64,000 nucleotides of DNA from Prorocentrum cordatum (taxonomy: Eukaryota). A program made the position numbers and the translations under genes. The notes under the pieces were generated by a model that was not told the DNA's origin, did not search any database, and saw only the letters and a program-made list of their open reading frames with translations. Below are positions 1 to 64,000 of this stretch, piece by piece. The number at the start of each line of letters is the position of its first letter. The stretch's first letter is position 1. The DNA lies in NCBI GenBank assembly GCA_963575745.1, contig CAUYUJ010000168.1, forward strand, positions 1-64,000, read 5' to 3'.

Positions 1-454
1 CTCCTCCTCCTCCTCCTCCTCCTCCTCCTCCTCCCCGGGTCGCCTACGGCCCCGGGGCAAACCGTGCACATGGACCGAGGCGTGTGGAATAATGCGTGAT
101 GGGCCCCGCTTCCATGCTGGAGTCGACGCGCTCCTCACGCCAACTCGGGCGGCACCGGCTCCACGTCTCGGGGGGCGCTTCCCGGGCGCCGCGGGTCTGG
201 CAATCACGCGCCAGGGCCACGGGTCCCTAACCTTATGATGTTCCGACCTACTTTAGCCTCGACCACCCGAAAGAATATTTCGAGCACCCGAAAAAGCACC
301 GAAGCTCGAGGGTTTTCGCGCATCGGGCCCTGGGAGACGCTCGTCCGACACTGTTTCGACTCTTTCGACACTCGTTCGACACTGTTCCGGGTGCTGGAAA
401 TTATTTCTGGGATGCGGTCCTTAAGTATGAGCGGGCGCTACATCACTTGAATCC

Positions 455-3400
455 ATGTCAGCGCGTGCCCCGCTGCTGCGCGCCGCCGAGGAGGCGACGT
501 TCTTGCCGGACCTGGTGGTGGTTTTCCCGCTAAAGTCCACGAAGAAGTTCCAGCCCGACGAGCTGCGGTCGTTCTTGAGCGACGTCCTCGTGGAGGACGA
601 CAGCGACAGCGAGGAAGAGGGCGAGTACGAGGGCACGTACGCCGCGCTGAAGAAGCTGTGCAGACGCGACGAGGAATGCACGATGGAGGAGGTGCGGCTT
701 GCCTTCCTGGAAGACGTCAAGAGGTATCTGGCGACGCAGCATTGCAGGATGCACGCCTTCGTGTCCTGCGATGACGATGAGCTCTTCTTCCTCGTCTCTC
801 TCGGAGACTACGAGAAAAAGGCACAACATGACGAGGCCGCCGCTGCGTTCGCGCACGCGAAGAGATACAAATTCCAGACCAAATTTACGCGGAGAAACAC
901 GGAAGACAAGCTGCGGCTGTTGCAATCCATGCGTTCCGAGCTCGAGGCCGCGTTCCTGGAGTTCAACAAGGACGTGGTCGAGCAAGCAAATGACATGTAT
1001 TGCCCGTTCAAGTTTGAAGTCAGCGGCGAAACGGACAACAGCACGACAATATTCAGGCAGTATTCCGCTGGCATTGCTGGCGTGGAGGGATCTTTCATGC
1101 GGACGGTCGACCGGGTGCGACTGTTGTTTGGGGACTTTGAGCAGTTCATCGACCTGCAGGACTGCTTGGGCGGCGGCCTCATCAGCGCGTACTACGCCGT
1201 CCACAAGGCCTCGAAGCTGAGGGAGTTCCGCGAGGGCCAAGCCGAGTCGAGGGCCCACTACAAGAGGGGGCACGTCGCGTGGGCCAACTTCCGCCCTCTG
1301 GAGACACTGATGTCCATTCTGCCGTCGCTCGGCCCACCGATCCAGGATCGGGAGGGGGGCAGAGGGCAGAGGTCAGGGGCAACGTTGGGAGAGATGCGCT
1401 CAGGGGGGACGCATCGACCCCCAATCGCCCACTGGTCGCCGATAGGGGGCAGCAGAGGAGGATGGTGAGGAGGAGGGGGCTCGAGGTGATGGCTCTGGGG
1501 CGCCTCGGCCTCGTGGCGGCGCCAATCCGATCTGACTAGATGCCCATCCCCGCCGGCAAGGTCCCGCTCGGCTGCGGCATCCCGACGATCCGATGCGGCC
1601 CGCTGCTCGCGCCGCGCTGTCTGTGCATCCTGGTGCGGCCGATCCGATTCCATCCCGACTCCGTGCCGATGCGGCTCGCTCTGGTGCACGCCCCGATGCC
1701 TTCCGGCCCCACGAGTCCATGCCGGCCGCTCCCGCCCTGTGCAGCACGGCGGCCGCAGGCGCCCGTCGCGGTGGGCACGCCCGAGGTCGGGGCTCCCCTT
1801 CCTCCGCCTCCCCCCCCTCCCCCTCCTCCTCCTCCTCCTCCTCCTCCTCCTCCTCCTCCTCCTCCTCCTCCTCCTCCTCCTCCTCCTCCTCCTCCTCCTC
1901 CTCCTCCTCCCTGCCGGGCAAGCCGAGGGCGACACGTCGAGGTGCGGAGGCCAGGCAGGCCGGGCGTGAGGACAAGAGCGTGCCGGAACGTTGTGGGCTC
2001 GAGCGCTCGCGGTGTTCGGCGCAGCCTCCCCAGGCCCGCGGGCTCTCGGAGATGCCTGAGTTGTCGTCGTCCGAGGCTTCCTCGTCCAGGCCTCGTCTTC
2101 GGAGGAGGAGGAGGAGGAGCACGAGGACGAGGACAAGGAGGAGGAGGAGGAGGAGGAGGAGGTGGAGGTGGAGGTGGAGGTGGAGGAGGAGGAGAGGTGG
2201 AGGAGGAGGAGGAGAGGAGGAGGAGGGGAGGAGGAGAGGAGGAAGGAGGAGGAGGAGGAGGAGGAGGAGGAGGAGGAGGAGGAGGAGGAGGAGGAGGAGG
2301 AGGAGGAGGAGGAGGAGGGGGGGGCGAGAAGGAGGAGGACGACGATGACGACGACGAGGTGGAGGACGAGGCGGCGAGGGACGAGGAAGAGCAGCAGGAG
2401 ATCCGCGACTACTTCGGCGAGATGATCGGCTTCTACTTCCTCTGGCTGAGGCACACCTTGGTCTCGCTTGTGCTGCTGGTGCCCGTCGTGAGCGTGCTGT
2501 TCGTTGCGATCCAGAGCTTCGACGACTTCAACTACCGCTTCGAACGCGCAGGCGCGCCGATCGAGGAGAAGAGGGGCCTGGCTGTCGTATTCTTGTCCTC
2601 GGCCTTCTGCCTTTCCCTGTGGGGGCAGTTTTACGTCAAGGGATGGAAGCGGCTGGAGAGCTACTACAGGGAGCTGTGGGGCGTCGAGCTGGCAGAGTTC
2701 AGTGACGTCCGGCGACCCGACTACAGGGGGGACTACAAGCCTAGTCCCATCAACGAGCACGTGATGACGAAAGCGTATAGCCCGTGGAAGAGGCGCGCGG
2801 TTTTTCTCATAGCATTCGTCGTCACCCTTGTTTTCATCGGGATGGTTATCGGCACTGTAATGCTGGTATATTATTCAGTTGCGCTCCCGCGCGAATCCGC
2901 CAACGCGCTTGGGCTAGGGGGGGCGGGAGGGCGCCCCAGGGGGGAGACCGAACTTCTGTGTTCATGACTGGTACCATGCGGAAGGGAAGAGGAAATCGCT
3001 CAGACACACGGCAGTGAATACTATTTGGCCCGATTCGTCGGGCACCCCTAGCTTCTGCTACGCAAGAAGCGAAATCCACGGAGGAAGCAAGGGCTGGACA
3101 CAGACCACCCGCTGCAAGCGCGGTGGAGGATTTTCACGAGGACCTGACCGCCACCGGGGTGTCCATCTTATTCTCGGTGCAGATTTTCGCCTACCAGCTC
3201 GTTTGGGACTCCTTGTCAGACAAGCTCGTTGAGCTGCAAAACCCTAGGACCGACATGGAGGCCAGAAATATGGACGTTGCGGTCCTCTTCCCGTTCAGCT
3301 TCGTCAGCGCGTACGCGAACCTCGCCGTCAAGGCCGTCTACGAAGATTCCCCGTGGGGGCAATCTTGCTTGTCAGAAGACTGCACGAAGAAGATGGAGCT

Positions 3401-4732
3401 GTTGCTGTACCAGGTGGTCCTCCCCGTCTTTTTCGCCCAGGCAGTGTCGATGCTGAAGCCGTACGTGATACTCCGCTTCTCGCTGTGGTGGGAGGCCAGG
3501 CGATTGCTGAAGCAGGGGAGGAAGATCCACCGGGGCTTCATCGAGGTGCAGGCCAAGCGACCGCCATTCGGGCCCTCGCAGCTGAACTCCGAGATGAACA
3601 TCATGGCCGTCCTCCTCGGGTACGTGCTTCTGTTTGGGTCCGTGGCGCCGGGTATCGTGGTGGCGGTAACCTTGATATTTTTGGTGAAGATTCGCATCGA
3701 CGCCTTCAAGCTCTGCAACGTGTACCAGCGGGTGATACCCGCCAGGCTCCCGCCAGATGGCATCGGCCAGTGGGGCAAGGTCGTGCAGGCCCTAGCTGAA
3801 GTGGGCCGCATGACGTGTTTGTTCATCCCTATCTTCAATTTAAGTTACTTCAACAGCCCTGGCGTCGACGAGGGCCAAGACTGGCTCCTGGACGCCCTTG
3901 GGGCAGCACCCCATGGCTTGTCCGACCTGCAGAAGGTGGTATTATGGTTTGCTTGCAAGGAGGTGCTCGACCGTCTTGGACAGCTAGTTGACTTCCTCAT
4001 CCCAGACGTCAGCACAGAGACCAAGCTAATGAGGGCCAAGCGCCAGAAGGTCGCCAAGAGGATGCGCAACCAGCTCGCCACCAGGAAGGGCTGGAACGGA
4101 GCCGACGAGGAGGAGCAGCCGGCACTCAACTGCTGCATGGTCTCGAAGAGCTGTGCCTTCGAGACGATGAGCCCGCGGGCCGGACAGATCTACAGAGACG
4201 TTGACACCAAGACTACAAAGCACCTGAAAGACCTCGACCTGTGGGACAAGGCCCGGCGGCCCCGCGCCGCCCCTGCGGCCAGCCCGACCCGATCGCTCCG
4301 CCTAGATGCCGAGCCTTGCCCGCCCGACCCGCTTCGATTCCGATCTCGCCGACGGGCCGATGCGGCCAGGTGCCTTTTCCGCGGTGGAGGAGGAGGAGGA
4401 GGAGGAGGAGGAGGAGGAGGAGGGGGAGGGGGAAGGGGGGAGGAGGAGGGGGAGGGAGGAGGGGAGGAGGAGGAGGATGAGGGGGGAGGGGAGGAAGTAG
4501 AGGAGGGCCGATGCGGCCAGGTGCTCGCACGGCGCTGTTGGTGCCTCTCGGCCCGGCCGATTCGTCGATCCGAACTCCGTGCCGATGCGGCCCCGGCCGG
4601 TGCGCGCTCCAGCTCGGCCCGGGCTCCCGAGCCGGTGCTGACCCATCCCGCCGCCTCGGTGCGCGCGCCGCCAAAGAGGCCGACAAGAGCGACTTCGGGC
4701 TCCCCTTCGACAGGGTGACCTACTTCGGGTGA
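455..4732 (+). CDS. Anoctamin/TMEM16-family membrane protein, 4 predicted exons (455-1345, 2398-~2877, ~3129-4250, 4679-4732)
   Basis: Phase-0 splicing of 1345 to 2398 gives 'PIQ|EIRDYFGEMIGFYFLWL', the anoctamin pre-TM1 motif. Exon 3 has 'EMNIMAVLLGYVLLFGSVAP...KIRIDAFKL...QRVIP...GIGQW' (TM7-TM9 pattern). Intron 1 is AG|GA...AG|G, intron 3 is AG|GC...AG|G, and the last exon reads ADKSDFGLPFDRVTYFG*. Intron 2 borders and the start codon are uncertain. Confidence 0.85.
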
Positions 4733-7700
4733 GACGTCGGACCTTCGGACTTCTCCTCCTCCTCCTCCTCCTCCTCCTCCTCCTCCTCCGCCTCCTCTCG
4801 CGCCTCCCTCCTCCTCCTCCGCCTCCTCCTCCTCCTCTCCTCTCCTCCTCCTCCTCCTCCTCCTCCTCCTGCTCCTCCTGCTCCTCCTCCTCCTCCTCCT
4901 CCTCCTCCTCCTCCTCCTCCTCCTCCTCCTCCTCCAGCTCCAGCTCCAGCTCCTGCTCATCCTCCTCCCCCTGCCGAGCCAGTCGTTGGGGCTGCGGTGC
5001 TGATCCTGTCACGCCTCACGGCCTTGCGTGCCCAGCGCGCGTGCTGTGTTTCACATCTTCTGGGCTGGCGCACCGTGGGGGCGAGCGGCGCTGGTCCAGA
5101 CATCCGATGTCTCGATTTGTTCAGCACGGGGTCCCTGGAGGTCCAGACCTTCTCTCGGGCCGAACGAAAGGGGGGGACAGGTAAAGGGGGGGGGTACGAA
5201 GTCTCCTGCATGCAGCTGGTTTCGGCGCCACCGAGGGGCCCATTCCTCGATGCATGGCCGCCTCCTGCTCCGGGAGGCGCCGGGAAAATCGGCTACGTGA
5301 GCTGATTCTCAAGCCCCCCCTTTGCTATCCCCCCCTCTCGCCCGGCCCGATTCTCCCCAGGGCTGGCGTGCCACCCCGAGCAGTTTCTGTACCGTCCCTT
5401 GGGCCTGGCGAGGGCCCCCAGAGTCCGACTATTGCAGCAGCATCGGCAACAGTCATGCTAAGACTGTTCGCTCCTATCTGCTCGCGTGCCGCTCAGCACG
5501 TATATCCCAAACCCTCGATACCCGCTCTCTTCGTCTTCGATCGTACCCTTGAGGGTATATATATATATATATATATATATATTCCTTACCTGCCTCGTGT
5601 AAGTGGCACAGACTTTAACACAGGGGCAGAGAGGACTGATGGAAGGGGGAGGGAGAAGGATGGAGCACGGGATTCGCAGGAGGGGGGCTGGGAGCAGAAA
5701 ACACGGCGCGCCTGCAGCCCCGGCTTCGGTCACCTGGCGTGGTCGCGATGCCGCCCCGCGCCCATTGCCAGGAAGAATACTTCAGCCACGGCTGGCCGCA
5801 CCGGCGCGCTCCTCCTGCAAGCTTTTTCCGCGGTGGAGGAGGCGGAGGAGGAGGAGGAGGAGGAGGAGGAGGAGGAGGAGGAGGAGGAGGAGGAGGAGGA
5901 GGGGAGGAGGGAAGGGGAGGAGAGGAGGAGAGGAGGAGGGGGAGGAGGAGGGGAGGAGGAGGAGGAGAAGGAGGAGGAGGAGGAGGAGGAGAAGGAGGAG
6001 TCCCCCCTGGCCTGCACGGCCGCACGTCCTCGCCGTGCACGTCATTCGTTCTCGCTCCGCCGGACAATTCGTGAGTGTGCCGTGCGGCCCCCTGGGCTGC
6101 TTGAGCGCGTGCGCGTGCGGACGGCCCCCGCCGCGCTGCGACGAAAGAAAGGTGCTGGCGAGCGCGTCTCGAACTGCGGGGGCGGCAGAGAGAGGGGGGG
6201 GGCGACTAGGGATGAGGGGATATCATCGCGTGGGCCATGACGTTTCCCCAGATTTGACCGATGGACCCGCCGTTCGACAGCCCGTTCGGCGCAGAACTCA
6301 CCCGAGCGTGCGCCCAGGCCTCGCGAGCCCGCGGGGGCGCGCGGGGCACCCTCGCAGTGCCACTCGCCTTCGCGTGTCCACCCCTCCCCCCTCATCCTCC
6401 TCCTCCTCCTCCTCCTCCTCCCCCCTCCTCGTCCTCCTCCTCCTCCTCCTCCTCCTCCGCCTCCTTCCCCTCCTCCTCCTCCTCCCCCCTCCTCCTCCTC
6501 CTCCTCCTCTTCTTCCTCCTCCTCCTCCTCCTCCTCTTATTCCTCCTCTTCATCATCATCCTCGTCATCATCATCGTCATCATCACCATCATCATCATCA
6601 TCATCATCATCATCACCATCATCATGATCACCATCATCATCAGCAGCAGCATCATCACCACCATCAGCAGCAGCATCATCACCACCATCAGCATCATCAT
6701 CTCTATCATCATCCCAGCAATCGCCTTTAGCACTGTGCGGGCGATTTTCGTGTTCCGAATATTTCTCCAACCGTAGACATTTACAATAACAATTATTGCT
6801 ACAAGAAATCGCAGGGCACCTTATTCGCACATCTTTCCGGGTCCTAAGGTGCCCCAGAGTTTCTGTGGGCCCGCAGGGTCATTGGGGGATGAGAAGTTTC
6901 CGTGGGGCACTTGCTGACAGGCCCAGTCTTCTTCGACGTATTCTATTCATATTCTCCTCCTCACCACCATCGCCCTTCAATGTTCCACGCCCCCAGACAT
7001 CCGACGGCTCGATCTGTTCGAGCCAGCGCCTCCTGGAGCCTTCGACCTCTTCCCCTGGGGACCGCCTCTTCCCCTGCGTGCGCGATTGCTTGAAAGCCCT
7101 GGGGCCCAGAAATTGGCCACCTGGGCCTGGGGGTCGAGGAGTCTGCCGCCCAGGCTTGTCCGGGGACGCGCTCTGGTCAGACTCTCGCGGGGGCCCCAGC
7201 CACTGAGACGAGGGCGTTCTGGGACCACGAGGGTGCGAAGACAGTGGCGCTTCGCGGCCTGGGCGACTTCAGAGCGAGGCGCGAGTCCCTCATCCTGTTC
7301 CGGAGAGGGGGGGGGGGGGGGGCGGCGCGAGAGCGAGCGCGAAGGTAGTCGCCCTGGGGGAGGTGGGGGGAGGGGGTGATGCCTCCGCAGCAGCCGGGGA
7401 TGGCTTCAGTGAGGGCAGGGGGCTCCTGAGAAGCCTCAGGAGGGGAAAAAAACACGCAGACACAATTGATCGTCGATTCCCCAGAAAATATGGGAAAACA
7501 TGGGAAGTGGGGGGAACACGAAAACCAAGAAACTATGAGAAAATATAGGGGAATCCTGTTAGTTGTGTGTGTTTATTCGTGTGCCCCAGGGCCCCTTCAA
7601 CGCCTTCCTAGAGTAGCCCCCCCGGGCCCTTCTGCACGGAGGCCCCCCTGGCTCTCTCCGGGGAGGCCCCCCTCTCGCGCCCGGCCCCCTGGTTTGCGCC

Positions 7701-9187
7701 GCCACGGCGCCACCCCCCGGACCCAGAGCCTGTCTGCTCGGAGGATGTTCAGTCCCTATTGGGCTGACCGTGGGGGGTTCTAAGTGGATTTCGGGGGCGG
7801 AAAGAGGGGGGTGATGACTAGGGGGGGGGGGGGGGAAATCATGGCGGGGGTCATGATATTTCCCCAGATCTCATGGCGCCTCTTCTTATTTCATAACGTC
7901 CCTGGCCCCCCCGCTGGGCCGCGCACATGCCGCCGGTCATGATTTGCACCCCCCCCTCTTGGCCGCTCCCGAGGATTCTCGGGGGTGGACAGACCTCCTG
8001 CCCTGACACGTCGACTGAGGAAATTTGCCGTTTTCGGTTCGCGAGGGGGCGTCGCGGCCGTCGGTTTTTGCGGCTCCAGGTCCGTCGGTTTCGGTCCCAG
8101 GCCGTTTTCACTGAGGGGAGGTTTGCTAAAGGGAGGTTTGTCCACCGCCGAGATAAGGGGGGGTGCAAGTGGATGCTAAGGTGGGTTATATCTGGCCCGA
8201 CCTGGCTTAGAAGTGGGTTACAGATTTTCCGAGTGGCTCAGGGGGGTTAGATAACCCCGCGAAGTGGGCGGAGCCCACTTAGCCCGGGTCGTTGCCCCCC
8301 AAAGCTACTACCTGGGGCATTCGTAGCCCACTGATAAGCCAGGATGGGCCAGCTATAACCCACAGTGGTATGCACTTGCAGCCCCCCTATCCACTCAGAA
8401 CCCCCCACGGTCAGCCCAGGACGGAATGGGTCCACACGGAGTGCTCGGCCACCGTCCAGGCGTACTCCGTACGGGTCAGGGCCCCTCCTGGCGGGAGGCC
8501 AAGCCCACACGGGGTGCGGCCGTATACGGAGTGCTCGGTGTCCGCCTGGACTCACCCTCTCCGAAGCCATGTGCTCCCTCCCCCGGCTCCGACGCCCTGA
8601 TCCTTCTGGTGCGGGGCCCCCGGACCTCTGGGCCACCTTCCTGGGTCGGGCGTGGCGCAGTGGGGTGCGATAAAAAGGGGGGGGGACAAAGCTGCATTTC
8701 TCGGGTCGGGCGTTGCGCCGTGGGGGGCGATAAAAGGGGCGAGGGGGGAGACGAAGACGCATTTGTTGTGCCCTGCAGGGGCCCGGAAGGAGCCGCACGA
8801 GAGGCGCTCGTTTCTCCCCTGCCCCCGATGATGGCCTTCCCATGAAGCAGAACGCCCGGCTGGGGACCGGTTCCCCGCACGCTGGGATGGCAACCCGCGC
8901 AGGGGTCGAGGATCTTCAGGACCTGTGTTAGCCCAATGCGTGTGTTCTGGCCTCCTTCCGCCCAACCAGTAGATCATTACATCGCCCGCGTCGTATCGAG
9001 GGGCCTCGATGGACAAGCACACGTTGGGGCTAACACGCGTTCTGAGGATCATCGAAGGGGGCACCCCGAGAGTCGCGACGATCTGGAAGGACGCCGCCGT
9101 CGCCACGCCGCACGAGCGGGCGGAGCGCAGGCGAGTCCGCCCGCGTTGAGGCGTCCACCAGACGCGCTCCTCGCCTTATGTCGGGCG

Positions 9188-9362
9188 TGTCCCCCTGCAG
9201 GGGGATTTTCGACGAAGGTAAAAAATACCCAAACAGTACCCCAAAAAGACCCCCCCCAAAAAAAACTAAAAAAAATGGTCCCCAGACTATTTGTTGATTA
9301 TTTTTTTAATTATGTTGGGGGTATTGTTCATTTTTCGTCGAAAATCCCCCTGTAGGGGGACA
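9188..9362. mobile_element. MITE-like foldback element (~175 bp)
   Basis: TGTCCCCCTGCAGGGGGATTTTCGACGAA (9188-9216) is the reverse complement of 9334-9362 with one mismatch. The interior is AT-rich and partly self-complementary. No clear TSD. Confidence 0.6.
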
Positions 9363-11819
9363 GGCCCGACTTGATCCTCGCCCCAGACCCTTTCTGTTGA
9401 TGGGCCAGGAGCCCGAAAACGGGCATCAGGCGCCGAGAGGCCACGAAGACACCTCCGCCCTGCTTCTGCGTAGGCCTTCCCCGGCATCCGCCGGTCTGGT
9501 GTTCCACTCCGCAGCCCCAGGGCTCCCGACCCCGTCCTTCCGCTGGAGTATAGTTCCTCGTCCCGGATCCGTTTGCGCTGGCCCCCGGGCCCGACAACGG
9601 GCCCCAGGCCCGAACTGAATGAACAGCCCGCAATTCGAGGCTTGGCTTCCCAAATCAGGTCCGAGGAGATAGAGTCGAAGAATCGCTCCGCATCGCCGAT
9701 GCACGGACGGTGCGGCTGCATACAGAGCCAGGTTTTCCCCACGCCGACGCGTCGCCGACGCATCGCCGACGCATCGCCGACGCATCCGCGGTGCGGCGCG
9801 ATCCTGCGACCCCACCTACCCGGACCCCGTCCAGGAGGCCTTCAGCGGTCGAGAAGCACGGCGCGTTGGAGGTCCGGGGGCCGCCCCCGACGCTCTCGGG
9901 GAAGCGTCGGGCTCGGGCGCGGGCATGCCGACGCTTCTTGACGAGCGCGTCTTGGATTTTGACGGTTCGGCTCCCGTGGGATGTTTGCAACGGGAGCTCG
10001 CTGACAATTTCAGATGGGGCCTCGTCATCTTCATGATGGCCCCACCAGGCCAACCCGAGTGCTCCGAACCCGAGTCCCACGTCTCCCCGACTCTTGCTCG
10101 GCGGCAGCGCAGGACTGCCCTGACTCTTGCTCAGCAGCTCAGCTCGGGGGCTGCGAAAGGCGCCCCGTGGCCCAGGGTGCCACCACAGCTTCTCGCTCGA
10201 TCCTGGGGCCCCTGGGGCCTTCTGGGCCTCGTGAGTGGGGTGCTCTGGAGGCCGCAGGGGGGCCTCCTGGGCAGTCCTGGGGGCCCCTCGGGCCCGGGGG
10301 CACCTCCTGGCAGCGCCCAGGCAGCGCAGCACGACTGGCTCGCGGCGGCCCCGCCAGCACGGCAGCGGCGAGGCCGCGGGGCCCGGCCGCCTACCCCTCT
10401 TTCGCGGCGAAGCCGCGCCGCGAGGGCAGAGGCCGGGGGCGGCCGGGGCCGACCCCGCGAGAGGGCAGCCGGGCCGACCCCCGCGGGGGCCTCCGGCAAA
10501 TCGCGCTGCGGTGACTTCCCGCTCTCGGGGCGTGGAACGCCTCGGCGGCGGCCCCCCGGGGGCCCGCGCCTCGGGGGAGGAGGAGGTTCAGGAGGGGAGA
10601 AGACACACAGACACAAGGAATCGCCGATTCCCAGGAAACTGTGGAAAAATATTGGAAGTGGGGGGAAGACGAAAACCCAGAAAATAAACGAGAATATGGG
10701 GAATCCGGTTATTTGTGTGTGTATTTATTTGTGTGTCCCAGGGCCCCTTCAGAGGTGCCCGCGCCTGCGGATGCCCCCCCCCGTGTTGCCCTTTTCGGGG
10801 GGGGGCCTCCTGGGCGGGCCTCGTCGCCACCGCTGGATTCGCCCCGAGCTCAGGAGCAGGAGGCGCTTCGGGAGAGGTCCTGGGGGGCGGCGGTGGCGGT
10901 ACTTTTTGGTGTCCCCAGCTCTGGGGGCCTCCGGGCCATCAAGGATGGGCTTCTGGGGCCGCGGGCCGAAGACAACAGCAAAGAACTCTGGGCCTCCCAG
11001 ATGGGGTCCGAGCGAATGGGGCCAGAGGATCGCCCCGCATCGACGATGCATCGACGATGCGGCTCGATGTGTAGCGACAAGGTCTCCACGCCGATGCATC
11101 GCCGACATCGCCGATGCATCGGCGATGCGGCGACCCCATCCGTTCCAGCCACATCTAAGAGAGGCTCGCGATCACCCCTCGGAGGAGCTCATCAATTTCA
11201 CAGTCGCTCATCCTGGTGATATTTCTCCTGCTCCTGTTGCCGCGTCGCCTGACATGGAAGGGGTCCCAGCGGAGTTGTCACAGCGAGAGTCCGAAGCTTC
11301 TGTCTCGGACTCTCCAGGGCCTGGCCTCCAGAAACTCATGGGGCACCTTGTCCTAAATGTCCTCTGAGAACAGATCGGAGGATGTAGGGGTCGCGTGCCC
11401 CCCCCCTCCTCCTCCTCCTGCTCCTCCTCCTCCTCCTCCTCCTCCTCCTCCTGCTCCTCCTCCTCCTCCTCCTCTTCCCTCCTCCTCCCTCCTCCTCCTC
11501 CTCCTCCTCATCATCATCATCCTACTCCCCCCCTCCTCCTCCCCTCCTCCTCCTCCTCCTCCTCCTCCTCCTCCTCTCCTCCCCTGTTCCTCTTCCTCCT
11601 CGTCCTCCTCCTCCTCTTCCTCCTCCTCCTCCTCCTCCTCCTCCTCATCATCATCATCATCATCCTCCTACTCCCCCCCTCCTCCTCCCCCTCCTCCTTC
11701 TCCTCGTCCTCCTCCTCCCCAGCGACACGTCGGCACAAGCTCATGTCGGTCGTTCGGCGAAGTCAGGTCGCCGCACATGCCAATCCACACACACACACAC
11801 ACACAGAGTTTACCGAGTT

Positions 11820-14800
11820 GAGGGTGCATTGTCGGGGGCCGCCGTCAGAAAGCGATGGCTGCGGGTCGCTGACTTGAACATTCTGAGCGCGAACAGGATC
11901 GACCGCATCGGGGATCTCGAGTTCAATTTCAGGGGCTTTGACGTATCGATGTTCATAGGCACCCAGTTGCGATCTCAAGCAGACGGCCAGGTCACGAGGA
12001 AGAGAGTGGGCAAATCGTTGATAATCCATGCGGGTTGGCTCCCTTGTCCGTGCACTAACAAAGCCACGGGTTGTTCGATTATCGTGGGGCCCGCGCTGAA
12101 GGGAACCAGCATAGTGTGCCACCCTCTTCTACCACCTCGCTCACTTTTTGGTCGGGGACCTCGGTCTCAGCCTGAAGCTAAATTGCACCGATATTCTTCC
12201 CATCGCCGCCTATGTCCCACCCAAGCCGAGAGTGCTGGCCGCCAGGTCGGATTATCTTAAGACAGTGGAGCTGCTCGCGAAGAGGATCAGCGATGTGTTG
12301 CGGAAGTCTCGGGGTAGGACCACGACACTCGCGGGGGATCTGAATGATGGGATGGGATAGTGGAGGACGCGGATTACAGTCATTTCTCTGGGACAGGTAT
12401 TGCGGGATTCTGTGGCATCTCGGGAGTTTTACTCGCAGGGCTCTGGCAGCCCTTTCGGAAGGTCCTGGAAGAACACGATTTTGTTCACCCCTACCTGGAA
12501 CGGGCCGCAAGGAGAGCAGAAGAGGCTAGACTCTACGGCTAGACATGTCATTTGTTGCGCGCGCCTTCCTGCGTCACCTACGCAAGGCTGGTGCACTTCG
12601 AAGGCTACGTAGAGATGCGCAGCATATTCGTAGCCATTGCCCACGGGACCACATTCCCATCCATGATGCATGGCATATCTCTTTCGTTCCTGAAGGAGGA
12701 GGGACGAGGAAGCAGATTTGGATTTGACCTCTCCGATGAAAGGGTTGAACAGAGGTACTCGTCGGCAAGACCTTGTTGCTGCAGTTGAGAACGAATTCTC
12801 CATGCGGGAGCCAGAGCTGGTGAATCTTCTGGCCAGACCGACCCAAGAGGATTTGTTCGAGATTGCCAACGAGATCTCGATCAGGCACGGACTTGATCAA
12901 TATAGCGCGGGTCCACTGAGACTAGCTCGCAAGCTGAATTGCGTGAGCGCCGAGAGGGTATTCTCCGTCGGCAGCGCGGGTCTCCTCGTTCGCTAGAGTT
13001 TACTACTGAGGAGGAGGAGGAGGAGGAGGTGGTGACACATCAGCTAAAGGAGGTTACAGCTCAGGCGCATGAAGAACAAAAGGGAAGGCGGGTGAAGAAG
13101 CAGCGGGTTCACCTCGAGCTACTGCACGATGCCTGGCGAGAGAGGCGCTTCGTAGAGGCGCGCCAGTATTCCAGGCTTGCCGCTGGCTCTGATTGGGGCA
13201 TCAAGAGGCGGAACTATGCCCATGTGCCTGGATCTGCTCTCACGGGAGAAGAGTGGCTCGACGTTTGGAAGCTTCCAGATAGAGAAGGGGGAATGGCCGC
13301 TCGGAATATTGATTTCCAGAACTTCAGGCGACGCCATCTTGAGAACACTTTGTCCTGGCCAGGCAGGTGGACGGATCGCGTGGAGGAGGCGGAGGGGGAG
13401 CTGGGAGGGGATCATCGAGTACTTGAGGGGGGCCCGAACAGGCGGGCATGCCCTGCAGACCCGGAGCCACTTGAAAGTTGGCCGATGTTACTGCTACGTC
13501 GGGACACGCTGACCTGTTGCCCAGCTGGAGCGGGGTGGGCAGTTGAAAAACCCAGGCCGTGAGGCACCAGTTTTTCGCACCAGTACCCAGCGAGGATTCG
13601 CGAAGACTGGGGCCTCTGCGCGCACGCCAGTTGCCTGGCACCGCAGCCAGGGCGCCGCGCTACATAAGAAGGCGGCGGAGGGGCTTCGGGACAGAGGGCG
13701 GTGCATTTACTGGGTGCATTCGGGAGGGGATTCTCTGCAGCTGCAGTTCGACGCGGCGGCGTGCCCCATCCTTGCGAACGCGGTTTCGCTCGCGGTCGTC
13801 GCAGGGAAGGCGCGCCCCCCCCCCCCCCCCCTTAGTGCAACAACGTAGTATGCTTCGGGTCCGCGACCCTGGTTCTTTCCATTGCTCCACGGCAAAGACA
13901 TGATTGATCAATGCGTTTGGTGTCTCGTCGCGGGCCGCCCTCGACGATGCAGTGCAGCGGCTCGTTTGTCGGCCCCGTGATTGTCTTTTTGCTCAGCAGC
14001 GCCTTCGCGAAGCTACAGTTCGTCTCCCGTTTTTTGAAGGGCACCTTGATATCAAGGCGGGCCCTGGCGCTTCGATGGGGGGGCCCATTTGCTGTTCACG
14101 GCTTCTGCCGAGCTTTCTGGCCGCTTGTTGCAGGCTGGCAAGCTGCGCTGCGAGAGTTTGCCCGCGCGGGTGCGCTGGTAGCCCCTCGCCCCGTTTTAGT
14201 CGTCGCGGCGGGCGTCTCTCGTTCGCGAAATACGCTGACGACGCAGAGAAGCTATTGTTTGAAGACGACGAAGAGCATATGGAATGGGGGGCTGGCGCAT
14301 GGAAGCTGCGCGACAAGGCGATGACATCCGGCGACTCCCTCGACGCTTTCCTGGAGCAGCGAGGCCATAGGCAGCACGCCACGAAGCAGCCTAATATGGT
14401 TTCGCTAGTCGGCCCAGGTGCTGGTCCACGCAGGATGGCCCAACATCGCATCGCATCGCGCGAGGAGGTTGTCAGAGGCCCCCCGATCCCGGGCAGCGCC
14501 CATGACGTTAAACGCAGCCCGGGGGGGCAACTACACTTCCGGGGCATCGCGGGGGGCGAGATCGCCACGAGGGAGGAGGCCATCAAGACTTCGTTTCATA
14601 GGGCGGGGGCCTTCTGGAGTATTCATGGATTCCCTTGGAGATGGAGGAGATGCATACTTTTGCGCAAGGCGGTGAATTCGGCTCGCGCGAATCCGGGGGC
14701 GTTCTTGCTCTCGAGCAGCGAGTGCCAGAGATTGGACCGAGAGATCGCTCATTACGGACGCGTGGTCACGCGTGGCCGCGCAGCTGATCGGGGGGGCGCC

Positions 14801-16650
14801 CGCATGACAACGCCGTCGACTCTGGGTGTTCTGAGGCACTGGGGAATTGCCCCGATGAAGATTGAGGTCCAGGTTACGCGCGTGAAACGGCTGCGGAGCT
14901 GGATTCGGCGCCCCCGCAATCATCTTCGGGAGGTAGCTCGCGCGTTTGGCGACCTGCCCATCGATGCCTCGCCGACTTTGAAAAGAGCCGTCGCCGCCGC
15001 AGCGAACCCCTGGGCCAAACGAGCTCGGGTCGACATGGCGCGGCTGCGCCAGGCCTCGGGGCGCGGTGACCTTCTGGGCATCTCAGAGGGAAAGATCTCG
15101 ACCTTTTCCTTCCACCCTGAGGTCAGTGAAAAGTCTCGCGCTCTGGATCATCCCGACATACTCCGACGGCGGGTGTGGACTGTCATGCTTCCTCCTCCAG
15201 GTCTTTTCGGTGCCGAGGTTCTGGGCCTCCGCGGTGCTTCTAAGGATGTAATTACGTACGCTTCGCGCATCCCCACCAGCCCATCTCAAAACAGCAACTC
15301 TTGCGAAGCATGCCGACAGTCGTGTTTTTCAGGCGCGTTTCCGCCTGCCCCCGCATATCTCCCCTGTTCCTCTTTCCCCCCGCCTCCTTGCACATCCTCC
15401 TTGTGGTGGGGGCTGGAGAAGGACGAGGCGGAGGAAGAGGGAGAGAAAGCGCCCCTCGTGGTTTGAGTCGTTTGGGGTTTCTTGTCCTGGTGTGAGTCGT
15501 TCGGGCCCTTCTTCCTGGCGTGAATCGTTCGGGCTCTTCGTTATGTGAGTCGTTCGGGCTCTTCGTCCTGGTGTGAGTCGTTCGGGCTTCTCGTGGTGTG
15601 AGTTGTTCGGGCCCCTCGTCGTCGTGTGAGTCGTTCGGGCCCCTCCTCCTGGTGTGACTCGTTCGGGCTCCTCGTGGTGTGAGTCGTTCGGGGCCCTCGT
15701 CGTGGTGTGAGTCGTTTTGGGAGCCTCTTGGAGGCCTTTTGGGGCGTCTTCGGGGCCTCTTGGCGGCCCCAGGGGCTTCTAGGAGCGTCTTGGGTGCCTT
15801 GGGGGGGCCTCTTCGGGCCTCTTGGGAGCCTCTTGGAGGCCGCTTGGGGCGTCTTGGGGGCCTCTTGGCGGCCCCAGGGGCTTCCAGGAGCGTCTTGGGT
15901 GCCTCGGGGGAGCCTCTTGGGGCCTCTTGGGCGCCTCTTGGGGGCATCTTGGGGGCCTCTTGGAGGCCTCTTGGTGCCTCTTGGGACTCTTTGGGAGGGG
16001 TCTGGGAGGAATCTTGGGGCCATCTGTCGGGCGATCAATCACAGATGGGGCGAGCACTTTTCTCCTCCCCCCCCGTCGGGGCCAGAATCCTCGTGAGGGG
16101 TGTCGAATTTTAGCCCTCCCAGGAGTCGAAAAAGACCCCTCCAACCAACGACCCGCGAGACGCCCACTCCAGGCCCAGGGGGAGGGGGTAGGGGGAGGGG
16201 CAAACCCCTCCCCGAAGGGAAAGAAGGGGGTTGAGAACAGAGCGGGCTCTCTAAACCACTCACGCCCAAAGGGCTGGTGGGATTGATCTTGGGATTCCTG
16301 AAGGGCTTCGTGGCGATCCTGCGTTCACGTGCACGTTTCATGTTGACGGGGTGGCTTGCGGGGAGTCGATTAATTCTGAGGGAAACCTAAATGCCCATAT
16401 TTGTACCGGCCATGGTGTTCGTAGTTCTATTCCGCATTTTGACGCGCACTAATCAGTGCCCGAGCTGCCTGGAGACTCGCTCGTCAAAAACCCTGGCGCA
16501 CCGACATCTTGTTTATAGTTCTCGAAGAGGTTATTGCTGGAAAGGAAGCGCCATCGCCCTACCTAATGTTCGTAACCCCAAGCACTTTCGCTGCCTGGCG
16601 CGCGAGTTCGATGGTGGATCCCTTCGCGAGCTACATGCCCATGTTCGTTG
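11820..16650 (+). mobile_element. Degenerate non-LTR (LINE) retrotransposon: APE endonuclease, RT and C-terminal Cys-rich region, with many frameshifts and stops
   Basis: 'LAGDLNDG' endonuclease motif (~12330), 'KYADD' RT motif (~14230) and 'TNQCPSCL' near 16450. The frame 'DVI|DLGIPEG' is restored when 15252-16282 is removed. Ends are approximate. Confidence 0.7.
15252..16282 (-). mobile_element. Non-autonomous Helitron2/Helentron-like element, copy 1
   Basis: Inserted at AA|TT with no TSD. Asymmetric inverted repeats: CCCACCAGCCC lies ~20 bp inside the left end and GGGCTGGTGGG(A) forms the right end. A GC-GAA-GC mini-hairpin lies between the subterminal repeat and the end. The interior has GTGTGAGTCGTTCGGG and GGGCCTCTTGG repeats. 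Confidence 0.65.
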
Positions 16651-16899
16651 TCATTTTCCGCATAGCCTTGGCATTTGATGTTCCTCCATCGGTGAGTTCG
16701 TTCCCCACGCAAAGATCGACGGCGACGCGACCTACCTGGATGGGCAAGCGCACGGCGTCGCCGACCGAAGGGGGGCACAGAGCAGAGGAAGCGCGCAGGT
16801 GCTTCCCGCGGCGGAGGCAGCGGCGGCGAGCCGAAGCCGGCCACGCTAGACGCGCCGACGGAGGCGACGGCCAAGCTGACACTTGCGAACGCCGCGGAC

Positions 16900-17470
16900 T
16901 CCCGCGCCATCGCAGGCGCCATCTTCACGACCGCGCTCACGCCCGTGGAGGACCCGCTGGTCGGAGGCTTGCTGGGGCGCGGCGTCGCGCACAACCAGCA
17001 GGCCCAGGACTGGGCTGAGCTGGAGAAGGATGCGCTGGCCAAGGGCGACGAGCAGCCCGAGAGCATGCAGGGGCCTCCGCATCTGGTGCTGCACGCCAGC
17101 CCAACGGAGACCTCGGTAACTCGAGAGGAGGCAAGGGCGCGGAGATGGAGAGCGAGTCCCTGAGCGAGCAGTTTCAGAAGTCGTAGCTGTGCTACATCGA
17201 CGTGCTCTGCAAGGACGACGGCATGCCGAAGGCAGCGCTCGACGCCCGCTACCTGCTGTGCAAGAGGGCGAAGAAGGTAGAGGGCAAGCGCAGGGTGGCG
17301 AAGATCACCTACCTGTTCCAGCCGACGAAGACGGGCATCATAGCGCAGCGCCTGTTCGAGGCCGAGCCCCCCAAGGCGGGGGGGGGGGGCGTCGCCAGGC
17401 AGTGATCCGATGGGGGGCGCTAGAGCGAGAGGTGCAGGTCCTGCTCGGTCGTCTCAAGAAGATGTGATGC
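16900..17470 (+). pseudogene. Fragmented coding-like sequence of unknown function
   Basis: High-GC3, protein-like segments ('DWAELEKDALAKGDEQPE', 'LCKDDGMPKAALDARYLLCKRAKKVEGKRRVAKITYLFQP') broken by stops and frameshifts. No family recognised. Confidence 0.35.
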
Positions 17471-18366
17471 GAGTGAGCTGCAGGGTTCGTGCACTGTTTT
17501 ATGCAGGGCGGCTTTCAGGCCCTGCTCTTGATCGTCACTCGCTTCTTCTCCTCCGTCGAGCTTCCTGCTCCCTCTCTCAATCCTCCAGTAGCGATGGGAT
17601 CCGAATCGGGGGCCCCCATCAGGGCCGTAGATAGATGGAGTGGGCCCCTAGTCAAGATCCCCCGCGAGCCTCGAACGAAGGGTAGAGGTCGTCGAAGGGG
17701 GGGGACGCCAGTAATATTTTCTGGTGGTGCCAGGGGGGGGGGGGGGGGGCGGCTCCAGGCTGCGCGCCGTGCGGCCTGCCTCTCAGGCCCAATGCGGACG
17801 GTGTGCCGCCAGGGCCTTTGGCTATCACGAGCACGGGTGTTTCGAATGCCACGCTGGAGCTACTGTGTTGCAATCTCTGCGTGTGCAGGGTAGTGTAGTG
17901 CAGATTGTGCTATGCAAGTTGGTGCAAGTGTGCTTGTTGGCCGACTGGAGCTCCCATAGCGTTCATGCTCATGCTCATGCTCCTCCCACCCTTCCTCCTC
18001 CCCCTCCTCCTCCTCCTCATCATCATCATCATCATCATCATTTCCCTCCTCTTCCTCCTCCTTCTCCTCCTCCCCCTCCTCCTCCCCCCCTCCTCCTCCT
18101 CCTCCTCCTCCTCTCCTCTTCCTCCCTCCCTCCTCCTCCTCCTCCTCCTCTCCTCCTCCTCCTCTTCCTCCTCCTCCTCCTCCTCCTCTCCTACTCCTAT
18201 CCTGATTCCTTATTAGAATATACTCCTACTCCCCCCTCAGGCCGGCCATTAGGGGCCGCATCCGGGTGGTCCCATCCTAACCTGTAAAAAACAATACAAA
18301 ATCAACATTTTTCTTATTTTTTTCCTCTCGACATGGACGTCCTGTCGTCCACGGCGATAATCCATT

Positions 18367-18745
18367 GCAAAAAATACCACAAAGAGCACACGCGCGCGTT
18401 CATGTCAGAATCCTACCGAACACCGTGTGTTTGCAAGCATTTCAACATAAAAACATCAAAAACCCAATGCTTTTTCACAAAAATTATACAAATTTCCCGC
18501 CCGGGCTCTCTTGCTGAAATCATAGGAAAACCATGGAATCTTAAGAATTCGGTCAAATCCAGCGATTTCACGTCATCGCGCGGTGCACTCGCGATGCTCT
18601 GTCATGCACCCAGGCCGCGAATCCTGTGCAAAAAATACCACAAAGAGCACACTCGCGCGTTCATGTCAGAATCCTACCGAACACCGTGTGTTTGCAAGCA
18701 TTTCAACATAAAAACATCAAAAACCCAATGCTTTTTCACAAAAAT
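18367..18745 (+). repeat. ~120-bp AT-rich direct duplication (18367-~18484 and ~18627-18745)
   Basis: TGCAAAAAATACCACAAAGAGCACAC...GCTTTTTCACAAAAAT occurs twice, nearly identical. Confidence 0.85.
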
Positions 18746-19035
18746 GCTTTGGGGTGTCCTGTCAGACCGTCGGGCTTCCTCCGGCCACCTCTGGCTTCCT
18801 GCGGTGTACCGGGCCATTCTCGACTCGTCTGGCAATGCGTGCGCGGCATTCAACACGCGCTCGCCAGTTCCCGTCGGCAACCGCCATCGCGGCCGCATCA
18901 GCTGTACCAAACCGGCTGGCCGGTGTGACTTCGGCCCCCAGTTGTGCCAGCTTTGCTTCTTATGTTGTGGGAGGGCGGGTGGGACTGGGCATGCCATGCT
19001 TGACTCGCTCGAGCTGGCTAGCTTGACTCCTACTC

Positions 19036-19330
19036 CTACTCCTCCTCCCCTCCTCCTCCTCCTCCTCCTCCTCCTCCTCCTCCTCCTCCTCCTCCTCCTC
19101 CTCCTCCTCCTCCTCCTCCTCCTCCTCCTCCTCCTCCTCCTCCTCCTCCTCCTCTCCTCCTCCTCCTCCTCCTCCTCCTCCTCCTCCTCCTCCTCCTCCT
19201 CCTCCTCCTCCTCCTCCTCCTCCTCCTCCTCCTCCTCCTCCTCCTCCTCCTCCTCCTCCTCGTCCTCCTCCTCCTCCTCCTCCTCCTCCTCCTCCCCCTC
19301 CTCCTCCTCCTCCTCCTCCTCCTCCTCCTC
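19036..19330 (+). repeat. (CCT)n microsatellite abutting the 3' LTR
   Basis: Directly visible. Similar (CCT)n/(GGA)n tracts lie at ~1800-1910, 2100-2320, 4385-4500, 4750-4970, 5840-6000, 6390-6550, 11400-11720, 17990-18190, 59250-59660 and 63370-63650. Confidence 0.95.
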
Positions 19331-19479
19331 TCAACTGACGGCTGCCGCCGTCGAGAGAAAGCTGAAAGTCTTTTCTGCCCGAGACTCAAGAGCTCTGAAA
19401 CCGAAACGGTTACGGTCGAATCGGCGTCGGCGTGAGAGGGGCAGCTCGGGGGGCCAGGGAGACAGTGTCCATTTCAACA
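19331..19479 (-). repeat. 3' LTR (149 bp)
   Basis: Identical to 50768-50916 except one A/G difference (GGTTACGG vs GGTTGCGG). Preceded on the minus strand by purine-rich GAGGACGGG (PPT-like). Confidence 0.95.
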
Positions 19480-19575
19480 CCCGTCCTCGCTGTCATACTG
19501 GTCCGAAATTCGAGATTCCGAGCATAGCTTCATTAATACGGAAGCGGCCCAGCTGGGCCGAATATGAAAGGCGAT

Positions 19576-21400
19576 CTAGGTAGATCGCAAAGCCACGCGG
19601 GGCTGGTCCCCGCGCGGGGCACGCATCGAACAGGACAGGCTCTCGCGCACAGATGCGACGGGCTGAGTCCTACGCTCATCGGCACGGCGCCGCCGTGCAG
19701 CTCGTATGGCCTCCTTCGTGGCCGCCGCCTCGGAGGAGACGGTCGTCGTCACGTAGCCGTCGCGCATGGCGTTCGTCAGGTAGCTCCTCTCCGCTTCGAG
19801 CTTCGTCAGCGCGTCTGCGAGCTGCACACTGGTATCGCACCACTCCAGGTCGACTCCATCTTGGCTTAGAAGCTCTCGAAGCGAGGCCACCACCACTCGA
19901 ATTCGGCGATCGGCGACCTGACCAGCGTCCGCCAGCAAGTGGCTCACCAGGCTGTTAGCGTCGTCGAACCACTTGACTGGCATCAACGTCGCACTGTCAT
20001 GAACCAACTCCGCGATCAGCTGGTCCGGCTTGTCCATCTCGTAGTACAATGCCCTGATCCACTCCAGCGCCTCCGCGCCTTCGGTCAAACCGTGGGCCTC
20101 TGCCGCCATCGATGCCCGGCAGACCCTCCGAATCTTGGAACTGCCCCAGTCCAAGAAGTGAGCAGGTCCACCGCCTTCCTTGTACAGGCCGTCGTCGCAC
20201 AACAGGCACACGAAACCGCACTGCGACCTCACCTTCTCGCCCAGTGCTCCGAACTTCTTCTCGTCGATGTTATTGAGGCTGCTGTCGGCGAACACACACC
20301 CCTGAAGGTCGGCGTCGTTCTTGATGAAGTCGCTACGGAAGTGTAGGCACACGTCCTTCGTCTCATGGCAGTACCGCACCAGCTTGTTCATCTCCAGTAG
20401 GTCCTGCACCGTCATGGTGTTCTTCTGCTGTGCGAGCCAACTGTAGCCGAAAGAAACGTCCATCCGCAGCTGTCGCGAGAGCCATCCCAGTGAACCAATC
20501 ACCGACTCCGCAAAACTCTTCTCCTCGTCCGTAGCCAGCACCTTGATCTGCTTCCGCCTGGTCGGCAGCATCGGCAACTCCTCCATCTGCTCCACGAAGT
20601 GCTGCATCGAGACCCTGATCGAGAAGTCCTCTGCCTGCTCCACGTCCTTGCCGCAGTACCTGAAGGGTGGCTCCTCCTCCGTTAAGAGTAGTACCCTCTT
20701 GAACTCGTCCATCGTGTCGCCGTAGAGCTTGCTGTTCGGATTTCCGGTCGCGAACAGGTCGTCCACGTATGTGCCGATAAGGCCAACGAGGATGTCACCC
20801 TCGAAGAGCATGAAGAAGGCTCTCTCCAAACGGCTCTCCTGCCACGAGTTGCCGCGCAGCGTCCTTCGTAGCTTACTCCACCACTTCCGCCCAGCATCCT
20901 TAGTGCCATAGATCGCCCCGTGGCACACGAACAGGGAACCAGGTGGTACTCCAGGAGGTAGTGGTGAGGCGGTCGTAGCACCAGCATGCGGTCAACATCA
21001 TCTCCTTGTAGGTAGGCGCTCGTCGCGTCGAGCTTCGATAGTAACCAGTGCTTCCTAGCCGCCGTGCTGCAGATCAAGTGAAACACCAGCAGGGAAGATG
21101 TGGGCGAATCCGTCCGGACATGCACCGACTCGTAGCAGCCAACCGCCACCAGCCTCGACTTCGCCTTGAGCGGTAGCTTGGGGTCGTACTCGTTCTTGTT
21201 GGTGTGAACCCACCTTGACGGAATAGGCTTCGCCCTCTTCAGCAGCTCCTTCGCATCGTCTCCGATAACCACGGTCACCGCCCTGAAGTTACGCCAGTTC
21301 TCCCACTCCTTGGCCATGCTCGCGTCGAACTCCTTCCGCTCGGCCTTGGTCAGGTCCGTCAGGTTGATCTCCTTCCCGCGGGAGCGTCCCGTTAACCACG
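19576..21400 (-). pseudogene. pol: Copia reverse transcriptase and RNase H (frameshift near 20965)
   Basis: RT motifs 'KAKSRLVAVG', 'KLDATSAYLQG', 'AIYGTKDAGRKW', 'YVDDL'. RNase H motifs 'FADSS', 'AEAHG', 'DDANSL', 'QLADALTK'. Confidence 0.92.
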
Positions 21401-22049
21401 CATAGGCTATCCAGCCGTGGTACACCTCGTCCGTGTCGTACTCAGCAAGGTACGCTCCACTGGCCGTGGGGCCGCCACCACGATGTAGTCGAGCGCGGGT
21501 CCGCTGTGGCCCGTATCCAGGTAGCCGTTCAGGTAATTCGGGTGGTTCGGGAAGCCTTGGGAGATCTGGGAGTTCGGAAGGTTCGGGAAGTTCAGGAGGA
21601 GGTGGAGTCGCCGTCGCGTCGTTATCCTCGTTCATCTCCTCCACTTCTCCTTCTCCAGCCTCGCCAGATCCTGGATCAAGCCCGGCAGGTGCTGGGTCGT
21701 GTCCCTGACGTAGTACTGGCTCAGGTAGCTGAGCTGCTGGCTGATGCTCTGGAACTCCGGGAGTGAGATCCTCTCCAGGTCGCGGATCATCTTGAGCTGC
21801 GTCGCGCCCTTGTAGTGGTGTGCTAGCCGTGTCGGCTCCCTCGGCAGGCTGTGTACTGCCCGACGGTGCCTCCGTAGTTCTCGACGCTGGAGGCTCCGGG
21901 CGCGGACCAGTCGCGGCAGTAGCCGCCGTAGGTTCCCTGCCTGGAAGCGCAGCAGCTTCGGGATCTTCAGGTGCTCCGTCCTCGAGGCCTTCGCGACGAA
22001 CGTCCAGGAATCCTCGAGGCCCTCGTGGAAGTGCCGCTCCACGCTGATC

Positions 22050-23210
22050 AGCAGGCATCCGATCCCAGGTAATCAACTCGTCCTCCGTCGCGAACCGAAG
22101 CTGCTCCGGCCTTGCCAAGACCGTGCCGCCGCCATACCGTAGCCAAATCGCGTGAGGGCCCCCCTGCACGGCCGCAGGTCGGAGCGTGGACTCGACGCCG
22201 CCCGCCATCTTCTCGGGGTCGCGGTAGTCGTGGCCGATGACACGCGCAACACCGAACCAACGACGGTACAGGGCAGGAGACTCACCCGGCCTGACGTGGG
22301 TGCGCCTGAAGTAGACGTAGGCTCCCACAGGGAACGGCCCTCTCGTAGGGGTCGATCTCGCCAGCTTGGCCCTCCTCACGCGACTGTCGTTGTCCATCTC
22401 CACGAAGGCGACCTTGGCACACTCGCGCCACAACAGGTTGGATGCCATGGCGGACTCCGGGTCGAGCGCCGCCTCCTGTACCTGGAGCTTCTCGGCCTCC
22501 GAGTCCTGAAGCATCGAACCTGGTACCCGCAGGCCGCGAGTACCTAGTACCCAGTTGGCGGGTGCGTAGCCGTCGTAGATCGCCGTCTCGTTGCGCACCT
22601 GGTTGACGACGCCGCACACGCTCCTCAGGTCCTTCTCCTTCGTGATCTGGGCGTCCTGCACCGCGCGATGCCACACCTCCTTCCAGACGCCACCTAGCCT
22701 CTCGATCCTGCCGAGCTGCTCGTGCGCCTCCAGGGCCGCATTCTGGATCTCCACGCCGTTCTCATGCATGTGGGCCAGGAACTCCTTAGCGAACTCCTTG
22801 CCGCGGTCCACGAAGATGGACTGGGGCAGTCCAGCCCAGCTAGCCCACACCGTCAGGAACGTGTCTAACGCGACCTTAGCAGAGGGCGCGTACGTACCCT
22901 TGTGGAGATACCAAACAACCTGGAACCTCGTACCGTCGCAGACTATGTTCAGGAAGGCGTGGGTGTTACCCTCGGCGTCGTGTGCGAACAGCGTGTCCAG
23001 CATCACGTGGAAGCTGAACTGGTAGCGACCCGGCATGGGGACCGGGCGCACGTGCTTCGTCCTGATCATGTCGCCGCAGGCGTCACACCTGAAGTCCCAC
23101 ACGCAGTCCAGGAACTCCTTCTTGGCACCTGACCTCCTCAAGCACCTCACCAGGGTCACGTTGGTCGGGTGGCCGAAATTGACGCGCAGATTCCTGATGT
23201 CGCGCCTGAC
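22050..23210 (-). CDS. Copia integrase domain (part of the pol ORF)
   Basis: Zn-finger remnant 'LRVNFGHP...CDAC' (first His replaced by Arg) and DDE triad 'VMLDTLF', 'IFVDRGKEF', 'GRIERLGG'. Confidence 0.9.
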
Positions 23211-23529
23211 CGCGGGGTCGTAGGTGAGCCACCTCGCTCTGCGCTCCTGCTCCTCCTTGGAGAGGACTGGCTCGAGGCCTGCGGCTTGCTCAGCACGAAC
23301 TCCGTCAGGATCCGTAGCAGGCCCGTCCTCAGGTGGACGTCCGGGTTCACGGAAGCCCTGACTCCCGTCCTCAGCTGGAGGACGCTTCGGGGGTTGCTTG
23401 CCACGCAACCTTCTCTTCTTGGCATCAGGCTGGCTCTCGACTGGGAAACTGTCAAGTACACCGAGACCTTGTGATACGTGAGTGTCGACGTCGAGGTCGA
23501 TATGCTGCTCGATGGTGTGTAGTGCCAGC

Positions 23530-23908
23530 ATGTCCAGCTTGTCGGGCCACTTTGCCGCCGCTCTTGTCTTCTTCTGGTTCTCCAACGGCAGGTGGTAGTG
23601 GTCCCTCGTGCACTTCTCGCCCTGCAAGGCTTCATAGATCGCCACGCTGGTGGTCAAGAACCTCATCGGCTTGTAGTGCGCGTCCTTGGTCTCTTCATCG
23701 GCGTAGCCGAGCTGGCACCCGTGCGGAGTACACTCCAGTAGGAGGCCCTTCTTCACCAGCTCCTGCGTCTTCGCCATCTCGGGCTCGAAGTAGGCACTCG
23801 ACCCGAGGGGCTGCTCCATCAAGATGTGCATCCCGCGCTTCACCCGGTCGGCGACGATCTGGTCCGAGAGCATGAGTAGTGGCCTCCTCGCTTCCCGAGC
23901 TTCTTGAA
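23530..23908 (-). pseudogene. C-terminal half of the retrotransposon-borne C5-cytosine methyltransferase-like domain
   Basis: 'ILMEQP' (motif VI-like), 'HGCQLGY', 'YKPMRFLT' (VIII-like), 'AAAKWP' (X-like). Continuous with 47322-47580 after removing the insertion. Confidence 0.7.
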
Positions 23909-26900
23909 TCAGGGAAAGCAGAAAGGGTCCTATGCACGCATGGGTCCTATGGAAAGCCGCAAAACTCAGGTATCCGATGATCGCAGCAGGAAGGGTGCGG
24001 GAGCTGTTGCGCATGCGCGCTTGGTCCTTGCTCGTGAGAAATGACGTCGCCACCAACCCTCATCGCAATTTCAATTAGGGTGGCAACTCTTGTGCGCGCG
24101 CGAACACGCCCGTTAGAATTGTCAGCGATGCCTCGCTTGTCGCGCGACGGCGCGGTGTTCGGGGCAGCGGGATGACAGCGGGCGCGTGCAGTCGCGTCTG
24201 CGGGGGAGAACTGATGCCCTTTGCGGGGTGCGCAGTGCCCAAGCTCGGCCCAGGAACCAACGGTCGGGCGCGCGCTGGCGCCCCTGCTGAACACGCCCTA
24301 GAGAACGGTCGGGACAAGGGGGATCCTCGGAGATCGGTGGGGCCTGAACTCGTGCCTAGAGAGCCGTTGGGTGACCGCGGGGGCCTGCGCTCTGGCGCAT
24401 GGGACATCTTGGCATCTGCGGGGGGCCAACCTCTGGCGCGAAGCAACCAGCGGGGTCCGCGCGAGCCCGCGCTCTGACCTAAAGAACCCGTGGGGTTCCG
24501 CGGGGATTTTAGCCCTGGCACGAAGGGTTCCCTGGGATTCGAAGGGCGCCGAGCTCTGGCGCAGAGAACCTCGAAGCATCCGCGGGGGGCCGAGCTCGAG
24601 CCTCGAGACTTCCCGTGAGCCCAAGGGCCCCTCCGTTCGGGCTCAGGACACATCTGGGTCCTTGGAGGGCAACGCTGATGCATGGGGAACTTGCAGAAGG
24701 TCAAGGGAACCTTCGGGGTCAGGGGAGGCCCAAGTTCTGGGCCAGAAAGCCAATGGATGTCCGCACGGGCCCGAACTGTCGCCCGCGGGGCCCGAGCGGC
24801 TCCATAAAGTCCCTTGTGATCCATGGGGGGGGGGGTTCGCGCGGGCCTAGAACCCGCCGAGATCTGCGGGAAAGCGGTTCTGGCGGGTAGAATCTCCAGG
24901 GGCCCGCAGCGGTCCGAGCTCTGACCCAGAACCGCCCGAGGTCTGCGGGGGCCCGAGCTCTGACTCAGAGAATCCCTTGGTATCCGCGGGATGCCAAGCT
25001 CTGGCTCAGAGAAAACTATCGGGAACCGCGAGGTTCCGTGCTCTGGCCCAGCAAAACCCGCAGGACCTCATGAAGCCGTGATTTATAGCTTTTAGGGAAT
25101 CCGTTGGGAGCCGCGGGGGTCCGAGTTGTGTTGTGGCTTACGGATGGCCCTAAGGGCTGTCGGGGCATGATCCTTGCCCTCGAGAGTCTCTCGGGGTCCG
25201 CGGGGGGCCGAAATCTTGTGTAGAGATTCGTTTGACGTCCGTGGGTGGGTGAATTCTGGCAAAGGAAATCCCAGCCGATCCGCGGGGGCCCTACCTTTGG
25301 CGCGGGGGCTCCTGAGGGGCCCGTCGGGTTCTCAGTGGTCCGCGGCGGCTTAAACTCTAGTCTAGAAGAATCCCGGGGCCCGGAGGCCCCCGTGGATCCA
25401 CCCGTGAGGATCGGCGCTCTGTTTTGGAACCTCACTATGGCCCCGTTGGGTTCGCTCTTTGGCCTCTTGAATTTCAGCGGGTTCGCGGGGGCCCCGCCCG
25501 TGGCTTTGAGAAATGTCATGGATGGATAAAACTGATGTGGGTATTGAGGGCATCGCGCTGTAATTGTGAGGATCCTTTCAGGGCTTGCAAGGGCCCAAGC
25601 ATTGCTTTAAAGCACCCGAAAGGATGATAATCGCCCGCGGGGCTTTTTTGCGTTCTGCCCTTTGTCGAAAATAATCAATCCTGAAGGGCCCGCGGGGTCC
25701 GAGCTCTGGCACAGGGGCCCCGATGGACTCGTCAGGAGTTGGGCTTTGCCCTGGGGTGTCCATTGGGGCGCGTAGAACTCCGACATATGGCTCGGGTGGC
25801 CCGATGGATCTAGAGAACCCTCGGGGATCTGCAGGTTGCGAACGCGGGCCTCTGGATAATCAGTGGGGGTCCGAGCGCTTGCTAGGAGAACCCTGACGGA
25901 TCCAGAGAAATCCTGGGGGCGCGCATGGAAGAGGAGGGCGAAAGGGGATTCTGAAGGGATAGGTAGGATGTGGGAATTGGGGCGTGGGAGGTACGAGGTC
26001 GGAGGTAGGAGAAGGGGCGGTGGCAGGCGCATAAGGGTGCGGATGGGGAGGAACAGCGGGACGGTGAAGACATATCGGGGTAGAACTCAGGAGGCGGTTG
26101 GTCTGATGTTGACGAACAACAGGAGTAGAACGGTCTCTTCTCTTTCAGACGATGACTTGCACGCGTGCTCCCGCGCGTCGGTAAACAAACACATCATACA
26201 AGACCTAGTGAACCGGGGGTGCGTGTTATCATGTGCACTGCGTAAGTGCCCGTGTGTCTTTGCTCGTTGAGAGCGAACGCTTCTCGGAAGTTGGATTGGG
26301 CCACCACTTCGCCCAGGGCGATGCCATCGTGCGAGGTTCTCTGTTGGCGCTCGCACGTCTGCTTTGTCCCCCCCCCGAACGAGCTGCAATCGGAAGTCGA
26401 AGCATGCGCCCGTTCTCCATTCTTTACTCGTTCGTATAAGGCTTCTTGGAGCTCATTCGGAGTTCCTGTGGAGCCTCTTGGGTCTCTCTCGGAGATTTTT
26501 CAGGGGGTGCACGTGGGGGCTCTTTAGGGGCACGGTCGCAGGCAGTCGGAGAGTGGGTGCGCGTGTCTGGACCACGTTGGTTCTTCCGAGCTCTCCCCGA
26601 GAGACTCAATCGCATGGAGCACGTGAGGGCGCGCGCGCGGGTCGCAGCCCTCTTTAGGGCACTTCTTGAATTGCATTGAACAGTTTTCGGGCAGTCTGAG
26701 GCCTGTCCTGGGCCCTCCGCGGGCCATGTTCGGCCGTCTGGTGAACGCCCCGAGGCTCGCGGAAAACTTTTCGAGGCGATCCGATGCTGGATTGCTGCGG
26801 ATACACAGTGCATGATACAATTTTGACATGGTGTACTTTTATTGGCCTCTTCTGGCATTGCCGGAAGCCTTCCAAAAAAGACATGCTCGGGCCATGGGTG

Positions 26901-27667
26901 TGTCTCCTGGAATCTGGTAGGGGGGTCCTGAGCCTTTTGGGGGTCCGTGGGCTGTGCGGGGCTGATCTTTCGCAGATGGCGCCTGTCTTGGGGCGATGTC
27001 GGGCCTGTTTGCAGCCGCGCGGATGCTCAAACCGGCTCTTCAAGACAAAACAGGCAGGCGATATTTCCTGGATACTCGTGGTCCCATGCGGGGGGGGTGA
27101 GCTGGGGAACCCACGGGAACCCTGCCAGACAATTAGCGAGCTATTCAACACGCCACGACGCGCCGAAGGCGCGCTCGCGGAATTTCAGCAGGGAGCGGTT
27201 CTTCCTGACGTTTGACCAGCAGAATTCGCACTAGGTGCCCATTCGGGCATTCGCACTCCCGCCTGTTGGAATTGCGCCCTCGAAGATCTCGGCATTCCAT
27301 TGCGTAAGGCCCGCCCGTCGATCCGAGGTTGCCTTGGAATTCCCTGTGCGAGCCGTGGAGGGATCGGCCCCCCCCCCCTCAAAGTTGCTGTTGGGTGGCG
27401 CATCCACCGATGCAGCCGCAAGTTTCCGCGGGTGGGGTAGCAATGTCATCTAACCTCAGCAGTTGGTTTCACTTGCCCCGCTCCAGGCCCCGCGAGCCAG
27501 ATCCTTTAGCTTAATCCCTGTCGTCGCGATCGCCCCGAAACTTCTCCTTCAACTTCTCCTCCCCCACTCCCCACGCCCTCATGGCATTCTCGGCTCAAGC
27601 TTCGGGTGCACGTCCGGGGCTACGGAAACGCAGCACGATATCCCACAGAGCACCAATACATCAAACA

Positions 27668-28720
27668 ATGGCTCAGCCGGCGGGCTCCGATGCGGGACCG
27701 TCGTCAGCGAAGAAGCGGAAGATGAGCCAGACTGAGCAGAACCAAATCTTCGACAAGATCGTGACCTCTCAGTTCGATGACAACATGGAGCTCCTTCGCA
27801 AGAAACTTGAGCACAAGAAAGGCTTGCTCACATTCCTCATTGGGCTGATCGACTCGGGCAAACTTGAGGAAGCATACGACCGCGCACACCAGGACACAGG
27901 AGAGGTCCGGCCAGCAACGTTTGCCCAGGGTTACAAGTACATGAAGCAGGCGGGCTCGATATGGATCCGGGACTTTCTGGGGCAGATGAACCCGACGTAC
28001 AAGATCCCTGACGGTCTGACCGAGGCCGAGAAGAAGGCACGGAGGCTGTCTTTGCCTGACTACATTCATCGCATGTGCCTGGCGCTTCGCATCCACCCCG
28101 ATTGCTGGCTCTTCCACATGCAACAGGAAACGACGACGCAGACGGCGGTCCAGCGCTGCCGCAACCTGAACAACCCCATCGAGACGGTGTCGCCAACGGA
28201 CAGCTTGGACAAGAAGGGCTTTTACACGGCCAGCGACGACAATGCGAAGGTGCTCGCTCTTGGTATGGGGCCGTTGCCGCAGGAGCAGCACGAGCGCAAT
28301 GGCAGCCCTTACATGTGGGTCCCCCCTCCGTCCGCAGAGGACGTCGAGTGGAAGTTCAAGGATAACTGGAATTCTCAAGCTACCATCATGCATCCAAATG
28401 GCGACGCTTTCCAGCTGAAGACCCGCTTCCAGTCGAAGTACCCCGTCCTCTTCACGGAGGCGGCGTGCACGCTTGCCATGTCCATCGAGGCGGATGGGGA
28501 GTCGCCACACCCGTCGCTTGGCGACGTCCGCCGCGCGTCCGTGGGCGGCAAAGGCAAACGTGGCAAGGGCAAGGGGGTTTCGAAGGGCGCGGCACCCGCG
28601 GCGCCCGCTCCGCCTGCGGCGCCTGCCGCTGCACCCGCGGCGCCGCCCGTTCCGCCGCCTGGCGGCGCTGGCGGAGGCGCCGCGGCGGCTCCGCCCGCAG
28701 AGGAAGAGGATGATGAGTGA
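27668..28720 (+). CDS. Intronless 350-aa hypothetical protein inside the giant transposon
   Basis: Clean ORF with strong GC3 bias, NLS-like 'AKKRK', basic 'GKGKRGKGKG', Pro/Ala linker and acidic tail. A degenerate SL relic (CATTCTCGGCTCAAG, ending 27599) lies ~70 bp upstream. Confidence 0.8.
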   Translation: MAQPAGSDAGPSSAKKRKMSQTEQNQIFDKIVTSQFDDNMELLRKKLEHKKGLLTFLIGLIDSGKLEEAYDRAHQDTGEVRPATFAQGYKYMKQAGSIWIRDFLGQMNPTYKIPDGLTEAEKKARRLSLPDYIHRMCLALRIHPDCWLFHMQQETTTQTAVQRCRNLNNPIETVSPTDSLDKKGFYTASDDNAKVLALGMGPLPQEQHERNGSPYMWVPPPSAEDVEWKFKDNWNSQATIMHPNGDAFQLKTRFQSKYPVLFTEAACTLAMSIEADGESPHPSLGDVRRASVGGKGKRGKGKGVSKGAAPAAPAPPAAPAAAPAAPPVPPPGGAGGGAAAAPPAEEEDDE

Positions 28721-29276
28721 TGAGTGTGGTTCCTGGGTGATTGCACGCGGCGCGGCTGCCTTGCAGAGGCGGGTGCAGCGTATTCCAAACGATGCCAGGC
28801 GCTTGGAATAACAGGCGCGCTTTTGAGCGATTGCCACTCGTGAGCTGTAGACCCAAGTTGTGCGCGTCTGTCCGCCTGCTGGTCAAGCCCGTCCGTGTAT
28901 CCAGGGGGCAGGTGACTCATCTTGCTCCTCTTGCGCAGGGATGGTGCCCAAATGATCCTTTTCGAGAAGCCCTGGTGTGCAATTCCTATTCAGAGGGGTG
29001 TTTTTTTTCCTTCCTCTCGCTCCTCCCCCCCACCCCTCTTTCTGTAAACTTTTACCTCCGTCTGCGCGTCGCCGCATCGAATTCGCAAGCGACCGAAACT
29101 TTTCGAGTGCCGCCCCTTTCATTCCCGGGGGGGGGGGCCACGGGGGGCGGCCCGAGGGCGAGCGGGGCAGCAAACTGGGAGGCGACGGGGGCCTGTGTAT
29201 TGCGCGGCGGTGCCAGGACGACGGGGAGGTGGGCTGGGGGGAGATGCGCGTGAGGGAGAGGAGCGGGGGGTGGGAA

Positions 29277-30165
29277 TTGTTGACGCTTCGCCTATCCCCA
29301 CCAGCCCATCCAGAAACGACGCCCAGGCGAGTTGAGGTGCCCAGGGAAGTGTGGGAGCAAAGATGGAGAAAGCCGAGCCGAGCCAAGGAGGGACGTCTCC
29401 CCCTCCCTACGTCGCTCCCCCTCCCCGCCGCCCGCGCACCCGTTATGTCATCGATATTGGCTCCTGGGGCTGAGCACACGCAGAAAATGTTGCAAAACAC
29501 AATACGAAACGCCAACATTGAGGTGGGAAGATGTTTGCCCAACGTGGTACATTTCTCCCCCACTTTATGTTTGGCGTTTCGCATTGTATTTTTACAATGC
29601 ATTCTGCGCGTGGCGCCTGGAGGGCTCCAGAATGCATTCTGCGCCCTCCCAAAAACCTCAAGGAGAGCAACAAGAGGGCCGCAAAGTGGCTCCAAGGGGG
29701 CCCCTAGAGTGTTCCACGACGGCCGAAAAAGATATTCAGATGGCCATGGCCATCTGAATATCTCTTGGGCCCCTTTTTGGGGCCCTCCGGGGGCGCGGTG
29801 GGCCCTCCCAAGAGGCTCCAGGAGCGCCCCAAGAGGGCCGCCAAGTGGCCCCAAGCAGGCCGCCAGAGGGCTCCAAGACGGCCGAAAAAGATATTCAGAT
29901 GTCCATGGCCATCTGAATATCTCTCGGGCGCTTTTTTGAGGCCCTCCGGAGGCTCGGTGGGCCCTCCCAAGAGGCTCCAGGAGCGGCCCAAGAGGGCCGC
30001 CAAGTGGCTCCAAGGGGGCCCCCAGAGGGCTCCAAGACGGCCGAAAAAAATATTCAGATGTCCATGGCCATCTGAATATCTCTTGGGCCCCTTTTTGAAG
30101 CCTTCTGGGGGCTCCGTGGACCCTCCCATGAATCTCCAGGAGGGCCCCAAGAGGGCCGCCAAGTA
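29277..30165 (-). mobile_element. Helitron2/Helentron-like family, copy 2 (other end not found)
   Basis: Starts after AA| and shares ~200 bp with 39961 onward (GTTGACGCT...CCAGCCCATCCAGAAAC...GGCGAGTTGAGGTG). Contains three 159-bp repeats. Confidence 0.55.
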
Positions 30166-30443
30166 GCTCTGCTAATCGCCCCCCTCGCCGCAATTGCCTG
30201 GTGCGCGTGCTGATCCCCTTCCTCCTCCTCCCCTCCTCCTCCTCCTCCTCCTCCTCCATCCTCCTCCTCCTCCTCCTCCATCCTCCTCCTCTTCCAAGTG
30301 GGCCCCGTCTCATCCTGGTTATCCGCTACGTCCTGCTATGATGCCCCGCCCCTCTGGTTAGAACCCGCGTCGCCGCTGTAGTTCTAACAAGGAGAAGGAA
30401 GAAATGCCGGAGGCTTGTTTTGTGCACGAATAAACCCACAAAC

Positions 30444-30484
30444 TGGCTCAAGTGCATGCTGGCTCAAGTGGCTCAAGGCTCAAG
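30444..30484 (+). other. Tandem dinoflagellate spliced-leader relics
   Basis: TGGCTCAAG, CATGCTGGCTCAAG, TGGCTCAAG and GCTCAAG in tandem, each matching the 3' end of DCCGTAGCCATTTTGGCTCAAG. Confidence 0.65.
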
Positions 30485-33400
30485 TTGCCACTTCCGAGGG
30501 TTAAAACTGAGGCCTCAGTTTTAACCCTCAAGCGGACCAGGTCACCGAAGGCCCCCGACCAGGAGCCCTGCCAAGGGTGGGGTGCCGTCCTAGTGTTTCT
30601 CTACACCAGTTGCACTCCCGACCTTCCCTCTGCCATGGCGCCGTGCCAGGTTTGCCTCCGTCAATTTGGAAAGGAACGCTACAGCAGGAGTGCAACTGCA
30701 GCAGCCACTAGTTGGAGACAGCCGCCAAGACCGACCCTCAAGGCAGCTTTAAAGCTGCGCGCGCACGGCGCCGTGGACTCTTCCACCGCCTCGCGCGCGA
30801 ATGCAACATGAATTTCGAAAGAAACGCTACCGCAGGCGTGCCACTACCGCAGCCACTAGTTGGAGACAGCAGCCATTCTTCATCAGGGAGGGGGAGGAGA
30901 GGGGAGAGGGAGCGGGAAGGGGGGCCACTGACGCCAGACCACAGCGCGAAAGAGAAAAGTAAAAGGAAAGCGGAGGCAAGAACCTCCCATGCCCGCCCCG
31001 CGCACGAAGAAACGCTGCAAGCGCAAAAAGAGCGGAGCCCTCTTGGAGCCCCAAAAGGGCTCTAAGAGGGCCAGGAAGAAGCGGCTCCACCGACCCCTAG
31101 GGGCAAACATTATGTTAACACGCTGCGGCCTGAGCACTGTTCTCCTAAGCACTGGCGGGACCTAGGGGCAAACATTATTTTAACACGCACTGTTCTCCTG
31201 GCGGGAAGTAGGGGCAAACATAATGTTAACAACCTAGGGGCAAACATTATGTTAACAGGCATTGTTCTCCTAAGCACTGGCGGAACCTGGGGCGCACATT
31301 ATGTTAACACGCTGCGGCTTGATATGTTCATCTTGCCGGGACTGCGCGGTGGCCCTGGGCTGGTCTTGGGCTTCGCCCCGTCAGTCCGTGGCTTCCAGAG
31401 GGGGTCACTTGAAGACGAGAGTTGGGCCAAATTTGTTTCTCAGGTGACCCCTGGTTTCCCCTTCCCGGAGCGTCCCTCCGAGCCCTCCGTCCCCGGAGGC
31501 GTTGTGCACAAAGCATGCCGAAGTCGAATTCCGCGGTTGGTGCGTTCTCTTCTGCCGCAGGTCACTTCAGAGCTGCCTCGGTCGATCGGCCGCCGTCCGA
31601 GGCGCCTTTGAGGTGCCTGTGGCGTTCTCCCGTGGGCCGCGATCGAGGGGCGCGGGGTAGGGGGAACAGAAGGAGCACGGGGAGATATAGTAGGGCCGCA
31701 GATGAAAGCACCCCGTCAAACAGACATTCGCAATCCACACCCCAACCACTCTGGCTCGAATCCAAATTCAAGTGACGCTGAGAGCAGCCTGCGCCATCCC
31801 CCCCCACTCGGACCTCTTAGCATGGAGGTCCCTCACGTGGGCCTCGTTCGCCTGACTGTCGGCGGCGCTTCCGGGCAATGCTTGGAGCACACGGGGACTG
31901 GTGAGATCGTCAGGCTACCTGACGACATGGGCCCAGATTGTGCACTTGCCTTCTCAGGTGATGGTTTCGCTTACTTGACGCTGCCGCACCGTAGGAACGA
32001 CCGAGTGGGCGAGATGGCATCCGACGGTGTTTCTTTCGTTGTGTGGGCAAATAATATTTTCACTCGGACCTATCACAAAACCGACTCAGGCAAACCTTTC
32101 GTGAAGAAAGAAGATGGCGCCGCCGTGTGGTGCAAAAAACTTTCCGAGGAGTCTTCGTCATCAGGTTTTGAACATACCAGAGGCACAAACAAGACCATCC
32201 ACATTCAGGTTTGGCTCTACACTCTGCCAGTCGCTGGTTGTTTCATGTTTTGGTCTCTGCCCTGCCTGGTCCTGGCAATGCTGGGGAGGTACAGTTGGCC
32301 ATTATTGAAAAAAAGAGTCGAAGCATGCAAGAGGATCGCGTTGCAGCTCGGCCTCGATGCATCGAGCTGCATGCCGAGCACCCGTTCATTGTTAGCTTCT
32401 GCGAGGAATGACATACGATGTGGTGGTGAGGGCAAGGTGAGGGCTCTCGACCTCACTCAAAGCAGCGACGACACCAAGCTTTCCACGACTCTCATGCTTT
32501 GGTTTCTCGTAAAGTCATTGGTCAGCAAGGGGAAGAGCGAGCCACAGGAGGCCGAGAACTCCAGACTTATCATGGAAACGTTCTTTGACAGGTATCTCGC
32601 GCACGACGGCGCTTTTTTCACCTACGGACCAGAGGCTGCGATTGGGGAGGCCGCTATTCCACCTCGACGGATCGTGGTGGCAGGCGGCGGCGTGGATGCG
32701 GGGGCCTTGACGATCCTTCTCGGCCACGGGTTGGCCGCGCAGTTTTTCAGACGCACTCCAACCGACGATCATAACAAGGCGCCTGCGTAAACCCAGCGAG
32801 CCGTAGCCGCAGCTCCGAAATCACAGAGTTCTTAGGTTTCGTGCTCGTTTTGGTCCGACAACCTTTTAAACGTGTTCGTGTCATGCTGCGCCTTGCCCTT
32901 CAAACCTCCATCTCGCGAGCTGCGTCTATCTAGCGGCCTCCAGCCCATCCCGCCGCCGCGCTTTGGTCATGGGCTAGGCGCATCCGAAGGAGGCCTGGGT
33001 ACATGGGGGCACACCGTGGGTTAGGACTGATTGCGCGAGCACTGCGCCTCAAGGGTAATTGTTTGGGAAGCGTTACATTTTGCGCAAGAGATCTGACTTC
33101 AGTCGGGTCCAAGGGGGCCCAAGACGGCTCAAAGACGGCTGGAGGCGGCCCAGGGCGGTTCAAGAGAGTTCCAAGAGGCCCTCAAGAAAGCCCCTAAAGG
33201 TCTCAAGAGGCTCCCGAGAGAGCCCCACGAGGGCTACAGGAGGTCCCAAAGAGAACCCCACAAAGCCCCAAGATGGCGCCAGGACGGCCCACGCCATCCC
33301 AGACGGCCCACAGGGCCCTAGGACGGTCCAAGGAGGGCCCAAAGACGGCCCAAAAGAGCCCCAGGAGGGTCCCCAAGAAGGCACTCGCAGGCCACATGTT

Positions 33401-35924
33401 TTTTCCCGTCTGCTTTGTTTGATTAGATTCGACGTGTACGCGTCAAAATCTTAACGCCCAGAAAGCTCCGAGACGCGATGCAAACGTTCTCGCGCCCTCG
33501 CAAAATACGAACGTTTTCTGTCCCCGTGCTTCCCACATACTCATCCTTTCAGGAGCCAAGGCTTCGCCAAATGGTACTGGGAGTCCCAGGGGGTATCCAG
33601 GCGCTCCATTCTGTGCAAGTCGCACGGTGGCGGATAGCACGTTGCACCCCAGGTGCCGCTTGTGTATCTGTTGCGTTTCCTGGGGAACCCTATCGGGAAG
33701 GACCCGTCGAGTGATGCCAAGATCAGCCTTGCCAAAGACATCATTTCCAGCCTCGCATGCGTCATGGAGTGTTCAAGGGTGGACGGAGACAATTGGCCGA
33801 CTGAAAAGATATTGGAGTTGCCAGCCATAACCACGCCGACAGGGAAGAACCGCAAGACAACCAGACTCTACAAACTAGAGCTTTTAAAGAAAATGAAGCA
33901 ACATCCAGCCCTGAAGACAGCCAAAGCAGCACTTGCTGGAATGAAGATCTGGGGTCGCAAAGGGAAAGGGCGTGAGACCGTCTCCCAGGCCACGCGGTGG
34001 GACTGGGATGTTTTCTTTGGTTACATGTCCAATGGGTGGCCCTTCATGCCGAACCGCGGGTCCCTTTGCATGCAGACCGACGGGGTGTGGCTCGCAGGTG
34101 AGGAGACAACTCATTGAATGCGCCTGCGGTGGACCACCGCCTCCCCCTGCCTTGTGGAAGCGCCTGTGCGGCCAAACGTTTGGGCCAGAGCTTGGCCATG
34201 CTTGACCTTCTTCGCGCCGTTGTAGACCGTCTTGGGTCCATCTTGGGCCGTCTTGGAAGCATTTCGGGGCCATCTTGGACGTCGTTGGGGCCGCGTGGGC
34301 CGGTGTGGAAGCGCTTAAGGATCGTATCGGAGGAGACCTTGGGCCATCGTAGCAGCCCTGGAAGCCATATAACGACTTCGAGCGCCCTTGGGGGGGCCCC
34401 GTGTGCCAGCCAGGATCGGGCGACATCTTTTTCGGGAGCTTTTCAAAAATGCATCCGCGGACAAAGTTCGGAGCGCCAATAACCCCGCTTGCAGGCAACA
34501 AGGGGCGGTGGATCCTGTGGCCTTCGGCATCTCCCGCCAAGGTGTCCGGGTTGTGGGCCAAATCCTTCGTGGATGCCCCCTGGGGTCTCGGGGGGTGCCT
34601 CCTGGGGGCGACATTGGGGCCTCCTGGGGGCAGCTTATTGGCCTCTTGGGGGAATCTTGGGGGCCCCCTGGGGGCTCCAGGGGGGGTTCGGAGGGGCCCC
34701 GGGGACACGTTGGACGTATGGGAGGCCATCTTGAGGGGAGATGCCCCGCCAGCCACCTCGAGTTCCCCCTCTTTCTCCCCTCATGGGGTTCTCTTGGGGC
34801 CTCTTGCACCGCCTTTGGGCGTATCGGGTAATTCCGGGGCCGTTCTGGGCAGCCGAGGGTTTTCCTTCGGGGATGATGAGGTCGTCCCTGGGGGGGTCTT
34901 GGTGGCTCCTTTGGCCGATTCAAGCGTCTTCAAGTTGGCAAAACGCGACAACTCGGAATCAACGCGGCAATACCATTCGAGCTTCAATGGTTTTGGCAAT
35001 GTCGGGTCTTCTTGGGGTTCCCATTTGGGGCTTTCTTGGGGCGTTTTCGGGGCAGCCTGGCCCGTCTAGAGTCCATATTGGGCCGCCTCGGGGCGTTGAT
35101 GGGTTGATGGGGGGCCCCTCTCTGGCCATGCTGCCGCCCTCTCGGGCCACCCTCGGCCCGTTTTGGGGCTGTCTGGCCTCGCGAAAAGCCACGCGGCGAT
35201 CCCAGGGAGTCTGCGGAGCGCCCCGCCCCCGGGGCCTCCTGGCTATTCAAGGAGCGCGGTGAACATGCAACACAGGGAGTTCGAAGGGACTTGCAGAGAC
35301 TTTAATTCGTGCTGCGGGGCACGGTGGCGGATTACATGTTCTGGGACCCGTCCGGCGACAATCACGTGTGGGCGCCTGTTCAGGCGGGATCTTTGCTTCA
35401 AAACTTGGGGCGAGCGTTGCCCGTCCCAAGTTGCTCACACGTTGTGGACATATGCCCAGGCCCGACCTGATCTTTCGAGGTCCGAGCTTGGCGCCCCCGT
35501 CCGCACTTTTGAGAGACCCCCTTCGTACTTTTGAGAAATGTGCTCAAAAGTTGGTTTCGCCTGATACATCCGCACTTCATACTTTTGAACGACCACCTTC
35601 GTTCTTTTGAGCGACCCCCTCCGTACTTTTGAGAAATCCGCTCAAAAGTTGGTTTCGCTTGAGACATCAACGACTGTTACTTTCGAGAGGACGTCCTCAC
35701 GAGTAAAGCTTGGTACTTTTGAGCAAGGACCCCCCCCCCGCCCCTCGCACACAGGAGGCGCCAAGGTGGGGAAGGCCCGTGCGCTGCAGTGCCACTGGAT
35801 GGCTAGGGCATCTCTTGGCGCGGAGCTGGGGCGCGACAGTGGGGGCGACCCACTGATGCATTTGTCTTGCCTTCGTCGTGGGTGCCCCATGCCGTATAGG
35901 AATTCCAGTGGAGAAAGCCCGCGG

Positions 35925-36345
35925 CGGCGCCCCCGGGCCTCGGCGGCGGGCCCGACGGGGAGCCCGGGGCGCCTCCGGGTCACCTGCAGGGAGGCGGCTC
36001 TGGACCGTCTCCGGGTCGCTCGGAGGCGGCTCGGGGGCGCCTCCGGGTCACCCGGAGGCAGCTCTGGACCGCCTCCGGGTCACTCGGAGGCGGCTCGGGG
36101 GCGCCTCCGGGTCACCCGGAGGCAGCTCTGGACCGCCTCCCAGTCGCCCGGAGGCGGCTCTGAGGCGCCCCCGGGCCTCGGCGGCGGGCCCGACGGGGAG
36201 CCCGGGGCGCCTCCGGGTCACCTGGAGGCGGCTCTGGACCGTCTCCGGGTCACTCGGAGGCGGCTCGGGGGCGCCTCCGGGTCACCCGGAGGCAGCTTTG
36301 GACCGCTTCCAAGTCGCCCGGAGGCGGCTCTGAGGCGGCCCCGGC
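35925..36345 (+). repeat. GC-rich minisatellite
   Basis: Repeated GGGCGCCTCCGGGTCACCCGGAGGC(A/G)GCTCTGGACCG units. Confidence 0.85.
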
Positions 36346-36674
36346 CGAGGCCCAGAATAAAAGTCAAGACAGCGCCGTCTTGACTTTTATTCCGGGGCTC
36401 CGCCGGCCTCCCAATTGGCGGCGCCCGGGGAGCCCATCTTGCCGCTCGCCGCTCGCGGACGGGGGGGTACCCTGGGAGGGTTGTCGTCCCCGAATGCCGC
36501 AGCCAAGAGAGCCCCAATTGGAGCCCGAGGAAGGCGCGAGATTGAGTTCCAGGATGTGCATCGGCCGTTGCACATCTCCCAGCGGGATGAAGGGGGCCTT
36601 CAAATTGGGCCTCTTGGAACCCGACTGGAGCCCTCTTGGAGCTTTCTTGGAGCCCCACAGGGCTCCAAGAACCC

Positions 36675-37097
36675 CCCAAGAGGGCCCAACACCTTTTCAC
36701 GTAAAAGAGCCTTGTTCGTGATAAGGTGTTGGGCCCTCATGGGGAGCTCTCGGGGGCCTCTTGGAACTCTCCTTGGGCCCTCTTGGGGCCCTCCTGGAGC
36801 CCTCTTGCAGCCCCAGAAGAGTTCTAAGAGGGCCCCCGAAGGGTTCCAAAAGCCCCCCAAGAGGGCCCAACACCTTGTCACGAACAAGGCCCTTCTTCGT
36901 GACAAGGTGTCGGGCCCTCTTGGGGGCCTCTTGGAACCCTCCTGGAGCCCTCTCGGGGCTCTCTTAGAGCCCTCTTGGAGCCCCAAAAGGGCTCTAAGAG
37001 GGCCCCCACAGGGCTCCAAGGACCCCCCAAGAGGGCCCGACACCTTGTCACAAAAAAGGGCCTTGTTCGTGACAAGGTGTTGGGCCCTCTTGGGGGG
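36675..37097. repeat. Three tandem units, each with a long hairpin
   Basis: CCCAAGAGGGCCC(A/G)ACACCTTGTCAC...GTGACAAGGTGT(C/T)GGGCCCTCTTGGG at ~170-180-bp spacing. Confidence 0.8.
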
Positions 37098-37152
37098 CTC
37101 TTGGAACCCTCCTGGAGCCCTTTTGGGACTCCACCTGCGCCCCCTTCAGACA

Positions 37153-37174
37153 TCCGTAGTTGTTTTGGCACAAG
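37153..37174 (+). other. Spliced-leader relic (18/22)
   Basis: TCCGTAGTTGTTTTGGCACAAG vs DCCGTAGCCATTTTGGCTCAAG. Confidence 0.6.
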
Positions 37175-39960
37175 CTTCTCCAAGGATCGTTCTGGGGGCC
37201 TCCCGTGAGCGCCGTGGCCGCGCGGGGAGCCGTTCCGGAGGGGAAATTATGGTGCGAAACACATTGTCACCTTAAGTTGGTGCTTCGCAGACCGTCTTCG
37301 GGCCCTGTGGGGGTCCTCTTGGCGCCGCTGTTCGGCCTTTTTTTGGCTTGTCTGGGGGCCTTTCCGGGAGCGCCGTGGCCGCGTGGGGAGCCGTTTCGGA
37401 CGGGACATGAAGGTAAAAAAAAAGCTCTCGCCTCACTTTACGCCCAGCTCGGTGGCCCCTGAGCCACCAGATCTTGTAGGGCCCCGCCGCGCCCTACAGG
37501 ATCCGCGGCCTTGTCCTGTAGGGCCCCGCCGCGCCCTACAGGATGCTGCTGCTGAGGCTCGTCTCTGAGGCATGGCCTCACCCCTCGCCAGTTCGGCTAG
37601 TGTCCGTCCCGTCGGATGCTAGACCTTGACTGTCCCCATTGTCGCCGTTTTTTGGGTCACCCGATGTTGTTGAGGACGGTGGTGCGTTGATTTTGGCGCT
37701 TGATTTAGGTCATCCTGAGGATCCTCCTTGGGGTCTCAATGGGCGTCCTCAGGGCTCTCTTCGAGACTCGGGAGCGTCCGAGGCGGGCTCCCAAAGGCCT
37801 TCAAGAGGTGCCGAAACCTGACACAAGTTCGGCGTAAGCCGCTCCCTTGCTGAGGACAGTGGCGCTTTCAATTCGCGTTGATGTTTGGGTCCTTTGGGTG
37901 GCCTTCTGTGGGCTCAGGAGGCCCCGTCGGTCCGCGCTCTGTGTCCATGCAGCCCCCCAGGCGGTCTCCGCGGGCCCCCCAAGAGCCCCCATCAATCGAT
38001 TCAGATTTTACGTACGCAAGCCGTTCCCGTGGTGAGAGCGATGGCGAGTTCAGTTTGCGTTGAACTTTGGGCTTTCTGGGTGTCCATCTTGTGGCTGTTC
38101 GAGTGCCTCCTAAATGTCCTGCGCGCCCTACTGAGGCTTACATATAATTTGGATGTGTCGGGATTTCTGCTTGAAGCGTTTGAATTGTTTCCACGCCAGT
38201 GCGACGGGGAATTTGAACAGGTTTGGAACGTTGCCCAATAGGTTAAGCGTGAGAAGAAGACGAGGACAACGGAGCCCGGCAGCACCCCCACCATTGCTGA
38301 GAGGGAGCACTACAGCAAGGCCATGGAAACTTTCTGGGAGGGGGCGAACGAGCCAGCTAAAAAACGTCAGAGACGATCATACGTGGAGACGCCAAGAATG
38401 GCAACGCTCCTTTGGATTCGGGAGACGGACAACGCCATGAGGCACAGCTTGAGGAGGCGTTTATCTTCATTCCAGGTCGATTTGGACCAGGTTAAAGCTC
38501 TGATGGATGATAAATCGATGTGCTTCCAGTCCCTTGCAAGGACAGCCCCAATACTTTCTGCTGTGCTGGATCAGGCGCCTTGGCAAGTGACGGGCAGCCA
38601 TTTTTTAAAGTATAGCAAGATGATTAACCTCGTCACTCTGTGGGACCCTGCAGCCCATCGTATACACAATGATTGGAAGTCCGGGATATCTTGGGCTAAA
38701 CTGAATACGGCTGTGTACGCAACTACGACGCTATTCAATTTTACGTCTGGCCCTTGCAAGTCCGCAGGGCGTTGGCTTACCAACATACAAGAAACCATCT
38801 TCTGGCCTGCGCCCTCCGTCGCCGCCGCCCCGGGATCGGGGACCCTTGGGCCCTCTGGATACATCTTGGGTCTCTTGTGCGCCTTCTGCGGGTTCGGGAA
38901 GGTCTCTCTTGGGAATCTCGGCGAGGCCCCTGAAGCCTCGAAGGGCCCCGTGGCGACGCCAGGGGGCGCCGCTGCGAGCGTCTCGGGAACGCGTCGGCGG
39001 CGTCGCGTGCATCTTCGTTTTTTTTTTTTGCGTCGACAAGTTCCATTTTTGAGCGGCTTCTGGGGGCCCTCTGGGGTGCTCGTTGGGCTCCTCGCGTTGG
39101 TTCGGGGGTCCTTGGCGGCGGAATGGGGAGCTTCCAGAAACGGGTTCGACGCCCGAAACGTTGCGCGAGCGAATACAGTGTAAGTTGAGAGCGCGCCTGG
39201 GAGTTCTGAATGGTTTCGTCCGCTTCGGTGGAAGCCTGTGGCCCCGATGAGGCCCCAGGACACCCCGAACGCTGCTCGAGGACGGACCCCTCGAGGCATC
39301 GGCAAGCAAGCCGAATGACTGGGACTCGGATTGGCCCTCGGGGGCTCCGAGGCAAGGCGCGCGGGGATCCGCGGGGGCCCTCAGGGGCCCGCGCGCTCGA
39401 GCGAAAGCAATTGGATGCATGGTGGCTTACAGGGCATGCCAATGTGAACATTGTATGTTTTGGGGCTCCAGAGGGCGCCCCAACCTGTGCCGGGAGCACG
39501 GTGGCGGTTTCTGGAGGCGAAGGAACTGTTGGAAGAAAACGACGCCAGTCTTGTGGCCTTGTGGCCCGACATTTGTTTCGAGCGCGGTTGGCGGACAGAG
39601 TCCGAGACAAACGTGGAGGCGAGGAAACAATTCATCAAGGACCTCCCTTTTCTCGATATTGTGCAGAGGCAGGGAGAGACCATCGCTTTGGCGCGCTGGC
39701 TCTCATATCCGAAAGGTGAGAAACAACGACGTAAAGGTTGGTCTGAGACACTTTTGTTGTTGTTGCACTGGGGCTTGACCACGGGCGCTGTTTCGAAGGC
39801 GTGGCAAGTTTGGAAGACCACAAAGGTGAAGGAGGCGAAGGCGCAACAAGACGTCGAACCGCCTCTGGGGGGCGAGGGGGACTCCGAGAAAACGGCGGCT
39901 TGCCCGATCAAGACTTCTTCGGAAAATATGGGTGCCATCTACAAGCGGTGTAAAAATCAA

Positions 39961-41567
39961 TAGTTGACGCTCCGCGTATTCCCGCCAGCCCATCCAGAAA
40001 CAACGCCCAGGCGAGTTGAGGTGTCTAGGGAAGTGTGGGAGCAAAGATGGGGACAGCCGAACCGAGCCAAGGAGGGACGTCTCCTCCTCCCTACGTCGCT
40101 CCCCCTCCCCGCCGCCCGCGCACTTGTCACGTCATCGATGTTGGTTCCTGGGGCTGAGCGCGCGCAGAAAGTGATGCAAACCACAGTGCGAAACGCCAAA
40201 ATTGAGGGGGGATGAAATTTGCCCAAAGTGGCACATTTCTTCCCCCCTCAATGTTGGCGTTTCGCATTGTATTTTACAGCACTTTCTGCGCGTGCTCAGC
40301 CCCAGCAGCCGAGATCGATGACATGACGGGTTGGCGGACGGCGAGGGGAGGAGCGCCTGCCCTTCCTCCTCGAGGACGAGGAAGAGGAGAACGAGGAGGA
40401 GGAGCACGAGGAGAAGGAGGAGGAAACGAAGGAGGAGGACGAGGAGGAGGAACAGGGCGAACATAATAGCCAAAAGCATCTTGAATGCCTCTCGGGGTCT
40501 CCTCGGATTGATCGTATACGCTTTTTGAAAGAGGGATTTCCTTGGGGATGTGTTGCGGCCCTTTTGGGCCGTCGCGGAGCTTTCTTGGGCCATTGCAGCT
40601 CTCTTCGGGTGCATGTCGGAGCCCTTATAGGCTCCAAGAGGGCCCAAGAGCAGCATAACAATTACATAAAAACACATGGTTCTGGATCCTGGGGCATGCC
40701 GCTGTTAAGACGGCCCTTAAACGTTTTTTGAAGGCCTCTTGAGGCGTTAGGGGAGCTTCTTGGCAGGCCCAGGTGTATTTTTTGTGCGTTTTGGGTGCCC
40801 CGGGGATTCTCTTGGAACCTCTCGGCGTCTTGGGTGCCTCCTGGGAGCCTCCTGGGAGCCTTTTTGGGGGCCTCTTGGGGGCCGCTGGGGTCCTATTGGG
40901 GGCCTCTTGGGGGCCTCTTGGGAGCCTCTTGGGGGCCTCTTGGAACCATCTTGGAGGCTTCTTGGGGCCCCTGGGCGCCTCTTGGGGCCACCTTGGAGGA
41001 GATCGATCAAAGAAGAGGGGCCCCCTAATTAGCGTCGCCCCCTCGAGCCTCTAAAATCGCCTCTTGGACCCCTCTTGGAGCGCTCTTGGAGCGCTCGGGC
41101 GCTCTTGGGGCCGTTTTGGGGCTCTCTTGGGCCCCTCTTGGGGCCCTCTTGGGCCATCTTGGAGCCATCTTGAGGCCTCGGGGGGCCATCGGAAGCGAAA
41201 CGGCGAGAAAACAAACATCATGTGCTTTCCTTTGGTTGTTGGAAGATGTTGGCTTCTTGGGGCCGCCTTGGCAAGCTCTTTGGCCTCTTGGAGCCGTCTT
41301 GGGGCGATCTTGGGGCCTCTGGGAGCATCTTCGAAGCCATCTTGCGGCATCTTAGGCTATCTTGGGCCATATTGGAGCTCATCTCGGGCTCTCGGACGCG
41401 CTCTCGGAGCCGTCTTGAGCGAAAAAGTACCGTCTGACATCTCGCGACCGCCCCCGTTCAGGTCCAGAGGAGGGGGTAGGGGGAGAAGTAATCCCCTCCC
41501 TGAAGGGGAAGAAGGGGGTTGGAAGAGGAAGCTCCCTAAACCACCTACGCCCAGAGGGCTGGTGGGA
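39961..41567 (-). mobile_element. Helitron2/Helentron-like element, copy 3, interrupting a transposase exon
   Basis: Removal gives in-frame 'KRCKNQ|LHVCLEL' at AA|TT with no TSD. Subterminal CCCGCCAGCCC, terminal GGGCTGGTGGGA and an ACGC-GGA-GCGT mini-hairpin. Confidence 0.75.
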
Positions 41568-44500
41568 TTGCACGTATGTTTGGAGCTGGCCGCGAGCCCC
41601 GATTTGAAAGAGGCAAGCCGGATAATCGGCATCGTGTCGGAGCCGTTGAGCACCCAGCATGGCCACTGGATGCAGGATCTGAGAACTAAGGCTGGTAGCC
41701 GTAAGTTTTTTCTAGATGCCGCCACGTGGGGCCACGTGGGTGAGCTTCACGCGTTGATCGATTGTCTCTTCTGTCCAGAGAAGCTCGAGTGGATGGGGCT
41801 CGACATGCATCCCCCGAGCAAGCTCCCTGGAGCCACAGTGCCAGAAGAACGCATCCTCTCCCAGGACATCGCAGCCAACGAGATCTGGACGCTCACCTTT
41901 GGCATGCTGAGAGCTCGCGCAACTACCCAAACTTACTATGCAACTGCTTACCCATTGATTTTGGCACGGTCTCTTTGGGATGACCCCATCAAGATCAACG
42001 CGTTCTTGTCGCAAACAAAGACTGCATGTGAAATGTTCAAGAAGGCCGAATCAAACCCAAACGCGTTCGTGCAGCAGCTTGTGCGCCGGAGCCAGATGAT
42101 GGAACCCATTATGAGGGTGACTTCTGTGATTCTGCTGCACGGCAACTTCGGACAGTATGCTGTGGATTCGTTAGTGGCGCATTGGAAACAGGCATTCGAG
42201 GGCATAGCCACGTCTAAGCCAATGGAAGACAACAACAGGGCTGCTAGATCAGAGGAAACCCGAGCTCAAGAATCGAAAATGATGACTCGGGTTCGGAGGT
42301 CCTTGGTGCCAGTCAAATCGGATATCGGTGCAACGTGGGATCGACCTGTCCCGTCGTCCACACAAGCATCTTTGCCAACTCCGGAGAAGCTCCGAGAGGA
42401 TTTATAGAAAACGCCTGCGGCGAAACACTGCCGCCCTCTGCCGCGTGCAAGTGCCAATGCAACCAAACGTTCGGCCAGAGCTCGGCCAAGCTACTGGACG
42501 ACGTGCCCCCCAAACCATACCCTTTCGGGGGACACTTGGGGGGGAAAGGAAAACGATCAGGAGAAGGAGGAACATGGGGAGTAGAACGAGGAGGGAGGAG
42601 GAGGCATGATGGGGCCATCTTGGAGCCTCCTGATGCCTTTTGGCGGCCTCTGGGGCCACAGTGGGATCGTGTCGGAGCCATATTGGGCCGTATTGGATTT
42701 ATATCGAGGCCATTCTGGCCGTCTCGGAGGGCATGTTGGACCATGTTGAAAGCCATTCAGGGCCATCCTGGCCGCCTTGGAGGCCTCCTCGGCCGTCTGG
42801 GAGTCCACCTTGGGCCATTCTAGCCGTCTTGGAGGCCATTTCGGGCCGTATTGGGGGAATCTTTGGAGCTCTTCAGGGGGCGCGTTGGGCCATCGTGGAG
42901 CCATTATGGAGGTCAGCTGGGCCGTGTGAGGTTGTCGGAAACCTGAGATGGCGACAGCGCTAAGCTCCTTGAGTGCACACTTACAATTAATGCTACTGGG
43001 CCTCGCGAAGGCTTCCTGGGGAATCTCGTGGATCACCCTGGAGCGGCCCAGGGACCTTTAATATAGTCTTCAGCCCATATTGGGCCGCCGTGGGTCCATG
43101 CTGGGCCGCCGAGGAAACATTCATGGGCCATTAGGGGCTCGCTTGGAGGGGGCTTGGACAGCTCGGGGGCGTCTTGGGGCCCGCCTTAAAGGAATACTGG
43201 GCCGTCCCAGCCGTCTCGGAGTCAATGTTTGATCGCCCTGGGATTGTCTCGGGGCCATTGTGTAGGCCCACTGGGCCGTCCTCGGGCCATCGTGGAGGCT
43301 TTCGGGGGGCGCGCTTGGGGTCCCCAGGGGCGTCTTGGGGGCCCCTCGGGCCGTCTTGAAGCCGCCCTGCGCCGTCTCGGGGCGCTCGTTGGCCGAGCGT
43401 TGTTTTTTTTTAGACCGCCACAGGGCTCTGTTAAGGCCCTCGTGGCCCGTTCGAGGTCTCTGTGGCATCGGGGGGGGGGGGGCCGCGTGGCGATCCCCGG
43501 GGAGGCATGGGCCCCCCTTGCTCCTGGGGCCGCTGGGCACCCCCAACAGTTCTCCGCATGCTCGTTGCAAAGACCTCCGAGGGACCTGAGGACACCTCAA
43601 CTCGTGCATCGGGGCACGGTGGCGGATTTCGCGTTGGGGAGGTCCAGATAAAGAGCGAGGGCATTCCATGCAATGATGTTTTGAAAGACCATACCTGGCC
43701 CACGGTGACTGCCCACGAGCTCTTCAGGTTCTCTTCCGAACAGTCACTCATATCGTACATGGTGCGCACCGATTCCATTTCGGTTGCAGACTACTTTTGG
43801 TATGCTTCTATCTTCCCCGAAGGGGAGGTCGTGCACAACTTGTTGACTGATTCCTTCTCTTTGGTACTTCGTGTTGCGGAAGATTCGGGGGTGCTTATGT
43901 GGCCGTGTGAGCTCACATCAGACGAATACATTTACCTTAACAGGCCGACGTTCCTCGAATGGACTCACGTCGACGACTTGAAGGAATGGAACATAGTGAA
44001 CACTACGATCGTAAGCCCCCTGAGGTTGATGACGTCCCACGAAGGCGCGAAGCTCGAGAACCCCATCGGCTGCGTCATCAGACGCAGCTCGGCCGATGAC
44101 TCCAGAATGCTCGCTTGGCATGCCCAGCGAGCTTTCGCCCACCTGCCACAAAAAACAGTGAAGCGGCTAGTTGAGGAGTACGGCTTGAAAGCGAACGCTG
44201 AGCTCGGCAAACTCGGCCTGGAATGCCAGGAAGAAGCCGAGATCATGGCGCTCATGATGAAGGTGACTGAGGGCATGGATGCAAACCAGTGCGAGTTGGC
44301 ATTCTCGAAAAGGCGGAAGATTCTTTCTGGGGAGGACACTTCGGCGCTGCAGCCGATCATCGATGACCCTGAGATGCTCGAGCTTGTCGTGCCCACTAAC
44401 GAGGCTAACAAATGGAAGTCGAGGGGGGCTTCGGAGGAGGGAAAACGAACCCAGCTCTCGGCCTCTGCGAAAGCTACCAAAACCATGCGAGATAAACTTT

Positions 44501-46248
44501 TTCCGGCCGCCAAGAAAGCCGCGGCCAAGGCCAAGGGCAAGGCGCAAGGCCCCAAGCTGTCCGTGGCTGCACGTAAGCATCGGAGGGAGCAAATCGCAGC
44601 AGGGGACTTCCAGGCCGTTGAGTTCTTCAGGCCCCCCATGCTGCGGATCACGGTAGAGGACGGACTTGGGCCCCGCATTGTGCGAGCGAGGGGCGGTTGG
44701 CATTCCTCCCCGCCTCCCCGTCCGCGCATTGCATTGCGCCTTCGGTGCGTAATCAACCGATTGTAAGTTATATGCCCAATGCTCTTCCGAAACAACTTTC
44801 AGGCCGAGGTTGTGGGGGGGGGGGCAGGGGGATTGCCAGCCCGTGATTCGCTCGCTCGGCCGGGGCCCTAACAGGAGAAGGGCACGTGCCTGCGCGTCTG
44901 GGATGGACATACTCGTTTGAGGTCGTTTTCCTGGTTCATGCGGGGCAAACCATTGGCAATTTCTGAGACTCTCGCTTTTGCTTGGGATTACGCCAAATGC
45001 ACTTATGAAGCTGAGAACCCTTTTCCAAAAGATGCGTTCTGAGCTCGGCAGGTTGGCCGTGTAGGGTCCCGCCAGGGCGGGGCGCAGTAGAAATGTGACC
45101 ACCTCCCTTCCTCTCCAGTCCTCTCCCCTTCCATGCCCCATGCAGGGGCCGCTGGGGAAGCCGATCGAACTGCCAAGGGCGCTCCTAGGGACTTCCGTGG
45201 AACGCATGGGCGCCCCACTAACATGTCATGAAGCCGTCCGCATTAGGAGCGCCAGGGAGGCGCACATATAGCAACAGTATCGGCGTTTGATGATATTTTC
45301 CTGTCGGCAAGGTTCCGCATAATCACTCGGCATTTTCGTAGTGCCCCTCGCTATCACTTACAACCTTTGGGGGGGCTTTCAAGGCCACGGCGGCGTCGCC
45401 GTTAGCCACGTGGGGCCTTGTTGGAATTCTTCGTCATCTTGGACATGCCATTTGCTGTTTGCAGCGGGGCGTCGCCTCCCTAAGTCCTCCAAGGGGCCCG
45501 CCCAGAACGAATCCTCAGGATGCCGCGAGGCTTCTCGGGGGGCCCTTTGAACACTTCAATCGGGGGGGGTGTCGCGAGCCCGGGGCTCCTCAGAAACTTG
45601 GAGGGGGGTCTTTCTACGCCGTCTGAGCGGCTGAGAACCAGCGCCCTGAGCGTTGACCGCTGGCCCGCGAGGGCGACTGGGCAGGGCAGCCTCCCAGCCG
45701 GGGCTTCGCATTTTCCACTTGCTCCCCCATCCCCCCCCCCTCCCCTTTCACTCCCTCCTTCCCTCCTTCCCGCCACCGCCTCCCCGCGCTCTGCTCATTT
45801 CTCCAGATTTCCTCTCTCCATCCCCTCCCTCCCTCCGGCCCCTCTCCCTCCCCTCGGCTGTCCTCGTTTCCTTCCCTCCCCTCCCTCCCCCTCCCCCTCT
45901 TCGGCATTATCCTCCCCCGTCCCTCTCGCCCGCCCCTCCCCCCCCCTTCCGCGCACTCTTTCTCGCGGCAGTTTCGGGCCCAGTCGGAACAGGGCTAAGC
46001 CAGTCATGCTCGGAAGGCGACGGGGGTGGATTCGGCGTCGGGAGAGAACTAGCAGGCGGACGTGCAACTGAACGCCGGGGTCTCAGAATTTCTGAGTGGA
46101 CGCCAACGTGTCGGACATTCCCGCCCCTCCCCCACCTCCCCCTCCGCTCCATTCGGGCGCTCCCCTTCCCACTCCCGCACGGCGCTTCCCTTGTCGCCCC
46201 CCCTCCCCGCCACCCCTTCCCCGCTCCCCCCCCGCCCCCTCCATCCTT

Positions 46249-46270
46249 TCCGTTGCCCTTTTGGCTCAAG
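46249..46270 (+). other. Near-complete spliced-leader relic (20/22)
   Basis: TCCGTTGCCCTTTTGGCTCAAG vs DCCGTAGCCATTTTGGCTCAAG. Not followed by a GT donor. Confidence 0.8.
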
Positions 46271-47321
46271 CCTCCTCCCGTCGCGGCGGGTGCCCGTATT
46301 CTTCTTGCCTTTTGTTTAAAAGGTGTCGCTTGCATTTCGTTTGAAAGGCGTCGAAGGCAACAGCGTGCGCAGATTTCTTCGCGCGCGCCCTGACCTCGCA
46401 ATTGCATCGTTTCGAGGGGCTTCGATCTGACAGGCGGTCGCTGTTCTGGCAGATAGTTGACATGCTGAATGCATTGCGTGTTTCCTTCAGTGCGCTGGCG
46501 CACGGAAGATCGCGGAAAACTGCGGCAATTTAGCAGGGTCGGAACAATCCCTGCTAGGGGTGCGCGGGGGCGGGGTGACACAGGTTCGCAGTGCCCTCTG
46601 TTGGGCGTATTGGGAGGATATTGCTGCGTTTCTGGGCTGACGGGGCCTCGCCGCGCATGCGCTCAGACGTGCGCGCCCCGTTCGGGGTGGCCCCCGACCG
46701 CGCGGTGATCCGAGAAGCCGAGACCGGAGCCTGGAAGCAACATGCCATGGGGGACATCTCAGGATGCGCGCGCACCGATGGAGGGGAGTGGGCCGCCAGA
46801 CAGCAATTGAAACCTTTGCCGCGCAACCCGCTGGCATGTCAATGCGCCCAAACGTGTCGACGACCAGGTGGCCAATGCGACGAGTATTAATGACGCACGC
46901 CCGCCCCCATGCCCAGAGAAATCATCCGGGGACTGTCGCTGTCATCTTGCTTGAGTGCTCACGTGTTAATGAAATGAGCGGGAGGGCCACCTGTCGAAGG
47001 TTTCGCTACATTGGCCGCGGCGGGCCAGGGCGGCGTTCGACGGCGCCGAATATCGATCAGTTGCCCGCGCTGGTGCTGCGCAGGCATGCGGGCAAACAGA
47101 CTGTGAGCGCGAGAGTCGCATGTGAACGTCGCCCTTGACCTGATGCACGTGGCCTCGCTACGGCGCGCGCGCCGCGGAGGCCTTGGAAACCGCCGTAGCG
47201 AAGCGAATGCAACCTTTCCGCTGGCGCTTTCAGCGGGCCCATGTGTTGCATACCTAAAAGTACACTCAAAAGTACACTCACAAGACCCATTCGCGCATAG
47301 GACCGTTTCCGCTTTCCCCTA

Positions 47322-47580
47322 TTGAACAGTAGCAGCTGCAGCGCCGCCCTTGGACAAGTTGCATCGACCCCACTCCCCCCACGGACCGCAGGGCATGGTG
47401 ATGACCGTCACGTAGGGGTCCTCCTCCAGCAATTGCCTCCGTGCCACTTGGCGTCCCTTCCTGGTAGCGCCGTCCCAGCCGTCTTCGATATCCAGTGGCT
47501 GGCCGCAGTTGTAGCCGAAGGTGGCGGAGGCGAGTAGAGTGAGGCCGAACTGGCCGCAGAACAGCTGCTTCAGCAAGGTC
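47322..47580 (-). pseudogene. N-terminal half of the C5-cytosine methyltransferase-like domain
   Basis: 'KQLFCGQFGLT' (motif I-like FxG), 'PLDIEDGWD' and 'VITMPCGPW' (motif IV PC). Confidence 0.72.
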
Positions 47581-50471
47581 TTGCCCCTAGGTAGCCTCCG
47601 CTTCCTGTCGATATTGCCCGTCATGATGTCGAGCGTCCTGGACTCGATGGTGTACAAGTCGTCATGCATGGCCTTCATCTTCTTAGCACGCCTGGAGCTG
47701 GCCATCCTGATGGACCTGTCGCCGTCCCAGTCGATCTCGTTGGTTCTCGGAGACCGTCTCCGTCGCCATAACCCCCGCGGTCGGGATCACGATCTCCGCC
47801 TCCGGGTACTCCACCATGTCGAAGCCGCCGCCGAGCCCGTCCTCGGCGATGTAGGTCTGGAACTCGGGGCCGAAGACCTCGGGATCCGGGAAGTCCAGCA
47901 AGCTGACGCCCAGGTGGCCGCCGCTGGTCTTGAATAGGGGGACGTTGTAGGCGCCGATCTCCGTGAAGTCGGCGACCGCGTTCGCCACGTCGATCACCGC
48001 CCCTAGCTTCGACTGGGTGTCCTTGGAGATTAGCAGGGGGGCGCCCTGATCGAGCTCCGCCGACTCGATCGCGAACGGGTTGTTGGCGATGCCGGCCGGC
48101 ATGTTGTAGACCGTATCGCTGTACGCATCGCCGCCGACCCCTCGGAACTTGGTCTGCTGGGACCTGGGAGTCGGCTTGAGCTTCCGGTCGAGTAGCTCCT
48201 TCTCGTACTTGATCCTCCAGGGCGTGCCGCGCATGGTCATCTGGCAGGCTGTGTCAAGCACGGCAGTGCCAGGCGGGTCCCTGGAACTGGAGCCGTAGAC
48301 CTCGACGTCGTCCTTGGAGCCGTTGACCATCAGCACCTGGAACGACCCGTCCTCATGCTGAGAGGGGGGGTCCCACTCGCCCAGCGCCATCAGGTAGATA
48401 AGGAACCAGGCTAAGCGGTACTGGTCAACGGTGAACCGAGTCAGGTCGCTGGACATCGCGTGCCTGATGAGAGCGTTGCCATACGCGCGTGCAGCGTCAC
48501 CACCGTCCACGAACTCGGAGAACGTGTAGCCCCTGCACTTGCCGGCCATGATCTTCTCACCGCCGAGTGGTACCTGCTCGGTATCAAGGCCCTTGACGTC
48601 CTGGTCGAAGTCCGCGGGGTACGCCACGTACACGCTGTCCTCCCCCTCAGGCCTGTCCAGCTCGTGCGGGTAGTCCTCGACCCTCGGGATCCGCTCAAGC
48701 TCCTCGTCGCCAGACGGAACCTCCATCTCCATCGCGCGCTTGGTCATCAGCTCCGGCGCCAGCTCCTTGGACTTAGGGATGCTCTGGTACACCTTGAAGA
48801 CTCTCTCGGCTGGCTTCGTCTTCGCAGGGGTCGTGCGCGAGTAGATGGCCCTGCCCTTCGGGGTGAACAGTAGGGAGGCCATGAGGTACTTCCAGAGCTC
48901 CTCGCCACTAGACCTGTGGGCCTTGGCCACGTGGATGCCGACCCGGTTGGGCAGGCACCAGTGGCAAGTGAGGTACCTGTGCGTCCCGTTCGCGCCCTTG
49001 AACAGTCTAGGGTCCGCCGCCAGCGCGTGCTCGCAGGGCTCCGCCATGACTGGAAGTGACTGGCCTCGCCTCCTCGGGAGTCCCGCAGCTCCGTCGTCCG
49101 CGCTGGCCTTGAGGGTCCCGTCACCTTCCTTACCTCCTTGAGGGTTGCCGCGTGACCTTGCCTTGGGCTTAGGGCGGGCGCCGAGCCCAGTAGGTGAGGG
49201 CGAAGCCTAAACGCCACGAACACCTCCGCGATCCTGACCTCGCCAGTCCTGGAGCCGTCGCCCTTGAAGTAGCTGAAGCTGAAGTAGCTGTTCTTCGGCC
49301 TGTCCGATGGTGATGCCGCCGATCTCGATGACTTCGGGCAGCCCGGGCCCCCGTGCCAGTGTCCGATCTGCCCGCAGCTGGCGCACCTCGTAGTCCGCTT
49401 CAATTTCTCGATCCTGGCACGCCGCTCACCGTTGTCACCGGGAGCACTTCCACCTCTGGCTCGATCCCTCGAGCTCGAACTGCCTTCGCCGCGACCTCCG
49501 CCCTTGCGTCCTCGACCTCCCTTCCCGCGACCGCCGCTGCGCGCCTAGAACCTCTGCTTGTTCTGGACGATCGCCGCGAAGCTCTCCGCCGCCTCCGGGT
49601 CCATCTCATCGATCTCCTCGAGAGTGGCCTCCTCCTCGCCCAGGTAGACCTCTTCTTCCAGGGGCTGGTCGTCGTAGGAGTTGTCGAGCTGGTGGTCGTT
49701 GTCGTCGTAGTGCTCGTGCTCGTCGTCACGCTCGGCCTGCCACGCCTGCCGCTGCCTGTACTGGCCCTGCTGGAACCTCTGCGGCTTCGGGTCCGAGCGG
49801 TGCGCTTCCTGCTTGCCATCCTTCCGGTAGTTCCGCTCCCGCTCGTGGATACCCGAGTGCTGCATGCGCAGCGCCTTGGCGAACGCCTCCTTGTCGCACT
49901 TGTTGCCCGCGCTGCTGATGATGCTGGCGTGGTCCGACTTGTCGAGCCCGCTGAACTTCAGCAGCAGGTAGGCCTGGAGGTCGTCCGAGATGCTGGTCTC
50001 CTGCGAGACCTTCTTGAGATCGTCGAACGCCTTGGTCCGCCTCGTGCTGTACTCCTGCATGCTCTCGCCAGAGCCTCTCCACGCGGATTTGTCGTAAAGC
50101 GCGCCGTCGAAGAGCTCTGCCGCGCGAACAGGTCTCTCCTTCAAGACCGACTCGCCGAGCACACGCAGTAGCATCTCCAGGCCCTCGGTGGTCGCCTTCT
50201 TGCGAGTGATCGTGCCGCCGCCCTTGCCACCGCTCTCGAGGGTCTCCTCCTCGTACGTGAGCAAGTCGTCGTGCTTCAGCGACCTCACGGCGTCGTAGGC
50301 CGTGCCCGAGAGACCGTTCCTGAGGTTGACTGGCGTCGCGATCTGCTTTTCGTCGCCCATGCGACCGTAGAAGGCGTCCTTAGCCCGCTCCTGATACTCC
50401 TCGAACAGCGCTGGGTCGCCGTCGTAGAGCGGGATGTCCTTCTCGAAGGTGAGGCGCGAGGCTCGCGCCAT
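47581..50471 (-). pseudogene. gag: Copia gag, Zn knuckle and aspartic protease, with several frameshifts
   Basis: 'IPLYDGDPALFEEY' gag-like N-terminus, 'CASCGQIGHWHGGPGC' knuckle (~49340-49390), and protease motifs 'AVLDTAC' (~48250) and 'PLLISK'. Confidence 0.88.
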
Positions 50472-50754
50472 GACACCTCTTGGAGTTGCAGTGGTGCTGC
50501 TCGTAGTGCTGCTCGTGGTGCTGCTGGTTGCCAGGGCAGCAACGATCGAGCTCGTGATGATGGCGGACGCGATGCTGCAGCGCCGCCAGTGCCAGACTCC
50601 GCCCTGGTGGTCCAGCTTGTGCAGGTCCGCCACAACCTGCGCCGTGGTGCCGAGCCCGCTCCCTGCAGGCCAGGCCAGCAGCCCCAGCCACGGGGCGCGC
50701 CAAGCAGTCCCCCGCGAGCCGCGGAGGCGGGAGCAGACCGTGGCGAACCAGTCC

Positions 50755-50767
50755 GCTCCGCTTACCA
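50755..50767 (-). promoter_or_regulatory. Primer-binding site
   Basis: TGGTAAGCGGAGC immediately follows the 5' LTR and resembles the Met-type PBS TGGTATCAGAGC. Confidence 0.75.
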
Positions 50768-50916
50768 TCAACTGACGGCTGCCGCCGTCGAGAGAAAGCT
50801 GAAAGTCTTTTCTGCCCGAGACTCAAGAGCTCTGAAACCGAAACGGTTGCGGTCGAATCGGCGTCGGCGTGAGAGGGGCAGCTCGGGGGGCCAGGGAGAC
50901 AGTGTCCATTTCAACA
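50768..50916 (-). repeat. 5' LTR (149 bp)
   Basis: TGTTGAAATGG...CGTCAGTTGA on the minus strand; matches 19331-19479. Confidence 0.95.
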
Positions 50917-53900
50917 GAGGAGGAGGAGGAGACCAGGGAGGCATGTGCACCGCTCCTGGGCCCAGGATGGGCCTGGCCCGGGGCAGTGGCTACGCGTGGA
51001 AGACGTCGCCCGCGCGCGGGGCTCCGGGGAAGGTCCCGACCCTCTCCCTGGGGGGCTTGCGCGAAGGAAAAAGGCCCCGACCCTTTCCGCGGGGCCTGGG
51101 GCAGTGGCTACGCACAGTCGTCACCCTCATGCTCGGCGGCGAGCCTGGGGAGGGGGGGGGATTTTTCAACGGGGCCTCGTGATGAGTGACCAGCTCTGGG
51201 AGTCCCGCGCCAAACGCCCAAAGCGGCACGAGAACCAAAGCTCTCGTGCCACTATGCAACGCGTGGCGACCTCGCCTCGGCGAGCGCCGCTTCGGGGAGG
51301 GGGCTTCGCGAGTTCCTTTCGGAGAGCCCGCTATGGCCCCCCCCCTTGCGGTTCGTCCCTCGGCTCAGGCGCCAACGACAGGGCCGCCGTCAGCTGTGCA
51401 AGACAAAGCCGCTGTTTGGGGAGGGAGGCGACGGGGGCTCAGGCAGGGGGGGGCATGACAGTCCTCGCCCGCGCCCCGACGCTCTCAGGAAAAAGGGCGG
51501 CCCTCCTGAGCAAGTGTCGCCGCGGCGGGAGAGTTGCCTCCAACGCCCCGCGGCCGTGCTTGCAGGGGGGAGGTGGGCAGCGCGCAGCAGTGTAAAGGGC
51601 GGCCACTGGAGCCCCAGATCGAGCCCGCCGCGTGAGTCCATCGACCGCGGCCAGATTGAAAAAGAGGCGGCCCCCTGAGCAGCGGTCACCGCAAGGGGAG
51701 AATTGCCTCCAGCGCCCCACGGCCGCGTAAACAGGGGTGGGTGGGTAGCAGTGAAAAGGGCGGCCGCCGAGGGCCCCAGATCGAACCCGCCGAGCGAGAC
51801 CAACGCCCGCCGACCTAGAGAGAGCGGCCCCATTGTGCAGCTGTCGCCGCGGGGGGGATTACCTCCAGCGCCCGGCGGCCGCGCGGGCAAGGGGAGTGGG
51901 CGCGCGCGCAGCAGTGGGGGGGGGCGACCGCGGTGCCCCCGGATCGAACCCGCCGCGCAAGTCCAGGGGCCGCAGAGTAGACTACGCACCGTGCCCGATG
52001 GTGTGCCGAACCGCATGAGTAGGACAAAGCTAGCAATCTCGGCTTCAGTCCGAGCCAGGAGTCGCCCTATCCCGCTCCAGCCCCCCCGACATCGCCGGGC
52101 AAATCCGAAGACAGGGAATGTGAGGACTGGCCGTCCAGGCCCTGCCAGAAAGACCCGCGGCGCCCTGCTGTCGGTTTTCCGTGCGTGGAACTCCTGCTTC
52201 ACGACTGGCCGCGCTCGGTGCGGCACTCGGTGGGGACTGGGCGGCTTCGGACCAAACGGCGCCTGGGATCATGTGGGGCAGGGCGTGCTCGCGGCGGCCC
52301 CTCGACAGCGGCGCGTCGCGCGTCGCTGCTGCGGGCCCGCGGTGTCCAGAAAACTGAAAACGCCTGATGCGTGCGATGTTCCCCTTCCCTTTCTTCGAAG
52401 GGGCTTGGCAGGCAGACGGCAAATGACGCGGGTCCACCGCTGCAGCGCGGCCGCATCGGGCGCGCAAAACAAGCGAGTGCCTTGGCCAGAACTGCGGCAC
52501 ATGCGACGGATGAAGTTCCCCCCGCCCCCCCCAACTCGAACTCCCGACCCCGCCGCCCGAATCTCGTCGACATTAACGTGCAAGGCCGCTTCGCAACATG
52601 CGGGGGGCCTGCGCTCGGTGGCGCGCGCCGCCCTGCTAGCGCCCTTTTGCGCGATCGAGTAACAAGTGCTACAAACATGTTTCTTCAAACCATGCAAGAC
52701 GACTGGGTGCTGGCTGGCTAAAAACATAGCAGTATAGGCTCTGTTCAGGCACTCAGCGGACACTGGTTCGCGCTCGCACACTGACAGATCGAGTCTCGGC
52801 CAATGTTGCAACAGTTTGCCCGCCAACTTACAGGCCGCCTTGGACAATCTGATGCGACGCCTTCACGCATCTTGCTCTTGTTCCGAGGCTACAGGGCGAA
52901 GGGTTGCTCCTGCCTTCGCTGCTTTGTCAGCGGAGTCGTTGCCTAGCCTGCGGCGTTCCTCTCGGGGTTCTAATCCGACCTCGTTGGGGTCGAGGTGGGT
53001 CTTGACTTTGCGCGCCCCCGAAATATTTAGAGAGCCTTGTTGAAATCAGGACATGGGACCCGCGTAGGGGCGTTTGTAAGAAAACTGGGGCTCCCTTGGG
53101 GCCTGGGCAAAGTCGGCGACGTTTTCGCAGTCGCCTAGCGCAGAGGACGGGCCAGTGACTTCTATCCCAGCCCTCGCCAGTGGTGAATTCTCCTCGCTGT
53201 GGCGTCTGCGGGGAAGGAGCGAACATAGGCGCGTGAATAGTGCGCGGCTCAGCCACGTCCTCGTCGACCAGACAAAGACCATGCCCGGCCCCCGAAAGCT
53301 CCGAGGCAGGATGTTTGCAACATCGACCATCTACAAATATAGAACCGCTGAAGCTGCCATCACCAGGAGGGGGAACGTGCCGTGCAACCATCGCCTCGAA
53401 ATCTTGGGGCCGAACCTGGGGCCGAGGGGGCGCGTCGCCCGGGTGAAGGAACGCCCCCCTACGAGACAGGCGTTCAGTCAAAGGGTCCGACGGATCAGCC
53501 GCGGCAGCGGTGTCGATGACATCTTGATCGGTCAGCTCGGCTCTGAACTCATCGTGGCAAGGGCACTCCCAGAGCCCGTGAAACGGCGCATCTGACGCCT
53601 GACCGCAGTGATCGCAGCGATTATTGCCCAGGATGGAGCCGGCTTGGACAGCGTGGCTTTTCGTCCACAGACCGTCGCAACACAGACTACGAATCCTTTC
53701 TTTCTCCATCGGCGACCAGCGTTTCGACCGAAGCTGTCCATTGACGATGTCAAAGCACAATCGATCGCAGGGGGGGCTAAGCTGGTCGCTGGAATCTCGC
53801 TCAAGCTGTCGGAAGACCGCGTCGCGAAGCAGGATCATGAGTAACACTGGTGCCACCAATTTTAATAGGATGGGTTCGCCGGAGTCCGAGAGAAGGATCG

Positions 53901-54035
53901 CAAAGTCCGACGTGACCCAGCCTATCCTAGCAACAGACAAACGCATGGCCGTCAAGGGCCCGCTGACTCTTTTCCACTTGGGCGTCGGCCCACGAAAGGC
54001 GTCGTTCCACAACTGCCTCGAGGTGTGTGTGTGTG

Positions 54036-54067
<32 letters not shown>

Positions 54068-54769
54068 GGGTGCGCGAGGGTGCGCGCGGGCGTGGGCGGC
54101 CCGGACTTGTCTGCTGCATCTGGTAATGGGGGCCGCGGGGCCTATCCAGGTGGGGTCGTCCTTGACAAGAAGGGTGGAAATAAAAGGTCTGCCCCCCGCT
54201 CTAGGCCTCAAAACTTTGCCCGCTTCGCGACGGAATTTCGCGAACTCGAAATCCGGAATGCCGTGCACCTCGGCTCCGTGAAGAACTCCAAGCAGCGCTC
54301 CCGAGACCCGGATCCGCTTCGCGAGTCTGCCATGCTGGGAGGAGAGCCAAATCATTGTACGAATGGTACTCTCAATGAAATACATTCTGATGTTGAACTT
54401 CCCGCTGCGTTTTCCGATTCTCGCGGGCCTGCCAGCCGTGTCATCGATCCCGGGGTTGACCGCGCTATCGATGGGCTCTCCAGCCAAGGGGCCGAGGGCG
54501 CTGCGGAGCTGCTCCTTCGCCCCCCCAGCAGGAGACAACAACGGCGGCCTCGTCGCGCGAGATGCCGCGCTCCATCGCTGAAGCGATAGCGCTGCGCAGG
54601 CTAGCGGGCGCAGGCTTCGAGCTGGCGTCGACATGGTTGACGGCGCCCGTGGCGGAGACGCCAGTGCCATCGATGCATTGGCGCAATTGTGTGCTGGGTG
54701 GTGATGTGTGTGTGTGTGTCAGCAGGTTCCCCATGCCCATGCATCTGGCCGAACGGTAAGCGGAAAGAG

Positions 54770-55567
<798 letters not shown>

Positions 55568-57238
55568 CTTGCGCAAGGCGGGAGGGAGCTGGATCTCGGC
55601 GCAGTGGGCCTCTAGCATCTCTAGGGGGAGGCCCTCGCATAATTTCGTCATGCCCCCAAAGGCAGACGCCCCCCCTGGAGTTGGCCGCCTCGGACTTCGC
55701 CGTGTGGCGCCAGACGGCGTCCATGACCCCGGAGAAGGCCTGCCCCGCGAAGTGCGGCCTGGCGAAACGAGCTTCCCATTGCTGGGCGTAGGCTCGGCGG
55801 CGTCTCCCCGGGGAGCGGTGTAGCGGGCAGAAAAGACCGATGGGGCGGTAGCCGCCGTGCGGCTTCATCAGCGGGATGACCTGCGCGATCTGGGGTTGCA
55901 GTGGCATGCGCGAGATGGGCGCCATAATATGTATCATGGCGGAGACTAACTCGAGGCAGTGATCGGACATCCAAGCGTCGTGTCTCAGGTGGAATCCATC
56001 CAGGGCCCAGGCGGTCCTCGCGGAGTACTTCCTTGAGACTTCCATAATGCAGTCAGCGCTAAAGGGGGTGGTGAGTGTGTGTGTGTGTGTGCTCTTGGAT
56101 GGCCTTGGATTCAACGTCCAAAGCCTGGGGTTCGGCCTATCGGATGCCCGAGAGCAACGCAGCCTGAGTTTTCAACGGCGCCAGGGGGGCCCGAAAAAGG
56201 TAATCGTCGCCCTCCAACCCGCAGCGGGCTTCCAGACGACGCGCCCCCCCCCCCCCTCTCGATGATGGCCGACGGCCAGCTCTTCCGCGATTGACTGGCC
56301 TGGCTCCTTGCAGCGATCTGCCCCGCGTGCTAAGCCTTGGGGATGTCCGCGGGCAGCTCGGTGTCATCGCGCTCGGCGGCCTCGAAAACGATGTCGATGC
56401 GAAGGTCGGCATAGGGCTGCGCCCTGGCCTCTGTGGCGCCAGCTTGACTGTTCTGACATGCGATTTCGAAAGCTCGTCGGACAAGACGTGGGGATTGGTG
56501 AACGCGCGGGCCCGCCCCCCCCCCCCCCTGGCACCTCTGCCGAAAGGTAACCTGGGCAGAAAAAAACTTCGGAATGTCCCCTGGAGGGCTTCCAAGAGAA
56601 AGGCTCGCTGCTGGCTTTCAGGGGGGCCTGATTAAAGTGCTTCCCCACTGACGGGGCGCGCTGGCCAACCGTTTTATTCCGGAGAGGGCAGGGTGGGCGA
56701 CCTCGCTGGGTTTAGCGTGGAACGCGGGTGCCCATTTCAACCTACATCGGGGGGCGACTTCTAGCGCCGTATCGGGGGGCTAAGAATGGGCAAACTCAGC
56801 GACTTCGCACTTGGCAAGCATGCCCCACGCGCGGTGCAGATGCGTAAGGGCCTCAGGGAAGCCCTGGGTCGACTGGCCAGGAACATGCCCGGGCAACAAA
56901 TCTCTTCCATTCGCCTCAACTCGTCTCACTGATGGGGCCCCTTCGCAGGGCCGACGGGTCGAGCCGCGGGGATGGGATGAGGGCCTTTCGAACGCCGGCG
57001 CCCGCGAAGAAGCCGCGCGTCCATGAAGAACAAGCCGCGCTGGCCAGTGAGGGGTGATGCATGATTTGCGCGCGACATATGCTTCCTTGACCGTCCGCGC
57101 TAAGCCCTTGGAGGCGACAAAGAAATCGAGCGTTCTCATCCCTCCAGTGGCGAGGCTCGTGCCACCGCAATCGGGCGCGAGCAGCTGCCCCGAGGGCCGC
57201 TCAGCAAATCCACTATAAAGAAGATTATCCCAGTGCGA

Positions 57239-58546
57239 CCCTACCTAGGAGTTGGAGCCCCGAGGAAAACAGCATTAGTCGTAGCAGTAAAGCTAAGGTA
57301 AAACTAAGCTCAAGCTATGCTAGAGCTAAGCTAAAGCAAAGGTGAAGCTAAGCTAAAGCTCAGCTAAAGCTAAGCTAACGCTGAGCTAAAGCTAAGCTAA
57401 AGCTGCGCTGAAACTAAAGCTAAGCTAAAACTAAGCTAAAGCCAAGCTAAAACTAAGCTAATTCTAAACTAAAGCTACGCTGAAGCTAAGCTAAAGCTCA
57501 GCTAAAGCTAAGTTAACGCTGAGCTGAAGCTAAGCTAAAACTAAACTAAGGCTAAGCTAAAGCTAAGCTGAAGCTAAACTAAAGCTAAGCTGAAGCTCAA
57601 CTAAATCTAAGCTAAAGCTAAGCTAAGGCTAAGCTAAAGCTAAGCTTAAGCTAAGCTAAAGCTAAAGCTAAATCTAAAGCTAAAACTCCCAGGGGACTGA
57701 GGGAACCGCTCCTAGGGGACTGGGGGAACCGCCGGGGGCGATTTGCACTGCCCGGCCCCTTTAAGCTAGAGAGTGAGAACCCTTCTAAGCAGAGCCTAGG
57801 TAGGGAATAAACCTGAGCTAAGATGAAGCTAAGCACCACCTGGTGCCGAGGCGGGCTGCGCAGCACCGCTGCACGCCTCACTCCCCCAACCTCGGGACAT
57901 GAGCGTGGGCGGTTGTGTGGCAGGGCCTCCGGACTTGAACCGACATGGTTACGGAAGACACTGCTTGCGGGGGCTCTGGTCCGGCCATCGAGGCTAGCTC
58001 GGCATCTGTCGCACATTGCTTCTGCTTTGCCTTTCCTTTGCTTTGCTTTTGCTTTTGCTTTGCTTTGCTTTGCGTTGCTTGTGCTTTGCTTTGCTGTCAC
58101 TGCTGTTGCGTTGCCTTTGCTTTGCTACTCTGCTATGCAATGCTCTGCTCTGCTCTGCTATGCTATGCTGCGCTGTGCTATGCTGTGCTGTGCTGCGCAA
58201 TGCTATGCTATGCTATGCTGCGCTATGCTATGCTATGCTGGGCTATGCTATGATATGCTGTGCTGCGCTATGCTGTACTACGCTATACTATGCTCTGCAA
58301 TGCTAAAGCTCAGCGAAGCTAAACTGAAGGTAGGCTGAAGCTAATATAGACCTGAGCTAAGATGAAACTAAGCTAAGCTAGGATGAAATAAGCTAAGCTA
58401 AGATGATATTAGCAACGCTAAGCTAATGGGACGTAGCTGGGGGAACCGCGGGGCGGATCCTGGGGGAACAACCCGGGGCGATTTGCACTGTCCGGCCCCT
58501 TTAAGCTCAGAGAGTAAGAGCCCTTCTAGGCAGAGTCAAGGTAGGG
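57239..58546. mobile_element. Composite MITE-like insertion containing (AAGCT)n and (TGCTA/TGCTT)n satellites
   Basis: CCCTACCTAGG (57239-57249) and CCTAGGTAGGG (57795-57805) form a perfect 11-bp inverted repeat. The ~90-bp right end is duplicated at ~58460-58546. The insertion interrupts the LINE endonuclease. Confidence 0.55.
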
Positions 58547-61500
58547 AAACATCGGGGCACATGTTCAAATCTCCAACGATCAGGATTTCGGAGGTGTGGA
58601 TATCCTGAAGGCTGCCGATAGCGCTCATGATGTCCACGTTTCTGTTCGAGAGTTCCTCGGCGCAGCAAAAGTAAGGAGACACCCGGAGAATTTGGTGATC
58701 ATGCCCCCCTGGAAGATGAACGGCTCCAGCAACCGCTCGAGCTGGGACGACTTCGGAAGTTTGGATTGGAAGAGGGTGAAGGCCTAAGAAACTACGAACT
58801 AAGATCGCTACTCCGCCCGAGCTGCCCTCGCCGACACCGGGGTGCGCAGTGGAGACAATCTCCTTCCAACCATTGCGTAAATACCAAGCCTGCGCATTGT
58901 AGCAGGCTTCCGAAGAAGAGAGATGGTGTTCCTGAACGGCCACCGCATGGGCGTGGGTCCTTCGAATCCATTCCTGACACGACTCCCATGATGTGGCGTT
59001 CACGAGTTCAAGAATGAGGCTGACACTATCCTGGGACGGCGTCGGTGGCACCTGGAAGAAATCAAACGTGAAGCCGACGTCGGCACGAGATGAAACCGCG
59101 TGGTCCGGTACACAAAACCCTCGGCCTACTGGAGGCCCGTCCGAGGATGACTTACACTGAATCGAATATACGTGATCCTGACCCCCCGCCCATGGGCCTG
59201 GACGGGGGGGGTCTCAGTTGCCCTGAAGGGGCAGGCCCCCCAAGGCTCGGGAGGAGGAGGAGGAGGAGGAGGAGGAGGAGGAGGAGGAGGAGGAGAAGGA
59301 GGAGGAGGAGGAGGAGGAGGAGGAGAAGGAGGAGGGGGAGGAGGAGTAGGATGAGGATGAGGATGAGGAGGAGGAGGAGGAGGAGGAGGAGGAGGAGGAG
59401 GAGGAGGAGGAGGAGGAGGAGGAGGAGGGGGGGATGAGGATGAGGAGGAGGCGGAGGAGGAGGAGGATGAAAACGAGGAGGAGGAGGAAACGGAGGAGGA
59501 GGAGGAGGAAGAGGAGGAGGAGGAGGAGGAGGAGGAGGAGGAGGAGGAGGGGGGGGAAGGAGGAACATGAGGAGGAGGAGGACGAGGAGGAGGAGGGGGA
59601 GGAAGAAAAGGAGGACGAGGAGGAGGACGAGGAGGAGGAGGAGGAAGAAGAGGAGGAGGAGGGGGGCCATGTTCTCCCCCGAATCCTCCCTCTCCGTAAA
59701 TCGTCGGCCAGCCTGGGGGTGAAACGAAAAAGGGCGGGTCTTCTCGGAAGGCTCGGAAATCCCCCGGCTTTTGAACAACTTTCTAAGCCTTCCCCGAAAA
59801 CGCAAAACACTTTTCAGAAGGCGCGAGGGCTTCTGAAAAGTCCCGTCGCCTTCCGTCAACACCTTCTCCTTGTTGCTTCCCCCCTCGCTCGCCGCTGGTA
59901 TAGGATTGATTCGCCCCAGAACTATGTTTTACCGTATAATTTACCAATATGCACAGAATGTTCCGTAGATCTACCTACACACATGTTGCTTCATGTTTGG
60001 TTGGTTCGACGTAGATTCCCAGTCTGGGGTACATCAATCCTGTAGTCGATCTACTACTCTTTGGACGCCCAGAATGGGTACGGAAAACATGGGCACGATG
60101 CGCAACAACAAATCTTGTCCGAATGCAACGGCGGCTTTTTGTCTCAACTGGACATCGGCCGCGACGACACCGGCAGCGACTCCTGTTCAAAAAGGGCACG
60201 GACTGCTGTTAGTCTTCGCCCCTATTCTTCCCGCGCGCATCCCCGATTCTTATACGATACCCGAGGGGCCCGCGGTCCTGTCGGCGCAGTCCCACCAGTC
60301 CTTTGGGGGCAGGTCGTCTAGTAGAGCGTTTCCTCCTCGTGATCGTTGTCTGACTTATTGCTTGCCGAATCGGCGGGGGCCCTCGCCCCCCCCCGCCCCC
60401 CCCCCCCTTGGAGTAGATCTTTGCTGTGTTCTTGGCGCCTGTTTCAAGCAGGTGGACGGCTCCCCGCAGGATCCCCAGTGGGAGCACTTTTCCAAACAGT
60501 CGCACTAAGCAGAGGTCCGGAGCCAGACCCCCCTGCCCCCTTTTTTTGGCGACGCGCGCGCAGAGCGAGCAGTCAAGCGCCTCGGCGGTGCCGTGCCCAG
60601 CTCAGGCGCGTGCACTTTAAGTAAGGGTGGAGGGGGGGGAACCGCCACACACGACCCGCACAGGGGGAGTGCAGGAGTGCGCGTGTGGCGGACAGGTTTT
60701 CCATCCCCCCCTTCCGCCCAATGTCGAAACGCCGAAGAAAAAAAAACGTTCGCCTCCAACCTCGCTCTGTCCCTCTGCCCCCTGTTCGGGGAGGGGCCTG
60801 CCGACTTGCCCCTTCCCTTGTCCCCCGTCCCCTGCAGGGGTGACCCCGGGTGATCTTTGGTGCGCGACTTCCGGGGGCCGCGGGGAGGCCGCCTACCTGA
60901 GCGCGACAGACGCTGCTATCGCATCGCGTTCGATCACCTGGGGACCCCGGTGTGCCCGCACTGGAAGTCACTCAGGCGAAAGGTCACTCTTTCGGGCGCG
61001 GCCTCACCGACCCCTAGCAAACCATCCCCTTCAGTGACGTCATCCTCGCCTTTCGAGCTCCCCTCCGACCGCATACATACGTCTTGGGGCGAGGCGAGGG
61101 GGACGTCACAAAAGGGGATGGTTTGCTAGGGATCGGTTAGGCCTCCCCTGACTTTTGCCCGTCGACTGGAAGAAGCAGGTAGAGCCATGAAGCAGCAAGG
61201 CGTTGGAAATAGATTGGGCTTCCGCCCGCCCCCTGAAGAGCCAGGAACAGGCGAAACACCGCTCGATCATGGAACTGGGAAGGCGCCTAAAGTAGGTTGG
61301 GATCCGAAAATCTAAGAATAGAGGCCTCTTAGATGGGGTCGGAGTGGAGTAGGGTCGGAGGATCGCGACGCATCGCCGATACATCGGCGATGCATCGGCG
61401 ATGTATTGGCGATGCATCGTGGACGTCGGCAATTCATTGGCGACGTCGACGTGAAGCATCGGGCCCCACCTCGAGCCGCATCGCCGATGCATCGGCGATG

Positions 61501-61865
61501 CGTAGCGATCCTTCGACCCCATCTACTCGGATCCCATCTGTAGAAGAAGAAGAATAATAAACAACGCCACAGACATAAACTTTTGGCGCTCCGCGCGGAT
61601 TTCTTGGATCTGGCCCGGCGCGGATCCAAGAAGTCCGCGCGGAGCACCAACAGGTGATGTTTATGGCGTTTTTCTTCTTCGAATCCAGGGGGCCTCCTCC
61701 TCCTCCTCCTCCTCCTCCTCCTCCTCCATTCCTTTTCCTTTGTAAATGCATTCTCCCTGTCGCACCCCGAGGCCAGTTTTTAGGGCGGGCCGGCCGTTGC
61801 GCCTGAGACTTCCTCACCATCTATTGTTCTGAAACTTCAGAATTGGCAACAATTTCACACATGGA

Positions 61866-62312
61866 GGTCGGGTGGTTTTCAAAATATGGCTCTCGCCTTA
61901 GCGCGGCGCACATTCGTTGTGAACATTTGCAAGAGTTTCACTCGGGGAGGGCGGGTGGTTTTCAAAATATGGCTCTCGCCTTAGCGCGGCGCACATTCGT
62001 TTTATGAGACTGCAAGAGTTTCGCGGATTGAGGGCGGGTGGTTTCCAGAATGTGGCTCTCGCCTGAGCGCGGCGCATACTCGTTTTGAATGTTTGGAAGA
62101 GTTTCGCGGATTGAAGGCGGGTGGTTTTCAAAATGTGGCTCTCGCCTGAGCGCGGCGCACATTCGTTTTAAACATTTGCAGGAATTCACGGATTGAGGGC
62201 GGGTGAATTTCAAAATATGGCTCTCGCCAGATTGAGGGCGGGTGGTTTTCAAAATGTGGTTCTCGCCTTAGCGCGGCGCACATTCGTTTTAACATTTGCA
62301 AGAGTTTCACGG
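61866..62312 (+). repeat. ~83-bp tandem minisatellite (5-6 units)
   Basis: Repeated GGCGGGTGGTTTTCAAAATATGGCTCTCGCCTTAGCGCGGCGCACATTCGTT. Confidence 0.9.
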
Positions 62313-64000
62313 ATTCCCATCGTCAACGTACCAGACATGGTGTTTTGGAAGGATTCAGGATTATGCGGGTGCAACAGTTACGTTGATTCTCTGTGTTGAA
62401 GTCCTTGGAATGGCGTTCTGGCACGATTCAGGATCGTCAAAACGCAACACTTCGGTTGATCCGTGGCATTGGAATCCAAAGAATCATGTTTTGGCATGCT
62501 TCAGGGTCTTCAAACGGTTGTCTTCCAACGAAGCAGTTCCCTCAATGGACATGAACCGTTGTAGGGGCCTGTGAAGAGGGAGCTTGGAGGGAGGGTTTAC
62601 TCCAACATCCTTGATGACTCTTGGGTTTGCACTGGTCCTCCTCCTCCTCCTCCTCCTCCTCCTCCTCCACGTGCAGCCGCTGCGCGACTGGCGAGCACGT
62701 GCAGTCGCTACGCGAGGCCTGCCGATGCGCACGGCCCCGGAGGGCCCTGCCGGTGTCTGGCAGGCCCGGCGGCGCCGGCGCGGCCGGCCCGCGGGCGCCC
62801 CCGCGCTCCCCGGCGCCGCGCCGCCCATGGCGGAGGCGAGGCACGGCGCTGCGCCCGGCGGCGAAGCGTTGAGTTAGGTCGGGCATGTCCTCCTACAGGC
62901 GGATTTCGGAAGAAAAATCAAGCGTAGCCCACAAGTATTCCAACATGATCAAACATGGCCACACGAAGAACGTCCCCCGAGGAAACTTTGACGATCTTTA
63001 AAATGTTCCTCCTGTAGAGGGACATGCCCGACTTAAGCGTAGAGTCAGGTCTGGCATGTCCTCCCATAGGCGGATGTTGGAATAGCAGTAATAACATGAA
63101 ATAGAGGCAAAGCAGTAAGTAATCAAACGTAGTCAGACAAGCGCGAAACATCGTCCCAAGACTATTCTCTGGACTATTCTCGAGTGTTCCTCCTGTAGAG
63201 GGACGTGCCCGACTTCAGCGTGGAGATCTCCGACAACATGGCTTTTTGGCAATCCTTTGCTCCTGGGTCTTGGCCTCTCGGGCTGTCTGGGAAGGTGGTC
63301 AGAGAAACGCCCCAGCTCGGGCGCGGACCCCTGGGGGGCGGTAGTGGGGGAGGGGGCGCGCAGCGCAAGGAGGAGGAGGAGGAGGAGGAGGAGGAGGAGG
63401 CGGAGGCGGAGGAGGAGGAGGAGAAGGAGGAAGGATGAGAGAGGAGGAGGAGGAGGAGGAGGAGACAGGAGGAGGAGGAGGGAGGAGGAGGAGGAGGAGG
63501 AGGAGGAGGAGGAGGAGGAGGAGGAGGAGGAGGAGGAGGAGGAGGAGGAGGAGGAGGAGGAGGAGGAGAGGAGGAGGAGGAGGAGGAGGAGGAGGAGGAG
63601 AGGAGGAGGAGGAGGAGGAGGAGGAGGAGGAGGAGGAGGAGGAGGAGGAGGAGAGGGTAAGGAAAGTGCGCCTTGCGGGCCCGAAGGGTCCCCTTCTGGA
63701 CCCTGATGGGGGCCCCTTCAGGTGCCCTCAAGGGTCTCTTGTCTGCAGCCCTCGCTGCACCCCCCCCCGTCTCTACCGCACCCCCAATGCGCGCTCCCCA
63801 ACCATCGTGTGGTTTCTTCAGTCCGGGCGGCTTGCCTCGACCTCGGCCTCCAGGGCCCGTTGTTGAGGGCCCTGGGACGGCCCACGCGGGATCTGGGGTG
63901 AAGACCTGGCCCTGGGGGAAGTTGCAACCCAACGACTTTTCATCGATCTCAGTCTCTGGGGGGTGCTGCCGAAGAACACAAGTGCTAGCCAGCGTGGTCC

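What the first reader, a model, noticed from the sequence alone, without database searches (positions are those of the whole stretch)
23909..47321. 23.4-kb TIR DNA transposon with a 5-bp TSD, defined to the base by the copia ORF it splits
Seen: TTGAA on both sides, ~40-bp imperfect TIRs (32/38), and removal restores GTT CAA GAA (V-Q-E) in the copia polyprotein. This is far larger than typical cut-and-paste transposons and carries at least two genes. Established: classical hATs have YARNG ends and 8-bp TSDs. The ends here read (T)CAGGG / TAGGG but the TSD is 5 bp, or 6 bp with one mismatch (TTGAAT/TTGAAC). Inference: possibly an undescribed family of giant, intron-containing dinoflagellate DNA transposons.
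Basis: partly seen in the sequence, partly recalled or inferred. Interest (0 to 1): 0.92.

Follow-up and report, generated by a model that had tools for sequence, protein, structure and literature searches.

The report
Giant cargo-carrying TIR transposon, dinoflagellate
A 23.4-kb piece of DNA with inverted-repeat ends and a 5-bp target duplication has jumped as one unit into a young retrotransposon of a dinoflagellate, carrying three expressed genes of unknown family, one of which may be a very divergent hAT-like transposase.

Summary
TTGAA flanks both ends. Removing 23904-47321 (23,418 nt, a multiple of 3) rejoins one minus-strand ORF (GTT CAA|GAA) of a Ty1/copia-type element (weak rve hit, then RVT_2), which is bounded by 149-nt LTR-like repeats that are 99.3% identical.

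RNA-like contigs carrying the dinoflagellate spliced leader show three + strand genes inside the element:
- Gene 1: 350 aa, intronless, with a relic spliced leader.
- Gene 2: 518 aa, 2 introns.
- Gene 3: 1,014 aa, 4 introns.

The ends read YAGGG as in hAT, and 5- and 6-bp duplications are already known in the hAT5 and hAT6 groups.

I conclude it is a real DNA transposon that moved as a unit. It may be a deep hAT-like or new autonomous family, but only one copy could be examined, so family status is untested.

The parts
23904..23908 (.). Left copy of the target-site duplication, TTGAA
   Evidence: Identical to 47322-47326.
23909..23951 (+). Left terminal inverted repeat. It holds two direct copies of GGGTCCTATG (23925-23934, 23942-23951) and GGAAAGC motifs.
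   Evidence: 35/43 to the right end; core motif occurs only at the two ends; exact GGTCCTATG occurs 3 times in the window, all in the termini.
23909..47321 (+). The whole inserted element, 23,413 bp
   Evidence: Its removal together with one TTGAA restores the host ORF.
27584..27599 (+). Degenerate relic of the dinoflagellate spliced leader just upstream of gene 1 (genome reads ...GCATTCTCGGCTCAAG)
   Evidence: RNA-like contigs align from 27592 and carry spliced-leader letters before it.
27592..28949 (+). Gene 1: unspliced transcript, CDS 27668-28720 (350 aa). No known family. Likely a retroposed gene copy.
   Evidence: (records 12, 17).
29275..29612 (+). Copy of a dispersed repeat that also forms the first 336 nt of gene 3 intron 2 (87.6% identical). 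Followed by three tandem units of period 159 nt (a 210-nt repeated stretch starting at 29640, 29799 and 29958), spanning 29640-30167.
   Evidence: self-BLAST; family D19; loose ends at 29274/29275.
31768..35470 (+). Gene 2: exons 31768-32776, 33651-34112 and 35331 to at least 35470. CDS 31822..35470, 518 aa. Intron 1 is GC..AG after a 2-nt shift. Intron 2 (34113-35330) has non-canonical ends.
   Evidence: (joints in X2, X6, X8). Exon 1 is identical to P0102. The third exon rests on one 33-nt joint in X2.
35938..37142 (.). Tandem and satellite-like repeats between genes 2 and 3: a 32-nt period array at 35938-36376 and 11-nt 'GGGCCTCTTGG'-type arrays
   Evidence: (families D10-D12, D16).
38240..45116 (+). 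Gene 3: exons 38240-38797, 39509-39959, 41567-42403, 43626-44656 and 44873-45116 or beyond. The spliced ORF is 1,014 aa and ends at 45039 (stop 45040-45042). It is the candidate transposase and a member of an unnamed family of about 1,000-aa proteins.
   Evidence: (X2 record 11, 3,466 nt; the same joints in X6 and X8, except 38797/39509, which is in X2 only).
39960..41566 (+). Gene 3 intron 2 (1,607 nt, ends AT..GG). It is built from dispersed repeats that also occur at 29275-29612 and 15456-16285. Its ends can pair (CCCGCCAGCCC / GGGCTGGTGGG).
46249..46270 (+). Near full-length relic spliced leader (TCCGTTGCCCTTTTGGCTCAAG) with no convincing ORF behind it: a second retroposed piece
   Evidence: (15-mer with 1 mismatch).
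47279..47321 (-). Right terminal inverted repeat
47322..47326 (.). Right copy of the target-site duplication, TTGAA
20682..23903 (-). Host retrotransposon pol ORF downstream of the insertion: integrase-like region, then RVT_2 reverse transcriptase
   Evidence: RVT_2 1.3e-9; rve E 2.7e-4, 21.6 bits, below the cut-off of 32.6; RVT_2 4.2e-10.
47322..49206 (-). Host retrotransposon upstream of the insertion: 155 codons in the pol frame (47322-47786) and an overlapping 507-codon ORF (47686-49206) with a protease-like LDTAC motif
   Evidence: No Pfam family. The motif reading is mine.
19331..19479 (-). LTR-like direct repeat of the host retrotransposon. Its partner is at 50768-50916; 149 nt, 99.3% identical.
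50768..50916 (-). Partner LTR-like repeat. On the minus strand it is followed by TGGTAAGCGG (primer-binding-site-like).

Best explanation
This is one copy of a class II (DNA) transposon.

How it arrived:
- A transposase recognised the ~43-nt imperfect inverted repeats, whose internal GGGTCCTATG and GGAAAGC repeats are likely binding sites.
- It cut the target with a 5-nt stagger (TTGAA) and joined the whole 23.4-kb element into the pol gene of a recently integrated Ty1/copia-type retrotransposon.
- The element arrived already loaded. It carried two multi-exon expressed genes (gene 2, 518 aa; gene 3, 1,014 aa), a retroposed gene (gene 1) and other retroposed and repeated DNA.

My committed reading of the machinery: the element is a very divergent relative of hAT transposons, with YAGGG termini and a 5/6-bp duplication as in hAT5/hAT6. 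Gene 3 is its transposase and gene 2 an accessory protein or cargo.

What is shown: the insertion as a unit, the TIRs, the duplication, the restored ORF, the three transcribed genes and their splicing.

What is inferred: the cut-and-paste chemistry, the role of the TIR motifs, and gene 3 as transposase.

My odds:
- Real transposon insertion that moved as one unit: about 0.9.
- Gene 3 is the transposase: about 0.4-0.45.
- It is related to hAT: about 0.35-0.4.
For: Insertion:
- TIR 35/43.
- The core motif occurs only at the two ends.
- Perfect TTGAA on both sides, and an in-frame rejoining of a 155 + 1,073-codon ORF.
- The host is a copia-type element with 149-nt repeats, 99.3% identical, at 19331-19479 and 50768-50916. 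The host copy is therefore young and the insertion younger still.

Moved as a unit:
- Genes 2 and 3 together span 31.8-45.1 kb. They are spliced into open frames of 518 and 1,014 codons in RNA-like contigs of three runs from two studies.
- Gene 3 is colinear end to end with 11 full-length relatives.
- A search for other long-range inverted repeats inside the element found only satellite-type matches.

Gene 3 as an enzyme of a mobile element:
- It is the largest gene in the element.
- Its family has 98 clusters at 50% identity with E<=1e-3, with full lengths of about 920-1,130 aa.
- Conserved residues in alignment A3: D119 12/12, H148 15/15, E565 46/47, R572 45/48, and D144 9/13.
- The acidic residues follow two short strands (D119, D144) or sit in a helix about 420 residues later (E565), an order like hAT's D, D, E with a large helical insertion between them.

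Link to hAT:
- The AlphaFold model of relative P0003 is confident (pLDDT 85.4, pTM 0.83).
- The aligned ranges (model 56-609, chain 215-609) end at similar distances after E565 and after Hermes E572. The Hermes numbering is recalled.
- hAT5 and hAT6 have 5- and 6-bp duplications (PMC12730594).
Against: - Only one copy was seen. No second copy, empty site or spanning read could be examined.
- No transposase family by sequence. Of 78 internal ORFs of at least 120 aa, 0 had a Pfam family above its cut-off. Of 8 exon translations, 0 had any family at E<=0.01. Of 25 relatives, 0 had a family above cut-off. No Pfam family was shared by more than 1 of 58 family members even at E<=10. NCBIfam and PHROGs gave nothing. 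A family profile against all PDB sequences gave only E>=1.1.
- Foldseek found no match at E<=1e-3 in PDB or BFVD.
- A separate model of exon 3, which holds part of the helical domain and E565 (pLDDT 87.6), did not list Hermes among the top 50 rows. It matched only generic helical bundles.
- The model shows two short strands where an RNase H-like core needs five. The Hermes range starts after what I recall as its first three strands, so a complete DDE core is not shown.
- D144 is G in 4 of 13 sequences and D153 is absent in 3 of 13.
- The TIRs (43 nt) and the size (23.4 kb) are outside the usual hAT range (PMC3942097).
- Genes 2 and 3 look like ordinary host genes: introns, and spliced-leader-like unaligned 5' ends.
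Confidence: 0.55

Rival explanations
1. Non-autonomous cargo carrier. The TIRs belong to a transposon family whose transposase is encoded elsewhere. That family could be hAT5/6-like, Transib-like or another with 5-bp staggered cuts. Genes 1-3 are captured or hitch-hiking host genes with no role in movement.
For: - No recognisable transposase in the element.
- All three genes are expressed, on one strand, with introns and spliced-leader-type 5' ends, like normal dinoflagellate genes.
- Gene 1 has a relic spliced leader and a second relic sits at 46249-46270, so the interior collects retroposed DNA.
- The Hermes match is within noise, and the exon-3 model did not reproduce it.
- The P. cordatum genome paper attributes its introner elements to non-autonomous DNA transposons (PMC10666404, passages).
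Against: - Hermes is the longest structural alignment by two routes.
- The gene 3 family has invariant D, H, E and R residues and a spread of 98 clusters at about 20% identity between full-length members, which is more like a mobile-element enzyme than cargo.
- Large TIR elements of unknown lineages often turn out to encode unrecognised transposases (general knowledge).
Confidence: 0.35
2. A small TIR element landed in the copia ORF and grew to 23.4 kb afterwards, through nested insertions and retroposition in place.
For: The interior holds dispersed repeats, satellite arrays and two relic spliced leaders. Intron 2 of gene 3 is itself made of dispersed repeats.
Against: - The host LTR-like repeats differ at 1 of 149 positions, leaving little time for growth.
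- Two intact, expressed multi-exon genes spanning 13 kb cannot have been assembled piecemeal in place.
- No inner TIR or LTR boundaries that would mark a second large insertion were found (which used an 11-nt exact seed and would miss short or imperfect repeats).
Confidence: 0.07
3. Assembly chimera, or chance resemblance of the two junctions.
For: No read spanning either junction was seen here. The window is rich in repeats, and 15 of 200,000 random 43-mer pairs reach 35/43.
Against: - A misjoin does not create inverted repeats, an exact 5-nt duplication and an in-frame restoration at the same two bases.
- The TIR core is not low-complexity and occurs only at these two places.
- Low-depth DNA contigs of run X1 match unique parts of the interior with 0-3 differences (records 1-8).
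Confidence: 0.03

Closest known systems
hAT superfamily, especially the hAT5 and hAT6 groups (Kapitonov and Jurka 2007, as cited in PMC12730594), with Hermes as the solved transposase
   Same: - Inverted-repeat ends beginning YAGGG (the YARNG pattern).
- A duplication of 5 bp (hAT5) or 6 bp (hAT6).
- A candidate enzyme with conserved D, D(9/13) and E, with a long helical stretch between the second and third.
   Different: - No hAT domain by sequence in 58 family members.
- The model lacks a five-stranded RNase H-like sheet.
- No BED finger or hAT dimerisation domain was detected.
- TIRs are 43 nt rather than 10-25, and the size is 23.4 kb rather than 2.5-5 kb (PMC3942097).
- The protein is about 1,000 aa, with extra C-terminal domains (a beta-rich part and helical bundles).
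- hAT5/6 are reported inside an animal lineage of hAT (PMC12730594), not in dinoflagellates.
Transib / RAG1-like transposons
   Same: A 5-bp target duplication and TIRs of a few tens of nt (recalled).
   Different: The termini do not resemble the CAC-type heptamer ends (recalled). No RAG1/Transib-like protein was found by Pfam, and none was listed in the fold searches.
Giant eukaryotic DNA transposons with cargo: Polinton/Maverick, Starship, Teratorn (review PMC6431247, seen only in a search listing; Starship papers likewise listing only)
   Same: Tens of kb in size, moving as a unit, carrying genes unrelated to transposition, with short target duplications.
   Different: No protein-primed polymerase, rve integrase, capsid genes or tyrosine recombinase was detected. 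The TIRs are short. The host is a dinoflagellate. The literature search with 'giant transposon', 'giant transposable element', 'dinoflagellate' and 'cargo genes' listed no dinoflagellate case among the 12 papers shown of 81 hits.
Introner elements / non-canonical introns of dinoflagellates (Amoebophrya, PMC7789003; P. cordatum, PMC10666404)
   Same: Four of the six introns in genes 2 and 3 lack GT/GC/GA..AG ends. Intron ends carry short inverted repeats. One intron is built from dispersed repeats.
   Different: These are features of the cargo genes' introns, not of the 23.4-kb element itself. Their shared end motifs were seen in only five introns here.

Membership tests
hAT superfamily | Element termini 5'-YARNG in inverted orientation | tested here: met
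CAGGG at 23910-23914 and TAGGG (reverse complement of 47317-47321).
hAT superfamily | 8-bp target-site duplication (5 bp in hAT5, 6 bp in hAT6) | tested here: inconclusive
   An 8-bp duplication is absent (TCTTGAAT vs TTGAACAG). 5 bp is perfect, or 6 bp with one mismatch. This fits hAT5/hAT6 (PMC12730594).
hAT superfamily | Transposase with hAT sequence domains (RNase H-like DDE core, hAT C-terminal dimerisation domain) | tested here: not met
   No Pfam family above cut-off in 78 internal ORFs, 8 exon translations or 25 relatives. No family was shared by more than 1 of 58 members at E<=10.
hAT superfamily | Hermes-like fold of the catalytic and insertion domains | tested here: inconclusive
hAT superfamily | Invariant D, D, E catalytic residues | tested here: inconclusive
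   D119 12/12, D144 9/13, E565 46/47 in alignment A3. Their equivalence to the Hermes triad could not be read residue by residue.
Transib | 5-bp duplication plus a RAG1-like transposase | tested here: inconclusive
   A 5-bp duplication is present. No RAG1-like protein by Pfam, and none listed in the fold searches. Absence from those lists is not exclusion.
Polinton/Maverick | Protein-primed DNA polymerase B, rve integrase, capsid genes, long TIRs, 6-bp duplication | tested here: not met
   No such Pfam family in 78 internal ORFs. TIR similarity ends after about 43 nt.
Ty1/copia LTR retrotransposon (the host of the insertion) | RVT_2-type reverse transcriptase downstream of the integrase, flanked by LTRs | tested here: met
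   RVT_2 4.2e-10, above cut-off. rve E 2.7e-4, below cut-off, and located upstream of RT in the same ORF. 149-nt direct repeats, 99.3% identical, at both ends. No clear target duplication of the retrotransposon itself was found.
Dinoflagellate nuclear gene (for genes 1-3) | Trans-spliced 22-nt spliced leader on the mRNA | tested here: met
   Loose end TTTTGGCTCAAGCCATTTT before 27592 in X2, X6 and X8 for gene 1. Genes 2 and 3 have short unaligned 5' contig ends whose letters were not shown.

The most novel reading that the evidence does not exclude
Gene 3 and its ~1,000-aa relatives are the transposases of a previously unrecognised lineage of dinoflagellate DNA transposons. The lineage would be either a very deep hAT branch with a remodelled catalytic core or a new superfamily. 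Its members would be tens of kb long, carry spliced, trans-spliced genes and cargo, and still be moving in Prorocentrum.
Probability: 0.3. Interest if true: 0.85.

Novelty: new variant of a known kind. Interest (0 to 1): 0.62.

Why it matters
Dinoflagellate genomes are huge and repeat-rich, yet autonomous DNA transposons in them are barely described. A 2024 review of dinoflagellate genomics holds the word 'transposase' 0 times and 'DNA transposon' once (PMC11453091, term search).

This copy is defined to the base by the gene it interrupts, and it sits in a retrotransposon whose LTR-like repeats are 99.3% identical. That gives a clean and probably recent example of a 23-kb unit moving with three expressed genes aboard.

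If gene 3 is the transposase, it names a large 'dark' protein family and gives a handle on three things:
- how genes are duplicated and dispersed in these genomes;
- how non-autonomous introner-type elements might be mobilised;
- a possible new transposase fold.

If the element is instead a passive carrier, it still shows that TIR elements can move large blocks of functional host genes in dinoflagellates.

Tried and rejected
- Whole-genome search for more copies: no genome is held for this window.
- Metagenome scans: a scan with gene 3 exon 1 found 38 pattern matches, none a relative. A scan with the TIR pattern found 0.
- Word-indexed protein searches returned only the query's own cluster: P0003, gene 1, gene 2 exon 1. 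They say nothing about distant relatives.
The taxa of the 98 gene 3 relatives are therefore unknown to me.
- RNA holders: no run is on record as RNA. X6 and X8 are guessed to be RNA and X2 is unlabelled. I treat them as RNA-like because of the spliced-leader ends and the joints.
- Rfam gave no family in 19000-51500.
- The left 3.7 kb (23909-27591) shows no convincing ORF and was not covered by the read laying.
- Viral origin: BFVD gave no match at E<=1e-3, and PHROGs gave only one chance-level hit.
- DNMT-like reading of the host ORF at the insertion site: Pfam at E<=10 and the PDB sequence search found nothing in either half. It stays an unverified motif reading.
- Gene 2 and gene 3 are not related to each other or to gene 1 (local BLASTP, best E 0.28). 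There are no further copies of the three genes in the window.
- Earlier findings of this scan: nothing for this genome or these sequences. The word search returned only unrelated prokaryotic transposons.
- A literature search for the end sequences of the maize Ac element returned only primer matches. I therefore do not use my recollection of Ac's ends as evidence.

Full report
**1. The observation**

- Left: ...GAGCTTC TTGAA | TCAGGGAAAGCAGAAAGGGTCCTATGCACGCATGGGTCCTATG...
- Right: ...CACAAGACCCATTCGCGCATAGGACCGTTTCCGCTTTCCCCTA | TTGAA CAGTAG...

The ends are inverted repeats.
A local alignment of the first 400 nt of each end finds nothing beyond this.
- A 24-nt core of the repeat occurs twice in the window, at the two ends in opposite orientation, against 0 expected.
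- Exact GGTCCTATG occurs three times in 64 kb, all in the termini.
- Among 200,000 random 43-mer pairs from this repeat-rich window, 15 reached 35/43. I did not inspect these pairs and assume they are the (CCT)n/(GGA)n arrays. The termini themselves are not low-complexity.

The flanking frames fit.
- From the ORF coordinates and the letters, the minus-strand frame of the right flank ends ...GTT CAA at 47322. The left flank's frame starts with GAA at 23903.
- Removing 23904-47321 (23,418 nt, divisible by 3) gives V-Q-E in one frame of 155 + 1,073 codons.
- The duplication is 5 bp perfect, or 6 bp with one mismatch. It is not 8 bp.

**2. The host of the insertion**

The split ORF is copia-type.
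- Pfam finds RVT_2 (4.2e-10, above its cut-off) and, upstream of it in the same ORF, a sub-threshold rve integrase match (E 2.7e-4).
- An overlapping upstream ORF has a protease-like LDTAC motif (my reading).
- Two 149-nt direct repeats, 99.3% identical, lie at 19331-19479 and 50768-50916. On the minus strand one is followed by a TGG... primer-binding-site-like stretch and the other is preceded by a purine-rich tract.
- Without the insertion the retrotransposon is about 8.2 kb.
- I could not find its own target duplication.
- Near-identical LTR-like repeats and a long open pol frame mean the retrotransposon copy is young, so the 23.4-kb insertion into it is younger still.

**3. The organism and the transcripts**

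No genome is held for the window. A search of public runs found ten holders. I laid one DNA-like run (X1) and three RNA-like runs (X2, X6, X8; two studies) on 27401-47400.
- The RNA-like contigs carry TTTTGGCTCAAG..., the 3' part of the dinoflagellate spliced leader (leader sequence recalled), in front of 27592.
- The protein identical to gene 2 exon 1 is named by a source as an unnamed protein of Prorocentrum cordatum.
- The window's 55-68% G+C fits the high-G+C genome described for that species (PMC10666404, passages).

**4. What the element carries**

All three genes are on the + strand.

Gene 1 (27592-28949; CDS 27668-28720, 350 aa):
- It is unspliced.
- The genome keeps a degenerate relic of the spliced leader directly upstream (27584-27599). 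This is the mark of a retroposed cDNA.

Gene 2:
- Exons 31768-32776 and 33651-34112, plus, from one 33-nt joint in X2, 35331 onward.
- The frame closes at 35470, giving 518 aa.

Gene 3:
- Exons 38240-38797, 39509-39959, 41567-42403, 43626-44656 and 44873-45116 or beyond, seen in a 3,466-nt contig of X2. The same joints occur in X6 and X8, except 38797/39509, which is in X2 only.
- Joined, they give one open frame of 1,014 codons.

Other contents:
- X1's DNA contigs match unique parts of the interior with 0-3 differences, at word depth of about 2-4. They bridge three exon-intron borders by at least 31 nt (records 3, 6, 7), and none shows the spliced joints.
- The rest of the element is dispersed repeats, tandem arrays and a second, nearly complete relic spliced leader at 46249-46270 with no ORF behind it.
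- No Rfam family is present.

**5. What the genes are**

None of the three has a known family.
- Pfam: 0 of 78 internal ORFs of at least 120 aa above cut-off. Nothing at E<=0.01 in 8 in-frame exon translations searched to E 1.
- NCBIfam and PHROGs: nothing.
- Genes 1 and 2 found only their own clusters in the word-indexed search. That search is insensitive.

Gene 3 belongs to an unnamed family.
- Exon 4, searched with HMMER against 1.84 billion representatives, found 98 proteins at E<=1e-3 (22 at <=1e-10, 5 at <=1e-30). Eleven are full-length proteins of 918-1,126 aa.
- Gene 3's five exons align colinearly with them from end to end, at 35-54% identity to the closest, P0003. This also shows that the joints are the true reading of the gene.
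- The family has no Pfam domain: 0 of 25 above cut-off, and no family shared by more than 1 of 58 members at E<=10.
- A family profile finds nothing in PDB sequences.
- Conserved positions, in P0003 numbering: D119 12/12, D144 9/13, H148 15/15, D153 10/13, G179 15/15, E565 46/47, R572 45/48, E575 42/48, R577 43/48.

**6. Structure**

AlphaFold2 on P0003 with 58 aligned sequences gave a confident model (pLDDT 85.4, pTM 0.83).
- It is mostly helical. Two short strands (114-118, 139-143) are each followed by one of the conserved Asp residues. E565 lies in a helix about 420 residues later.
- A beta-rich domain lies at 689-771, helical bundles at about 790-920, and a small three-strand-plus-helix domain at the C-terminus.

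The fold searches gave one consistent but weak lead.
- Foldseek found no match at E<=1e-3 in PDB or BFVD.
- The Hermes range starts after what I recall as its first three strands, and the model has no five-stranded sheet.
- A separate model of exon 3 alone (pLDDT 87.6) matched only generic helical bundles, with no Hermes among the top 50 rows.

I therefore count the hAT link as a lead supported by three weak, independent hints: the YAGGG termini, a duplication size known from hAT5/hAT6 (PMC12730594), and Hermes as the longest structural alignment. It is not a demonstrated relationship.

**7. Explanation**

The junction evidence makes transposition of the whole 23,413-bp unit by far the best reading, about 0.9.
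- A chimera or chance does not produce inverted ends, an exact duplication and an in-frame scar at the same two bases.
- Growth in place is unlikely. The host copy is young, and two intact multi-exon genes spanning 13 kb must have arrived together.
- No inner boundary pair was found (that script would miss short or imperfect repeats, as it missed the true TIRs).

The mechanism is inferred. A DDE-type cut-and-paste enzyme would bind the ~43-nt ends and make a 5-nt staggered cut.

Who supplies the enzyme is open. I give about 0.4-0.45 to gene 3, most likely as a very divergent hAT-like protein. I give about 0.35 to a transposase encoded elsewhere, with genes 1-3 as cargo.

**8. Comparison and novelty**

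Typical hAT elements are 2.5-5 kb with 10-25-nt TIRs and 8-bp duplications (PMC3942097). This element shares only the end motif and, with hAT5/6, the duplication size. It fails the sequence-domain test, so I do not file it as a hAT member.

It also lacks the genes that define Polintons, Starships or rve-based elements.

My literature searches found no described giant DNA transposon in a dinoflagellate.
- terms 'dinoflagellate', 'terminal inverted repeats', 'target site duplication', 'transposase'.
- terms 'giant transposon', 'giant transposable element', 'dinoflagellate', 'cargo genes'.
- These cover open-access text only, and I read listings only. Roy et al. 2023 (Curr Biol) was not readable here, and the supplements of the papers cited were not opened. 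They may list TE families that bear on this.

The element is a new variant of a known kind: a TIR/TSD DNA transposon with an unassigned enzyme, unusual size, and spliced cargo. Whether it founds a family remains untested, because only this one copy could be examined.

Noticed in passing
34113-35330, 38798-39508, 39960-41566, 42404-43625 (compare 32777-33650 and 44657-44872): Four of the six introns of genes 2 and 3 have non-canonical ends (AT..GG three times, TC..GT once) in RNA-like contigs; three of the four joints are in three runs, 34112/35331 and 38797/39509 in X2 only. The other two become GC..AG and GA..AG after a 2-nt shift. Several share a 5' motif (CGCCTGCG, 8 nt inside the intron) and a 3' motif (GCACGGTGGCGG at the very end). 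Intron ends can pair; cofold z was -3.0 and -3.9 for two of them. This resembles the introner elements and non-canonical introns reported for Amoebophrya and P. cordatum (PMC7789003, PMC10666404). The conserved end motifs were not something I saw described.
   Followed up: partly
39960-41566; 29275-29612; 15456-16285: Intron 2 of gene 3 begins exactly at the start of a dispersed repeat that is also present at 29275-29612 (87.6% over 338 nt). It ends like 16161-16285 (82.5%). A transposable-element insertion is therefore being removed precisely as an intron despite its AT..GG ends.
   Followed up: partly
27584-27599 and 46249-46270: Two relics of the dinoflagellate spliced leader lie in the genome. 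One is degenerate, in front of the expressed, intronless gene 1. The other is nearly full-length (2 differences in 22 by my recalled consensus) with no ORF behind it. Retroposed cDNAs therefore sit inside the transposon.
   Followed up: partly
47322-47786 and 23700-23903, minus strand: The pol region split by the insertion reads like the N-terminal half of a C5 cytosine methyltransferase: LFCGQFG, then MPCGPWG, then the insertion, then MEQPLGS. It lies between the protease-like and integrase-like parts. Pfam and PDB sequence searches of the two halves found nothing, so this is a motif reading only. If real it would be notable: DNMTs were reported in LINE and DIRS elements of Symbiodinium, and its Copia elements were said to lack them (PMC5890265, passages).
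   Followed up: partly
19331-19479 and 50768-50916: The host retrotransposon has very short (149-nt) LTR-like repeats, 99.3% identical, beginning TGTTGA on the minus strand. No matching target duplication was seen. The outer flanks are (CCT)n on one side and (GAG)n on the other.
   Followed up: partly
40741-42074, 34071-34737, 28735-29401: Arrays with an 11-nt period of the type GGGCCTCTTGG reach summed contig word depths of 1,600-28,000 in the DNA-like run X1. Unique parts of the element reach about 3. This is an extremely abundant satellite or repeat family of this genome.
   Followed up: no
40909: One RNA-like contig of X6 ends at 40909 with the reverse complement of the spliced leader. A trans-spliced transcript on the minus strand, or from another copy of the repeat, therefore contains this satellite region (table 7).
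   Followed up: no
19041-19330 and 59250-59555: Long (CCT)n and (GGA)n arrays of about 290 nt form a 90-92% complementary inverted pair 40 kb apart. Similar arrays recur at 1.7-2.4, 4.4-4.9, 5.8-6.6 and 11.4 kb.
   Followed up: no
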